From positions 1 to 39,289 of the IMG/VR virus record IMGVR_UViG_3300018839_000003: DNA of 39,289 nt; one strand, written 5' to 3'. This DNA is from a virus. Below, in pieces: positions 1 to 39,289 of the stretch. The notes under the pieces were generated by a model that saw nothing but the letters and a program-made list of their open reading frames with translations, was not told where the DNA came from and did not search any database. Position numbers and translations under genes: made by a program. How positions within the stretch are numbered: the first letter of the stretch is position 1; each line of letters starts with the position of its first letter.

Positions 1-127
1 GCTTCCTTGCGATCCACAAAATAATGCGCTGAGGCAAAACGTTTGTCCGCAATACATGTGCCATTGAAATAATTTCGCTCATTCAGGGCCGACGCGCCGG
101 GCGTGGCCGTCCAGTGCATGACAATAC
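1..127. repeat. Terminal overlap; bases 1-127 are identical to 39163-39289 (circular assembly overlap, unique length 39162 bp)
   Basis: Direct comparison of both ends. The sequence reads through the junction inside one continuous ORF. Confidence 0.95.
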
Positions 128-203
128 CCTTAACCCCTGATAATTTCAATCCCGGACGAGTATACCGGTTAACCTTAACATAGTTTTTTACGACTTTGAC
201 CAT
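1..203 (-). CDS. Endolysin (N-acetylmuramoyl-L-alanine amidase), 5' part; the ORF continues across the circular junction into 39162..38538
   Basis: Minus-strand ATG at 203-201 gives MVKVVKNYVKVNRYTRPGLKLSGVKGIV. This is in frame (84 nt) with MHWTATPG... of track ORF 38538..39281. Full length is 275 aa. Confidence 0.85.
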   Translation of the reverse strand, partial: MVKVVKNYVKVNRYTRPGLKLSGVKGIVMHWTATPGASALNERNYFNGTCIADKRFASAHYFVDRKE

Positions 204-220
204 GCTTGATCAATCCTTTC

Positions 221-637
221 TCACTTCTGGTTTTTTTCGTCTTCGTCTTTCATCTGCTCGAAACGATCGACAAGGAATTTTGGAACTGCGACGCCCAGGC
301 GTCCAAGGTTTTCAATGAAGGAAATGCCCTCCATGCCAATCAAAAACATGATCATGGAATACCGCGCGAACTGGCTGTCATTGCCGAGAATGATATCAAC
401 TTGATTAGCTACAATGATTAGGGATAGCATGGCACCCTTTTTCAAGAGGCCGCTAAACGCCGTTTTGGATGAAACGTTTTTATCCTGCCAAGCTGCAGCA
501 ACCCCCGTTAAATAATCAACAGTCATAATGATGATGAACGCAGTTAACAAATGATCAAGACCTCCAAACAAATAGGCTAAAATGCCAGTGCTGCCCCCAG
601 CGAATGAGGCGTAAAGGGTATCAGTGTTTTGTCTCAT
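221..637 (-). CDS. Holin (TcdE / phage_holin_4-like, multi-TM)
   Basis: Track ORF 221..661. AAGGAGAG lies 6 nt upstream of the internal ATG at 637 (MRQNTD...). Hydrophobic helices and a charged C-tail. Sits immediately upstream of the endolysin. Confidence 0.8.
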   Translation of the reverse strand: MRQNTDTLYASFAGGSTGILAYLFGGLDHLLTAFIIIMTVDYLTGVAAAWQDKNVSSKTAFSGLLKKGAMLSLIIVANQVDIILGNDSQFARYSMIMFLIGMEGISFIENLGRLGVAVPKFLVDRFEQMKDEDEKNQK

Positions 638-675
638 GATTTTCTCTCCTTTTTTGATCAAAATAAAAAAGCCGC

Positions 676-897
676 TTATTTCGCCGCTTTCGGTTGATTT
701 TGATTAAGTTGTTGCTGTAATTCCTTTAGCTGTAGTGTTAAATCTTCAACTTCCTTAGCCTTCAAGGTATACATAGCTTTATATCGGGTTAAATCATAGT
801 TCGCCTTTTGCAATTCGTCATTAAACGCCTTTGTTTGATAAATGAAAATTTCTCGGTCTGCCTGTAATTGCTCTTTTGTCATTTCTTCGACTTTCAT
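676..897 (-). CDS. Small coiled-coil protein of the lysis / tail-end cluster, function unknown
   Basis: Track ORF, 73 aa with heptad-like charged sequence. Packed between the XkdX-like ORF and the holin. Confidence 0.6.
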   Translation of the reverse strand: MKVEEMTKEQLQADREIFIYQTKAFNDELQKANYDLTRYKAMYTLKAKEVEDLTLQLKELQQQLNQNQPKAAK

Positions 898-910
898 TGT
901 TTTTTCCTCC

Positions 911-1096
911 TTATACTTCGTCCGGGAATGCGTCGCCGCGTGGATTCTCCATGATTTCCGCGCGCTCTTCTTCGGTTATCATTCCATTTTCGACATGGAT
1001 GTACAGCTCTTTTGTTGTCACACTTCCGTTTAGCCAGCAGTAATAAAAGTGCCCGTAGTAACGACTTTTACCTTCGAACATATCGACCGCCTCCAT
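911..1096 (-). CDS. XkdX-like small phage protein
   Basis: Track ORF 911..1099. The ATG at 1096 overlaps the stop of the upstream small ORF. Small acidic protein in the usual XkdX position, after the tail fibre genes and before the holin. Confidence 0.55.
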   Translation of the reverse strand: MEAVDMFEGKSRYYGHFYYCWLNGSVTTKELYIHVENGMITEEERAEIMENPRGDAFPDEV

Positions 1097-1245
1097 CACG
1101 ATTGTGTTCCCTCAAGCTTCATTATCAAGTCATTGGCAAGACGCTGAGTGTATACCAACTGTTCCCGCGAAATCTCGGCTTCGGTCTTTGGCCGTCCTGT
1201 CGTTTTGACTTCCTCGTTTTTTACGTTTGGTTCAAGTTGGTTCAT
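1096..1245 (-). CDS. Hypothetical 49-aa protein (MNQLEPNVKNEEVKTTGRPKTEAEISREQLVYTQRLANDLIMKLEGTQS)
   Basis: Hand-translated; below the track size cutoff. Its ATG overlaps the stop of ORF 1232..1627, and its TGA overlaps the next start. Confidence 0.5.
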   Translation of the reverse strand: MNQLEPNVKNEEVKTTGRPKTEAEISREQLVYTQRLANDLIMKLEGTQS

Positions 1246-1627
1246 TGCTATTCCCTTCTTTCTCTGGTGGTTTCACAAGTGGGACTATAAAGCCTTTCTT
1301 TTCTCCGGATGGACTGACCTCGATTCCCATGAAAGTGTGGAGAAGTTTGTCAGTCCCGGAGTATGCTGGTAGAAAAACACCATCGATATATGTTTTATCA
1401 AGATGGTATTTCATGCTTCCGGTGTCCGCGTCTTTCACGATGAACAACTCATACAAGACCGGGAATTCATCGTCTTTATCTAAACTGATAGAAACGGCGT
1501 CAAAATGATGTTTTGTGTCTCCGTCGATCAGGTCAAATTCGCTTATAATGATCCCTGTGTCGGTTTCGGTGATTTCGACTCCGTCCATATATTTGTGATA
1601 GGAATAATCTTTATAATCGATAGCCAT
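1232..1627 (-). CDS. Hypothetical protein downstream of the tail tip gene
   Basis: Track ORF, 131 aa, tightly packed in the tail operon. Confidence 0.6.
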   Translation of the reverse strand: MAIDYKDYSYHKYMDGVEITETDTGIIISEFDLIDGDTKHHFDAVSISLDKDDEFPVLYELFIVKDADTGSMKYHLDKTYIDGVFLPAYSGTDKLLHTFMGIEVSPSGEKKGFIVPLVKPPEKEGNSNEPT

Positions 1628-1644
1628 TTTAAAACCTCACTTTT

Positions 1645-4218
1645 TTACGGTACTTCGTAAAATATACAGACTAATACGCGCATGGTTCTATCACCGACAG
1701 CCGTTGTTGTTCCAGTCCCCCGCACAAATACTTTAAATCCTGTGCTGGACATGGCCTCGATACCCGCCGTACAAGCGTTAGAATAGCCCCCGTATGGTTG
1801 AGCGAATACAGCAAAAATATTCTCCGCTTTATTGGCGTTTTCATCTTGAAAAAAGTATTGCGTGGAACCGTAGGCGGCAGAACCCGAACCTAACGAAACA
1901 TCCACAAAATCTAGCAGTATCATTCCGTTACACTGTAAACCACCATATATATCTGTAAGTTCCTTTTTGATATTTATACCTAAAGCGTGATAATTACCCA
2001 ACCCAGATGAGGTATCTCCTCCGCGTAACATAGTTTTAGCAGGCAAAAGAACTTCATTTCCTAACCGTACTATTTTATCACTATGAAGGGTCATTATGTC
2101 GGTCGAGTTAATATCAGTGTACCCTGTAGTATCTACTTCGAAATGACTGCCGTTTTTGACTATAAATTCCGATTTTGGATTATCCAATGTTGTTTGTAAT
2201 CTTCCGTATTGTTGTTCCCCGTTTTTCAAGCTCATGGTCAATTCGTCATTCGTGTATATTTCGATTGCGGAAAGAGCATTGAAACCGGTTGACGAATTGG
2301 AATTTTGTGCATAAAACTGCATTTTTGAAACGTCTGCCGATGAAAATTCCTTTCCGCCATCAAGCGTTATTTTCCCGTATTCGATTGTTGTCCGGTTTAA
2401 TACTCCATCTAACTTAGGATCATTGTAATTTTGCGTTCCAGTTTCTTGAACGATTTTCCCAGCGCTTATGTTCAAACTCTCATATTGATAATATTGGACT
2501 GTTTGCCAATCGAAATTACGTTTTTGAAAGATCGTATTCGCTTCGATATACGATTCATACTGAGAAGATGGAGAAATCGGTTCTAGCCGTCCCCCTCTAA
2601 TCAATGAACCTTCAATCGTAATCCCCTTGATCGTCCCGGCTGTGATCTTGTCGGCAGACAAGTCTTTGATTAAGGCGTTTGTGATTGATTGTTTTTCAAT
2701 ATGATTTGTACCAATCCTCGTTGTTGCCGCCGAAAATTGTGCCGTGAAATTGCTGGGCGTGCCTCGTGTGTTAACTGAACGAATGCGATAATACCAAACT
2801 TGATCAACGGCAGCTTCATGAATCCAGCCGCCCGACTTACCTCTCCATAAACGGTTAGAAAAATTGACGGTATCAGGCGTGAAATCTTTCACCTGAGAGC
2901 CGTATATTTCATAAGCCGCAATATATGAGAAAGGTTCATAGTTCCAGTCGATAGCAACTTTTTCAAATAGGCCTTTGACAACAACTTTTGTAGGTGTTGG
3001 CGGCTTGGTGTCTGGAAAACTGTTATCATCTACGACTATATCCCGCCCCTGTTCGATTTCTCTTATCTTATCCTCTATCTGATCCAGACGCGTGTCAGGC
3101 TCGTATACGCTCAAGAATTGGCCCATTTCGACCGTTGCCGGGAAAGTCTGGTCTGACACATCATACTCTAAGGCAATCACACGGCCGAAAAATTCGATCG
3201 GATCAGGGATAGTTCGATCAAGAGCAAGACAGGTGTCGCCGAGTTCCACTGTCTCGTTAGTCAGGGCAACCTCAAAAGAATAATTGATCTGTATTTGGGA
3301 TGCTTCATTGACAAGATGATGATATGTTTTTTGAAGTAATTCAACCGGGTCTTTAATGTTTTCGTCTTGCCATTTTCCCTCAACGTTAATAACGCCGTCC
3401 GGTGTCTGTAAGCCGAATTTTTCTTTTGCTGGAGGGTATTCCACCCACTTTTGGCCTTTTGGTTTGTCTACCGGGTCGCCGTTCGCTTTGCTCCAGACAA
3501 CATCGGCGAAATCAATAAAGCGCGAGTCGTTTCCGTTTTCATCCTCGACGCTGCCGCCCCAGCCCCACAGGGCCGAGACCGGATAAGCCATTTCGGTTTC
3601 ATGAATTTCCTCGATGTTATAGCCGACCTCGAACCGAGTGCCGTTATCCGCTCCCCGCCGCTGCACGATGTTAACGACGCGTTCAACAATTTTATTTGTT
3701 TTGGTATCGAATGTGACAGTAAACTTTAATTCTCCGCCCCATGTGTTGATAATGTCCGTAATAGCCTCATACACGCTGATATGATAGAAATTTGTTGAAT
3801 TAATGCCGTTGCTTGCTGTGACATTGGCTTTCCATCGAGTGCCAACTAAGGCGCGTTGCAGCGCATCCAATTGCGTAGTGTTGTATGGACGTATATCATC
3901 GATGATCTTCTCAAGCAATTCCAGTTCGGCCGGCTCGCATTGCGCTATTTTCCCGACTTGATTTTCGCCATTCGCCCGGTCAATCTCCCGAATTTTGAAG
4001 AGACGAAAAAAGCCGTCTTTGTCTTTAAAAACGACCTGGTTCAATCTCGCAACATGTTTGCTGTCTTTATGCGTGGCATCGCATGTAAATTGAAATGTTG
4101 GTGATTTGTTCAGTTCTTCCCTAAATATTGCGTCCCAAAAAACACAGGCATTGTCGGCGTCACTCGACAAGATTGTGAGCAAACTATCATTCTTGTCCAA
4201 AATCCATAAATCTGCCAT
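1645..4218 (-). CDS. Tail-associated (Tal-like) minor structural / receptor-binding protein with an internal FN3 domain
   Basis: 857 aa, directly after Dit. The N-terminus resembles the prophage-tail endopeptidase family. FN3-like segment: PPTPT...WYYRIRSVNTRGTPSNF. AGGCAGGTGA RBS. Confidence 0.8.
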   Translation of the reverse strand: MADLWILDKNDSLLTILSSDADNACVFWDAIFREELNKSPTFQFTCDATHKDSKHVARLNQVVFKDKDGFFRLFKIREIDRANGENQVGKIAQCEPAELELLEKIIDDIRPYNTTQLDALQRALVGTRWKANVTASNGINSTNFYHISVYEAITDIINTWGGELKFTVTFDTKTNKIVERVVNIVQRRGADNGTRFEVGYNIEEIHETEMAYPVSALWGWGGSVEDENGNDSRFIDFADVVWSKANGDPVDKPKGQKWVEYPPAKEKFGLQTPDGVINVEGKWQDENIKDPVELLQKTYHHLVNEASQIQINYSFEVALTNETVELGDTCLALDRTIPDPIEFFGRVIALEYDVSDQTFPATVEMGQFLSVYEPDTRLDQIEDKIREIEQGRDIVVDDNSFPDTKPPTPTKVVVKGLFEKVAIDWNYEPFSYIAAYEIYGSQVKDFTPDTVNFSNRLWRGKSGGWIHEAAVDQVWYYRIRSVNTRGTPSNFTAQFSAATTRIGTNHIEKQSITNALIKDLSADKITAGTIKGITIEGSLIRGGRLEPISPSSQYESYIEANTIFQKRNFDWQTVQYYQYESLNISAGKIVQETGTQNYNDPKLDGVLNRTTIEYGKITLDGGKEFSSADVSKMQFYAQNSNSSTGFNALSAIEIYTNDELTMSLKNGEQQYGRLQTTLDNPKSEFIVKNGSHFEVDTTGYTDINSTDIMTLHSDKIVRLGNEVLLPAKTMLRGGDTSSGLGNYHALGINIKKELTDIYGGLQCNGMILLDFVDVSLGSGSAAYGSTQYFFQDENANKAENIFAVFAQPYGGYSNACTAGIEAMSSTGFKVFVRGTGTTTAVGDRTMRVLVCIFYEVP

Positions 4219-4232
4219 GTGATCACCTGCCT

Positions 4233-5474
4233 TTACAAATATTTGTCCGTGAATTTCAGCGTACTTGGCTGCGTTGCGCTAATTGGTGTATCTTTTTTTG
4301 GTGGTATCTTGAAAAAATCAGATGTGATATGATATGCCGTTTTTTTGTCTTCTCCGTTCAGGGTTGCCGCTCGATTGGCAAAATCTAAAACCAACTTATC
4401 GCCTGCGATAAAATTGAAATTAAGCAGGACGAATGCTTTAACGCTCAAGTCATCATTTAAAAGCTGAACCTCGTATTTGTCAGCCGCTTGCGTGAATGTA
4501 CATTCGATAATAGGGTATGTCGGGGCCGTTCCGTTGCTTTCGATATAGGAAGTCCCGTTCGGAAGCCAAGGCGTTAATTCGTCGCTGAGAGTGACCATAA
4601 ACCCTGTGAATTGCGCTTCAATGACAGTGAAGCCTCCCGCTGTGCTTATAAAAAGAACAAGCTGGTCAATTTCTTCCGTTAGGGTTGATAAGTCAAAATG
4701 AAATGACATTTGCATCCATCCGTTAGTATCACCTGTAAGTTTCTGATCATCTGGAAAATAAACATATGATTTATCACTTTTTTTTCGCGCTCTGAATTGA
4801 AAGACCGCCCCATTTCCGGCGGAACTATCAAAAGCTGAATTTTGAATGTTAACCCAACAAGATGCATAGCCTTGTTTACCTCTCCACCAATCTGGATTAT
4901 CAAAATAATACATAAGAAAAATTCCCGGCTGCTTTATTTTGAATGCTTGTTTGAATTTGACTTCATCGGATGATATAGAAACTACTTCGCCGATATCATT
5001 GGAAGAAAACCAATGTTCTTTCCCTTCCCTGAAATCGCCGTTTTTGATCTGGTTGTTATTCGGGTCTGTCGGGTCATTGATCATATATGACTGTTCCGCC
5101 CCGTATTTGTAAGGGTCGGGGCATACAAAATTGACTGTTCCCTTTCCAAATTTGAAAACCTCAGAAAGCTGCCCCTCCCCGTCTATCATGGCGTAATAGG
5201 TTCGATCTGGTTCGTCCGGTAGAATCAACGGGGCCGGCTTATCAGTGATTAGCCATTCCGCGACCTCTTCTTTTGCCTTTTGCAAGTCAGCAACGCCTTT
5301 AATTATGATTCCAACGGGAATAACACGGGGCTTGACCTTGGTATTTCTGAAAAAAGCACCAGGGCGGCCGGGAATCTCAATTAATTCCCTTTCGACTGGT
5401 GCCCATATCGGCCGTTGTGTCTCGACTGTCGCATGAACAAATTGTTTTGTAACTCCATTAAAAGTGAGAGACAT
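4233..5474 (-). CDS. Distal tail protein (Dit), long 'evolved' form
   Basis: 413 aa, immediately after the tape measure gene. The siphovirus tail-component-like N-terminus MSLTFNGV... overlaps the TMP stop. Confidence 0.75.
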   Translation of the reverse strand: MSLTFNGVTKQFVHATVETQRPIWAPVERELIEIPGRPGAFFRNTKVKPRVIPVGIIIKGVADLQKAKEEVAEWLITDKPAPLILPDEPDRTYYAMIDGEGQLSEVFKFGKGTVNFVCPDPYKYGAEQSYMINDPTDPNNNQIKNGDFREGKEHWFSSNDIGEVVSISSDEVKFKQAFKIKQPGIFLMYYFDNPDWWRGKQGYASCWVNIQNSAFDSSAGNGAVFQFRARKKSDKSYVYFPDDQKLTGDTNGWMQMSFHFDLSTLTEEIDQLVLFISTAGGFTVIEAQFTGFMVTLSDELTPWLPNGTSYIESNGTAPTYPIIECTFTQAADKYEVQLLNDDLSVKAFVLLNFNFIAGDKLVLDFANRAATLNGEDKKTAYHITSDFFKIPPKKDTPISATQPSTLKFTDKYL

Positions 5475-8020
5475 TATTTGTACCTCCGTTTATCCCTGAA
5501 ATCTTGGCGGCGCTGTGCTTTCGTCATGTCTTTGTTTGTTGCTGTGGCGAATTGTCTGCTATTGATATTCATGCTCGTTTGGATAACCGGGATATCAACC
5601 TCGACAGGCTGATTTAAAACGGCGTTCGCAAGGTTCTGAATAGCCATCATAATGCCTGACATGTCTGATTGTGGCGTCTGCATGGATGGGGCTTTAAAGA
5701 TGTTGCTTGTCACCGTCTGTGTATCTGGAAGATCAGGAATAGCAGCACTCGCAATCTTTTCAGAAGCCTTCAAAATGCCTTTTACGCTTTTATCCATACC
5801 GATTTCGAGACCTTCGCCCGTCCACTTACCAAACCGGATCATGACCTTTGAAGGCGATGCGATACGTAAAGCGCTCTTAATCTTGTTTGTCACCCCGTCA
5901 GCGATGCTTTTCGCTTTATTCCATACCGCATTAGCCATTGATCCGATACCCTTGATCAAACCATTGATAATGTCTCGGCCAATGCTGAAAAGGTTGATTC
6001 CCTTGAAAAAGGACATCACTTTATTCCAGATGCTTTTGATCTTGTTTTGAGCTGCGCCCATCTTGCTGCCAACCGAGTTTACAATGCCCTGAAACTTGCT
6101 TTTTACCGTATTCCAGATGCCGCCCAGGATATTTGCGAAAAATCCTTTTATGGCGTTCCAAACGCTGTTGATTTTGTTCCGCGTCGAATTCATAGAATTT
6201 GTAACGGCTGAAACCACGCCTTGAAACTTACTTTTCACAGTGTTCCAGATGCCGCTTAAGATGCTAGAAAAGAAGCTTTTTATTGCATTCCAGACGCGAT
6301 TTATCAAGTTTCGGGCCGAATTCATGGAGCTTGTGATGGATGAGACAATGCCTTTAAACTTACTTGTTACCCAGCCCCATATCTTTCCGAGAGTGCTAGA
6401 AAAGACGCTAGAGATTTTATTCCACATCGATTTGATAGGGCTTAACAGTTTGGCACCTAAGCCGCCAAAGAATTTGAGCAAACGACCTATTCCGAATAGC
6501 TGAACCCATCCCCAAATCAATTCAAGGGCGCCGCTGATGATCTGTTTAGCCCCTTCCCAAACGCCTTTCCAGTCGCCAGTGAAAAGGGCTGAGAAAGTTT
6601 TGACAATCCCCATGATGATATTAATAGCGCCGTTTATGACGTTCTGGATCGCCTGCCATGTGCCGATGACAAGTTCTTTTATAACAGGCCAAAGCGTCTG
6701 CATGATTGTTCCGATTACGGTCATGGCCGTTTGGATAACCGCGGAAATGACATTCCAGACATTTTGCGCCGCCTGCATAATTTGCGAACCATTTTCATTC
6801 CAAAATTGCTGGATCATAGCCATTTTTTCTTGGATGAATGTTTGAATGGCTGTCATGACAGGGGAAATGACATTGTTCATTATCCAGTTCCATGCCGTTT
6901 GCGTGGCCGTTTTTATGTTGTTCCATGCGGTGATGACTGCTTTTTTGAACCAATCGGTTTTAGTCCACAGTAGGTATAATGCGGCGCTGACGCCAGCGAT
7001 CGCAGCCGATACCAGGATGACAGTACCCATCATAGCCCCGAGACCGGTTACTAATGGCCCTATGATCATCCAGACGGCCGAAAATGCAGCACGCCAGCCG
7101 TTTATCAGACCGATACCGATAGACAACGGCGATAAAAGTAATGTCAAAGCCGGCAATAACAAAGTAAATCCGGCTATCACTTTTGATAAGACCGGATGCG
7201 CTTCGTTAAACTTGATGATCAATTCACCAATTTTGGTTATGAAATTATAGACATACGGCATGACGGCCGCGAAAACATCAACTAAAGGTTGAAAAGCTTT
7301 TTGTAATGTCGAGATCATCCGGTTAAACGATTCAGCATATGTTTTATTCTCCATGGCCGCCTTATGGATAGAACCATAAAACATAACAGACGTCGCCGCC
7401 GCTGCTATTGCGACAGATGTATATCTCATCAACCCTTGGTTGATCATTCTTGTCATATCGTTTAATTCTTTCATGTTTGCGTTAGGCCCTAGCATTTTCA
7501 ATGCGAGAACCGCCGCATTCCCTTGACGTGCCATTCTTTCAAGGTTTGATGTAACCCGCAGTAAACCATTATTCACAGTGTACAAAGGGTTTCCCATGCG
7601 CGAGAAATTGGCCGCGATCTTTTCACTTTGTCCGCTGCGCGCAAGCATGGTTCCGACCGTTTGAATAAAGCTCGCTTTCATCATTTGGTTATTTTTCATC
7701 ATTTCTTCGGTGGCTTTTTTGTGTTCCAGGCCGAGTTGATGAACAGCCGCCATAAATTGCTTATTCGTTCCTGTGTAAGTCCCCATACTGCGCGATAGTT
7801 TGAAGAAATTGAATTCAGTTTCTAACAACTGTCGTTTGAATGGAATAAGCGCTGCTCGAGACTCACGAAAAGCCGCTTTCATTTCGGCTGACATGAGTCT
7901 TAGACGCTCATTGTATCGATTGGTGTTAAGGCCATCCAAAGACCTTTGGAGGTTTCGGATTCCGCGATCTGATTGCCTTGTTTCAAAAATCGAATCAATC
8001 ACCACGCGTCCGTCGCTCAT
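5474..8020 (-). CDS. Tail tape measure protein
   Basis: 848 aa. Helical, with a central hydrophobic block and internal tandem repeats. Position after the chaperone genes. Confidence 0.9.
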   Translation of the reverse strand: MSDGRVVIDSIFETRQSDRGIRNLQRSLDGLNTNRYNERLRLMSAEMKAAFRESRAALIPFKRQLLETEFNFFKLSRSMGTYTGTNKQFMAAVHQLGLEHKKATEEMMKNNQMMKASFIQTVGTMLARSGQSEKIAANFSRMGNPLYTVNNGLLRVTSNLERMARQGNAAVLALKMLGPNANMKELNDMTRMINQGLMRYTSVAIAAAATSVMFYGSIHKAAMENKTYAESFNRMISTLQKAFQPLVDVFAAVMPYVYNFITKIGELIIKFNEAHPVLSKVIAGFTLLLPALTLLLSPLSIGIGLINGWRAAFSAVWMIIGPLVTGLGAMMGTVILVSAAIAGVSAALYLLWTKTDWFKKAVITAWNNIKTATQTAWNWIMNNVISPVMTAIQTFIQEKMAMIQQFWNENGSQIMQAAQNVWNVISAVIQTAMTVIGTIMQTLWPVIKELVIGTWQAIQNVINGAINIIMGIVKTFSALFTGDWKGVWEGAKQIISGALELIWGWVQLFGIGRLLKFFGGLGAKLLSPIKSMWNKISSVFSSTLGKIWGWVTSKFKGIVSSITSSMNSARNLINRVWNAIKSFFSSILSGIWNTVKSKFQGVVSAVTNSMNSTRNKINSVWNAIKGFFANILGGIWNTVKSKFQGIVNSVGSKMGAAQNKIKSIWNKVMSFFKGINLFSIGRDIINGLIKGIGSMANAVWNKAKSIADGVTNKIKSALRIASPSKVMIRFGKWTGEGLEIGMDKSVKGILKASEKIASAAIPDLPDTQTVTSNIFKAPSMQTPQSDMSGIMMAIQNLANAVLNQPVEVDIPVIQTSMNINSRQFATATNKDMTKAQRRQDFRDKRRYK
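6005..6385 (-). repeat. Three tandem repeats of about 111 nt (about 37 aa) inside the tape measure gene (approximate bounds)
   Basis: Protein repeats IWNTVKSKFQG(V/I)V..MN..RNKINSVWNAIKGFF appear three times in the translation. Confidence 0.7.
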
Positions 8021-8025
8021 ATATC

Positions 8026-8679
8026 CTACCTCCCTCCGGATTTAATTCTTTTCGAAAACGCGTCAAGCTTTGCATCTAACGCCGCAACCGCAGCCTCTGC
8101 GCTTTTCTGGTTCTTTTTAAGCGCGAATGCATCCTTTAGTTTCTTAATCTTTGCGACCTCATCTTTATTGTCTTTTGTGGCTTTCGGTACTTCCGCTGTC
8201 CGTATTTCGATAATTTCTTTAAATCTGGATTTGCTGCTCAATCCTTTGAATAGCGCTTTGAATTTTCGCCAGTGCATTTTCCCTTGTTGCTCAAGCAAAT
8301 CGATGTTGTAATCAAAGAGGAAGGCCGAGTAAATGTATTCAGCATCTTCCACGAAATCAAAAATAGCCTCGTCCGCTGGCGCTTCTGTTGCTTCACCATC
8401 GGTCGGGGCCTGTTCTTCCTCTTTGTCTTCTGACTCGTTTATGAAATTGTTGAAAACGGTATCCACAAACAAGGTGATGTCATCAAAATCCATTTCGTTT
8501 AAATCTTCTTCATTTTCGGCGAACATTCGCGCAAGCAAAACCCATTTTTCTGGCTTGGTGAAATCATCGTCCTCCAACAGTTCGAACGCGCGCAAAACGA
8601 TATCGAAAGAAAGTGTCAAATTTATTTTTTTGCCTTTGAAAATTATGACATCTGGCTCGAATCGGTCGGTCAGTTTCAT
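8026..8679 (-). CDS. Tail assembly protein (Gp15-like family)
   Basis: 217 aa, acidic, between the chaperone and the TMP. N-terminus MKLTDRFEPDVIIFKGKKINL... is typical of this family (from memory). Confidence 0.6.
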   Translation of the reverse strand: MKLTDRFEPDVIIFKGKKINLTLSFDIVLRAFELLEDDDFTKPEKWVLLARMFAENEEDLNEMDFDDITLFVDTVFNNFINESEDKEEEQAPTDGEATEAPADEAIFDFVEDAEYIYSAFLFDYNIDLLEQQGKMHWRKFKALFKGLSSKSRFKEIIEIRTAEVPKATKDNKDEVAKIKKLKDAFALKKNQKSAEAAVAALDAKLDAFSKRIKSGGR

Positions 8680-8688
8680 GAACGATCA

Positions 8689-9075
8689 CTACTTTTTTAG
8701 GTAATTTGCCGCTTTATCCTCAAGATCGCGAGTAGCCTTTTCGTTCAGGTTCTTGATTACAAATGCCGCGACTTTTTGAACGTTTAGAATTGATTTCCCA
8801 CTAGCTTCATAAACATGATCAAAGCTGCCTTTCCCGAAATACAATTCGATCAGTTCTTTGACTAAAGCAGTCATTTTCTTCTCTGCCTCTTGCAGTTGCT
8901 TTTCTGTTGCTGCCAAGTCGTTAATTTTTTCATAATCTTCATAAGCCTTTTTCATTTTCAGATACACTTTTTCATAGCTTTTTAGGCTCTCGTCGTCGTA
9001 TCTGACTTCAAACACCTTGCCTCCAAGTTCGAAATCCTGTACCGGTTTGTCTAACTCAATTTTGATAACTGCCAT
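8689..9075 (-). CDS. Tail assembly chaperone
   Basis: 128 aa, directly after the major tail gene. TAAGGGGGC RBS. Confidence 0.65.
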   Translation of the reverse strand: MAVIKIELDKPVQDFELGGKVFEVRYDDESLKSYEKVYLKMKKAYEDYEKINDLAATEKQLQEAEKKMTALVKELIELYFGKGSFDHVYEASGKSILNVQKVAAFVIKNLNEKATRDLEDKAANYLKK

Positions 9076-9099
9076 TTGTAAAAGCCCCCTTATAATTTT

Positions 9100-9130
9100 T
9101 CAAAAAGAAAAAGGAGCAAATCTGCTCCTT
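9100..9130 (-). terminator. Intrinsic terminator / attenuator after the major tail protein gene
   Basis: Minus strand AAGGAGCA-gatt-TGCTCCTT followed by TTTCTTTTT. It starts at the stop codon of the FN3 extension. Confidence 0.65.
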
Positions 9131-9384
9131 TATGCTGATGGTTGTGTCCGGGTTGAAATCGCACTCATTGGTGATTCTCCGGCCGAATTTACAGCCGTAA
9201 CATTTACCGTTAAAAGTGTATCCGGCGCGATTTCTGTAAGCGTGCATGTAGGGTCTGTCACTTCTTTATAGAAAACCTTGTCCGCTCCCCTATATACCTT
9301 ATATGATGTCGCCCCTTCTACAGCGTCCCAGGTCACCGTAACTGAATCAGTTGTACTTGTGTACTGTAGATTCTGGGGCGCGCT
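9130..9384 (-). CDS. FN3-domain C-terminal extension of the major tail protein, reached by a +1 frameshift
   Basis: Track ORF 9130..9468 is in the +1 frame relative to 9383..9844. It encodes SAPQNLQY..VTVTWDAVEGATSYKVYR..VNSAGES (FN3-like). It has no RBS or start of its own near the overlap. Confidence 0.65.
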   Translation of the reverse strand, partial: SAPQNLQYTSTTDSVTVTWDAVEGATSYKVYRGADKVFYKEVTDPTCTLTEIAPDTLLTVNVTAVNSAGESPMSAISTRTQPSA

Positions 9385-9388
9385 AGGG
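9383..9388 (-). other. Candidate shifty stop CCC.UAG for the +1 programmed frameshift
   Basis: Minus strand reads ...GTT ACA CCC TAG CGC GCC CCA G. Slipping CCC to CCU puts AGC GCG CCC CAG (SAPQ) in frame. Confidence 0.55.
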
Positions 9389-9835
9389 TGTAACTGTTGG
9401 TTCGGTAATAGTAGGCGTTCCGTTGAAATGAATCTCGACGGAAATTTCACCTTTTGAACCCGCTTCACCGCTCGGCCCTTCGATGGTTGCGATAGTCGCA
9501 GAACCTTCTGTAAGTTTGCCGTTTGGCTCTTCCCATTTAAACCGGGTTAAACGTTCATCTACTTTTGCTTGCTTGCTGAAAATGTAATCCTGGGCCGGGT
9601 CACCGTAATAACGATGGCCTTCAAAAGATAATGTAATTTGTCCACCCATTACAGATGTTGATTTAAGGCCGCCCCCGTCAAGATATCCGGTTTGGTCTGT
9701 ATCTGTATTGTCACCCGGTTCAAAAGAGCTGAAACCGCGCGCGAACCTTACATATGTTGGTTCGGCTGCATCTGGCGTAATATCGATGTGAAATTTATGT
9801 TTTGATTGAATCAAAAAACCTTCATTTTGAGCCAT
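9383..9835 (-). CDS. Major tail protein
   Basis: Track ORF 9383..9844. AAGGAG lies 8 nt upstream of the ATG at 9835 (MAQNEGF...). Position between the tail terminator and the chaperones. Confidence 0.8.
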   Translation of the reverse strand: MAQNEGFLIQSKHKFHIDITPDAAEPTYVRFARGFSSFEPGDNTDTDQTGYLDGGGLKSTSVMGGQITLSFEGHRYYGDPAQDYIFSKQAKVDERLTRFKWEEPNGKLTEGSATIATIEGPSGEAGSKGEISVEIHFNGTPTITEPTVTP

Positions 9836-9836
9836 T

Positions 9837-10247
9837 CTATTCACTCCTTAAAATATCAAGTTCCGCCTGAAACATGGCGGTGTATATGTCGCCCCATTTC
9901 GTTCGCTCCACGAAATTAGGTGTCACGTATAGATCACACGTGACAAAAACAAAGGAGCCGTCCGCACTTGTGACCGCTCCGTTTGTTAAGGTGTCTAAAT
10001 GATCCGCAATTACCTGGCATGTTGAATATGAAAGGCTGCTTTTTTCATGTCTGACCAGTATTTGAAAAGGAAAAACATAATTTTGACCTGAATCAAGGTT
10101 TTTGTTCGGCGCCGTCCCCGGGATCGGAAGGATGGCGATATCATTCCCCGTTATTTCCCCATCGGTCAAGGCTCCGACTGACAAAGGCGTTTTGAAAATA
10201 GGGATATTCGTTTCGATGTGTTTTTTCATCTGCTTCAAGAAATCCAC
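9837..10247 (-). CDS. Tail completion / tail terminator-like protein
   Basis: 136 aa, in the conserved position just upstream of the major tail gene. Confidence 0.6.
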   Translation of the reverse strand: MDFLKQMKKHIETNIPIFKTPLSVGALTDGEITGNDIAILPIPGTAPNKNLDSGQNYVFPFQILVRHEKSSLSYSTCQVIADHLDTLTNGAVTSADGSFVFVTCDLYVTPNFVERTKWGDIYTAMFQAELDILRSE

Positions 10248-10258
10248 CGTTACACCCC

Positions 10259-10606
10259 CTAAATTGATCGCCTTTTTAGTCGTTCAAGCGTCATGATCCA
10301 ACGTGGGAGAAAAGCTGCTTTTGCCGCTTCAAACCACAAGCCCCGTGCGTTCGGGTTTTTGTCTTTTGAAAATTTATATTGCGGATTATAGTAAAGTCGC
10401 CGGGCATATGGCGTGTCCCATATGAGGCGACCGTTTTCAAAGTCTGAACTACGTTCCGAACTAGAGATCAATGCCCCCGTGTCCATCGGCGCATAATAAT
10501 TAGAATCTTTCAGCACCTCAGAAGACAATAAGAATTGCGCCTCGCGATTGAATTCTTCGACACGATCCGGAATGTTGCTGATATCAACCTGGATATTACT
10601 TCTCAT
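10259..10606 (-). CDS. Head-tail joining (minor capsid family) protein
   Basis: 115 aa, synteny within the connector block. The motif DTGALISS...WDTPYARRLYY resembles the minor-capsid / HK97 gp10-like family (from memory). Confidence 0.6.
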   Translation of the reverse strand: MRSNIQVDISNIPDRVEEFNREAQFLLSSEVLKDSNYYAPMDTGALISSSERSSDFENGRLIWDTPYARRLYYNPQYKFSKDKNPNARGLWFEAAKAAFLPRWIMTLERLKRRSI

Positions 10607-10977
10607 GTCAATATCACCTCGTAGTGATGAGGGGCGCCCGGGTTCTCGTCATAGCATTCTTCGACTTTGCTGATCTCGTATTCGCGACCATTAAACGTCA
10701 TTTTTGAGCGCTCTGCAGGCCGTTTGAAGGGCTTTGAATGCGTTCGGTCTATAAACACTTTAGACTGCCCTTCCACGTCGTCACGGACGTTATTCCGTAC
10801 AATCCCGGTGATTGGTTCGACTCTTACCTTCGTGATTGTGACGGGTTCCGCTGGGGTGTCGTCCCAACCGTCATCCCGGCCGGTATATTCTTCATAAGTC
10901 ACAGAATGTATCAGCAACTCCTCCGGGATTGGTTTAGCCACGAACAAACACCCCGCGATATAAAAGGCCCGTCTCAC
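10603..10977 (-). CDS. Head closure / head-tail adaptor protein (start uncertain)
   Basis: Track ORF of 124 aa; overlaps its neighbours by 4 and 44 nt; assigned by synteny. Confidence 0.55.
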   Translation of the reverse strand: MRRAFYIAGCLFVAKPIPEELLIHSVTYEEYTGRDDGWDDTPAEPVTITKVRVEPITGIVRNNVRDDVEGQSKVFIDRTHSKPFKRPAERSKMTFNGREYEISKVEECYDENPGAPHHYEVILT

Positions 10978-11359
10978 TCAAAATGGAAAGCGCGGACGGA
11001 CTTATGCGCCCGGCGTCACGGTTAGAGGCGCCGCTTGAGTTACTCGATCCGCCCCCTGAATAGCTGAAAGAACCGACGCTGACACTGTTCATGCCGCTGT
11101 CTTCTCCCGCGTTCACGGCCGCATCGCCGCCTTTTATGACGTAAAATTCAACCTGTGCCGCTGTTGCCTTCCGAACTAAGTCTTTGACGAAACCATCCGG
11201 CAATGCTTCGAATTTGCCGCCGTATAGTTTGTATTCTGTCACCTCGTCAATGACGTCACTTGCCCGCTCAATATAGCGCTCAAGATCGGTATCGCTTGGT
11301 GCCTGCGCGCCTTTATAGACATTCTTGTAATAGTCCGGTGTGATGTAAGGCATCATCAT
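10934..11359 (-). CDS. Head-tail connector (gp6/gp15-like)
   Basis: Track ORF 10934..11371. The GAGGGGG RBS favours the ATG run at 11359. N-terminus MPYITPDYYKNVY... is typical of connector proteins. Confidence 0.6.
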   Translation of the reverse strand: MMMPYITPDYYKNVYKGAQAPSDTDLERYIERASDVIDEVTEYKLYGGKFEALPDGFVKDLVRKATAAQVEFYVIKGGDAAVNAGEDSGMNSVSVGSFSYSGGGSSNSSGASNRDAGRISPSALSILSETGLLYRGVFVRG

Positions 11360-11370
11360 GCCCCCTCTCA

Positions 11371-11401
11371 TAAAAAAGAGAGAAGGGTTTTATTCCTTCT
11401 C
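11371..11401 (-). terminator. Intrinsic terminator-like hairpin after the capsid gene pair
   Basis: Minus strand GAGAAGG-aataaaac-CCTTCTC followed by TCTTTTTT. Confidence 0.6.
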
Positions 11402-11542
11402 TGCTTTTTCCTGTTTCTTCGCTGCTTTTTTAGGCTTCAAGTCATCTTCTTTGATTTCTTCGTAGCCTTGAAACTTCAATTCTGCAATTTTTCCCGCGTC
11501 ATCTTCTCGTAAAATTACATTCTCTTTTCTCAAGATTGCCAT
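11390..11542 (-). CDS. Hypothetical 50-aa protein after the major capsid gene (MAILRKENVILREDDAGKIAELKFQGYEEIKEDDLKPKKAAKKQEKAEKE)
   Basis: Hand-translated. GGAGG RBS 8 nt upstream of the ATG at 11542. Confidence 0.55.
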   Translation of the reverse strand: MAILRKENVILREDDAGKIAELKFQGYEEIKEDDLKPKKAAKKQEKAEKE

Positions 11543-11556
11543 GTTATCAACCTCCA

Positions 11557-12444
11557 TTAAGCTTGTGCAGTGGTGACGTGAGAAGTAACCACGCCATCAG
11601 CTTTGTTTTTCAAGACGAAAAGATCATGATATAGGCGGTTTTGGTACAGGTATCCATCGCCTTGCGTGTGCTGCCCTGGCGCGAACAAGTAAATTGAGCT
11701 TTGTTTTACTTTTGCGACGATTGAGCCTTTATAGACGATGATCCAGTTAAGAGCGAATGATCCTGTCGCGCTTTGGAATCCAGTTGTGAAGTCGTAAGAA
11801 GTGTGGAAACGGTTAGAATCCCAAACCTCGACCAAGCGAACGCCATCAATGCTTGTCACACGCGTTTCGATGGCTGTGCCTTGGTTTTGCACTTGGATTT
11901 GTCGGTTGAAATCCTGGCACTGCTCAAGCGCGTCCATTGTTTGGCTTGAAATGTAGCAAACAAGGTTTGCCGGGCCGTATTTGCGGACTTTTAGAATGTC
12001 GCGTTTAATAGCAGGGTAAACAGTATCTTTCGTCAAATCCTCAGCAGTTGCAAGGTTTTTATCAATTGATTTTGTCGCAAGTTTTGAGAAGCGATAAGCG
12101 TCGATTTCCGGCGCTGCGTGTTCAGTGATAAAAGTACGTGTGATGTTTGCCGCGCTTGCTGCTTGGTTTGATTCGTCAACGTCCATTACATCAACAAAGA
12201 ACTCAACGTCACGGTCAAAACTGAGTGTATACGGCTCGTTCGTAGTTGTAACGTCTCCACGATTGAAACCGCCGTTACGTGAGTGATTCTTATAGCCAGT
12301 CAGGGAAACGGAAGGCACATGAAACGTCTTCGCATCTAACCAATTAACGCTAGGCGTTTCGAGTTCTGTTGTAAGCATTGATTGCTGGAAAACCTGGTCT
12401 AACTCCTGAGTATACTTTTGAGCGTAGTTAATAGCGTTTGTCAT
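11557..12444 (-). CDS. Major capsid protein
   Basis: 295 aa, directly after the scaffold gene. AGGAGGAAT RBS. Followed by a terminator-like hairpin. Confidence 0.85.
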   Translation of the reverse strand: MTNAINYAQKYTQELDQVFQQSMLTTELETPSVNWLDAKTFHVPSVSLTGYKNHSRNGGFNRGDVTTTNEPYTLSFDRDVEFFVDVMDVDESNQAASAANITRTFITEHAAPEIDAYRFSKLATKSIDKNLATAEDLTKDTVYPAIKRDILKVRKYGPANLVCYISSQTMDALEQCQDFNRQIQVQNQGTAIETRVTSIDGVRLVEVWDSNRFHTSYDFTTGFQSATGSFALNWIIVYKGSIVAKVKQSSIYLFAPGQHTQGDGYLYQNRLYHDLFVLKNKADGVVTSHVTTAQA

Positions 12445-12462
12445 TATTTAAATTCCTCCTTA

Positions 12463-13089
12463 TCATTTGCCAAACAAAGCGCTGGCGAATGAATCTGTTT
12501 TAGTTTGTTTTTTGTGGTCGCCGACAGTGTAGAATGCCGTGTCATCTTCTTCACTGGATCCACCTTTGAAATGCGGGTACTTTTCGAGCACCTTCGCAAT
12601 GGCTGCATTCATGTCCATTTCGTCAGATACAAGGGGTTTAGCAAGTGTCACGACATCCTGAACCGCATCCGATTGCACCCCGGCCGTAATAGCCGCCATT
12701 TGAGCCTTGAGGCTTTCGTTTTCGCTTGCAAGCTTTTGAGATTGGGTTTCATACTCTTGCAAACGTTCGGCCTGTTTCTGCGCCTCTGTTTTCTTCGAAT
12801 CCTCAATTTCTTGCAGTTTTTGGAGTCCCTCTTTCGCACTTTTGAAATCTGAAACACCTAACTGTTTCAAAAGCTTTTCCTGTGCTTTCTTGGCTTCCTT
12901 GGCTGCAATGCTGCTCACATCTTCCTGTGTGAACGTTTTTTCTCCCTCTTGAGAAGGGTTTTGCGGGTCTTGTCCGCCCTGTTGTTGTCCTTCCGGGTTT
13001 GCTGCCGGATCAGCGTTATTTGTAGCACCTGCGCCGCCTTCGCCTTCTTCTGCGAAATGCTGCAAGTCCAGTCTTAAAAATTTATCCAT
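12463..13089 (-). CDS. Capsid scaffolding protein
   Basis: 208 aa. LDLQHFA motif near the N-terminus, then a low-complexity region and a long coiled coil. Confidence 0.8.
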   Translation of the reverse strand: MDKFLRLDLQHFAEEGEGGAGATNNADPAANPEGQQQGGQDPQNPSQEGEKTFTQEDVSSIAAKEAKKAQEKLLKQLGVSDFKSAKEGLQKLQEIEDSKKTEAQKQAERLQEYETQSQKLASENESLKAQMAAITAGVQSDAVQDVVTLAKPLVSDEMDMNAAIAKVLEKYPHFKGGSSEEDDTAFYTVGDHKKQTKTDSFASALFGK

Positions 13090-13177
13090 ACTAAAACCTC
13101 CCGAATGGGTAAAAACTTCTGTTTTATTTACCGCCCACTACAGATAAACGGGCAAGAAAAAAAGCCGCGTCAGCGAC

Positions 13178-13348
13178 TTACTTTTTGCAACCTTTGAATA
13201 GTGTTAATTGGAATTGAAATTCACTCCATTCCGGTATATACATTTTGTCGCCGCATTTAGAGCAACGAAACCAGCTAGGACTTTTCACAAGTTTGTAATC
13301 ATGTCTTGATTGTCCAAATTTAATCCGTAGCCATTTCAAAAGTTTCAT
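13178..13348 (-). CDS. Hypothetical small protein with a C..CSKCG motif
   Basis: Track ORF 13178..13363. A GGAGG RBS precedes the ATG at 13348 (MKLLKWLRIK...). Confidence 0.5.
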   Translation of the reverse strand: MKLLKWLRIKFGQSRHDYKLVKSPSWFRCSKCGDKMYIPEWSEFQFQLTLFKGCKK

Positions 13349-13374
13349 GTCTTTTTCCTCCAAAATAAAAAGCC

Positions 13375-13527
13375 TTATCCCAAATAGGAAGGCTCTTTTT
13401 TCGTCTCTGGTCTTTTTGTTTGGCTTAATAGCAAATCACGGACAACTTTCTTTAAATCCTCGACATCGCTTTTTAATTGGTGGAGTTCCTGCTGCGTTTC
13501 CTCATATTTTTTCTTTGAAATGAACAT
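13375..13527 (-). CDS. Hypothetical 50-aa coiled-coil protein (MFISKKKYEETQQELHQLKSDVEDLKK...)
   Basis: Hand-translated. GGAGG RBS. The start overlaps the upstream stop (TAATG). Confidence 0.5.
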   Translation of the reverse strand: MFISKKKYEETQQELHQLKSDVEDLKKVVRDLLLSQTKRPETKKEPSYLG

Positions 13528-13694
13528 TATTCAACCTCCTTCTCTTTTGTTGCGGCATTGACACCCCAAACAAAGCCATTGATAAAAACAAACGAAACTA
13601 TCATTACTTCAAAAGTAGAAGTAGGCTTCGTGATATAAAAATAAAAAACACCTAACAAAAGGTGTAATAGCAAATGAATTACAAATTTCAACAC
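13527..13694 (-). CDS. Hypothetical 55-aa two-TM membrane peptide (GTG start)
   Basis: Hand-translated VLKFVIHLLLHLLLGVFYFY...FVFINGFVWGV.... A GGGGG RBS lies upstream. Confidence 0.4.
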   Translation of the reverse strand: MLKFVIHLLLHLLLGVFYFYITKPTSTFEVMIVSFVFINGFVWGVNAATKEKEVE

Positions 13695-13702
13695 GGAACC
13701 CC

Positions 13703-14818
13703 CTAATATAAAATCTGCTCCCGCTCCCGGCGTCGAGTGCGGCCTGTCTCTTCGATAAACTCCCTCATTCGCTTTTGGCGCTTCAAAATTTTTGCCCTAG
13801 CCTGCTTTACCCCGATTTCATCACCCGCTTTTTCACACATGGCTAATTCTCGTTTTGCCTTCCGGATGTTGTTTTCAAGGCTCCGCTGCCGCTGGCTGTT
13901 TTTGTATGCTTCGGCGTTTTTCTGAGCGTCTACAGGGTAATATCTCTGCACTGATATGCCTGGCACAAAAGGGTATTGGAAATGCCCGCAGTTAATGCCA
14001 AATAACCCGTCAGGCTCCCCTATGCTTGTGCTTGATAAGGGTTTGTATTTCTTGTCCCTGCCGCTCCTGCTGAATATCCGGCCCTGATACGGGGCGCATT
14101 TCGGCCGGGCGCCAATATGGGAACTAATTTCAACCAAATCAATGCCGTAACTATCAAAACGCGCGTCCTGCATTTCGTTTGTAACGTTGTTTGTGGTGGT
14201 TCTGATAATTCGGTTCACATATGCTTCGGCGTACTCTTTTTTCCCGTCTCTTTTTCTCAAGACAGGAATACCTTTGTCAGCCCATTTACTTATGGTGGTT
14301 CTGAGGGCTTCCTGCGGCGTTTTTAAGCCGGTTAATACATCGGCCTGTGTTTTAGTCAGGATGTCGATATAAACCTGTTGGGCGCCCGTTAACATGCTTG
14401 TATTGATCAGGTTGAATGAATCCAGAGCCTGCCTTTCGAACGCGTCTAAAATCGCCCAAATGGACGGGTCTTGTGCCACGGGTGCCGCTGCTATGATGGC
14501 CGCACCTTGTTTAAGTGCATCCTGCAGCACCTTCTCGTTTTGATCGATGCCCTCAAAGCCTGCCTCTTTCAATATTTTCTTTACCAGGGGTGGAGCCAGG
14601 CCGCTTTTTTTCGAGATAATTTCGATATTCTGCTTCGTTAATCCGCCGATCTGCTGTATTTTCATGTTGTACCACTCGGTTATGTTCTGATCGAGCAACT
14701 CTTTATGATGGCCGAGACGAATGGCGACACTCTCTAGGATTTCAGTTTGAATTGCTGAATACAGTTGAACGATGGGCCATGTTATCTGCTCCATCCGCTC
14801 TGTTGTCAAGCGCGCCAT
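13703..14818 (-). CDS. Minor head / head morphogenesis protein (Mu F / SPP1 gp7-like)
   Basis: 371 aa, directly after the portal gene, with a basic C-terminus. Confidence 0.8.
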   Translation of the reverse strand: MARLTTERMEQITWPIVQLYSAIQTEILESVAIRLGHHKELLDQNITEWYNMKIQQIGGLTKQNIEIISKKSGLAPPLVKKILKEAGFEGIDQNEKVLQDALKQGAAIIAAAPVAQDPSIWAILDAFERQALDSFNLINTSMLTGAQQVYIDILTKTQADVLTGLKTPQEALRTTISKWADKGIPVLRKRDGKKEYAEAYVNRIIRTTTNNVTNEMQDARFDSYGIDLVEISSHIGARPKCAPYQGRIFSRSGRDKKYKPLSSTSIGEPDGLFGINCGHFQYPFVPGISVQRYYPVDAQKNAEAYKNSQRQRSLENNIRKAKRELAMCEKAGDEIGVKQARAKILKRQKRMREFIEETGRTRRREREQILY

Positions 14819-16329
14819 TAAGCACCGCCGCCAAATTGAGTGTCGATGTCCGGCATTTCATCCGCTTGCTCTTCCTGGGTTTCCTTAATGAGTTCCTTCG
14901 CTTCCTCTGGTGGAATCTTGAGGATGTACTGCAGCGCGTACCATTTCGGAATGTTCCCGTTATTCTGCAGCTTGAGCCAGAAATTCGAATCAGAATCACG
15001 ATCCTCTACAATGGAATCATCAAAGTCGATTGTCACAACATAATCTTTTGCTGGTGTGAAAATCTTGTGCGTCTCTGCCACTTCACAAATGGTTGTAACC
15101 AGTTCTTTTAAGCTTTCTTCGATAATCGTTTCATGGCTGTTTTTCGATTTATAGGTTTTGCTGTTCTCGCTGACGACTTCCGTTGCTGTTTTCAGCCCTT
15201 GGCCGTCAAATGTGAATGTCCCGGCGCTAAACCCTAATTTCATAGATACCACATCTAATTGAGTTTGTAGGGCTTTGGCGTGCTCCTCGACACGCAACTC
15301 AACACTTGTATCAACAATCTGTTGGCTCTCCATATCTTTAAAACTCATCGCGAGAATTGCCTCGTCGTTCGCGTCAAAATAACGGTGTCGTTCGCCCGTT
15401 TTTGGGTCTATGACGTAATTAATGGCTGAGGCCGGAACAATAATCCGCTTTTTGCCGAGCCTGAATTCACGCAGGAAACTGTCGTAAATCGTGTCTAAAA
15501 TCAAAAGGTCATCAATCGCATTTGCAAACAAAGAAATCCCCAATGGTGATTGGAGATCGATATTGTTCGCGATATTCGGCTTTGTATAGATGAATGTCGG
15601 CCGCGTAAGTTTGGAATATACAACTTCACGCTGCAGATTATCATAGATGGTACTTAGAGGGACTCGTGTTCCTAGCGTGCTTTCGTCAGACGATTGGAAT
15701 AATTCATTTCTGACAACGAATTTCGGGCCGTCCCAACGGTTCCACTCAAGCAACGTATAATAATTGTCGCCTTTTTTGAATGTGCTCAAGAACACGCCCT
15801 CTTCAATCCGTCCATTTGAATAAGACAACGGTATAAAGCAGTCAGCAGTGACAAAACTGATCTTGACCTTCTTTTGCTCGAGCCGGTCTGTTTGTGGGTA
15901 CACTTTCATAACCATGCCACCAAGCGCAAACATGTATTCAAGGTGATCCTGAAACATTTTATAGAAATTGTTGTCCGCGAGAACGTTTTGAATATTTGCG
16001 GCCGTTGTATCGTCAGAAATGTTTATTTTGCATCGTTCGTTGAAAATGAGGCGCGCCATTTCCTCGCTGGCCGTCTTCGGCATGTTCAGGCTCTTCATGC
16101 GCCTGGTCGTTTTGCCGCCGCCGATTGTCGTATATTCAATTTCGTGGAAAGGCTCTTCTTTGTAATTCATTAACTCTCCCTGATACAGTGGGAGCCAGAC
16201 GTTTTCGATATACGTATAAAAGGCATCCGTTGCAGGAATGCCTTCTAAATCTGTGATTGATTGGATTTCGTTGATAATACCCATTTTCTGCAGCACCCCC
16301 TTTATCTTTGCGACTAGACCCTTGAACAT
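14818..16329 (-). CDS. Portal protein (SPP1 gp6-like)
   Basis: 503 aa. Size and position are typical, and the C-terminal tail is acidic. Confidence 0.85.
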   Translation of the reverse strand: MFKGLVAKIKGVLQKMGIINEIQSITDLEGIPATDAFYTYIENVWLPLYQGELMNYKEEPFHEIEYTTIGGGKTTRRMKSLNMPKTASEEMARLIFNERCKINISDDTTAANIQNVLADNNFYKMFQDHLEYMFALGGMVMKVYPQTDRLEQKKVKISFVTADCFIPLSYSNGRIEEGVFLSTFKKGDNYYTLLEWNRWDGPKFVVRNELFQSSDESTLGTRVPLSTIYDNLQREVVYSKLTRPTFIYTKPNIANNIDLQSPLGISLFANAIDDLLILDTIYDSFLREFRLGKKRIIVPASAINYVIDPKTGERHRYFDANDEAILAMSFKDMESQQIVDTSVELRVEEHAKALQTQLDVVSMKLGFSAGTFTFDGQGLKTATEVVSENSKTYKSKNSHETIIEESLKELVTTICEVAETHKIFTPAKDYVVTIDFDDSIVEDRDSDSNFWLKLQNNGNIPKWYALQYILKIPPEEAKELIKETQEEQADEMPDIDTQFGGGA

Positions 16330-16341
16330 TGTGTCACCGCC

Positions 16342-16980
16342 TTATTTATCCGTTTCTTCTGATAGCTTTTGCATAATGCCGAGTTGGATCTTCTCTTCCC
16401 ATTCCGGCAAAGCTTTTGCAGCTACACCGCTGTACCACGGCTTTACCGTCTTTGCTGAAACTTCCTCCGTAAAATTGCTCACTTTTCCGTTTTTACCGAT
16501 TGCCCGGACGCGATAAAACCATCTTTCATTTACACCCACCTCATGCACAAATTCATGAGTTTTACTTTTTAATAAAAGGGTGGAATAAGTTGCTGCGAAT
16601 CCCGGTTCCCGTGATCCGTAAACCTCATAATGGTCTGCATCAGGGTCGCGCATCCAAGATAGATAGATTTGAGTAAATAAAGGTTGAGCACAAACGGTAG
16701 GCGTTAACGGTTTGTTTGATGGGGGCTGTATCGTCCCGGCTATGATCTTGTCGGCTGTCAGGTCTTTGATTTTGGCATCATGTTTTTCTTCGTTTCCGGA
16801 TAGATGTTCTACAATGCGCCTACAAACGTCAAGTAATTCATTTTTTAATTTTTCATCTATGTTCAAAAGAGAAAAATTCATTGTGCTGCCATATATGCAC
16901 TTTTTGCCCTCGAACGCACTATATTCAATTTTAGAATCTGTTCCTGAAAATTCCGCCGATCTGATTTTGATTTCTTTCAT
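16342..16980 (-). CDS. FN3-domain protein of unknown role between the terminase and portal genes
   Basis: 212 aa. AGGGGGA RBS. FN3-like segment ...YLSWMRDPDADHYEVYG...WFYRVRAIGKNGKVSNF. Shares the motif DL(T/S)ADKI(I/T)AGTI with Tal. Confidence 0.7.
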   Translation of the reverse strand: MKEIKIRSAEFSGTDSKIEYSAFEGKKCIYGSTMNFSLLNIDEKLKNELLDVCRRIVEHLSGNEEKHDAKIKDLTADKIIAGTIQPPSNKPLTPTVCAQPLFTQIYLSWMRDPDADHYEVYGSREPGFAATYSTLLLKSKTHEFVHEVGVNERWFYRVRAIGKNGKVSNFTEEVSAKTVKPWYSGVAAKALPEWEEKIQLGIMQKLSEETDK

Positions 16981-16982
16981 GG

Positions 16983-18284
16983 TTATCCCCCTATCACATA
17001 AGTTTTATAGAAATGGTTCACGCTATAGCGAAACTCATCCATTGCGTGGTTATTCTCATCAATTGGCTTACCGTTGTCATCCCGGCAGTAAAGCCCGGTT
17101 TCTTTAATGAAGTGGTAATGATCGAATTTGTCATCATCGACCAAGAAGAACAATCCTTCTGATAGCGCGTTCTGTGCCCGCTCAATACCGACCTCAATGC
17201 CTTTCGATGTTCCTTTGATGTCCTTCGCGTTGTTGTCAGCCCTCGTCGTATCAATCCCGAGCAAATGCAATTCCTCTCGTAATGACTTACAGGCCGGATC
17301 GACAAAGAAATCCGCATAAAACATCTGATATTTTTCAGTGCAGTATCTAACAAACTCTTTGATTTCCTTTGCGTAAACACTCATTGCCTTGACTTGGCCT
17401 GTCTCGGCCCCGGAATGGTAATAATGAGCCACGCGATTAAGCCTGTATTCCTTCCGATTGGCCTTTTTGTTGTCAATCATCGTTACGATGTTGCATGAAA
17501 CGCTCGTCGCATCAGATTGACCACCATCAGCCGAGAAAAACATTTGAACAGGCTTCCCGATGAGTGTTTTTGTTTCGTGCTGCTCTTGGTCGAACATGCT
17601 GTAAATGACGCCTTGAGGGTTCACACGCCGCCCTTCCCAGTCCCTTTTCAGGAGATATGGGTTTTTGACAAGCGTGTTGTAAATCTCCCGTTTCCGTTCA
17701 ACGGTCAAAATCGGGTTGTCGTCGATTGTCCAATGCGTCCAGCGTGTGTCCTGAACCTCGAATACGTCCTTAATGACCGGATGATTTGGAGCCGGAGGGT
17801 TAAGATCGGCCAGATGATAGCGCATCTTTGCCGCGAATGTCCGCCGGAAGCACTCCTGAATCATATCCATGTGCAGCAGATTGATTTCACAGAAGACGAC
17901 AGAGCCGAGAGACATACCCGTGATGGCTTTCACGCTGTCCACCTTACCGCCGCCCTTGTAATACACTTTCTTTATGCCTGATGGCGTCTGCACTTCTAAA
18001 TGGTCGCCCAAATCGTCATGCTTGACCTTTGCCAGATTCCCAAATTGATGCTTTAAGCCGGTTCCGTCTCCGTCAATGAAAAGCCTGTATGCTTGTTCCT
18101 GGTTATAGGCCACAATCAAATGGTTCTGGTCAGGCGTCAGGCTCAAATAAAGCGCATAACGAAAATGCCCCGCTGTCGTTTTTCCAGAACGGGGCGTACC
18201 TTCGTTGGCCTCTAATGTGTGATCGAATGGCCTTGTTATGATCATTTGTTGTTTTGGCGAAAACTTAATTTCCATCGCCTTCAC
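16983..18284 (-). CDS. terL: Terminase large subunit (PBSX / Terminase_3-like)
   Basis: 433 aa. Walker A-like GTPRSGKT. The probable start is the ATG at 18275 (MEIKF), after AAGGTGA. Confidence 0.9.
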   Translation of the reverse strand: MKAMEIKFSPKQQMIITRPFDHTLEANEGTPRSGKTTAGHFRYALYLSLTPDQNHLIVAYNQEQAYRLFIDGDGTGLKHQFGNLAKVKHDDLGDHLEVQTPSGIKKVYYKGGGKVDSVKAITGMSLGSVVFCEINLLHMDMIQECFRRTFAAKMRYHLADLNPPAPNHPVIKDVFEVQDTRWTHWTIDDNPILTVERKREIYNTLVKNPYLLKRDWEGRRVNPQGVIYSMFDQEQHETKTLIGKPVQMFFSADGGQSDATSVSCNIVTMIDNKKANRKEYRLNRVAHYYHSGAETGQVKAMSVYAKEIKEFVRYCTEKYQMFYADFFVDPACKSLREELHLLGIDTTRADNNAKDIKGTSKGIEVGIERAQNALSEGLFFLVDDDKFDHYHFIKETGLYCRDDNGKPIDENNHAMDEFRYSVNHFYKTYVIGG

Positions 18285-18936
18285 CTTTGTTCATGGCTTT
18301 GAACAGTTCAGCAACATTTTCGATAAGTGCTGTATCTCCTTTGCCGCCTTTCATCAGCTTGATGCGTTCTTTCGTTAATTCGGTTTCAGCCTTCATTTTC
18401 TCGACTTGTGCCTTCGATAAATCATCAATATGAGCATTTTTAGGATCGAACATACCTAAATGCTTGCCGATCAGCTCAAGCGCCTTCAACGGGTCGCCAC
18501 GCTTCACTTTCGTTGTGACCTTATCAGCTACTAATTCTTCACCGTATGGCACTTCTGTTATTGTTTGCGTCAACTCTGTAATGATCGAACCGTCGATCTG
18601 ATCGGGTGGTAGCAGGGTAATTCGCCCGGTTTCCTCGTCCCATGTCATCAAGTCTCGAATATCAGCAAACGCAAATTTGGCAAGTTGATTAAGCACCCTG
18701 TCAGCAGTAATATTTGTTCGTTTCGAGCGCTTTTCCATTGCCTCAGAAATCGCCTTTTCTATCTTAGGGTTTTTTAGTAGCTTGTGTCCTTCCACGCCAG
18801 CAACGGCCTCGCTGTTTGCTTTGTAGCCCGCTCTCATATAAGCCTGCGTCGCGTTCAGATCGATCAAGTATTCATCCACGAATCTTTTTTGTTTCGGCGT
18901 CAATTTACTCACTACATCCTCACCGCCTCCAGCCAT
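18265..18936 (-). CDS. terS: Terminase small subunit
   Basis: 223 aa. The motif LTPKQKRFVDEYLIDLNATQAYMRAGY is typical of the Terminase_2 family. No clear SD, so the start is uncertain. Confidence 0.85.
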   Translation of the reverse strand: MAGGGEDVVSKLTPKQKRFVDEYLIDLNATQAYMRAGYKANSEAVAGVEGHKLLKNPKIEKAISEAMEKRSKRTNITADRVLNQLAKFAFADIRDLMTWDEETGRITLLPPDQIDGSIITELTQTITEVPYGEELVADKVTTKVKRGDPLKALELIGKHLGMFDPKNAHIDDLSKAQVEKMKAETELTKERIKLMKGGKGDTALIENVAELFKAMNKGEGDGN

Positions 18937-18949
18937 TCATTGTTGTTGA

Positions 18950-19393
18950 TCATCCGTATTTAACCGCCTGATAAGCAAACTCTTGCGCCGCATCTGCCGA
19001 ATGGGATACATAGATTTTTCCGTAATAGAACTTTTGCATTTCTCCCGGCTTCACCCAAAAGGCTGTAAATCCCGGGACATCACCAACCCTTAATGGGACT
19101 GTATTGTCCGGGGATGCCTGAATCTCGATGAATGTAACGCCTTGAGAAGATAGATCAATCATCTTTTCTTCTCCTGCCGCCACTTGCCCTTGAACCATCG
19201 CGCCGACTGCCTGCCATTTTGGATGATTGTTGACACCCACACTTCCGGAAACCTTTTGCGTGGCCGGCCAGTTGTTTACATCAACACTCTGCGTGCCGCC
19301 GCCTCCTGCACTTGTAACCGGCAATGGGTTATCTTTTGATACCGTCACAAACGTATCATTGGGCTTGTCATAGAATCTGACACTTCGAGACAT
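18950..19393 (-). CDS. Hypothetical 147-aa protein preceding terS
   Basis: Track ORF. Beta-rich composition, with no motif I recognise. Confidence 0.6.
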   Translation of the reverse strand: MSRSVRFYDKPNDTFVTVSKDNPLPVTSAGGGGTQSVDVNNWPATQKVSGSVGVNNHPKWQAVGAMVQGQVAAGEEKMIDLSSQGVTFIEIQASPDNTVPLRVGDVPGFTAFWVKPGEMQKFYYGKIYVSHSADAAQEFAYQAVKYG

Positions 19394-19399
19394 TCGCCA

Positions 19400-19564
19400 T
19401 CACTCCTTATTGTTTTTCACGCACCGCCCAAACGGACAGACGTATTTATTTCCGGCCCATGTCCCCCACACGCATCCATGACACTTGTGAGTTTTTCGGG
19501 CCGATTCTCTCGCTTTCTCGCGTTCTTCCTCTCGTTTATCCTGTAAATATTGTCGTAGAATCAT
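19400..19564 (-). CDS. Hypothetical 54-aa Cys-rich protein, first ORF of the late operon
   Basis: Hand-translated MILRQYLQDKREEEREKARESARKTHKCHGCVWGTWAGNKYVCPFGRCVKNNKE. AAGGAG RBS 8 nt upstream of the ATG at 19564. Confidence 0.55.
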   Translation of the reverse strand: MILRQYLQDKREEEREKARESARKTHKCHGCVWGTWAGNKYVCPFGRCVKNNKE

Positions 19565-20134
19565 AGTTTTTTCTCCTTTATTTGCTCTGAGCCGCGCCCG
19601 CGCTTGGCGTTAGCCGGTAGTTGTCCCAAGACTTACAGGGCGCGCATCACAACAAACATAAAAAGCGACCTGCATCGTGCAAGCCGCTTGTCGATTCTGC
19701 CCATATACATCACCGCATCGGCTTCGCATGGGCTATTGCATGAAACGCCTAACACGCTTCAAGGAAACTTTTCTACACTTGGCAGATAGTCTGATGCGGC
19801 CCTTGACCCATTCACTTAACCGCTTGCGTCACCCTGAGAACGCAACGCCACCACATAAATTTGGACACCCTAACCCACATCTTCAAGTGCCCTGCTCCGC
19901 CCCACAATTACTACCTATCCCACCGACCCAATGGCCTCTAAAGTGGTTCCATTTGGCTATTCAATAGCCGGGCGTAAGTTCCCATCTATTACAACGCGTG
20001 AAGGCATAAAAAAGAGCGACCCCGCGTATTCGCAGTGCCGCCAAATGTACATAGTTATAGTGATATTGAAAGCTGCCGGGGGAATGACGGCAACTCTCTG
20101 AAAGAGGTGATCGATTGAAAGGGGAAAACCTCTC
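19565..20134 (-). ncRNA. Candidate large structured RNA / long 5' leader of the late operon
   Basis: About 570 nt with no credible ORF on either strand. Visibly more GC-rich than its flanks. Contains many GC-rich hairpins and an internal terminator. Lies between arpU and the first late ORF. Confidence 0.4.
19651..19689 (-). terminator. Intrinsic terminator inside the late leader, about 90 nt upstream of the first late ORF
   Basis: Minus strand AAGCG-g-CTTGCA-cga-TGCAGG-t-CGCTT followed by TTTTATGTTTGTTG. Confidence 0.6.
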
Positions 20135-20141
20135 ACTTAAT

Positions 20142-20213
20142 ATAATAGCACACTATTCGAGAACTTTTCCAAGCCTTTTCCAAGGAAAAAGTAAGCTTTT
20201 CGAGAACTTTTAA
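20142..20213 (-). promoter_or_regulatory. Putative late promoter region: two AAAAGTTCTCGAA repeats, a tandem CTTTTCCAAG repeat and an extended -10 TGCTATTAT
   Basis: Motifs at 20197-20211 and 20156-20168. Tandem 11-mers at 20164-20185. TGCTATTAT (minus strand) at 20142-20150. No canonical -35. Confidence 0.4.
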
Positions 20214-20223
20214 GGTAAAAAAA

Positions 20224-20685
20224 TTATAGTTTCAAGATATTCCCTAGACTTATCAACAGTTTCCCCATTACCTTGTTCCTTACTTCGTTCAAATAGCTTT
20301 CATGGTATCCGGTGATTTCCGCGACTTCTGATAGTCGTTTAAGGTTTATATAACGCTCGACCACAAATAAGCGCTCGTTTTCTTCTAAGTTGTCTATTGC
20401 CCGATCTATCGAATTTACGATGACTTGAAAAATCTCCTTTTCTTGGCGCAGTTCTAAAGCTTCTTTCCCTTCAATGCGGTCGATTGCTGCATCTTCAACC
20501 TTGCTGCGGATGTCAAACGTTCCTGTAGTCCCTTCCCTTGCCTCATATCTTGTCGTAATGCTCGGCATGATGCACTCAAGCTGTTGTTTTATATTCTCGA
20601 TTCCGGCTTTGTAAGACTTGTAATGCCGTAAATGGTTCTCGATTTCTCGGATTTTTGCTTTTCGTTCTTTTTTATCTGAATTCAA
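20224..20685 (-). CDS. ArpU-family (RinA-like) late transcriptional activator
   Basis: Track ORF 20224..20721. The GAGGGGGA RBS favours the TTG at 20685. The sigma-70 region 4-like C-terminus and the position upstream of terS are typical. Confidence 0.75.
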   Translation of the reverse strand: MNSDKKERKAKIREIENHLRHYKSYKAGIENIKQQLECIMPSITTRYEAREGTTGTFDIRSKVEDAAIDRIEGKEALELRQEKEIFQVIVNSIDRAIDNLEENERLFVVERYINLKRLSEVAEITGYHESYLNEVRNKVMGKLLISLGNILKL

Positions 20686-20698
20686 GACTTTTCCCCCT

Positions 20699-20854
20699 CT
20701 ATAACATGATGAATGAAACAATCAGGCTGAACATTGACGATATGCAGATAGCCGTCATGTTATCCCGTAGATTTTTGTTTTCCCTCTCCCCGACCGCTCC
20801 CAAAAACGATAAGACAATTATGAGCAGCAGTATGATTTTGAATGCTATGATCAT
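20699..20854 (-). CDS. Hypothetical 51-aa two-TM membrane peptide
   Basis: Hand-translated MIIAFKIILLLIIVLSFLGAVGERENKNLRDNMTAICISSMFSLIVSFIML. AGGAGG RBS 8 nt upstream. Confidence 0.55.
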   Translation of the reverse strand: MIIAFKIILLLIIVLSFLGAVGERENKNLRDNMTAICISSMFSLIVSFIML

Positions 20855-20940
20855 GCCTTATTCCTCCTGTTTAATATCCAAACCAGTATGTGCCCGACGA
20901 CACACCCCATACCAAACCAAGCAAAAATATCTAATATCAT
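20851..20940 (-). CDS. Hypothetical 29-aa TM peptide (MILDIFAWFGMGCVVGHILVWILNRRNKA)
   Basis: Hand-translated. ATGA overlaps at both ends suggest translational coupling. Confidence 0.35.
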   Translation of the reverse strand: MILDIFAWFGMGCVVGHILVWILNRRNKA

Positions 20941-21203
20941 GCCAAAGCGCCGTCAATTATTAGCCACTCATTTTCTCTTTTGTTAAAATCTCTCACAAGC
21001 TTGCTGACACTTAGTTCAAGCCTATTTTTAAAGGTGAAATCCCCAACGCATCCAAGTGCATATTGTCGACTGACTTCTTTGATGCTATCTTTTAATGTTC
21101 CATCATCATCTGCGGCCACTTCAACATATACCTCCAACGCTTTCTTCTCGTCCTCCGCCGCAATCAAAGCATAATATGGTTCATGGATTTCAAAGTATTT
21201 CAT
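20937..21203 (-). CDS. Hypothetical protein
   Basis: Track ORF of 88 aa, packed in the operon. Confidence 0.6.
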   Translation of the reverse strand: MKYFEIHEPYYALIAAEDEKKALEVYVEVAADDDGTLKDSIKEVSRQYALGCVGDFTFKNRLELSVSKLVRDFNKRENEWLIIDGALA

Positions 21204-21206
21204 CGT

Positions 21207-21455
21207 TCATTCCCCCTTTTTATTAATCACTAATTCGATTTCCGTATCTATCACTTCATGTCCGTTTATTAAGAAACCGCCTTTCGGATGTGCAAAATAC
21301 ATCTTCCCTTGTTTTAATGCATCCAGAAACTCCTCGGCTGCACCCGCCTTCACTTCTTCTGATGGTTCTTCGTCAAAATTAACGTCGCCGATCATCTTAT
21401 ATTCTTTTTTGATACCATTCTTGTAAGTTACATTTATGATCACGTCTAATGTCAT
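21207..21455 (-). CDS. Hypothetical protein
   Basis: Track ORF of 82 aa. Confidence 0.6.
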   Translation of the reverse strand: MTLDVIINVTYKNGIKKEYKMIGDVNFDEEPSEEVKAGAAEEFLDALKQGKMYFAHPKGGFLINGHEVIDTEIELVINKKGE

Positions 21456-21664
21456 TTCTCTTTTCTCCCTTCGATTTCGTCGATCTTCTGTATAGCCGTC
21501 TCGATGTATACTGCTAAATCAATAACTTCTTCTTGAGCGTGCTGCAGCCATCCCCGCAAGCTGTATAAATCCGTTTTGACCTCGGTTCCGTATTTCTCAA
21601 GCCCCTTTTCTTGCTGCTTTTCTATTTTCTCGAATATGCTGTTTATGATCGGGTTTCTCATCAT
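21452..21664 (-). CDS. Hypothetical protein
   Basis: Track ORF of 70 aa with a GAGGAAGG RBS. Overlaps the upstream gene by 68 nt. Confidence 0.55.
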   Translation of the reverse strand: MMRNPIINSIFEKIEKQQEKGLEKYGTEVKTDLYSLRGWLQHAQEEVIDLAVYIETAIQKIDEIEGRKEK

Positions 21665-22115
21665 GCAGACCTTCCTCTCTTATAATTCTACCAACCATGG
21701 CACTGGACATCTTTACGCTTATTTTCTCGGTGATTTCTTTGATCAAAAGCCCCTGATCCAGATATTTTTTGATCTCGGCCAGCAGTTCCGGCGTGCGCTC
21801 GATTTTCTTTGTCATTGGCGGGATGCCGAGACTTCTCTTGTATCTCAAGTAAATAGAAAACGTTTTATACTCGAAAAATTCAGCGATTGCCGGTTCTGTT
21901 AGCCCTTCTTTTCGCTTTTCTTCCCATTCCTCACGAGTGAACTTCTTCCCGTGGCGTATTTTTCCGTTTCTGACACCGTGTCTTTTCTTCCATTGCGCCA
22001 AATGCCAAGGTGAGATATCTAATTCGTCGTATGCAATTTCCTCGTCTGTCATCCTTTTCTCTTTCAACTCAAAATACTGCTCCGGCGTGAAGCCGATTTC
22101 GTCAAGAATGCACAT
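21597..22115 (-). CDS. Hypothetical basic protein, possibly DNA-binding
   Basis: Track ORF 21597..22121. GGGAGG lies 7 nt upstream of the ATG at 22115 (MCILDEIGF...). Confidence 0.55.
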   Translation of the reverse strand: MCILDEIGFTPEQYFELKEKRMTDEEIAYDELDISPWHLAQWKKRHGVRNGKIRHGKKFTREEWEEKRKEGLTEPAIAEFFEYKTFSIYLRYKRSLGIPPMTKKIERTPELLAEIKKYLDQGLLIKEITEKISVKMSSAMVGRIIREEGLHDEKPDHKQHIRENRKAARKGA

Positions 22116-22380
22116 TGCCAAACCTCCCTTGCTCTATAGCCCAAAGTCCCATTCTCACGACTAAATCATATGTTTCGATTTTCCTGATGAAATCGCTGTC
22201 CTTTTTCTCCAATTCGTCGTGTATTTTCTTAAAAAACTGTCTGTATAATCGCAGTTCTTCCCGCATACGCTCGCTTTCTGCTTGTAACGCTCGGTTTTGC
22301 TTGCTTAACTCTATGTTATGGTCAGCTATCCAATTTACTAGATCAACAGCGCTTGATTTTCTACGAAACTGCCTTTTCAT
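22102..22380 (-). CDS. Hypothetical coiled-coil protein
   Basis: Track ORF 22102..22416. The RBS favours the ATG at 22380 (MKRQF...). Confidence 0.55.
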   Translation of the reverse strand: MKRQFRRKSSAVDLVNWIADHNIELSKQNRALQAESERMREELRLYRQFFKKIHDELEKKDSDFIRKIETYDLVVRMGLWAIEQGRFGNVHS

Positions 22381-22538
22381 GCCTTCCGCTCCCTTTTTCC
22401 GCCGTCCCAATCCCAATACTTCAAATGCTCGTCACTCGGGACGATGGGGTGTTTTTTGATGTACGCCTGCCGCTGCTCCTCCGTCATCTTCCACACTATT
22501 ACCTCTCCATGCTTGCTTGAGTTTCTATTTGAAGTCAT
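22377..22538 (-). CDS. Hypothetical 53-aa protein
   Basis: Track ORF 22377..22607. An AAAGGGGAAAAGG RBS precedes the ATG at 22538 (MTSNRN...). Confidence 0.5.
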   Translation of the reverse strand: MTSNRNSSKHGEVIVWKMTEEQRQAYIKKHPIVPSDEHLKYWDWDGGKRERKA

Positions 22539-22701
22539 AACCTTTTCCCCTTTCAGTTTTGTATAGAACGCCGTGCCATCTGCTGAACGGCACTTCCCTT
22601 TTAACATCCTGCTTGCTTATGCCTTCCTCGAAAACGGTAATAACCTGTAGTTTCTCCCTATCAGAATCAATTGCCGACCACTGAACAACGCGCCTTGTCA
22701 T
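22525..22701 (-). CDS. Hypothetical 58-aa protein (MTRRVVQWSAIDSDREKLQVITVFEEG...)
   Basis: Hand-translated. AAGGAGG RBS 6 nt upstream of the ATG at 22701. Confidence 0.55.
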   Translation of the reverse strand: MTRRVVQWSAIDSDREKLQVITVFEEGISKQDVKREVPFSRWHGVLYKTERGKGYDFK

Positions 22702-22713
22702 GCCGTAGCCTCC

Positions 22714-23175
22714 TTAGAACGGCAAATCGTCATCGTTGATATCGATTGGCTTGCCGTCATTGGCAAACGGATCGTCTGGAAAGCTATTCCCCTGCTGCCC
22801 GCTGCTCTGGTTCCGTTCTGCGCCGCCCTGCTGCCTGCTATCAGCCTGACCGCTGCCCTTTGGATCGAGAAACTGCACAGTCTCAACGACAAGCTCTGTT
22901 ACAAACACCTTGCGTCCGCTCTGATCGTCGTAACTTCGTGTTTGGAGACGTCCGTCTACGCCTGCCATCGAACCCTTTTTCAGATGATTCGCAATATTTT
23001 CAGCCGTATTTCTCCAAGCGACACAGTTTATAAAGTCCGCTTCCGTTTCTCCGTTCTTGTTTTTAAATGTCCGATTGACTGCCAATGTAAAGCTGGCAAC
23101 CGCCTGCCCTGTTTGTGTATGTCTCAGTTCCGGGTCTTTTGTTAAGCGCCCGACAAGTACCGTTCTATTCAGCAT
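22714..23175 (-). CDS. ssb: Single-stranded DNA-binding protein
   Basis: [20 protein letters not shown]... OB fold, Gly/Gln-rich linker, C-terminal DDDLPF. Confidence 0.92.
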
Positions 23176-23380
23176 CTTTTGCATTCTCCTTTTCTACGAT
23201 TTCTTCCACTGCTTTCATAATGCGCCGCACCACTTTCGACCTGTTGGAATCTCCGGTTAAAAGTAGTTCGATTTCTAATTTTCCGTTAACAATTTTTAAT
23301 CGTTCCTTACCGTCTTTGCTCAAAATTTCATCAGTCCCATGCTTATCCCACCAGATATGGCGGTGTAGTTTAACAGCCAT
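23165..23380 (-). CDS. Hypothetical protein
   Basis: Track ORF of 71 aa. Confidence 0.55.
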
Positions 23381-23437
23381 TTCCCTTCCACCTTTCGTCT
23401 ATTTCCGACAGGAATCGACATTCTCAGCCGAAATTTT

Positions 23438-23635
23438 TTACCCGCGCTTCTCAAGCGTAGCCCTTACCTTTTTCAAATCGCATTCCTCACCGTCGATCTC
23501 GACATGCTCCAAATCTTCGTTTAAAAAGCCGTAGCGACGTTTTAACTCTATGAGGCTATCTAAACCCCTCCAAAGGGTGTCATGCCCCACAGAGCGCCCG
23601 TATTGGTTCTTATAACGGATGATCAGGCGTTTGAT
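23438..23635 (-). CDS. Possible 65-aa ORF lacking a canonical start (begins at ATC after a GGGGG RBS)
   Basis: Hand-translated IKRLIIRYKNQYGRSVGHDTLWRGLDSLIELKRRYGFLNEDLEHVEIDGEECDLKKVRATLEKRG. It fills an otherwise empty 265-nt gap. Confidence 0.3.
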   Translation of the reverse strand: MKRLIIRYKNQYGRSVGHDTLWRGLDSLIELKRRYGFLNEDLEHVEIDGEECDLKKVRATLEKRG

Positions 23636-23646
23636 ATGATCGCCCC

Positions 23647-24135
23647 CTATTTGAAGCAGTGTTCCAAGTAATCTACCGGAACGCCCCGCCTTGTCCTGAT
23701 CGGATCACAGTTGAATCTAATTTCCTCGTATGGAATTGACTTTCTGCCGCCGTTCTTGGCTGCGTTCCAGTATTCCAAGAAAAACGGGATGCTCACAAAA
23801 TAGAATTCTCTTAATCTCGCGAACTCGATCAACAGGAAGGCAATGCCGCCTTGTTTCAGGAAATGGTCGAGATATTGCACTTGATGATCATGAACGTTTT
23901 TCAGGTCGAATCGTTTTGTTTCTTTGGTGCTTTTCGCATCGAATGCGATGCCGCGCCCTTGCGAAATGCCGTAATAGTCCACCGTGCTTTTTCTCTCGTA
24001 GATGATCCGGCCTTTTATGTTTTTGGATGGCGTAGGGACTTCATCAACCAAAGCCCAGCCCTTTTGTTTGTATACTGCGTTGGTGTTGTTGATCAGCATT
24101 TGCAAAGCCTTTCCGCGATTGGCGTAATTGATCAT
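23647..24135 (-). CDS. recU: RecU-like Holliday junction resolvase
   Basis: 162 aa. The pattern ...VDYYGISQGRGIAFDAKST...FLLIEF... resembles RecU (from memory). Confidence 0.7.
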   Translation of the reverse strand: MINYANRGKALQMLINNTNAVYKQKGWALVDEVPTPSKNIKGRIIYERKSTVDYYGISQGRGIAFDAKSTKETKRFDLKNVHDHQVQYLDHFLKQGGIAFLLIEFARLREFYFVSIPFFLEYWNAAKNGGRKSIPYEEIRFNCDPIRTRRGVPVDYLEHCFK

Positions 24136-24473
24136 TATTCCGCCGCCTCCAATAGTTCAGGATTTTCATAGACTGTTCCGAGATATTTTGAATCCGGCCC
24201 GCAATCGGCAAGAGACTGAAGTAGCCCACCGGGATGTTCCCCATAAAATGCGGCTAGATCGTCGTAAAAAACAACCTTGAAAATTCTACCGAGAGAGTCT
24301 TTTCGGATGTCTCCCTCCCAAATCTCCCGGCCAGTTTCGTCCTTCAATCCGGTGTATTGTCTGACCTTCACCCTTGGATGATCTAAATGTTCATGAAAGA
24401 GTTGTCTAATGCTTTCCCAGTTATACATTTGTTCAGCGTCTAAATCCCATGCCTGAAATTTAATCTCTCTCAT
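24135..24473 (-). CDS. YopX-family phage protein
   Basis: The N-terminus MREIKFQAWD... is characteristic of YopX-like proteins. Confidence 0.7.
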   Translation of the reverse strand: MREIKFQAWDLDAEQMYNWESIRQLFHEHLDHPRVKVRQYTGLKDETGREIWEGDIRKDSLGRIFKVVFYDDLAAFYGEHPGGLLQSLADCGPDSKYLGTVYENPELLEAAE

Positions 24474-24478
24474 TCCCC

Positions 24479-24580
24479 TTACCTCCCGTCATCTTGTAAC
24501 CATTGTTCGATCTGTTTTTCCCTGTATCCGGCCTGCAGCAGGATGGACAGCAGCGCCGGTAGTGCTTTGATCGCTGTCAT
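24479..24580 (-). CDS. Possible 33-aa ORF (MTAIKALPALLSILLQAGYREKQIEQWLQDDGR)
   Basis: Hand-translated. A GGGGA RBS is present. Very short. Confidence 0.3.
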   Translation of the reverse strand: MTAIKALPALLSILLQAGYREKQIEQWLQDDGR

Positions 24581-24585
24581 TTCGC

Positions 24586-24915
24586 CTATCCCCACGCCTG
24601 CTTAAAAGCGTCTTTCAAACTCGGCGGTCGCGTTTCCGTCACCGATCTAACCGGAATACCCACGATGTAAGTCGTGTTTGTTTCTTGGATCAATTCGCGG
24701 TCGTTTTCCTTAACCATTTCTTGAATAAATACCTTTTTGAATAGTCCGCCGTACTGTGAATTGACTTCTTTTTTAATGAATCTCATATCAAATCCCACCA
24801 TTCGAACACTTTTTTCTGCTCCTTCTTTTTCCGCCCGATCAGCCGGACGATGAGTCTTTTGATCTTTTGCATTATTTGATTTCCTCCCGTTTGACGATCT
24901 GGAATAGAAAGACAT
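24586..24915 (-). CDS. Hypothetical protein (start uncertain; the internal ATG at MRFIKKEV has a better RBS)
   Basis: Track ORF of 109 aa with a low-complexity N-terminal third. Confidence 0.5.
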   Translation of the reverse strand: MSFYSRSSNGRKSNNAKDQKTHRPADRAEKEGAEKSVRMVGFDMRFIKKEVNSQYGGLFKKVFIQEMVKENDRELIQETNTTYIVGIPVRSVTETRPPSLKDAFKQAWG

Positions 24916-25054
24916 ATTCGGGTAGGTCTTCTCTGTCCAAAAATTCGGATATGTCTTTTGACGCCTGATTATAATCTTTCAAGGCAGTTTCTTCCTTATC
25001 GTAAAATTCAACTGCACCTGTGAATGTGTCGTACACCGCGTATTTTTCGCTCAT
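24872..25054 (-). CDS. Hypothetical protein
   Basis: Track ORF of 60 aa. Confidence 0.5.
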   Translation of the reverse strand: MSEKYAVYDTFTGAVEFYDKEETALKDYNQASKDISEFLDREDLPEYVFLFQIVKREEIK

Positions 25055-25341
25055 CCCTCTACCTCCTGAATGCGTTTTAATTCGCTTGTAAGCTCTTCAA
25101 ACCACTGCCTATCCTTTACGTCTAGGGCGACGTTTATCAACGCTCTGACGTCCGCCTGCGTGTATTTTGGCGCGTTTCTTGGTGATAGTTTCGTTAAGGT
25201 TACTTCGTGCCATGTTGCTGTGAATCCGTTCATTTTCAGAACCAAAATATTGCTGCCTTCTGAATGAAGCACGTACCCGCACGCTTTTTGCGGGGTCTTT
25301 TTGAAGGCAACCCAGTCGCCCGGCGCGAATCTCCTAAACAT
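25051..25341 (-). CDS. Hypothetical protein
   Basis: Track ORF 25051..25368. A TAATG overlap favours the ATG at 25341 (MFRRF...). Confidence 0.55.
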   Translation of the reverse strand: MFRRFAPGDWVAFKKTPQKACGYVLHSEGSNILVLKMNGFTATWHEVTLTKLSPRNAPKYTQADVRALINVALDVKDRQWFEELTSELKRIQEVEG

Positions 25342-25508
25342 TATGCGCTCTTCTCCTGCTGCTGCCATGCTGCTATTTTTGCCTCTAGCTGCTCGATGAT
25401 GTTGGTTAAGTCTTGTTTCTCAATCTTGCAATTCGGGCAGGCATGGAATGCGACCATGCTGGAATTTTCTACCCTGACAACCTTCTGACCGCTACATAAA
25501 TTACACAC
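25341..25508 (-). CDS. Hypothetical 55-aa zinc-ribbon protein (CNLC...CPNC), GTG start
   Basis: Hand-translated. GAGGAGGAG RBS upstream of the GTG at 25508. Confidence 0.5.
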   Translation of the reverse strand: MCNLCSGQKVVRVENSSMVAFHACPNCKIEKQDLTNIIEQLEAKIAAWQQQEKSA

Positions 25509-25520
25509 GTTGGCTCCTCC

Positions 25521-26363
25521 TCACATTTTTCTAAAGTCTTCACCGATCATTTTTAAAACACGGGCGTTCATCATGACCCGACTAAAATTCCGTTTGCCGA
25601 TCTTCATTTCTAACCCAACGGGCGATTGTTTAAAGTCTTTTTCCGCGGGGATGGTAGGGTCTAAATTCGTCGTGAAAATCGTGCTTTTCCCTTGCCGAGA
25701 GTCAATAATGTTGAAAATCTGACCGGAAGCCCAATCCGTTGTGTTTTCGGCCCCTATGTCATCTAAAACCAAACAATCAGCCTTTTCTAACGCCCGGAAG
25801 AGATCGCCTTCCGAAATTTCTGAATCTCTCTGATACGTGTCTTTAAAAGCCTGCAGCAGTTTCGGAACAGATACGAATATCCCTGTATGCCCTTTCTGTA
25901 TAAGCCTTTTAACAACAGACACCGCTAAATGGCTTTTCCCTGTGCCGTAAGAGCCATACAAAATCAAGCTTTTTGGTTCTTCCAGCGAAAACAAATCAAT
26001 ATATTCACTTGCGATTTGATGCGCTCTTTGTTGAAAAGGCTCGCTAATCGTGTAAGTATCAAGCGTGCATCTTTTCAAGTTGTCATTGATGAAAGAGTGA
26101 TCCATAAAATAGCTTTTTAACCTCTCAAATTCCGCTTTTTTCTTGGCTTCCTCGTTCCGCTTTTGGATTTCTGCAGCAAGATTCCGGTCTTCCTCTTCCT
26201 TTTTGCAGGCCCAACACTCATCAAAGATCATTTCCTTGCCGGCGATCGTCTTTTTAATAACTTGAAACGTCTTTCCGCACTTCTCGCACGTTTTTCCCCC
26301 AAGGGTTTCGGCTCTCAAAGCTGTAGCGTTCCCCTTCGTCAATAGTCCGTTCAGCGATTGCAA
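25521..26363 (-). CDS. DnaC/IstB-like AAA+ helicase loader with an N-terminal zinc finger
   Basis: Walker A GSYGTGKS and Walker B LVLDDIG. CEKCG...CWAC motif. A GGGGGGAG RBS precedes the TTG at 26363. Confidence 0.8.
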   Translation of the reverse strand: MQSLNGLLTKGNATALRAETLGGKTCEKCGKTFQVIKKTIAGKEMIFDECWACKKEEEDRNLAAEIQKRNEEAKKKAEFERLKSYFMDHSFINDNLKRCTLDTYTISEPFQQRAHQIASEYIDLFSLEEPKSLILYGSYGTGKSHLAVSVVKRLIQKGHTGIFVSVPKLLQAFKDTYQRDSEISEGDLFRALEKADCLVLDDIGAENTTDWASGQIFNIIDSRQGKSTIFTTNLDPTIPAEKDFKQSPVGLEMKIGKRNFSRVMMNARVLKMIGEDFRKM

Positions 26364-27111
26364 CAGGTCTCCCCCCTCTGTTATCGTCGTTCATTTCTAT
26401 CACTAATCGGTCGTACTGTTTACGCAGCTTGTCGGGGCTGAGTATGTTCTTATACCAAAAATGATGATTGGTAGACCATTTGATTAAATTTTGAATCTCT
26501 TTTCCTTCACGGCCGTCCCGTTCCATCATCAACCTAAAAGTATTGGCCCATTTCTCCAAGTTTGGTTTTTTCGCGCTCGGGTTGTGCCCTTGGATAAACT
26601 TCCAAAGCAGCGCAGCCAGTTTCATATGTTTTTCATCAAAATCCAAACGTTTAGTATTATTATTTTTCTTGCATTCTTGCATTCTTGCATTCTTGTTTTT
26701 GTTCTGGGTTCGTTCCGGGTTCGTTCTTACTTCGTTCCGGGTTCCGTTCGTAGTTTCTTCTGCCAAGTCCTTAAAATCCTGATATTCCGCATAGTTCAGA
26801 ACCGTAAAGAGTGTTCCTAGTTCCGTTTCGTGTATTGACACCCTTCCAGACTCAATCAATTTGTGAACGCTGCGTTTGATTGTGCTTAAAGAATATTGTT
26901 TTGTGCCGCGTCCCTCTTTGTATGCAAGGTCTTCCGCTAATTTTCTGTAAGACCTGATCCATTGGCCTTTTTTCAATTCGACGCCGTTCACTTTTACGCC
27001 GTCTTGATGACTCGCCTTGCCGATGATGAGAATGAAAAGCCGGAAGGTTACGGCATCACACCATAAATCAGAATCATATATTTCTCTGTGAAGCTTTACC
27101 CATCCGGCCAT
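26254..27111 (-). CDS. Phage replisome organizer / DnaD-like replication initiation protein
   Basis: 285 aa. The winged-helix-like N-terminus MAGWVKLHREIYDSDLW... is typical. Iterons lie in the linker-coding part. Confidence 0.7.
   Translation of the reverse strand: MAGWVKLHREIYDSDLWCDAVTFRLFILIIGKASHQDGVKVNGVELKKGQWIRSYRKLAEDLAYKEGRGTKQYSLSTIKRSVHKLIESGRVSIHETELGTLFTVLNYAEYQDFKDLAEETTNGTRNEVRTNPERTQNKNKNARMQECKKNNNTKRLDFDEKHMKLAALLWKFIQGHNPSAKKPNLEKWANTFRLMMERDGREGKEIQNLIKWSTNHHFWYKNILSPDKLRKQYDRLVIEMNDDNRGGRPVAIAERTIDEGERYSFESRNPWGKNVREVRKDVSSY
26666..26750. repeat. Iteron cluster inside the organizer gene (candidate lytic origin)
   Basis: TTCTTGCA three times in tandem plus a partial copy (26666-26696). 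Four 11-mers GGGTTCGTTCC-like (26706-26750). AT-rich tract at 26653-26667. Confidence 0.55.
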
Positions 27112-27133
27112 ATTTCATCATCCTTTCGTGTTC

Positions 27134-27955
27134 TTATCCAGCCGCCGGCGCTTCGATAATATCCGGCGATTCTTCAAAATCGTAAATCGGTTTTGGTTCT
27201 TCCTTGAAACTTGAATGCACCGTTTCGTCTCTTGTGATCTGGTTTTGAATTTCGACGCTTATCGGCATGTATTTGACAAGCTGTTTGATAACCGTCTTTT
27301 TTGCCATTGATTCATAATGATCAACCCAAGGGCCAAAGTGCTTCCCATCCTTTTGCGATTTGCTGAATTTATCGCGAATCTGATCAATTTGATCAACGCT
27401 CATGACTGTGAAGGCGTGGCCGCCATCTTTGAATCGGGCATAAGCATAGAAACATTTGAGTTTGCCGCGATCTGCGTCCATCGTCGGCTTATGATATAAC
27501 TTTTCGTTTATCCCGTATTCAAAATCAAACTCATCATTTTCATAGACTTCATTTGCCACAATACTTGTCACTTGGCCTGACCTTCTGACTAATTCAATCA
27601 GGCCCTTATATCCGATCTGTAATTGAACTTCTTTAACTCTCTTGCTCTTGTTGTAAAAAGGCACGAGATATGCCGATCCAAGCGCATCCGGTTCTAATCC
27701 GACTTGTGCCGCTTGCATAACTGCTCCAAGTAAAGACTCGGGCGTGCATTCTTTAAGCATTGGATTCTTTCTGAACTCCGTAACCGCTAAACGAATCAAT
27801 CTGTCGGCGTCCAAGTGTTTAGGCAAAGCCATTTCAAAGGCCGCTTTACGTTCCATCATTACATCAAGAATTGTTCTTGGTTTATCATCTTGAGCAACCT
27901 CGTTTTTTTGCTCCTGCTTCGCTATGTCATTTTTTAATTTCTCTGCTTGTGTCAT
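27134..27955 (-). CDS. recT: RecT-family single-strand annealing recombinase
   Basis: 273 aa. The block ...LLGAVMQAAQVGLEP...YLVPF...GYKGLIEL... is typical of RecT. Confidence 0.85.
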   Translation of the reverse strand: MTQAEKLKNDIAKQEQKNEVAQDDKPRTILDVMMERKAAFEMALPKHLDADRLIRLAVTEFRKNPMLKECTPESLLGAVMQAAQVGLEPDALGSAYLVPFYNKSKRVKEVQLQIGYKGLIELVRRSGQVTSIVANEVYENDEFDFEYGINEKLYHKPTMDADRGKLKCFYAYARFKDGGHAFTVMSVDQIDQIRDKFSKSQKDGKHFGPWVDHYESMAKKTVIKQLVKYMPISVEIQNQITRDETVHSSFKEEPKPIYDFEESPDIIEAPAAG

Positions 27956-27972
27956 GCCATCTTCCCCTTTCG

Positions 27973-28911
27973 TTACCTAATTGAAAATCTTGAACCGTTA
28001 CCCTCTTTCACATACTGCCTGTAGATGTCAGGGTGCTCTCTCTTGAATTTTTCTTTGTCAAAGCGTTCTACTGGGAACCTCGACCAAGTGATTTTTTTGT
28101 CAGCGACAAAACCATGTTTTCTTTCGCCGAGAATTCCCTTTATCTCGTTTTCAATGGCCTGCTTCCGCTCTGTCAGTTCGTTGATCTTTTCTTTCGTCTG
28201 TTCGTATTCTTCGATCTTTTTATCAAAGTAGCCCGGCAAATCAATTGAATCTTCGATCTGCTCCGGGTACATGGCATCAAGTAAATCCTTTGATGATTTC
28301 GACCCGTCAAACGGCGGAGGAACCCTTTTCGAAACTTGTTCATTCCAGAAATAGGCGGCCTTTTCTTCCATGATCCGTATCAATTCATCGTCGCGCTCAA
28401 TCTCATGGAATCGCCAAGGGTTCACAACGTCACCTAATATAAGGGCAGCCAAATGCCATTTCTTGAACCCGGTTACGCTCATGTACCATTGGCATTGAAC
28501 AAAATACGCATCTGGCACGCTGTCTGCCGTCCATTCATCACGCTTGTAAACCGTCGTCGTCTTGCACTCAAGACCTTCCTTCCGGCCCACAATTAGGCGG
28601 TCAACATTTGCCAAAAAATACGGGTATTTCTCATGTTGTAAAATCGCGTTCCGTTTCTGCACTTTCAGCCCTTTTCTTCTGCTGAACTCTTGAGCAACAA
28701 TGTCCTCTAACAGATTGCCGAGTCTTGCCGCCTCGCTTTCGCTATCTTCCAAAGGACTTTCGCCGATCTTTTCCATGTATAATTGAATGGGACTTTTCCA
28801 CTTGTTAAGGCCGAGGATGGCAGAAACATCGCTCCCACCAATCCCTTTCCGCCGGGCTTCTAACCATGCTTGACGCTCCATTCCTTCTGTCGATATAAGG
28901 ACTTTCGCCAT
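27973..28911 (-). CDS. YqaJ-like viral exonuclease
   Basis: Track ORF 27973..28938. An AGAAGGTG RBS precedes the ATG at 28911 (MAKVLIST...). GGSDVSAILGLNKWKSP motif. Confidence 0.8.
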   Translation of the reverse strand: MAKVLISTEGMERQAWLEARRKGIGGSDVSAILGLNKWKSPIQLYMEKIGESPLEDSESEAARLGNLLEDIVAQEFSRRKGLKVQKRNAILQHEKYPYFLANVDRLIVGRKEGLECKTTTVYKRDEWTADSVPDAYFVQCQWYMSVTGFKKWHLAALILGDVVNPWRFHEIERDDELIRIMEEKAAYFWNEQVSKRVPPPFDGSKSSKDLLDAMYPEQIEDSIDLPGYFDKKIEEYEQTKEKINELTERKQAIENEIKGILGERKHGFVADKKITWSRFPVERFDKEKFKREHPDIYRQYVKEGNGSRFSIR

Positions 28912-28927
28912 TTCCGCACCTTCTTTA

Positions 28928-28956
28928 TTGATTTTCATTCGGAAGGCTGATATAAT
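28928..28956 (+). promoter_or_regulatory. Near-consensus sigma-A promoter on the plus strand (TTGATT-17-TATAAT)
   Basis: TTGATT at 28928-28933, a 17-nt spacer, and TATAAT at 28951-28956. Confidence 0.6.
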
Positions 28957-28962
28957 TCTTAG

Positions 28963-29058
28963 TTAGATACTTAGTTCAACCTTCCATATAGACCGCAAGC
29001 GCTGGCACGCTTAACGGTCAAATTTTCAAATCTTACTATGGATTAGTAAGGTTTTTTT
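28963..29058 (+). ncRNA. Candidate small RNA of about 95 nt, antisense to the early-operon intergenic spacer
   Basis: Starts after the consensus promoter. Ends at CTTACTA-tggat-TAGTAAG followed by G and seven T (29032-29058). No ORF with an RBS inside. Confidence 0.5.
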
Positions 29059-29248
29059 ATTGCTCATAATCCGCAATTTTTTTGAAATACTCCTTCATGC
29101 AAATGTAATCATCGTGAACTAACTCACCTTCGTTATCAAAATGATCTTCGCCTTTCAATATCAGGCTTCCGCATCCTTCGCATGCCCCAATGAAATCAGG
29201 CGCCGGAACTCTTTCGTCGAACCGTGCCATTGTGATAAGTCTGCTCAT
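29057..29248 (-). CDS. Hypothetical protein with a CEGCG motif
   Basis: Track ORF of 63 aa. Its ATG overlaps the upstream stop. Confidence 0.6.
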   Translation of the reverse strand: MSRLITMARFDERVPAPDFIGACEGCGSLILKGEDHFDNEGELVHDDYICMKEYFKKIADYEQ

Positions 29249-29421
29249 ACTCTTGCAATCCTTTCGGCGTTTAATGCCAAGTATTTTTCGTACTGCGCTT
29301 TTGTTTGAAACACGAAAACTGGTTTCCCGTTCTTCTCAAGGCCAATATGTCCTCCAGACTCCCCGAGTCTCCATTGATCGAATTTGTTTCGGCTGTAAGC
29401 TTCCTTTCTGTAGGCCCTCAT
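29245..29421 (-). CDS. Hypothetical 58-aa protein (MRAYRKEAYSRNKFDQWRLGESGGHIGLEKNGKPVFVFQTK...)
   Basis: Hand-translated. AAGGGTG RBS. ATGA overlaps on both sides. Confidence 0.5.
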   Translation of the reverse strand: MRAYRKEAYSRNKFDQWRLGESGGHIGLEKNGKPVFVFQTKAQYEKYLALNAERIARV

Positions 29422-29534
29422 TTTGATTCACCCTTTCGATTTTTTCTTTTCCATTGCCTGAAAGCTGTGTTTTCCAGAATCCAAAATCTTTCCTCGCCAG
29501 TGTGCGCCAGCCATTCAGAAGTTTTAACCTTCAT
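29418..29534 (-). CDS. Hypothetical 38-aa protein (MKVKTSEWLAHTGEERFWILENTAFRQWKRKNRKGESK)
   Basis: Hand-translated. GAAGGGGGA RBS 5 nt upstream. Confidence 0.4.
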   Translation of the reverse strand: MKVKTSEWLAHTGEERFWILENTAFRQWKRKNRKGESK

Positions 29535-29565
29535 CTTTTCCCCCTTCTGAGAACTTTTTTTATTT

Positions 29566-29802
29566 TCAAGCCTCTAAAGTTAGCTTTTCGCGAACTTCAT
29601 CGGCAAAAAAAACAGATACATCAATGCCTAACGTTTGGGATATTCTATAAGCAGCTTTTCCCCCGGGATCTTTTACACCTTGTTCTATCTCACAGTAGTA
29701 AGAAGGTGAAAGCCCGACCACTTTAGAAAATTCGTGAAGAGTTTTGTATCCTGCTGCTTTTCTTTTCTCGATCAACCATGTTCGCTTTTTGCGATTTTTC
29801 AA
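29566..29802 (-). CDS. Cro-like XRE-family HTH regulator, first early gene
   Basis: 78 aa, TTG start after GGGGGTGA. The HTH is ...TLHEFSKVVGLSPSYYCEIEQG.... Divergent from cI. Confidence 0.8.
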   Translation of the reverse strand: MKNRKKRTWLIEKRKAAGYKTLHEFSKVVGLSPSYYCEIEQGVKDPGGKAAYRISQTLGIDVSVFFADEVREKLTLEA

Positions 29803-29835
29803 TTTCTTTCACCCCCGTTTCTTGCTGTTGATTTA

Positions 29836-29864
29836 ATTATATTCGCTTATTGCGAACTTATCAA
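29836..29864 (-). promoter_or_regulatory. Early lytic promoter (TTGATA-17-TATAAT) with palindrome TTCGCTTATTGCGAA in the spacer
   Basis: On the minus strand, -35 at 29864-29859 and -10 at 29841-29836. Palindrome at 29842-29856. Confidence 0.65.
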
Positions 29865-29958
29865 CCCTTTTTTTCGAAAAAAGTTGTTTTTTTGAGAACT
29901 TTTTTTGTTTATAGTGAAACCCTTCGAGAACTTCAAACGTAATAATGTATCGATTCGT

Positions 29959-29987
29959 TTTCATTTCGCGTAAATTAACGATATAAT
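29959..29987 (+). promoter_or_regulatory. Putative cI maintenance promoter (weak -35 TTTCAT, -10 TATAAT)
   Basis: TATAAT at 29982-29987, about 38 nt upstream of the cI ATG. A TTCGC half-site lies in the spacer. Confidence 0.45.
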
Positions 29988-30025
29988 ACACAGTATGCAA
30001 ACTTTTTGAAAGGGGAATATTAAAA

Positions 30026-30406
30026 ATGTATGGAGAGCGCTTATATCTTTTAAGAAAAGCGAATAGATATACAATGGAGCAAGTAGGGGAAAAGCTAGGG
30101 ATTGCGAAAAGCTCATACGCTGCATATGAGAAGGAAAGTCGGTTCCCTGGATTGGTGAAACTTCAAAAGCTGGCGTTGATTTACGATGTATCAACAGACT
30201 ATATTCTTGGTTTAACCGACGATCCAAGCCCTAAAGCTGACAAAAACAACATTAGAGAAATCCTAGAAAAAGAAAATTTACACTGGGATGGCCGGCCATT
30301 AACAGAAGAAGAATTAGAACCACTCAGAAAATTATTAGAAATGGCCGTGCGGGATAGAATGCCAGATCATACAAAACTTAATAATAAAAGCAAAGCCCGC
30401 GAATAA
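30026..30406 (+). CDS. CI-like XRE-family repressor with no peptidase / autocleavage domain
   Basis: 126 aa. N-terminal HTH (YTMEQVGEKLGIAKSSYAAYEKE). AAAGGGG RBS. Followed by a terminator. Divergent from the Cro-like gene. Confidence 0.8.
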   Translation: MYGERLYLLRKANRYTMEQVGEKLGIAKSSYAAYEKESRFPGLVKLQKLALIYDVSTDYILGLTDDPSPKADKNNIREILEKENLHWDGRPLTEEELEPLRKLLEMAVRDRMPDHTKLNNKSKARE

Positions 30407-30422
30407 AATACGGGCTTTTTTT
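30394..30422 (+). terminator. Intrinsic terminator of cI
   Basis: AGCCCG-cgaataaaata-CGGGCT followed by TTTTTTTG, overlapping the stop codon. Confidence 0.7.
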
Positions 30423-30425
30423 GTT

Positions 30426-30611
30426 TTATGGACAATATTTTTTCGCTTCGGATTCTGTCACTAAACCTAAATCCGAAATAAGCCCGACTATTGCCGAGGC
30501 GTTAGCGATTTGACGAGTATCAATATGGTGTTCGCCCCCATGCCTCATCAAAAGTAAAATCCACTCTTTGATCTCTCGTTCTTTTCCCCATTCGGTGCTA
30601 TTTTCTTCCAC
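30426..30611 (-). CDS. Small 61-aa protein under a LexA box; candidate SOS-induced antirepressor
   Basis: Track ORF, GTG start with an AGGGGGG RBS 9 nt upstream. The promoter carries a Cheo box. Confidence 0.55.
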   Translation of the reverse strand: MEENSTEWGKEREIKEWILLLMRHGGEHHIDTRQIANASAIVGLISDLGLVTESEAKKYCP

Positions 30612-30629
30612 TGTCTAACGCCCCCCTAT

Positions 30630-30643
30630 CGAACATCTGTTCT
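30630..30643. promoter_or_regulatory. LexA (Cheo) box CGAACATCTGTTCT
   Basis: Perfect GAAC-N4-GTTC core with a 5' C. Lies 3 nt downstream of the extended -10 TGGTACAAT (minus strand, 30655-30647). It is the only such box I found in the window. Confidence 0.7.
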
Positions 30644-30655
30644 ATTATTGTACCA

Positions 30656-30681
30656 TAAAAACAAGCATCTGAAATGCTTGC
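30656..30681 (-). terminator. Hairpin with U-tract just upstream of the LexA-controlled promoter
   Basis: Minus strand CAAGCAT-ttcag-ATGCTTG followed by TTTTTAT. Confidence 0.5.
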
Positions 30682-30730
30682 TATAAAATTATACACGAAC
30701 CAAAATTTTATTTACGAAGAAATTTTATAG

Positions 30731-30759
30731 AAAAAAGGGCGGCGAAAACTGCCGCCCTT
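30731..30759 (-). terminator. Strong intrinsic terminator closing the par operon
   Basis: Minus strand AAGGGCGGC-agttttc-GCCGCCCTT followed by TTTTTC. Confidence 0.75.
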
Positions 30760-30985
30760 TCCATTCAACCAAAATCGAATTTTCCACTCCCCATGGTAAT
30801 CCCCTTCCCGAGAAAAAAACAAAGATATCTTAAAAATGTAAGTAAGGTGTACTAGGTCATGATAACTAAGATACGACCGCAAAAAAGATTTTGCGACCCT
30901 CCTTTGTTATCATTTGATATATCCAAAGTATACTATATGAGAACAAAATTGACAATAATCAAATCAAAAAAAGGCAAAAAGCCTT

Positions 30986-31306
30986 CTAAAAATCTTCTTT
31001 TAGCAAACCTCGTTCTCTTAATGCCTGTTTCACAACCTCGTTTACAAATTTGCTTTGCACCTTCTTTTTGCTTAGGTCTTTTAGCGCTTCCGCGACTTCC
31101 GGATCAAAATAAATTCCGACTTGAACATATTTCGGCTTGTCTATGTTATCAATAATGTTATCAATAACATTATCATTATTGTTAACATGATTGTTAATGT
31201 TATTATTATCATTATTGTTAACGTCCGGGAATGCGCTTGTAAATGCTGCAGCGGCGCTCTTTTTTGGACGTATGGCGTTTTTGATATCGTTCTTGCTATT
31301 CGACAC
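30986..31306 (-). CDS. Ribbon-helix-helix (ParG/CopG-like) centromere-binding protein with an Asn/Asp-rich N-terminal tract
   Basis: 106 aa. The C-terminal KYVQVGIYFDPEVAEALKDLSKKKVQSKFVNEVVKQALRERG fits a beta-alpha-alpha fold. Overlaps the parA stop. Confidence 0.6.
   Translation of the reverse strand: MSNSKNDIKNAIRPKKSAAAAFTSAFPDVNNNDNNNINNHVNNNDNVIDNIIDNIDKPKYVQVGIYFDPEVAEALKDLSKKKVQSKFVNEVVKQALRERGLLKEDF
31143..31221. repeat. Array of (G/A)TTA(A/T)(T/C)-type hexamers inside the RHH gene
   Basis: ATGTTATCAATA twice; TTATCATTATTGTTAAC twice. The 21-mer AACATGATTGTTAATGTTATT is identical to one at about 32108-32128. Confidence 0.7.
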
Positions 31307-32081
31307 GTCGCTTCAACTCCTTCACAAATGGGACATAATGCTCCAAGGCGTTTTCTAGTTCTTTATTGTTCTCGAATCCATATAGAGGCAGGCGCCGGGT
31401 GGCTGCTTTTCTTTTAATGATCGTTGAAAACCGTTTGCCTGCGTATTCCTCGTCGATTGTTTCAATCATCGGTTCATTTTCCTTTGCTCTTGCGTCTATA
31501 ATCGCAAACAAAATGCCAGCAAAATCAAGATTCGGATTATATTTTTCTCGTGCCACGTCCATAATGTCTATAAATTTTTGGATTGCATAGTAAGAAAACA
31601 TCGATCCGTCGAAAGTTATGACAGCAAAGGAGCCGGCCGGAGAATAAGCGCTGACGCTCAAAACCGTCTGTTCCCCTAAACTCGGCGGCGTGTCTATGAT
31701 GATAAAATCATAGTTTTCCAGAACGGGATTTAATGCTTTTGTGAGAGCATCCATGCTGCGCTTTTCTTGATACATGATTCTCGGCAACGTTGCAAGAAAA
31801 TCATTAGACGGCAGCAGATCGAGATTTTCTGACACCCGTATTATGTACGGTCGCGCATCTTCGGCCCGAATGGCCTCTAAAACGGTTCTTTCTTCAAACG
31901 CATTGCAGATGTCATATTCTCCCGTGAGAAAAGACGTTAAATTCCCCTGTCCGTCCATGTCTACACACAATACCTTTTTTTCTTGGCTCAAGAGCCACGC
32001 TGTAATACCACTTGTCGTGGATTTAGAACATCCGCCTTTCGAAATGCCAAACGTGATAATTTTTGCAGTCAAATCGATCAC
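31296..32081 (-). CDS. parA: ParA-type partition ATPase (deviant Walker A)
   Basis: 261 aa. KGGCSKST Walker A and IIIDTPP. The start may be the TTG at 32072. Confidence 0.85.
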   Translation of the reverse strand: MIDLTAKIITFGISKGGCSKSTTSGITAWLLSQEKKVLCVDMDGQGNLTSFLTGEYDICNAFEERTVLEAIRAEDARPYIIRVSENLDLLPSNDFLATLPRIMYQEKRSMDALTKALNPVLENYDFIIIDTPPSLGEQTVLSVSAYSPAGSFAVITFDGSMFSYYAIQKFIDIMDVAREKYNPNLDFAGILFAIIDARAKENEPMIETIDEEYAGKRFSTIIKRKAATRRLPLYGFENNKELENALEHYVPFVKELKRRVE

Positions 32082-32087
32082 CCCTTA

Positions 32088-32146
32088 ATCATGTTAATGT
32101 TAATAATAACATGATTGTTAATGTTATTGTTAATATGATCATTAAT
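32088..32146. repeat. GTTAAT hexamer array upstream of parA (candidate centromere / par operator)
   Basis: catGTTAATGTTAATaataacatgattGTTAATGTTATTGTTAATatgatcATTAAT. Shares an exact 21-mer with 31143-31221. Confidence 0.65.
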
Positions 32147-32170
32147 AAAAAAGCGCCCATCTACGGGCGC
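32146..32170 (-). terminator. Intrinsic terminator after rep
   Basis: Minus strand GCGCCC-gtagat-GGGCGC followed by TTTTTTAT. Confidence 0.75.
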
Positions 32171-32176
32171 CGTTCC

Positions 32177-33052
32177 TTACCAACCGTTTTGTCTTCCTTC
32201 AAAATTGTAATTAGGAATACTTTTGGTTTCGTCCATCAATTCTTTTTTCTTCCGCTCGAATTCTAGTCGTTCCTCCTCCGTCATGCTGCGGTGTTCGTAT
32301 TCGCCTAATGCTGATGGCGTGCCGTTTTGATTAAATGCTTTTCTTTGCTTCATTTCTTCATCTAGGGCTGCTTTAAAATAAGGCTTAAAGTGTCCTTTGA
32401 TTTTCCCAGCTCTTTCAGCTTCTATACAATCCAGAAACTTTGAATTCAATAAATACTTATCATCAATCAATCCGTCAATCTCTTCATACGCTTTTATGTA
32501 TGATTGTTTTAATTTGTCAGCGTGCTTTAAAAGGAATGATTTCTGATTTTCGCTGATTGATAGATGTGTTATATATTCTTGTGTATTCTCTTTATGTGTA
32601 TTCTCTTTATTGTTATATATATTACCTCGTGGTTTTGAAGTCCTCATTTTGAAGTCCTCATTTTGAGGTCTACAAAATCCAGTCCTCAAAATGTGAACAG
32701 AATTATCAGTTTCCTCTTCTTCCGTTCCCGAAAACGATATTTTTTCTTCTTTGGTGAATGGTGTTGTTCTTATAGCGTATTCGTAAACCCATTTTTTCCC
32801 GTTCCTGAATTTGCGCTCCATTGCGTACCCAGCTTCCAATAATTCGTTCCAAGCATTGCGGACGCTAGTTTCTTTGTTCTTCCGATAACGCTTGTACAAC
32901 TCGGTTTTCTGAAGCTGCCAGCTTTCCGGATAGGAACAGATGTTAACGAGAAGGCCGATCGCTTGAAGCGATAGTCTTTCATCTTGTAATGTTGATCGCG
33001 GAATCATTTCAAAAGGATTCTCTTGTTTGTATACTTTTATAATTCCAGACAC
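32177..33052 (-). CDS. rep: Plasmid-type replication initiator (winged-helix; RepN/RepA_N-like, tentative)
   Basis: Track ORF 32177..33067. GGGAGG lies 7 nt upstream of the GTG at 33052. N-terminus ...MIPRSTLQDERLSLQAIGLLVNICSYPESW.... Internal iterons. Confidence 0.65.
   Translation of the reverse strand: MSGIIKVYKQENPFEMIPRSTLQDERLSLQAIGLLVNICSYPESWQLQKTELYKRYRKNKETSVRNAWNELLEAGYAMERKFRNGKKWVYEYAIRTTPFTKEEKISFSGTEEEETDNSVHILRTGFCRPQNEDFKMRTSKPRGNIYNNKENTHKENTQEYITHLSISENQKSFLLKHADKLKQSYIKAYEEIDGLIDDKYLLNSKFLDCIEAERAGKIKGHFKPYFKAALDEEMKQRKAFNQNGTPSALGEYEHRSMTEEERLEFERKKKELMDETKSIPNYNFEGRQNGW
32581..32693. repeat. Iterons within the rep coding sequence (candidate plasmid oriV)
   Basis: GTGTATTCTCTTTAT twice (32581-32610). 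AT-rich tract at 32611-32624. TTTTGAAGTCCTCA twice plus a variant (32633-32674). An inverted copy GTCCTCAAAATG at 32682-32693. Confidence 0.65.
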
Positions 33053-33094
33053 AAAAAAACCTCCCAAAAACTAAATTTTGGCAGGAAAAGGGGT

Positions 33095-33123
33095 TTGACT
33101 ACGCACTGCGTCCGTTGTATAAT
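33095..33123 (+). promoter_or_regulatory. Near-consensus promoter TTGACT-17-TATAAT, antisense to the rep leader
   Basis: TTGACT at 33095-33100 and TATAAT at 33118-33123. Confidence 0.65.
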
Positions 33124-33129
33124 GAAAAC

Positions 33130-33185
33130 AACTTAATAAGCGAAAGCAAACCCACAGACCCGGCCCACCACAACCGGGTTTTTTC
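33130..33185 (+). ncRNA. Candidate countertranscript (antisense RNA of about 55 nt) for rep copy-number control
   Basis: Runs from the consensus promoter to the terminator ACCCGG-cccaccacaa-CCGGGT followed by TTTTTT (33158-33185). Lies opposite the rep 5' UTR, 80-130 nt upstream of the rep start. Confidence 0.55.
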
Positions 33186-33376
33186 CTGCTTATTGATAGA
33201 ATACTATAAAAATATTGTCGACGCAATACGAGTGTTCCCGTTTTGCAAACAAAACGGCATTTATACCCTCAAATAATCACCAGATTTGACGACATGAGGC
33301 GAAAAGATAACGCAAAGGTATTTATAACCCCCTTGCGTTAAAATTGATTATAGGGCATTCTGAGAGCTTTCATTAT

Positions 33377-33610
33377 TCAATGAAAATCGGCATATAATTC
33401 TTCAAGCTGGTTGCATATCTCGTGTTGCCAGTCGTTATCATTCGTCATGGATGCAAGCAAAGACAGGTTCTTTAAGGCGGCCACCTTGCGACACTTGTTT
33501 AAGTTTGCATCCAGACAGATTTTTAATTCGCTCATTTCTTCCTCGGTTAACGCCCTTTGGTTACTCTGGATATTCCATAATTCGGCCAACCGCTGATGAA
33601 CTCCCCACAT
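33377..33610 (-). CDS. Hypothetical helical protein
   Basis: Track ORF of 77 aa. GAAAGGGGAG RBS. Confidence 0.6.
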   Translation of the reverse strand: MWGVHQRLAELWNIQSNQRALTEEEMSELKICLDANLNKCRKVAALKNLSLLASMTNDNDWQHEICNQLEELYADFH

Positions 33611-33625
33611 ATGAAAACTCCCCTT

Positions 33626-33766
33626 TCAAAGTAAAGTGACCAAATACCCGATGTAGACATAACAACCGAATAAGAGAGCCGCGAGAATGAGAGCGACAAT
33701 ATGCTCGATCTTGTCTTTTTCCTTCTGCGGCATTTTCGACCACTTTCGGACGATTTTTGTTTTCAT
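33626..33766 (-). CDS. Hypothetical 46-aa C-terminally anchored membrane peptide
   Basis: Track ORF 33626..33817. An AAAGGGGAAAAC RBS precedes the ATG at 33766 (MKTKIVRKWSKMPQKEKDKIEHIVALILAALLFGCYVYIGYLVTLL). Confidence 0.55.
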   Translation of the reverse strand: MKTKIVRKWSKMPQKEKDKIEHIVALILAALLFGCYVYIGYLVTLL

Positions 33767-33898
33767 CTTGTTTTCCCCTTTCCTGTTGTTATTAAATAGT
33801 ATGCAAAACGGGAACAAAAGATGACTTAAAAGGGCGTAAAGTTTTCGTTTTGGGAACTTTATGTTAAAATAAAACCAGGGTTCTGGGTTAGCCGGGAC

Positions 33899-33921
33899 GG
33901 CCGCCGTATGGCGGTTTTTTT
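33899..33921 (+). terminator. Plus-strand intrinsic terminator hairpin with no obvious plus-strand gene upstream
   Basis: CCGCC-gtat-GGCGG followed by seven T. On the minus strand it lacks a U-tract. Confidence 0.45.
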
Positions 33922-34045
33922 ATTCCTCTTTAAATTCGATATATCCCCGTTTTAAAACATGGTCAAAATGAAAACTTTTAATCTTGTCTTTATTAATTCT
34001 GAGGGCTAACAGATACGCGCTGTAGTTTTCAAATTCCTTTTTCAC
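33920..34045 (-). CDS. Possible 41-aa ORF (VKKEFENYSAYLLALRINKDKIKSFHFDHVLKRGYIEFKEE)
   Basis: Hand-translated. The GTG overlaps the upstream stop, and GGGAGG lies 7 nt upstream. Confidence 0.4.
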   Translation of the reverse strand: MKKEFENYSAYLLALRINKDKIKSFHFDHVLKRGYIEFKEE

Positions 34046-34293
34046 TCCGCCGCCTCCCGCTCGTATAGTCGATCAATTTTCCATGTTGCTTTTCCCGGTG
34101 AGTATTTGGGTTTGCGGATGATTAAAACCGGTTCTCCATCAATCATAAGAGCCTGATTTCCATTTTCATCTTCTGCAAAACTCGTCCGCTTCGGTATATC
34201 ATCTGCCGTTAAATTGAAATGTCTAAAGGCGCTTTCATATTCCGAATCTATGAGTTTTTTTATATTTTCGATCCAATCATCAATGAAATTCAT
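34042..34293 (-). CDS. Hypothetical protein
   Basis: Track ORF of 83 aa. Confidence 0.6.
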   Translation of the reverse strand: MNFIDDWIENIKKLIDSEYESAFRHFNLTADDIPKRTSFAEDENGNQALMIDGEPVLIIRKPKYSPGKATWKIDRLYEREAAE

Positions 34294-34520
34294 AAATCGT
34301 TATCCCCCTCGTCATCTTCACCGAAAGCCATTTCGAACGATTCTTCGATGAATTTAATATGTCTCTTAATCTCGACAATCGTCATATTTTCAAAGTCCGG
34401 ACCGTGTCCCGGCACATGGAAAGAGCGCGCTTTTTCGATCAGCCGTTCCCGTTCGATATAATTTTCATAACCTTCATCAAATTCCTCTTTTGTCATGTTG
34501 CATTGATAACAATCGCACAT
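34290..34520 (-). CDS. Hypothetical acidic protein (MCDCYQCNMTKEEF...)
   Basis: Track ORF 34290..34562. GGAAGGAG lies 9 nt upstream of the ATG at 34520. Confidence 0.55.
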   Translation of the reverse strand: MCDCYQCNMTKEEFDEGYENYIERERLIEKARSFHVPGHGPDFENMTIVEIKRHIKFIEESFEMAFGEDDEGDNDL

Positions 34521-34554
34521 TGTGTCATTCTCCTTCCCGGCTCCGGCCGCTGTT

Positions 34555-34713
34555 TTACGCATTAACTCCCTTTACTTTGTGACCCTGTATGTCAAGTATC
34601 TCTAATATCACTTGAATAATTTCAGGGTTGTATTCATCGTATGGCTTGTTTATTTCCCTGTTGCAATAATACTCATACATTCTTCTAATTTTTTCGTTTT
34701 GTTCATCAGTCAT
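34555..34713 (-). CDS. Hypothetical 52-aa protein (MTDEQNEKIRRMYEYYCNREINKPYDEY...)
   Basis: Hand-translated. Same GGAAGGAG leader block as the next gene. Confidence 0.5.
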   Translation of the reverse strand: MTDEQNEKIRRMYEYYCNREINKPYDEYNPEIIQVILEILDIQGHKVKGVNA

Positions 34714-34759
34714 GCTCATTCTCCTTCCCGGATCCGGCCGCTGTTTTGGTTAATGCATT

Positions 34760-34927
34760 TTAAAGCCACATTTGGATTGTATGAAATATATTTTGAATCT
34801 CAGGAATTGTATATTTAAATGCGTAATCTATAAGACAGATAGCTGAAAGGGTTAATCCTAGTACGTTTATTCTGTTTAGCTTGAATTCATACACATCATC
34901 AAACAGAAACTTTTTAATTTTTCTCAC
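34760..34927 (-). CDS. Hypothetical small membrane protein
   Basis: Track ORF 34760..34957. An AGGGAGG RBS favours the GTG at 34927. One hydrophobic helix. Confidence 0.45.
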   Translation of the reverse strand: MRKIKKFLFDDVYEFKLNRINVLGLTLSAICLIDYAFKYTIPEIQNIFHTIQMWL

Positions 34928-34979
34928 TTGAATAGCCTCCCTGTATTCCCGATCCACTGTTCTGGCAGCTTAATGATAA

Positions 34980-34995
34980 GAGGGCCGCAGCCCTC
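34980..34995. repeat. Intercistronic hairpin GAGGGC-cgca-GCCCTC (copy 1 of 3)
   Basis: Lies directly after the stop of 34998..35204. The same 20-mer AGAGGGCCGCAGCCCTCGA occurs at 36541-36559. Confidence 0.6.
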
Positions 34996-34997
34996 GA

Positions 34998-35204
34998 TTA
35001 TTTTTTACCTACTAATGCCGACGGGTTAAGGTATCTTGCTTTTTCCAACAGCCTTTTTACTTCATCATAACTTTCTCCGACCGTAATTTCCGCTTGATTT
35101 TTATAAACGACCTTGCAATTTTCGCCGTCTCTCCAAAAGGACGCTATTTCGTCAACATTCTCCAAATATTTTTCACCTTCAAACGTCAATTCGATAAATT
35201 TCAT
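34998..35204 (-). CDS. Hypothetical 68-aa protein
   Basis: Track ORF 34998..35267. A GAAAGGGGAA RBS precedes the ATG at 35204 (MKFIELTFEG...). Confidence 0.55.
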   Translation of the reverse strand: MKFIELTFEGEKYLENVDEIASFWRDGENCKVVYKNQAEITVGESYDEVKRLLEKARYLNPSALVGKK

Positions 35205-35222
35205 TTTACATTCCCCTTTCAA

Positions 35223-35238
35223 GAGAGCCGCAGCCCCC
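35223..35238. repeat. Intercistronic hairpin variant GAGAGC-cgca-GCCCCC (copy 2 of 3)
   Basis: Follows the stop of 35239..35676. Pairs with G-U wobbles on the minus strand. Confidence 0.45.
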
Positions 35239-35676
35239 TTACTTGATATAAAACGTCTTGGATTCAAACGTCCCTACATAGTTGTTTTTCTTGGCATCCG
35301 TGTAGCAATCAAGTTGAATGACATATGATCCTTTCCCGGTGCGCTTCCGAATCTCGCTGACGCTGAAAGACTTTAACGGCGTTGAGTGCTTGAAGTATCC
35401 CCGCTGTACAAGGTTTGTATCAGTTAAGCCGCCGCCAGAACGTTTTTTATAGACGCCCGCTGTGTAGTAAAGTGTGCTTGATCCTTTCTTTTCGGCTCGC
35501 CAGTCAACTGTTTTCGCCCCCGAATAGTAATTCGTGTCGTCGGTGAAAATCCTCGCTGTATGGCCGAATGCTTCCTTTTGCCAAGGCGACCAAACAGCCG
35601 CCGCAGATTGCGAGAATAAAAGTGTTCCAGAAATCAAGAGTGACAGTGTGACGATCGTTTTGATTAGCTTTTTCAT
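35239..35676 (-). CDS. Secreted protein of unknown function (Sec signal peptide)
   Basis: 145 aa. MKKLIKTIVTLSLLISGTLLFSQSAAA followed by a mature domain rich in Y, K and T. Confidence 0.7.
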   Translation of the reverse strand: MKKLIKTIVTLSLLISGTLLFSQSAAAVWSPWQKEAFGHTARIFTDDTNYYSGAKTVDWRAEKKGSSTLYYTAGVYKKRSGGGLTDTNLVQRGYFKHSTPLKSFSVSEIRKRTGKGSYVIQLDCYTDAKKNNYVGTFESKTFYIK

Positions 35677-35858
35677 GATTCATTCACCTTTCCTAATGAT
35701 TTTTTCAATCTTTCTATTTCTCTTTTTTGGTTTAAAACGGTTCTGATTAGCCAAGACACATCGTCTGCCCGTAAAAATTGTTTCGGGTCTCCTACTTCAA
35801 GTATCTGTTTCATGCTTATTTCTTCGATTCTTTTTGAAAGTGATTTTGTTCTCCCCAT
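35673..35858 (-). CDS. Hypothetical protein
   Basis: Track ORF 35673..35867. The RBS favours the ATG at 35858. Confidence 0.5.
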   Translation of the reverse strand: MGRTKSLSKRIEEISMKQILEVGDPKQFLRADDVSWLIRTVLNQKREIERLKKSLGKVNES

Positions 35859-35892
35859 TTCCCGCACCCACCTTCATATTTGAACTTGATTT

Positions 35893-36255
35893 TTATTCTG
35901 CATCATGCTGAGCCACATGCAGGAATATTGCTGATACCATCGGCAAAGAGACTAATAGCATCATGATTACCTGTTTGAAGTTTTCGAGATACATATATCC
36001 ATACAAGACGACGGCGAAAGCGCTGATCAGAACCAAGACCAATCCATAAAACCAGTTTCTAACCGCCATCGCAAACACCAATCCCAAAGTGAACACAATT
36101 ATCACGGCGGACTCTCCGAGTGTCGGCCGGTATATCCATTGATAAACGAACATGAAAGCACCGCCGAGAATAATTAAACACCATTTTATCACTTTTAAAC
36201 TAACCACCCCTACCACCCCTTTTTTATTAATCGCCCTTTTTGGTAACTTTCTCAA
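35893..36255 (-). CDS. Integral membrane protein (3-4 TM), start uncertain
   Basis: Track ORF of 120 aa with several hydrophobic helices. A GTG further in has a GGGGTGG RBS. Confidence 0.6.
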   Translation of the reverse strand: MRKLPKRAINKKGVVGVVSLKVIKWCLIILGGAFMFVYQWIYRPTLGESAVIIVFTLGLVFAMAVRNWFYGLVLVLISAFAVVLYGYMYLENFKQVIMMLLVSLPMVSAIFLHVAQHDAE

Positions 36256-36499
36256 GGTCTCTTACAAGTTGTTTTAAGAATGGTAGGTGATCCTTTGTGA
36301 GAGAAATACCTCTTCCTTCCTTTGGTGCGTCGCTTTTCTTAGCAGTATAAAGGAAAACATTCTCCTCGCCTTTGGTAAAATCCACAACATAATTCAATTT
36401 GTCGTCGCCGCTAACTATCGTGTCAGATTCACCTACAACTACATCAGTATATGGGCATTCAGTAATCCAAAGATGATCGTTCCAATCGAATTTTTCCAT
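36227..36499 (-). CDS. Hypothetical protein
   Basis: Track ORF of 90 aa. GGGAAGGGGAA RBS. Confidence 0.6.
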   Translation of the reverse strand: MEKFDWNDHLWITECPYTDVVVGESDTIVSGDDKLNYVVDFTKGEENVFLYTAKKSDAPKEGRGISLTKDHLPFLKQLVRDLEKVTKKGD

Positions 36500-36541
36500 T
36501 TTTTATTCCCCTTCCCGGCTCGTGCCGATGTTTTTTTACAA

Positions 36542-36557
36542 GAGGGCCGCAGCCCTC
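36542..36557. repeat. Intercistronic hairpin GAGGGC-cgca-GCCCTC (copy 3 of 3)
   Basis: Lies between 36588..36869 and 36227..36499. Confidence 0.6.
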
Positions 36558-36587
36558 GACCTTTTAAAAATATGGAGAAAACTCTTT

Positions 36588-36869
36588 TTAAAATGCCTTG
36601 TACATCGATTTTTCTTTTTCGTCTTCAATATATTTTTTCCACTTGGAAATAAATTTATCGACTTTGTTTATGTGTTTCAGAGGAACGTGTGTATGACCCT
36701 CAGTAGCTAAATCACGTTCAGATAAAACTTTAAACAGTATACTAGAAATGGTCTTGTCTTCGAGGTTATCAAGTTCCGGAGCGAACTCATCAAAATGGAG
36801 GCCCCACGCTTCGTTTAAGCATTTCTCGAATTTTTCATTTTGACTCATATATTTGATCGCTTTTGCCAT
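36588..36869 (-). CDS. Hypothetical protein, first gene of the accessory operon
   Basis: Track ORF of 93 aa. The promoter lies 35 nt upstream. Confidence 0.6.
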   Translation of the reverse strand: MAKAIKYMSQNEKFEKCLNEAWGLHFDEFAPELDNLEDKTISSILFKVLSERDLATEGHTHVPLKHINKVDKFISKWKKYIEDEKEKSMYKAF

Positions 36870-36901
36870 TTTTCATTTCCCCTTTCGGTTATCTTGAGTT
36901 T

Positions 36902-36930
36902 ATTATATTCGCAATTTGCGAACGAATCAA
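36902..36930 (-). promoter_or_regulatory. Promoter TTGATT-17-TATAAT with palindrome TTCGCAATTTGCGAA in the spacer (same architecture as the early lytic promoter)
   Basis: On the minus strand, -35 at 36930-36925 and -10 at 36907-36902. Palindrome at 36908-36922. Confidence 0.65.
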
Positions 36931-37058
36931 CCCTAAAATTAAAAAAAAGTTCTCGAAAACAAAACTTTTGTTGTTAAGTCCTTTTCCTCTTATTCCAAAT
37001 TAAAGAAATATGATAGAATATTAGAAATGTAAAGAAATGTATGAAAGGGGTTAGGATA

Positions 37059-38201
37059 TTGAAAAGTGATTTGATACCGTCATCATCGGTCGGAAATAAA
37101 ATCAACTTGTGGTATGAATACATAAGGAAATTCGCGGTTCCTGATGCGGAATATATGAGAAGTGAGATAGCAAAGGAAATTAACAACATGGAAGAAAACC
37201 AGGACTTGCTTTTGTATTATTCACTGATGGAATTTCGGCACCGTCTTATGCTCGACTACCTTGAGCCGTTGGTTGATTCAAAAGAACGATTTCCTATATC
37301 TGAATTGTTGGAAAATTTGGAGAATAAACAAGCTGACTTAAAAGGCATCTTGGACTTTTATTTTAACTTATTTCGCGGGATGTATGAATTTGATAATCGA
37401 GAATACATCGAGGCCATAACATATTATAAGAGAGCAGAAAAAAAGCTTCCTCTCGTCAAAGATGAGATTGAAAAAGCTGAATTTTATTTCAAAATCGCAG
37501 AAGTTTACTATCACATGAAGCAGACATATTTTTCGATGCACTGCGCTAAACAGTCATATGAAATATACAAAGAGTACCCGGCTTACACTGTGAGAATCAT
37601 TCAATGTCATTTTGTCCTGGCTGGTAACTTCATGGATGTTAAAAACTACGAACAAGCCGCAAGGCACTTATACAAAGCATTAGAAATGTCAGAGGATGAA
37701 CAACGATCGCAGCTTATCGGCCGATCTAATTATAACTTGGGCGTATGCTGCTATGAGCAGGATGATTTCGACCGGGCCGGCAACCACATCAATCGGGCTA
37801 TTGAAATTTTTGTGAATGATCATGTTTCGAATCCGCTGGCTCAAGCATATTTCCTTTTGGCACAAATGCGATTTAAACAAAAGATGATCAAGGCGGCAAA
37901 GGATGCAGCCGAATCGGGTATTGATTACGCCAACAAAACCGAAAATCTCGTCTATCTAAAAAAATTCGATTTTCTGCGATCGCTTTATTTGGCAGGGCCG
38001 GATGTACAAGGGATAGAAAATTGTTTGCATTATTTAAGATCAAAAAAAATGTATGCAGACGTTGAGGACTTGGCACTTGAGACAGCAAAATATTATAATG
38101 ATAAAGAGAATTACAAAATGGCTGCAGAATACTTTTTAAAAGTTGAGGAAGCGAGAAAACAAACGCAAAGAGGGGAATGCCTTTATGAAATTGAAATATA
38201 A
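37059..38201 (+). CDS. rap: Rap-family TPR response-regulator aspartate phosphatase / ComA-type regulator inhibitor
   Basis: Track ORF 37041..38201. The AAAGGGG RBS favours the TTG at 37059. Hallmarks: IPSSSVGNKINLWYEYIRKF, LLLYYSLMEFRHRLMLDYLEP, C-terminal QRGECLYEIEI. Confidence 0.9.
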   Translation: MKSDLIPSSSVGNKINLWYEYIRKFAVPDAEYMRSEIAKEINNMEENQDLLLYYSLMEFRHRLMLDYLEPLVDSKERFPISELLENLENKQADLKGILDFYFNLFRGMYEFDNREYIEAITYYKRAEKKLPLVKDEIEKAEFYFKIAEVYYHMKQTYFSMHCAKQSYEIYKEYPAYTVRIIQCHFVLAGNFMDVKNYEQAARHLYKALEMSEDEQRSQLIGRSNYNLGVCCYEQDDFDRAGNHINRAIEIFVNDHVSNPLAQAYFLLAQMRFKQKMIKAAKDAAESGIDYANKTENLVYLKKFDFLRSLYLAGPDVQGIENCLHYLRSKKMYADVEDLALETAKYYNDKENYKMAAEYFLKVEEARKQTQRGECLYEIEI

Positions 38202-38304
38202 AATATTCGCCGTTTGCTTGGCAGTTGCCGCAATCATCACGGCATCCGGAATAACACAAGCCGCATCCGGAAATGTTCAAATCGCCGAGAGACTCATGAC
38301 TTGA
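38185..38304 (+). CDS. phr: Phr pre-peptide, 39 aa (MKLKYKIFAVCLAVAAIITASGITQAASGNVQIAERLMT)
   Basis: Hand-translated. The ATG overlaps the rap 3' end by 17 nt. It has a signal peptide and a C-terminal pentapeptide ERLMT. Confidence 0.85.
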   Translation: MKLKYKIFAVCLAVAAIITASGITQAASGNVQIAERLMT

Positions 38305-38389
38305 TTTTTAAAAAGTTTGTGAAATGTTTTAGCGCTTTACAGTGGTCAACTTCCCTTATTCAACATTATGTAAACTAAAAAGACATCCT

Positions 38390-38418
38390 AAAGCCTGTGA
38401 AATCAGGCTTTCTTTTTT
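38390..38418 (+). terminator. Intrinsic terminator of rap-phr
   Basis: AAAGCCTG-tgaaat-CAGGCTTT followed by CTTTTTT. Confidence 0.75.
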
Positions 38419-38424
38419 GCATAG

Positions 38425-38455
38425 AAAAAAGCCCCCTGTTTTGTTCACAGAGGGC
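38425..38455 (-). terminator. Intrinsic terminator of the lysis cassette / late operon
   Basis: Minus strand GCCCTCTG-tgaacaaaa-CAGGGGGC followed by TTTTTT. Confidence 0.7.
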
Positions 38456-38537
38456 GGATTTGTTCGCGTTTTGAATCCTTTTTAGTACAGATAGCGAACA
38501 AAATTGTTCAATTTCAATTACTATGAATTTCACAAAC

Positions 38538-39289
38538 TCAGTTAAGGAGTTGATCCAACTTCGCCCGCGTCTTCGGCCCGTAAATGCCATCGGCGGTCAA
38601 ACCGTGCATCATCTGGAATCGTTTGACTGCGTTTGCCGTTTTCGCCCCGTAATACCCGTCAATGCCGTTATTTTTCGCGCCCTTCTCCGGATAGAAATAA
38701 AGGGCAGCTAGCGCCTCTTGAATCTGCCGGACGGACGTTCCTTTCATCATCGGGCTTTTATATTTGTAAATCCCAGTCGGCAGCGTGTACTTTTTGGCTG
38801 CAGGCTTTTTTGGCGCTTCCTTTTTCGGCTCCGATTTTGTTTTATTACCCAAGATGCTATCGACTTTTTTACGGAATGCTGCCAGTTGGCTTGAATCCTT
38901 CACCCACGGCGCCGGGCAGCTTTTATTTGTAACGTCATAATGCCGCACAATCTTGTCTGTAGAAAGGTCATACCGCTTACATAAATCAGCGACCAATTCA
39001 GCAGCATTTTGAACGGTTTCACTGTGGATCGTGGCATTTTTCTCAACACACATTTCAACGCCGATTGCTGTCGTATTGGCATTTGGCTTTAAAAAACTGA
39101 CATAGCAGCGATTTTGGTCATGTGCATGATAGGCCACTTCATTCTCAGGGATAATCAATTGGGCTTCCTTGCGATCCACAAAATAATGCGCTGAGGCAAA
39201 ACGTTTGTCCGCAATACATGTGCCATTGAAATAATTTCGCTCATTCAGGGCCGACGCGCCGGGCGTGGCCGTCCAGTGCATGACAATAC
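38538..39289 (-). CDS. Endolysin, 3' part: amidase_2 (PGRP-type) catalytic domain plus a C-terminal peptidoglycan-binding repeat
   Basis: Track ORF 38538..39281. C-terminal motif ...GIDGYYGAKTANAVKRFQMMHGLTADGIYGPKTRAKL. The true start is at window position 203, across the junction. Confidence 0.85.
   Translation of the reverse strand, partial: IVMHWTATPGASALNERNYFNGTCIADKRFASAHYFVDRKEAQLIIPENEVAYHAHDQNRCYVSFLKPNANTTAIGVEMCVEKNATIHSETVQNAAELVADLCKRYDLSTDKIVRHYDVTNKSCPAPWVKDSSQLAAFRKKVDSILGNKTKSEPKKEAPKKPAAKKYTLPTGIYKYKSPMMKGTSVRQIQEALAALYFYPEKGAKNNGIDGYYGAKTANAVKRFQMMHGLTADGIYGPKTRAKLDQLLN
39163..39289. repeat. Second copy of the 127-bp terminal overlap
   Basis: Identical to 1-127. Confidence 0.95.

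What the first reader, a model, noticed from the sequence alone, without database searches (positions are those of the whole stretch)
1..39289. Closed circular temperate phage with a plasmid maintenance module and no integrase: probable phage-plasmid
The ends overlap by exactly 127 bp and the junction restores a single endolysin ORF, so the molecule assembles as a 39,162-bp circle.

It carries a full siphovirus set (terS/terL through the lysis genes) and a cI/cro switch. I see no integrase, recombinase, transposase or attP-like region in any frame.

The slot next to cI, where an integrase normally sits, holds:
- a winged-helix Rep with internal iterons (32177-33052);
- a candidate antisense RNA;
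- a ParA ATPase;
- an RHH protein;
- hexamer arrays.

There are therefore two separate replication modules. The DnaD-like/DnaC-like pair presumably serves lytic growth, and Rep/Par serves lysogenic maintenance.
Basis: partly seen in the sequence, partly recalled or inferred. Interest (0 to 1): 0.7.

Follow-up and report, generated by a model that had tools for sequence, protein, structure and literature searches.

The report
Bacillus phage that persists as plasmid
This is a complete 39-kb temperate tailed phage of a Bacillus subtilis-group host that has no integrase and instead carries a plasmid replication, copy-control and partition kit, so it most likely lives in its host as a low-copy plasmid; phage-plasmids are a known kind, and this is a new, little-studied member.

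Summary
The ends repeat exactly 127 bp, and closing the 39,162-bp circle restores a 275-aa endolysin. The same unit was assembled as 39,162+141 bp and 39,162+30 bp elsewhere.

The window encodes:
- a full siphovirus set;
- a cI/cro switch;
- between lysis and cI, a 291-aa initiator with iterons inside its own gene, a conserved countertranscript, a small ParA, a probable RHH partner and two hexamer arrays.

No ORF of 150 aa or more matches an integrase, resolvase or transposase. The 386-aa opposite-strand ORF is a RapC-like Rap with an overlapping Phr.

A second initiator/loader pair (DnaD-like and DnaC/I-like) has its own in-gene repeats, so two replication modules are supported.

Collinear relatives are deposited as circular plasmids in complete Bacillus genomes: p9912D (35.4 kb) and pSH-B74.

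I add two points. There is a dif-like host Xer site just downstream of the endolysin gene, conserved in relatives, which qualifies "no attP-like region". There is also a second repressor-controlled early promoter.

Verdict: a phage-plasmid, a new member of a known kind. The plasmid state of this metagenomic copy is inferred, not shown.

The parts
1..127 (.). Terminal repeat identical to 39163-39289. It is an assembler overlap marking a circular graph; true unit length 39,162 bp.
   Evidence: Exact 127-bp overlap. The same unit was assembled as 39,303 and 39,192 bp elsewhere.
1..203 (-). 5' part of the endolysin gene (start codon at 203); continues at 39162.
   Evidence: ORF reconstructed across the junction, 275 aa; Amidase_2 1.4e-23 and PG_binding_1 1.2e-19.
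38538..39162 (-). 3' part of the endolysin gene.
221..661 (-). Holin.
   Evidence: Phage_holin_4_1, 3.4e-35.
1232..10247 (-). Tail module: Gp22-like, tail endopeptidase/Tal, Dit, tape measure, Gp15, chaperone, fn3 protein, tail tube candidate, tail terminator.
   Evidence: Pfam and PHROG hits.
10259..16329 (-). Head module: minor capsid proteins, major head protein (11557-12444), scaffold candidate, minor capsid protein 2 (13703-14818), SPP1-type portal (14818-16329).
16983..18936 (-). Terminase large subunit (16983-18284, PBSX family) and small subunit (18265-18936).
   Evidence: TIGR01547, 1.3e-57; Terminase_2, 1e-40.
20224..20721 (-). RinA/sigma-like late-gene activator.
   Evidence: phrog_36 and phrog_248; sub-threshold TIGR01636 (25.6 bits against a 31.9-bit cutoff).
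25521..27111 (-). Second (probably lytic) replication module: DnaD-like replisome organiser (26254-27111) and DnaC/DnaI-like loader (25521-26363).
   Evidence: phrog_2514, 1e-68; IstB_IS21 match and sub-cutoff PRK08116, DnaC and DnaI matches.
26666..26749 (.). Repeats inside the DnaD-like gene: 8 bp x3.8 (100% matches) and 11 bp x4.4. Candidate lytic origin.
27134..28938 (-). RecT annealase and YqaJ exonuclease (homologous recombination, not site-specific).
   Evidence: RecT 4.2e-61, YqaJ 1.8e-37.
29566..29802 (-). Cro-like HTH protein. Its PR promoter is TTGATA-17-TATAAT at 29864-29836, with a TTCGC-N5-GCGAA operator in the spacer.
30026..30406 (+). cI-like repressor (HTH_19/HTH_3, no S24 peptidase domain), divergent from cro.
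30986..31306 (-). 106-aa ParA partner. It has an N/D-rich middle and a probable ribbon-helix-helix C-terminus.
   Evidence: Sub-threshold hits only to RHH families: RHH_3 0.0023, Antitox_RHH 0.016. Conserved in three relatives.
31143..31222 (.). Centromere-like array 1: 13 in-phase hexamers (TTAACA/ATAACA/ATAATG types) inside the partner's ORF.
31296..32081 (-). Small ParA ATPase (258-261 aa, no N-terminal HTH). The likely start is the TTG at 32072.
   Evidence: AAA_31 1.7e-29, CbiA 3e-12. Sub-cutoff NCBIfam matches to ParA-type partition ATPase models. Called as 258 aa elsewhere.
32085..32148 (.). Centromere/operator-like array 2: 10 in-phase hexamers just upstream of parA. It shares a 21-mer with array 1.
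32177..33052 (-). Rep, the plasmid-type initiator (291 aa, GTG start): winged-helix N-domain, disordered linker, helical C-domain.
   Evidence: PHROG replication initiators. Profile hit to pSK41 RepA C-domain 4pqk, 2.2e-6. Model and fold search.
32543..32692 (.). Candidate plasmid origin inside rep: 14-bp iterons TGAGGACTTCAAAA (32619-32688) and an A+T-rich stretch with 2 x 15-bp repeats (32580-32610).
   Evidence: 88-93% DNA identity to p9912D here against 33-82% in the rest of the gene. The encoded residues have pLDDT below 50.
33095..33196 (+). Candidate countertranscript to the rep leader: promoter TTGACT-17-TATAAT (33095-33123), then a roughly 60-nt RNA ending in a hairpin plus U6.
   Evidence: Best promoter match in the region. 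Fold -18.8 kcal/mol, z -3.95. TATAAT invariant, and hairpin kept by compensatory changes, in six elements.
33377..33610 (-). DUF7667 protein, always immediately upstream of rep in the family. Role unknown.
   Evidence: PF24704, 1.1e-29; synteny.
33626..36869 (-). Operon of 11 small ORFs with no family match. It is driven by a PL-like promoter (36930-36902) that has the cI-type operator in its spacer.
37041..38201 (+). Rap protein (RapH_N plus TPR), closest to RapC (57%) and RapF (52%). A 380-aa version starts at 37059.
38185..38304 (+). Phr propeptide (39 aa). It overlaps the rap 3' end and has a signal-peptide-like N-terminus and C-terminal ERLMT.
   Evidence: its own promoter at 38070-38099.
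38349..38376 (+). dif-like site ACTTCCCTTAT-TCAACA-TTATGTAAACT. Candidate target of the host RipX/CodV (XerCD-type) recombinases.
   Evidence: 21/28 identical to B. subtilis dif, with the right arm 11/11. 2 of 5000 shuffles do as well. Conserved just downstream of the endolysin gene in p9912D, and in degenerate form in L019. dif sequence confirmed in the literature.

Best explanation
The window is the complete, circularly assembled genome (39,162 bp) of a temperate siphovirus of a Bacillus subtilis-group host. It keeps its prophage as a low-copy circular plasmid instead of integrating.

Proposed working in lysogeny (gene content and motifs are shown; functions are inferred):
- The cI-like repressor sits on TTCGC-N5-GCGAA operators in the spacers of two near-identical early promoters. 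These are PR (toward cro, recombination and DnaD/DnaC) and a PL-like promoter (toward the accessory operon).
- Rep is made from its own weak promoter. A roughly 60-nt countertranscript to its leader throttles it.
- Rep binds the 14-bp iterons in the middle of its own gene and opens the adjacent A+T-rich repeats. It recruits host replication proteins through its RepA-like C-domain, giving theta replication.
- The small ParA and its RHH-type partner segregate copies, using the two hexamer arrays that flank parA. The upstream array probably also autoregulates the operon.
- Dimers are probably resolved by the host RipX/CodV recombinases at the dif-like site next to the endolysin gene.
- Rap-Phr tunes host ComA- or Spo0A-type signalling according to the density of carriers.

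On induction, the DnaD-like organiser is proposed to bind its own in-gene repeats and, with the DnaC/I-like loader, drive lytic replication. RinA-like activation then turns on late genes, and a PBSX-type terminase packages DNA, probably by a headful mechanism.
For: - Circular unit: exact 127-bp overlap and a restored endolysin. The same unit length came from three assemblers.
- Complete phage modules.
- No integrase, resolvase or transposase domain in any ORF of 150 aa or more, or in most of the predicted genes of 100-150 aa. The only long opposite-strand ORF is Rap.
- Rep: PHROG replication-initiator hits. A profile matches the pSK41 RepA C-domain at 2.2e-6 and RepA_N N-domains at 0.02-0.04. 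Distant homologues carry PF18008, PF06970, PF07261 or PF13730. The fold search returns winged-helix DnaB/DnaD/RepA N-domains.
- In-gene origin: the iterons lie in a predicted disordered linker. That linker is nevertheless the most conserved DNA of the gene, at 88-93% against 33-82%. This matches the pSK41 layout described in PMC5703833.
- Countertranscript.
- Partition.
- Second origin and initiator.
- Relatives:
  - p9912D is a 35,409-bp circular plasmid of a complete B. velezensis genome. It has the same order (cI/cro, ParA, Rep, lysis, tail, head, terminase) and no integrase annotated. 38 of 70 window genes are shared collinearly.
  - The same element is plasmid pSH-B74 in B. amyloliquefaciens.
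  - Other relatives sit on contigs of 35-39 kb.
  - No close Rep homologue lies on a chromosome-sized contig.
- The structural genes are 47-51% identical to portal proteins of B. cereus-group plasmid prophages (IEBH, 250, PfNC7401, pBClin29-size plasmids).
- dif-like site.
Against: - The copy in hand comes from metagenome assemblies. There is no coverage, host chromosome or junction information, so its plasmid state is inferred from gene content and from relatives.
- A headful-packaging phage gives circularly permuted virion DNA, which also assembles as a circle. Circularity alone therefore does not show a plasmid.
- Rep has no Pfam or NCBIfam hit of its own. Its model is only moderately confident (pLDDT 66.5), and no fold match reaches E<0.001.
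- The RHH assignment rests on sub-threshold hits and a failed single-sequence model.
- The conserved dif-like site could in principle serve integration rather than dimer resolution.
- p9912D lacks the DnaD/DnaC pair. The division of labour between the two initiators is therefore not universal in the family, and it is untested.
Confidence: 0.8

Rival explanations
1. The phage integrates without an integrase of its own. It would use the host RipX/CodV recombinases at the chromosomal dif site, in the manner of IMEX elements such as CTXphi, through the dif-like site at 38349-38376. Rep and Par would serve only transient or alternative episomal phases.
For: - The dif-like site has a perfect 11-nt right arm and 7/11 in the left arm, which 2 of 5000 shuffles match.
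- It lies just downstream of the endolysin gene, roughly where attP sits in many Firmicutes siphoviruses. It is conserved there in p9912D and, in degenerate form, in L019.
Against: - All close relatives are on stand-alone 35-39-kb contigs or are deposited as plasmids. None is on a chromosome-sized contig.
- In another Rep-bearing viral contig, the same kind of site lies between terL and portal. Integration there would split the late operon, whereas a dimer-resolution site can sit anywhere.
- The central 6 bp differ from dif at 3 of 6 positions.
- A full replication, copy-control and partition kit would be redundant for an integrating phage.
Confidence: 0.06
2. The contig is only the circularly permuted virion (or replicating) DNA of a phage that does not form stable plasmid lysogens. 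Rep would be a phage replication protein, and ParA/RHH would be accessory genes without a maintenance role.
For: - The source is metagenomic.
- The PBSX-type terminase suggests headful packaging, which yields circular assemblies.
- Rep's N-domain has relatives annotated as phage DnaD-like or replication proteins.
Against: - A cI/cro switch with operators is present.
- The collinear relative occurs as a plasmid in two sequenced Bacillus strains.
- A separate DnaD/DnaC module with its own repeats already covers lytic replication.
- Countertranscript copy control, centromere arrays and a Xer-type site are maintenance features, not lytic ones.
Confidence: 0.08
3. It is a plasmid carrying a defective, no longer infectious prophage (a cryptic phage-derived plasmid).
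For: - No virions have been observed.
- A 212-aa ORF is inserted between terL and portal, compared with p9912D.
Against: - Every essential module is present, with intact long ORFs. Predicted genes cover about 91% of the circle, and no truncated structural gene was seen.
- The family shows phage-like mosaic module exchange between members.
Confidence: 0.05

Closest known systems
p9912D (NZ_CP017776.1, B. velezensis 9912D) and pSH-B74 (NZ_CP030098.1, B. amyloliquefaciens), deposited as plasmids
   Same: - Same gene order: cI/cro, small ORF, RHH-like, ParA, Rep, DUF7667, accessory genes, lysis, tail, head, terminase.
- 38 of 70 genes are shared. Amino-acid identities: Rep 72%, ParA 74%, terL 83%, DUF7667 81%.
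- Same in-gene iteron core (about 90% DNA identity), same antisense promoter and terminator, and the same dif-like site just downstream of the endolysin gene.
   Different: - No DNA-level similarity detectable by megablast outside short stretches.
- p9912D has Gam/ERF instead of YqaJ/RecT, and it lacks both the DnaD/DnaC pair and Rap-Phr.
- I found no paper that mentions p9912D or its accession.
B. cereus-group plasmid prophages (vB_BtS/BceS-IEBH, phage 250, PfNC7401, RBClin15, pBT1850042-type plasmids)
   Same: - Temperate siphoviruses kept as plasmids.
- Portal 47-51% identical.
- In pBT1850042, a Rep N-domain homologue sits near HTH repressor genes, an AimR and a ParA.
- RBClin15 is described as combining RepA-like, parABS, arbitrium, DnaD-type, DnaC-type and RecU genes (PMC11526630).
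   Different: - Different host clade and larger genomes (41-56 kb).
- Mostly arbitrium rather than Rap-Phr.
- Rep identity is only 40-46%, over the N-domain.
pSK41-type RepA_N replicons and the chimeric pPR9 initiator (staphylococci)
   Same: - Three-part initiator with the origin (Rep boxes) in the central, linker-coding part of rep.
- A C-domain related to RepA CTD (4pqk, 2.2e-6).
- A countertranscript against the rep leader.
- Like pPR9, the N-domain is not the canonical RepA_N. A staphylococcal homologue carries PF13730.
   Different: - No PF06970 or PF13730 hit for the window's own protein.
- The partition system is type Ib and lies downstream, not the divergent type II par of pSK41 (the pSK41 arrangement is from my own knowledge, not checked here).
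- The element is a phage.
Phage P1 (paradigm phage-plasmid)
   Same: A separate plasmid replicon (an iteron-binding RepA) and lytic replicon, a ParA-type partition system with a centromere, a dimer-resolution function, and an immunity repressor.
   Different: - P1 carries its own recombinase (Cre/lox), whereas this element appears to borrow the host Xer system.
- P1 has a type Ia ParAB. It is a 94-kb myovirus of enterobacteria.
- This comparison rests on established knowledge, not on a test here.
Type Ib partition systems with RHH adaptors (TP228 ParF/ParG, pSM19035 delta/omega)
   Same: A small deviant-Walker-A ParA, a roughly 100-aa partner with a flexible N-terminus and an RHH-like C-terminus, and arrays of short repeats that include one at the operon promoter.
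   Different: - No significant sequence match to ParG or omega.
- One array lies inside the partner's own coding sequence.
RapC-PhrC / RapF-PhrF of B. subtilis, and Rap-Phr cassettes of phages, plasmids and phage-plasmids
   Same: - RapH_N plus TPR architecture; 57% identity to RapC.
- An overlapping phr whose C-terminal ERLMT resembles CSF (ERGMT).
- Rap genes on phage-plasmids are documented in PMC9765709.
   Different: The target and peptide specificity are unknown. The closest non-self homologue is only 64% identical.

Membership tests
Phage-plasmid (temperate phage maintained as a plasmid) | Complete virion, packaging and lysis gene set | tested here: met
   Pfam, PHROG and NCBIfam hits for terS, terL, portal, head, tail, tape measure, holin and endolysin.
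Phage-plasmid (temperate phage maintained as a plasmid) | Plasmid-type replication initiator and partition genes | tested here: met
   Rep; ParA; iterons and centromere-like arrays.
Phage-plasmid (temperate phage maintained as a plasmid) | No integrase or other site-specific recombinase | tested here: met
   All ORFs of 150 aa or more in six frames, and most predicted genes of 100-150 aa, were scanned against Pfam without such a hit. PGAP annotates none in p9912D. Limit: four predicted genes of 104-112 aa and most ORFs under 100 aa were not scanned, and no profile-profile search was run.
Phage-plasmid (temperate phage maintained as a plasmid) | Extrachromosomal circular prophage in the lysogen | not testable with these tools
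   The window is metagenomic. Indirect support: relatives p9912D and pSH-B74 are separate circular replicons in complete genomes, and close Rep homologues are found only on contigs of 39 kb or less.
Phage-plasmid (temperate phage maintained as a plasmid) | Produces infectious virions | not testable with these tools
   Needs induction and plaque or lysogenisation assays.
RepA_N replicon (pSK41/pAD1 type) | N-terminal RepA_N domain (PF06970) | tested here: not met
   No Pfam hit at E<=0.01. The profile matches RepA_N N-domain structures only at E 0.02-0.3. The fold search lists 4pql and 5kbj at E 0.2-0.3.
RepA_N replicon (pSK41/pAD1 type) | Origin repeats in the central, linker-coding part of rep | tested here: met
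   14-bp iterons and an A+T-rich repeat at gene positions about 360-510. The encoded residues 111-165 have pLDDT below 50. DNA conservation peaks there. The defining layout is taken from PMC5703833. Binding was not tested.
RepA_N replicon (pSK41/pAD1 type) | C-terminal domain related to RepA CTD (PF18008) | tested here: met
   Profile A2 against 4pqk, E 2.2e-6. Many homologues carry PF18008.
RepA_N replicon (pSK41/pAD1 type) | Countertranscript against the rep leader | tested here: inconclusive
   Strong sequence and comparative prediction, but no transcript data. No Rfam family matches.
pPR9-type chimeric initiator | Phage-like HTH N-domain (PF13730) joined to a RepA-type C-domain | tested here: inconclusive
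   The window protein has no PF13730 hit. S. aureus homologue P0015 (44% identity over 63% of the query) carries PF13730. Domain swapping is visible in P0038.
Type Ib partition system | Small ParA with deviant Walker A and no N-terminal HTH | tested here: met
   258-261 aa; AAA_31 and CbiA cover residues 7-234; KGG motif at residues 12-14 of the 261-aa ORF.
Type Ib partition system | Ribbon-helix-helix centromere-binding partner | tested here: inconclusive
   Only RHH families appear, all below cutoff (RHH_3 0.0023; Antitox_RHH 0.016-0.07). The single-sequence model was unusable, pLDDT 42. The PDB profile search gave spurious hits.
Type Ib partition system | Centromere of short repeats at or near the operon | tested here: met
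   Two hexamer arrays. Motif density reaches 23 per 80 bp against a genome mean of 0.33 (the motif set was defined post hoc).
Rap-Phr cassette | RapH_N plus TPR receptor with an overlapping downstream secreted propeptide | tested here: met
   RapH_N 9.2e-25 plus TPRs. A 39-aa ORF overlaps rap by 17 nt, with a hydrophobic N-terminus and C-terminal ERLMT. No signal-peptide predictor was run.
Xer (dif/cer-type) recombination site | 11-6-11 core with a conserved XerD-type arm | tested here: met
   Right arm 11/11 and left arm 7/11 against B. subtilis dif. Conserved in p9912D and L019.
Xer (dif/cer-type) recombination site | Recombined by host RipX/CodV | not testable with these tools
   Needs genetics or in vitro recombination.

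The most novel reading that the evidence does not exclude
The conserved dif-like site makes this family the first tailed phages to depend on the host Xer (RipX/CodV) machinery. At the least, this would resolve plasmid-prophage dimers in place of a Cre- or ResD-type recombinase of their own. At the most, it would allow a facultative switch between a plasmid prophage and an IMEX-like prophage integrated at the chromosomal dif site.
Probability: 0.07. Interest if true: 0.75.

Novelty: new member of a known kind. Interest (0 to 1): 0.4.

Why it matters
Phage-plasmids are common but have been studied mainly in enterobacteria (P1, N15, SSU5).

This element and its relatives (p9912D, pSH-B74) define an apparently undescribed phage-plasmid family in the genetically tractable B. 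subtilis group. Its maintenance kit is compact and readable:
- an initiator with the origin inside its own gene;
- a countertranscript;
- a type Ib partition system, with one centromere array embedded in the adaptor gene;
- a likely host-Xer dimer-resolution site;
- swappable communication cassettes (Rap-Phr here, AimR in a relative).

It would make a convenient model for three questions: how a phage runs two replicons under one immunity switch, how quorum signals from a plasmid prophage act on the host, and whether phage-plasmids outsource dimer resolution.

It also shows that such elements are filed as plain 'plasmids' in databases.

Tried and rejected
- **Integrase check.** The 386-aa opposite-strand ORF looked like a possible integrase, but it is Rap.
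- **Rep family searches.** Pfam and NCBIfam gave nothing for Rep. The AlphaFold model is moderate, and no Foldseek match reached E<0.001. These results are used only as consistency checks.
- **RHH partner.** The full-length Pfam search gave only a spurious GrpE hit. The PDB profile search hit designed helical repeats and LRR proteins through the low-complexity N/D stretch, and I rejected these. The single-sequence structure model was unusable.
- **RNA searches.** Rfam gave nothing at gathering thresholds, and only chance-level hits at E<=1. There are no tRNAs.
- **GC skew.** It is uniformly negative because nearly all genes are on one strand, so it says nothing about the origin.
- **DNA similarity.** Megablast of both halves against phages and plasmids found only hits of 218-403 bp, or none.
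- **Species-representative genomes.** The scan found only distant Rep N-domain relatives.
- **Literature.** Searches for p9912D, CP017776, and phage-plasmid with Xer returned nothing. A B. velezensis 'phage-plasmid' in PMC12911394 is a 13.9-kb linear element and is unrelated.
- **Other ideas considered.** I did not examine the roughly 170-nt promoter-to-terminator unit at 30955-30735 for a type I toxin-antitoxin or sRNA beyond the Rfam scan.
- **Not used.** The representative-protein search and the metagenome scan.

Full report

Yes.
- The first 127 bases equal the last 127 exactly, and no other overlap length matches.
- Closing the circle at 39,162 bp joins two ORF fragments into one 275-aa minus-strand gene (203->1, then 39162->38538). 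It has Amidase_2 and PG_binding_1 domains, so it is an endolysin.
- The exact Rep protein of this window is also encoded on an ENA MEGAHIT contig of 39,303 bp and a Logan contig of 39,192 bp. These are 39,162 plus 141 and plus 30. They fit the k-mer overlaps those assemblers would leave on circular paths (the k values are inferred from the contig name 'k141' and from my own knowledge of the pipelines, not checked). The two contigs are linearised at different points.
- The circle is therefore a property of the reads, not of one assembler. The assemblies may share reads, so this is replication across assemblers rather than across samples.
- A circular assembly does not distinguish a plasmid from circularly permuted virion DNA.

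**2. Gene content**

Nearly all genes lie on the minus strand, and predicted genes cover about 91% of the circle. Family searches identify:
- holin, endolysin, tail endopeptidase/Tal, Dit, tape measure, Gp15, tail terminator, minor capsid proteins, major head protein, minor capsid protein 2 and an SPP1-type portal;
- a PBSX-family large terminase and a Terminase_2 small subunit;
- a RinA/sigma-like regulator, SSB, RecU, RecT and a YqaJ exonuclease;
- a DnaD-like replisome organiser and a DnaC/DnaI-like loader;
- divergent HTH repressors of cI and cro type.

I scanned every ORF of 150 aa or more in all six frames, and most of the predicted genes of 100-150 aa. None matches an integrase, resolvase, DDE transposase or protelomerase.

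The one long ORF on the opposite strand (37041-38201) could have been an integrase. It is a Rap protein with RapH_N and TPR domains.

**3. The plasmid module: replication and copy control**

Between the lysis genes and cI lie, in transcription order, a DUF7667 gene, rep, parA, a 106-aa gene and a 61-aa gene.

Rep (32177-33052, GTG start, 291 aa):
- It has no Pfam or NCBIfam hit of its own.
- It matches PHROG replication-initiator families.
- Its homologues are overwhelmingly on plasmids. More distant ones carry PF18008 (RepA C-terminal), PF06970 (RepA_N), PF07261 or PF13730.
- A profile of 32 homologues hits the pSK41 RepA C-domain structure 4pqk at E 2.2e-6, and RepA_N N-domain structures at E 0.02-0.04.
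- The AlphaFold model (pLDDT 66.5) has a winged-helix N-domain, a disordered stretch at about residues 111-165 and a helical C-domain.
- Its best fold matches are the primosomal DnaB and DnaD N-domains, winged-helix regulators and pSK41 RepA. None is significant.

In-gene origin:
- The disordered linker is encoded by exactly the DNA that holds the repeats. These are three to four 14-bp iterons (TGAGGACTTCAAAA, 32619-32688) and an A+T-rich stretch with two 15-bp repeats (32580-32610).
- Against p9912D, this stretch is 88-93% identical at the DNA level. The N-domain coding region is 62-80% identical, and the last third of the gene 33-58%.
- A linker that is disordered as protein but is the best-conserved DNA of the gene is what a cis-acting origin predicts.
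- It is also the layout described for pSK41. There, four Rep boxes lie centrally in rep, and the ori-encoded central domain is a dispensable linker (PMC5703833).
- The same review describes pPR9, whose initiator has a phage-like PF13730 N-domain joined to the pSK41 C-domain and replicates autonomously. The window's Rep appears to be of this modular kind: a staphylococcal homologue carries PF13730. In a B. subtilis protein (P0038), a canonical RepA_N N-domain is fused to this family's C-terminal half.

Copy control:
- The best sigma-A-type promoter match in the whole 4.7-kb region lies on the plus strand, antisense to the rep leader (TTGACT-17-TATAAT, 33095-33123).
- About 10 nt downstream begins a structure ending in a G+C hairpin and a U6 run (-18.8 kcal/mol, z = -3.95).
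- I aligned six family members whose leaders are otherwise diverged. The TATAAT box is invariant. The hairpin is kept through compensatory changes: CCCGG/CCGGG, CCCGTG/CACGGG and CAGGG/CCCTG. The T-run is kept too.
- On the rep strand the hairpin is not followed by a T-run, so it is an antisense terminator.
- A roughly 60-nt countertranscript to the 5' end of the rep leader is therefore well supported by sequence. It is analogous to pSK41 RNAI, but no transcript data exist. No Rfam family covers it.

**4. The plasmid module: partition**

- ParA (258-261 aa) matches AAA_31 and CbiA, and it has sub-cutoff NCBIfam matches to ParA-type partition ATPase models. It has no N-terminal HTH, so it is a type Ib ATPase.
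- The overlapping 106-aa gene is conserved in three relatives.
- Its C-terminal 50 residues give only RHH families in Pfam, all below cutoff (RHH_3 0.0023, Antitox_RHH 0.016). Structure prediction from a single sequence failed. RHH is probable, not shown.
- Two arrays of in-phase hexamers (TTAACA, ATAACA and ATAATG types, in both orientations) flank parA. Ten hexamers lie immediately upstream (32085-32148), and thirteen lie inside the partner's ORF (31143-31222).
- The two arrays share a 21-mer and are unique in the genome.
- The internal array is translated as the N/D-rich middle of the protein. The same holds in the relatives.

**5. Two replication modules**

- The DnaD-like gene (phrog_2514, 1e-68) and the DnaC/DnaI-like loader sit in the cro-side early operon.
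- The DnaD-like gene contains its own repeats: 8 bp x3.8 at 100% matches, and 11 bp x4.4 (26666-26749).
- The genome thus has two initiator genes, each with in-gene repeats.
- The assignment of roles is inference. p9912D lacks the DnaD/DnaC pair, so in that relative Rep, or recombination-dependent replication, must also serve lytic growth.

**6. Relatives**

- There is no DNA-level relative in the phage or plasmid collections beyond hits of 218-403 bp to plasmids of B. glycinifermentans and B. paralicheniformis and to a B. licheniformis phage.
- At protein level the closest deposited element is p9912D, a 35,409-bp circular plasmid of the complete genome of B. velezensis 9912D. It has the same gene order and no integrase annotated.
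- 38 of 70 window genes have collinear homologues there, at 31-83% identity.
- The same element, with identical protein accessions, is plasmid pSH-B74 of B. amyloliquefaciens. It is assembled as 1.74 unit lengths.
- Other family members sit on contigs of 38,723, 35,157, 35,315 and 39,132 bp.
- All keep DUF7667-Rep next to cI. They swap neighbouring modules: Gam/ERF for YqaJ/RecT, two unknown ORFs for ParA/RHH, and AimR for Rap.
- No close Rep homologue lies on a chromosome-sized contig.
- Portal proteins are 47-51% identical to those of B. cereus-group plasmid prophages (IEBH, 250, PfNC7401) and to many 48-62-kb B. cereus-group plasmids.
- A B. thuringiensis 41.9-kb plasmid carries a Rep N-domain homologue near repressor, AimR and ParA genes.
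- The combination of RepA-like, parABS, DnaD-type, DnaC-type and RecU genes in one plasmid-borne Bacillus phage has been described (PMC11526630).
- The kind is therefore known. The B. subtilis-group family appears undescribed: no paper mentions p9912D or its accession.

**7.

(a) Rap-Phr cassette.
- Rap is 57% identical to RapC and 52% to RapF.
- A 39-aa ORF overlaps its 3' end. It has a hydrophobic N-terminus and ends in ERLMT, close to the PhrC pentapeptide ERGMT. The ERGMT comparison rests on my own knowledge.
- It has its own promoter inside rap.
- Rap genes on phage-plasmids are documented (PMC9765709).

(b) A dif-like site at 38349-38376.
- It reads ACTTCCCTTAT-TCAACA-TTATGTAAACT. B. subtilis dif is ACTTCCTAGAA-TATATA-TTATGTAAACT; I recalled this sequence and confirmed it in the literature.
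- The right arm is perfect, and the left arm matches 7 of 11. Two of 5000 shuffles do as well.
- p9912D has ACTTCCCACAA-ACTACA-TTATGTAAACT at the same place and orientation, just downstream of the endolysin gene, although the flanks do not align. L019 has a degenerate copy there.
- A scan of viral contigs found the pattern in five contigs. One is p9912D-like. Another is an unrelated Rep-bearing phage in which the site lies between terL and portal.
- A site that may sit inside the late operon fits dimer resolution better than integration.
- I therefore read it as a cer/psi-like site that lets the plasmid prophage borrow the host RipX/CodV recombinases. I keep integration at dif as a low-probability rival.

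(c) A second early promoter.
- The operator palindrome TTCGC-N5-GCGAA occurs four times: three around cro, and one at 36908-36922.
- That fourth copy lies in the 17-nt spacer of a TTGATT-17-TATAAT promoter, which drives the accessory operon starting at 36869. This mirrors PR, where the operator also fills the spacer.
- An exact 13-mer, GAGAACTTTTTTT, accompanies three of the four operators (all but the one at 29781), 20-38 nt away. There are three copies against 0.25 expected.
- The element thus has a lambda-like PL/PR layout under one repressor.

**8. Verdict**

This is a temperate siphovirus with a plasmid replicon, copy control, partition and probably host-assisted dimer resolution, and with no integrase.
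- Shown here: gene content, motifs and synteny, and the plasmid status of relatives.
- Inferred here: the plasmid state of this copy and all mechanisms.
- Confidence that it is a phage-plasmid: about 0.8.
- Novelty: it is a new member of a known kind.
- Interest: moderate (0.4). This rests mainly on its value as a tractable Bacillus model, and on the conserved Xer-type site.

Noticed in passing
window 38349-38376 (+); L001 5486-5513; L019 1773-1800; L027-L031: A dif-like (Xer-type) site lies just downstream of the endolysin gene. It has a perfect 11-nt right arm and is conserved in p9912D, and in degenerate form in L019. The same pattern occurs in five IMG/VR contigs. One of them is an unrelated Rep-bearing phage, where the site sits between terL and portal.
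   Followed up: partly
window 37041-38304 (+): A complete Rap-Phr cassette on the strand opposite to almost all other genes. Rap is RapC-like (57%), and the Phr ends in ERLMT. phr has its own promoter at 38070-38099, inside rap.
   Followed up: partly
window 36902-36954 and 29549-29906: A second repressor-controlled early promoter (TTGATT-17-TATAAT), with the same TTCGC-N5-GCGAA operator in its spacer as PR. Three exact copies of GAGAACTTTTTTT accompany three of the four operators. Together they give a lambda-like PL/PR layout, with the PL-like operon pointing toward DUF7667-rep-parA.
   Followed up: partly
window 26666-26749: Perfect 8-bp x3.8 and 11-bp x4.4 tandem repeats inside the DnaD-like gene; candidate lytic origin.
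   Followed up: partly
window 31143-31222: One centromere-like hexamer array lies inside the coding sequence of the ParA partner. It is translated as an N/D/I-rich low-complexity linker, and the same is seen in p9912D, L002 and L022.
   Followed up: partly
window 16342-16980 (-): A 212-aa ORF lies between terL and portal, where p9912D has none. PHROG hits are to fn3/tail-protein segments, and its best p9912D match is part of the tail spike. It may be a decoration or moron gene in an unusual place.
   Followed up: no
L019 6254-7483 (JGI contig, 35,157 bp): A family member carries an AimR (arbitrium) receptor between the Rep module and cI, and two unknown ORFs (156 and 170 aa) in place of ParA and its partner. 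Communication and segregation modules are exchangeable in this family.
   Followed up: no
L032 (NZ_CP030098.1, pSH-B74, 61,634 bp): This deposited 'plasmid' is the p9912D element assembled as 1.74 unit lengths (period 35,399 bp, identical protein accessions). It is either an assembly overshoot or reads from concatemers or multimers.
   Followed up: partly
P0038 (B. subtilis protein): A chimeric initiator: a canonical RepA_N N-domain joined to a C-terminal half nearly identical to that of the p9912D-type Rep. This indicates domain shuffling between plasmid and phage-plasmid initiators.
   Followed up: no
window 33233-33250 and 33799-33816: An 18-nt inverted repeat (94% complementary) sits in the promoter-like regions upstream of rep and upstream of the 63-aa/DUF7667 pair. 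It may be a shared operator. DUF7667 is always adjacent to rep in the family, and its role is unknown.
   Followed up: no
window 30735-30955 (-): A promoter-like site (TTGTCA-17-TATACT) is followed about 170 nt later by a strong terminator, with no convincing ORF between them. It could be a small RNA or a type I toxin-antitoxin locus next to the partition genes. No Rfam match.
   Followed up: no
window 29000-39162 against 9000-19000: The lysogeny, plasmid and accessory part has lower G+C (38-40%) than the structural part (43-48%).
   Followed up: no

Follow-up and report, generated by a model that had tools for sequence, protein, structure and literature searches.

Structured RNA modules shuffled among Bacillus phages lie in the gap between a late regulator gene and the late genes of a phage-like contig

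Introduction

What occupies the 659 nt (positions 19565-20223) that separate the stop codon of a late regulator gene from a small, 54-aa gene in this phage-like contig? The window, i.e. the whole stretch of 39,289 nucleotides analysed here, had previously been interpreted from its letters alone, and this sequence-only reading proposed that most of the gap is free of genes, GC-rich and dense in hairpins and that it forms a candidate large structured RNA recalling the ROOL/GOLLD class, or a cis-acting leader. Phage structured RNAs of unexplained role, such as ROOL, GOLLD and the DUF3800 motifs, are a long-standing puzzle, and few of them are found in genetically tractable systems. Here, we used covariance models, alignments of homologous loci and fold predictions to ask which parts of the gap are conserved as RNA, how they are arranged in related phages and which explanations of their presence survive.

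Results

The gap and its surroundings

Read in the late (minus) direction, from the regulator gene to the first gene past the gap, the following features succeed one another in this order:

20224-20721, minus strand: RinA/ArpU/sigma-like late regulator gene, the upstream neighbour (profile matches)
20199-20210 and 20156-20167, minus strand: two exact direct repeats AAAGTTCTCGAA, operator-like (sequence)
20142-20171, minus strand: sigma-70-like promoter candidate, TGGAAA, 18 nt, TATTAT, with TG upstream (consensus scan only)
20068-20136, minus strand: pair of stable hairpins, loops C-rich (UUUUCCCCUUUC and UCAUUCCCCCG), resembling a leader or a small RNA (fold prediction)
20005-20042, minus strand: predicted intrinsic terminator T1, GGCGGC-A-CUGCG-AAUA-CGCGG-G-GUCGC plus U6 (dG -16.2, z -2.8)
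19860-19986, minus strand: module B, a three-way junction P1-P4, then hairpin P5 (model R2 and pairing)
19794-19856, minus strand: module A-core, GUGGUGG, hairpin H1 (GCGUU/GACGC), AA, hairpin H2 (GCGGUU/GGCCGC) (model R1 and covariation)
19738-19793, minus strand: module A-ext, a nested hairpin GACU/AGUU around UCUGC/GUAGA, then hairpin GAAGCG/CGUUUC (SPO1 identity and pairing)
19699-19733, minus strand: variable hairpin GCCCAUGCG...CAUAUGGGC (predicted fold)
19655-19689, minus strand: predicted intrinsic terminator T2, AAGCGGCUUGCA-CGA-UGCAGGUCGCUU, then UUUAUGUUUG (terminator scan; dG -17.3, z -3.9)
19582-19655, minus strand: long GC-rich hairpin directly before the RBS (dG -31.4, z -2.5)
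19400-19579, minus strand: RBS AAAGGAG (19579-19573) and 54-aa Cys-rich gene (CxxC..CxxxxC), the first gene past the gap

The proposal that the region lacks genes was borne out: no credible gene lies in 19565-20223, where the longest of the listed open reading frames, all of them short and unconserved, measure 96 aa (plus strand) and 59 aa (minus strand), and a public gene call of the same contig places zero genes over positions 19394-20223. Its GC-richness was confirmed as well, with 50.5% in 19565-20134 compared to 43.2% window-wide (98th percentile of all 570-nt segments), and on the minus strand of this part G (32.5%) clearly exceeds C (18.2%), with a skew that reaches the 95th percentile. 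The five stems that had been picked out by eye are all present where they had been placed, and several of them turned out to be real helices with covariation support. CGCGCCC/GGGCGCG is part of the GC-rich hairpin 19655-19582, TTGCGT/ACGCAA corresponds to helix H1 of A-core, GGCTAT/ATAGCC to helix P2 of B, and TGCCG/CGGCA together with GAGAGGT/ACCTCTT are the two leader hairpins. The folding energy of the region as a whole is unexceptional (z of -0.7 over 19655-20005 and of -1.6 over 19565-20140; 0.0 on the plus strand), and hairpin density alone is therefore not the evidence. What exceeds chance is comparative, namely conservation and compensatory changes.

The label 'ArpU' that had been given to the upstream gene is roughly right. 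Its product matches the transcription regulator/activator families PHROG 36 (E 1e-16) and PHROG 248, gives weak sigma-factor matches and is 56% identical to the product of an ORF of the phage-plasmid pSH-B74, but the match to the RinA family TIGR01636 (25.6 bits) falls below the cut-off of 31.9 and a Pfam search gave no match. The 12-mer AAAGTTCTCGAA recurs with 0-1 mismatch at 29891-29934, at the promoter located between a cro-like gene (29566-29802) and a cI-like gene (30026-30406), and at 36946-36957 within a further divergent promoter region, and the repeats at 20156-20210 are thus probably DNA sites. The second of them falls within the spacer of the promoter candidate. Sigma-70-like promoters were found neither between T1 and the modules in the window nor anywhere in the 950-nt region of the related locus L167, so that module expression needs either terminator read-through or a non-sigma-A promoter. 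On the other side of the gap, the 54-aa gene (ORF 19400-19564) is real: the protein is conserved in L167 (100%), L096 (62%), L141 (54%) and Geobacillus phage PK3.5 (39%), it is also encoded in 14 IMG/VR loci, and it matches PHROG 32677.

Searches for known RNA families

An Rfam 15 search of the whole window at gathering scores gave no match, including to ROOL (RF03087), GOLLD (RF01998), HEARO, T-box, known riboswitches, phi29 pRNA, EAR and RsaE/RoxS. When 19300-20400 was scanned permissively (cmscan, 4227 Rfam 15 families, E<=10), only the chance-level matches sX14 (E 7.9) and PVT1_3 (E 2.2) were returned. ARAGORN called zero tRNA or tmRNA genes in the window and Rfam gave no tRNA match there. 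Among nine homologous loci, Rfam matched only tRNAs, with GOLLD absent, and among 12 homologous loci it matched only tRNAs and one DUF3800-VIII RNA. The latter (RF03075; 47.5 bits, cut-off 40.2) lies in the yonN-yonK gap of SPbeta, which has short pieces in common with relatives of the window region; DUF3800-VIII was matched neither in the window nor, at E<=5, in L167. Literature searches returned no description of the elements reported here.

Three conserved RNA modules

The modules B, A-core and A-ext have 78-85% identity to non-coding DNA of otherwise unrelated Bacillus phages, namely the SPO1 group, PM1 and two phage-plasmids. Positions 19739-19834 and 19867-19988 match non-coding DNA of SPO1 at 79-80% identity (E 1e-13 and 2e-23, respectively), where the homologous pieces sit between genes 2.31 and 2.43, on either side of tRNA-Ser/Arg/Asn genes, in an order that is reversed compared to the window, and 19796-19859 has 85-88% identity to PM1 and the two phage-plasmids. 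The flanking 9 kb gave no megablast match among phage and plasmid records, and no neighbouring protein is in common with SPO1.

For module A-core, we propose a family (model R1) consisting of GUGGUGG, H1 with a variable stem, AA and H2 with a conserved loop ..GGUCAAG (..UGGGUCAAG in the window). R1 scores 77.2 bits (E 1.6e-14) on 19856-19794, by construction, since the window sequence is in the seed alignment. Further matches, each of them in sense orientation, are to PM1, L094, L096, the phage-plasmids, L153, L167, L223, L232, L253 and the SPO1 group; those in the SPO1 group, Goe16, L223, L232 and L253 are independent of the seed. Across A-core, 98.3% of the alignment cells are paired, a value reached by none of 500 shuffles (26-62% in controls with slid partners), and nine of the 11 pairs have changed on both sides. 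G-U pairs make up about 17% of the cells; read on the opposite strand, these would be A-C mismatches. The SPO1-group phage phiBsKO1-1 has two mismatches in H1.

The proposed family B (model R2) comprises GGGAAC, the three-way junction P1-P4 and a P5 hairpin with the loop UUGAWGA..GGGKUAGG, which is conserved and reads GAAGAUGUGGGUUA in the window. The helices are P1 CGCCC/GGGCG, P2 GGCUAU/AUAGCC and P3 CCACU/GGUGG, the last stacked on P4 GGCC/GGUC. The window, itself a seed member, scores 118 bits (19986-19860); 11 SPO1-group phages score 142-149 bits, L167 scores 116, and a short form in L094 and L164 reaches 58-59 bits. In an unfitted MAFFT alignment, 93.6% of the cells pair compared to 42-52% with partners slid, and P2, P4 and P5 covary, whereas P1 and P3 are neither supported nor contradicted because they never vary. 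A-ext has 79% identity to SPO1, and 98.7% of its cells are paired in an unfitted alignment compared to 35-55% when slid. These figures come from a small number of lineages, which all belong to the B. subtilis group, and fitted alignments lean towards the model. All model matches lie on the strand of the flanking genes.

Two resemblances were followed up and rejected. A CsrA sponge was considered because of an 'AAGG(A/G)' motif; this motif lies partly within a covarying stem and GGA is missing from the B-type loops. Some H2 loops resemble the T-box 'GGGUGGU', yet the architecture is different and no model match was obtained.

Terminators and other hairpins

Two of the GC-rich hairpins are predicted to be ordinary intrinsic terminators. 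T1 has an 11-bp stem with a 1x1 internal loop followed by U6 and T2 a 12-bp stem followed by UUUUUAUGUUUG, each being a stable GC-rich hairpin with a U-run directly after it on the transcribed strand. T1 is 87-97% conserved where relatives have it, is absent from PM1 and L223, and is located downstream of the modules in L094, L164, L141 and L096; in L094, its loop-closing pair has changed from G-C to U-A, as read from the sequence. An outer stem GCGGC/GUCGC is common to T1, T2 and, again as read from the sequences, H2 of the relatives' A-cores, while H2 of the window differs (GCGGUU/GGCCGC).

The two leader hairpins are very stable (dG -26.4 kcal/mol, z -5.8; none of 200 shuffles as stable) and have no homologue in the relatives, so that only this phage carries them. 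Pairing of their C-rich loops with the G-rich module loops was considered and rejected, as the duplex energy of -47.6 is surpassed by shuffled leaders (mean -54.9). The variable hairpin is matched (86%) only in L261, L264 and L267. All window-type relatives have the GC-rich hairpin before the RBS (84-100% conserved), and this extends to the module-free L268.

Module sets among relatives

The modules behave as exchangeable cassettes, as their set, number and order differ among near-identical prophages:

Window: T1-B-Acore-Aext-hairpin-T2
L167: T1-X-B-Aext-Acore-C-T2
L153: T1-Acore-C'-T2
L260, L262 and L263: T1-Xshort-Aext-Acore-C-T2
L271 and L272: about 2 kb between X and A-core, with a 195-aa ORF
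L266: slot occupied by a 131-aa gene
L268: regulator gene, one terminator, GC hairpin, late genes; modules absent

The single terminator of L268 matches T1 and T2 alike. Protein morons fill the same slot in L266 and L272. The sequence-only reading would have been refuted by protein genes at this place in homologous phages or by a lack of conservation, and this is what was found in part: some close relatives have protein genes in the slot and one is empty.

Module X, which occupies the same slot in relatives, is tRNA-Leu-like and was not called by ARAGORN. In the SPO1 group, tRNAs are located between the modules (A, tRNAs, hairpin unit, B) and no U-tract terminator follows the modules. T-arm/acceptor-like fragments and a degenerate tRNA-Leu-like module occur in the same regions. 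An association of the region with phages and with tRNAs is thus supported. We considered that A and B could form one RNA circularly permuted around the tRNAs, and rejected this idea as each occurs alone (only A in L153, only B in L164) and as up to ~900 nt including an ORF lie between them in SPO1 relatives.

Exact-motif scans of IMG/VR and metagenomes gave many chance matches, which were filtered by BLAST or with the models. A scan of representative genomes with a strict A-core pattern yielded chance matches only, with no host chromosomal copy evident, plus one 1.2-kb contig, labelled Isoptericola and probably a contamination, with 99% identity to the PM1 module. In SP82G and Adastra, short hypothetical-protein calls overlap the matched region.

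Discussion

The proposal that structured RNA lies in this gap, in the late direction, has stood, and this RNA is conserved. Between T1 and T2, there are at least three independently folding RNA modules (B, A-core and A-ext), and each of these, as judged from alignments, is conserved with compensatory pair changes in otherwise unrelated B. subtilis-group phages. The modules defined by our models are absent from Rfam 15 and yet recur in different orders across unrelated Bacillus phages.

We consider it an even call that the gap is an accessory non-coding RNA island on the minus strand, made up of exchangeable structured-RNA cassettes, and this is the explanation we favour. The modules would be transcribed from upstream; in the window, transcription might start at the promoter-like site overlapped by the operator-like repeats and then read through T1, and the transcripts, whose ends we infer, would finish at T2. 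Each module would function on its own as a structured RNA and not as a switch fitted to the genes downstream of it. The loops UGGGUCAAG, GUGGGUUAGGG and GGUGGGAUAGGUAG, which are unpaired, rich in G and conserved, are a likely interface for a common host or phage factor, and the GCGGC/GUCGC stem of T1, T2 and H2 could plausibly serve as a joint for recombination that shuffles or deletes modules. Going one step further, we speculate that B. subtilis-group phages trade such self-contained cassettes at terminator-like joints as 'RNA morons', which act in trans as decoys or sponges, although this extension is doubtful. Candidate targets would be an RNA-guided or RNA-neutralised host defence, a tRNA-targeting nuclease or a host RNA-binding regulator. 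The DUF3800-VIII RNA in the related SPbeta gap, of a class named for its association with DUF3800 genes, is compatible with this idea.

The main rival, which we regard as possible but distinctly less probable than the accessory island, is a cis-acting leader of the late (packaging) operon. According to this explanation, the target of the modules would be the transcribing polymerase or the terminator hairpins, by way of put- or EAR-like processive antitermination or by factor-dependent attenuation, and transcripts carrying them would pass T2 (T1 elsewhere) into the late genes. In the temperate/siphovirus-type lineages examined, except PM1, where none was clear, the modules have the orientation of a late gene and sit immediately upstream of the terminator that precedes it; a cis-regulatory leader would have the same layout. 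Their orientation is always sense, with the late regulator gene on one side and the packaging genes on the other, and a terminator and then an RBS follow them in the window, L153, L167, L223, L094, L164, L096, L141 and L253. In L141 and L253, a weak promoter-like AT-rich region, A-core, T1, an RBS and a sigma-like gene form a riboswitch-like arrangement. A-core with its two hairpins measures ~63 nt, a size class comparable to that of put RNA, and because the H2 stems resemble those of T1 and T2, alternative pairings are possible on paper. However, swapping arms between H2 and T1 or T2 would leave a stem beside the U-tract, so that no obvious switch results. L268 has the terminator, the GC hairpin and the late genes with zero modules, and near-identical phages differ in module number and order. 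T1 precedes the modules in the window, L153, L167 and other window-type relatives, and the modules can therefore not aid its passage there. In the SPO1 group, they flank tRNA genes with no U-tract terminator after them, and Rfam gave no EAR, T-box or riboswitch match.

It is improbable that the modules are non-functional debris, i.e. decayed remnants of tRNA clusters or old terminators in a hypervariable slot. The slot is indeed hypervariable and dispensable, as L268 illustrates, and tRNA-like fragments do occur in the same regions. Nevertheless, a group of virulent myoviruses and temperate phages of siphovirus type, which have no further detectable DNA and no neighbouring protein in common, have kept 78-85% identity here, and most A-core pairs show double-sided compensatory changes; neutral decay is disfavoured because it would not preserve pairing. 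Still less probable is an element acting as DNA, such as a pac/terminase site, a recombination hot spot or protein-binding repeats, in which the hairpins would be incidental. All temperate-type phages have the region upstream of terS, the recurring GCGGC/GTCGC stems look like recombination joints, with the single terminator of L268 matching both T1 and T2, and the operator-like repeats at 20156-20210 are probably DNA sites. Against this, compensatory changes keep the pairing on one strand only, with many G-U pairs, and conservation falls on the loops and variation on the stems, the opposite of what a duplex protein-binding site typically shows. Moreover, terS is two genes (630 nt) away in the window, and the SPO1-group modules are neighbours of tRNA genes in a retrieved 4.8-kb locus that contains no terminase gene. 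Least probable is a single ornate ROOL/GOLLD-type RNA spanning most of the gap, which the phage element, the adjoining tRNA genes or tRNA-like module and the several hundred non-coding nt had brought to mind, and which is largely refuted by the reshuffling of the modules: blocks are permuted among the window, L094, L167 and SPO1 and are individually present or absent, whereas a fixed large tertiary fold would not tolerate this among near-identical phages, the whole-region folding z is -0.7 to -1.6, and Rfam gave no match.

As modules of this kind are present in SPO1-group phages, PM1 and B. subtilis-group phage-plasmids, they can readily be studied in B. subtilis, and near-identical prophages with and without modules provide a natural comparison series. 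If the modules act in trans, phage accessory slots would exchange RNA cargo alongside protein cargo, and if they are decoys, they would be RNA counterparts of the protein anti-defence genes in accessory slots. If they act in cis, they would constitute a new leader element for the late genes of RinA/ArpU-type phages. Whichever is true, two or three new covariance models become available for annotation pipelines, in which such stretches are now left unannotated or called short hypothetical proteins.

With regard to known systems, ROOL and GOLLD often occur near tRNAs and in prophages, and ROOL is an RNA of ~580 nt with six multistem junctions as well as three pseudoknots (PMC5737381). The elements described here are similar in context, not in membership, being non-coding and on a phage-like contig, with homologous modules next to tRNAs. 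However, the conserved parts are three modules of ~55-125 nt whose order and presence vary, far smaller than ROOL or GOLLD and with no sign of a single large multi-junction fold. Homo-oligomeric complexes are described for ROOL and GOLLD (PMC12286853), whereas nothing here points to such complexes. There is also a likeness to the orphan motifs DUF3800-I to -XI, drum and skipping-rope (Weinberg et al., 2017), which are small conserved structured RNAs, several of them followed by Rho-independent terminators, and rarely located in true 5' UTRs (PMC5737381). Our modules are likewise small, conserved, structured and followed by terminators, but the window matches no such model, and A-core, A-ext and B are distinct in sequence and fold.

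HK022 put and B. subtilis EAR are compact hairpin RNAs within an operon, upstream of terminators, which act in cis on RNA polymerase. A-core also has two hairpins and lies upstream of T2, but EAR is not matched, T1 comes before the modules, L268 dispenses with them and those of SPO1 flank tRNAs. The tRNA cluster of phage T4 includes the stable RNAs C and D, which are small, structured and presumably released by tRNA-processing enzymes. The layout of the SPO1 group is similar; the likeness is one of layout, with no sequence relation expected, and the window has no tRNAs at all. Lastly, T4-type phages carry promoter-stem-loop cassettes, and morons are accessory units between conserved modules. 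The units in this slot are similarly bounded by terminator-like hairpins and shuffled between genomes, but their cargo is mostly non-coding structured RNA rather than protein genes.

The gene-free gap and its neighbours

All genes flanking the gap lie on the minus strand in the ORF listing. ORFs within 19565-20223 are all short and unconserved, and the public gene call for JGI metagenome contig Ga0193596_1000294, which is the entire window, leaves the stretch without any gene, so that the sequence-only reading was right to find no credible ORF here. The shift towards GC that it described is equally clear (50.5% in the gap vs 43.2% in the window, 98th percentile; G 32.5% vs C 18.2% on the minus strand), and all five hairpins that it listed are present. 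The folding energy of the gap as a whole is not unusual (minus-strand z -0.7 to -1.6, plus-strand z 0.0), and hairpin density alone is therefore insufficient for a claim of structured RNA.

Features of the gap and its neighbours, minus strand, 5' to 3'
20224..20721, minus: RinA/ArpU/sigma-like regulator gene, upstream of the gap
20199-20210 and 20156-20167, minus: two exact AAAGTTCTCGAA repeats
20171-20142, minus: candidate promoter-like site, enclosing the second repeat
20136-20068, minus: two very stable C-rich-loop hairpins (z -5.8)
20042-20005, minus: predicted intrinsic terminator T1
19986-19860, minus: module B, three-way junction and hairpin P5
19856-19794, minus: module A-core, hairpins H1 and H2
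19793-19738, minus: module A-ext, two hairpins
19699-19733, minus: variable hairpin between A-ext and T2 (predicted fold)
19689-19655, minus: predicted intrinsic terminator T2
19655-19582, minus: GC-rich hairpin, followed by a ribosome-binding site
19400..19564, minus: 54-aa ORF with a Cys-rich product, first gene after the gap
Between the 54-aa ORF and terS in the ORF listing, minus: 147-aa ORF
18265..18936, minus: terS (Pfam Terminase_2, E 1e-40)
Listed after terS, minus: terL, a flanking late gene

The earlier label ArpU for the upstream gene holds in part: the protein matches PHROG 36 and PHROG 248 and is, judged by these matches, a RinA/ArpU/sigma-like regulator, with its TIGR01636 match below the cut-off. 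The 54-aa Cys-rich gene is, by conservation, a real gene, because its product is kept in three homologous loci of relatives (L167, L096, L141) and one Geobacillus phage.

Module folds and covariation

A-core runs from GUGGUGG through hairpin H1 and the dinucleotide AA to hairpin H2. Nearly every lineage has its own H1 stem (window, GCGUU/GACGC; PM1, GUGUC/GACAC and GCGGC/GUCGU; L094, GCAUCAU/AUGAUGC; SPO1, UCGAUAC/GUAUCGA; L223, GUUGCAU/AUGUAAC; one SPO1 relative has two mismatches), and the H2 loop ..GGUCAAG is invariant. Module B has P1-P4 arranged as a three-way junction and, after it, hairpin P5, the loop of which (UUGAAGA..GGGUUAGG) is similar to that of H2. In a sample of few independent lineages, with two alignments fitted to the model, paired cells make up 98.3% in A-core (17 distinct sequences; slid controls 26-62%), 93.6% in B (unfitted MAFFT alignment; 42-52% slid) and 98.7% in A-ext (35-55% slid). 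Both-sided changes occur in 9 of the 11 A-core pairs, and none of 500 shuffles reaches the observed A-core values; in B, covariation is found in P2, P4 and P5, and P1 and P3 are without any variation. This covariation check supports the stems as real RNA structure and makes the structural inference stronger than the sequence-only reading could know. About one sixth of the A-core cells are G-U pairs, and the fold therefore exists on the minus strand only. A covariance model of A-core, R1, seeded with eight window/PM1-type sequences, finds the copies in the SPO1 group at 28 bits (E about 3e-4) and that in Goe16 at 49 bits, with every hit on the sense strand. Two more small hairpins with GGGTTAAGG in the loop lie at 125-142 (minus) and 35015-35034 (plus) of the window, in which the motif GGGTYARGG occurs 4 times vs 0.6 expected.

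The modules in unrelated phages and plasmids

Sensitive BLASTN against phage records gave three kinds of match. In 19 SPO1-group phages, non-coding DNA around tRNA-Ser/(Arg)/Asn genes matches positions 19739-19834 and 19867-19988 at 79-80% identity. Segment 19796-19859 has counterparts in phage PM1, where the match lies in non-coding DNA upstream of terS (85% identity), and in two phage-plasmids of B. amyloliquefaciens/velezensis (88%). Megablast of 9 kb of flanking window sequence against phage and plasmid collections gave no match, and the proteins near the SPO1 locus include none in common with the window. The two pieces stand in reverse order in SPO1, with tRNAs in between, and in SP8, Goe9 and Goe16 extra ORFs also separate them. 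Pattern scans of IMG/VR and metagenome sequences, filtered by BLAST or covariance models, added L094, L096, L153, L164, L167, L223, L232 and L253, and 14 further loci were found via the 54-aa protein.

Directly after tRNA-Ser in SPO1 (L001, 2176-2199) and its relatives stands a third hairpin unit, whose loop carries GGGGUAGG and which is nested within CCACU/AGUGG; a T-arm-like GGUUCGAUUCC element is also present in the SPO1 upstream non-coding region. The PM1-type double A-core module also has a 99% identical match in a 1177-bp contig labelled Isoptericola sp. (NZ_JBHTVT010000061.1), which sits in an actinobacterial assembly and is probably contamination by Bacillus phage or plasmid DNA.

A variable slot between terminators

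Among prophages that are 94-100% identical to the window at T1, the GC hairpin and the 54-aa gene, the content between the terminators differs. X and C denote further modules of relatives.

Slot content and layout in the window and its relatives
Window: T1, B, A-core, A-ext, variable hairpin, T2
L167: T1, X, B, A-ext, A-core, C, T2
L260, L262, L263: T1, short X, A-ext, A-core, C, T2
L261, L264, L267: T1, X, A-ext, variable hairpin, other
L153: A-core fused directly to T1
L271, L272: X, about 2 kb with a 195-aa ORF, A-core
L266: 131-aa protein gene (1973-2368), filling the slot
L268: regulator gene, 65 nt, single T1-type terminator, GC hairpin, late genes; no modules
L094 (outside the window-type group): A, A, short B, T1
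L164 (outside the window-type group): short B and T1 only
L141, L253 (outside the window-type group): weakly promoter-like AT-rich region, one or more A-cores, T1, sigma-like gene

In L268 (1933-2125), the regulator gene is separated from the GC-rich hairpin by a sole terminator hairpin, which matches both T1 and T2 and looks like the product or ancestor of a recombination between them. As T1, T2 and the H2 hairpins of relatives also have the stem GCGGC/GUCGC in common, recombination at such shared stems would be a plausible route by which modules are gained, lost and reordered.

Some slots also hold protein genes. The 195-aa protein of L272 (1534-2424) and L223 (about 3100-2330, minus) has repeated G..LQA.G motifs. 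In both loci, whose genomic contexts differ, A-core, part of module C and a terminator come immediately after its gene, and the whole appears to be a protein-plus-RNA cassette. The L266 gene has a homologue of roughly 114 aa just upstream of A-core in L253 (1590-1935); both proteins start with MASGYGVS.. and end with ..FYI[KE], and a 145-aa protein of L167 (3287-3724) resembles them at its C-terminal end.

Module X (L167 4966-5125; L232 2090-2205) resembles a tRNA-Leu in which a large insertion stands where the anticodon/variable region would be. A D-arm (GCGGAAUAGGUAGACGC) and a T-arm are present, the ends pair much as an acceptor stem does, and the L232 copy finishes with ...CCCGCAU-A-CCA. 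It is called by neither ARAGORN nor Rfam. Related pieces (L170 3001-3089; L171 2501-2538) lie in a 1.6-kb gap with two tRNAs on a Paenibacillus urinalis plasmid and downstream of the RinA gene of Geobacillus phage PK3.5.

In SPbeta (L169, AF020713), the yonN-yonK gap (1324-3006) is 1.7 kb of non-coding DNA within the late transcription unit (PMC8270828). It has short pieces in common with the window's relatives, among them pieces related to module C, such as a GUAGGGUGAA hairpin whose stem shows compensatory changes, together with two hairpin-plus-AAGGAG repeats, and it holds a DUF3800-VIII RNA (2684-2749; 47.5 bits vs a cut-off of 40.2, Rfam). Bacillus phages may thus often have long structured non-coding stretches at the heads of their late operons.

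Operator-like repeats and the leader

Copies of the 12-mer AAAGTTCTCGAA, with 0-2 mismatches, are concentrated in three promoter regions. One precedes the RNA region (20156-20210), another (29546-29934) contains the promoter that separates the cI-like gene (30026..30406) from the cro-like gene (29566..29802), and the third is a second divergent promoter region (36946-36957). The latter two have the promoter design GGGTTGAT..TTCGCAA..GCGAATATAAT in common. From this distribution, the 12-mer looks like the phage's operator, and because it recurs at the cI/cro and 36946 regions, the promoter-like site at 20171-20142 may be controlled by the phage repressor or Cro, instead of or besides the RinA/ArpU-like protein. 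The 130 nt from this site to T1 would yield a small RNA with C-rich loops, and promoter-like site, hairpins and T1 are arranged like a Gram-positive C-rich small RNA. The leader hairpins (20068-20136, minus) are unique to the window, absent from all relatives and without a match in Rfam; pairing of their loops with the G-rich modules was considered and dropped, as no special complementarity was found.

What the modules may be

We show that the region is a hypervariable accessory slot in which terminators flank conserved, independently folding sense-strand RNA modules. Modules are present or absent in different combinations, have been exchanged by temperate phages and a group of virulent myoviruses with nothing else in common, and keep company with tRNAs and a tRNA-like module; each therefore appears to be self-contained and to work independently of neighbouring genes. 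For this reason we favour, at about an even chance, accessory structured RNAs that probably act in trans, for which the conserved G-rich loops would be the means.

The main rival, a cis-acting leader of the late operon working by antitermination or attenuation, fits the temperate-type lineages except PM1, in which sense-oriented modules lie just upstream of a terminator and late gene; we consider it less probable, as L268 does without modules, their number and order vary, window-type phages have T1 upstream of them, and a terminator of this kind is lacking around the SPO1 modules. A single ROOL/GOLLD-like RNA, one of the two resemblances that the sequence-only reading named, is unlikely for small modules of variable order and presence that have no match in Rfam 15. 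A site acting at the DNA level and functionless debris are likewise unlikely readings of this region.

The finding is a real one, a mosaic of small new RNA modules and terminators and not a giant ornate RNA, and its interest is that the modules are new, have covariation behind them and can be tested directly in model phages of B. subtilis. The early remark that no family could be assigned by eye agrees with the Rfam 15 search, which gave no match in the window at the gathering score and two chance-level matches in 19300-20400 at E<=10; ARAGORN found no tRNA or tmRNA in the window, and the region belongs to none of the Rfam families, each of which was tested. The tRNA cluster of phage T4 encodes stable RNAs, and these are among the closest in kind to the modules. 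Outside any Rfam membership, the region also stands closest in kind to ROOL and GOLLD and to terminator-ended orphan RNA motifs (Weinberg et al., 2017; PMC5737381).
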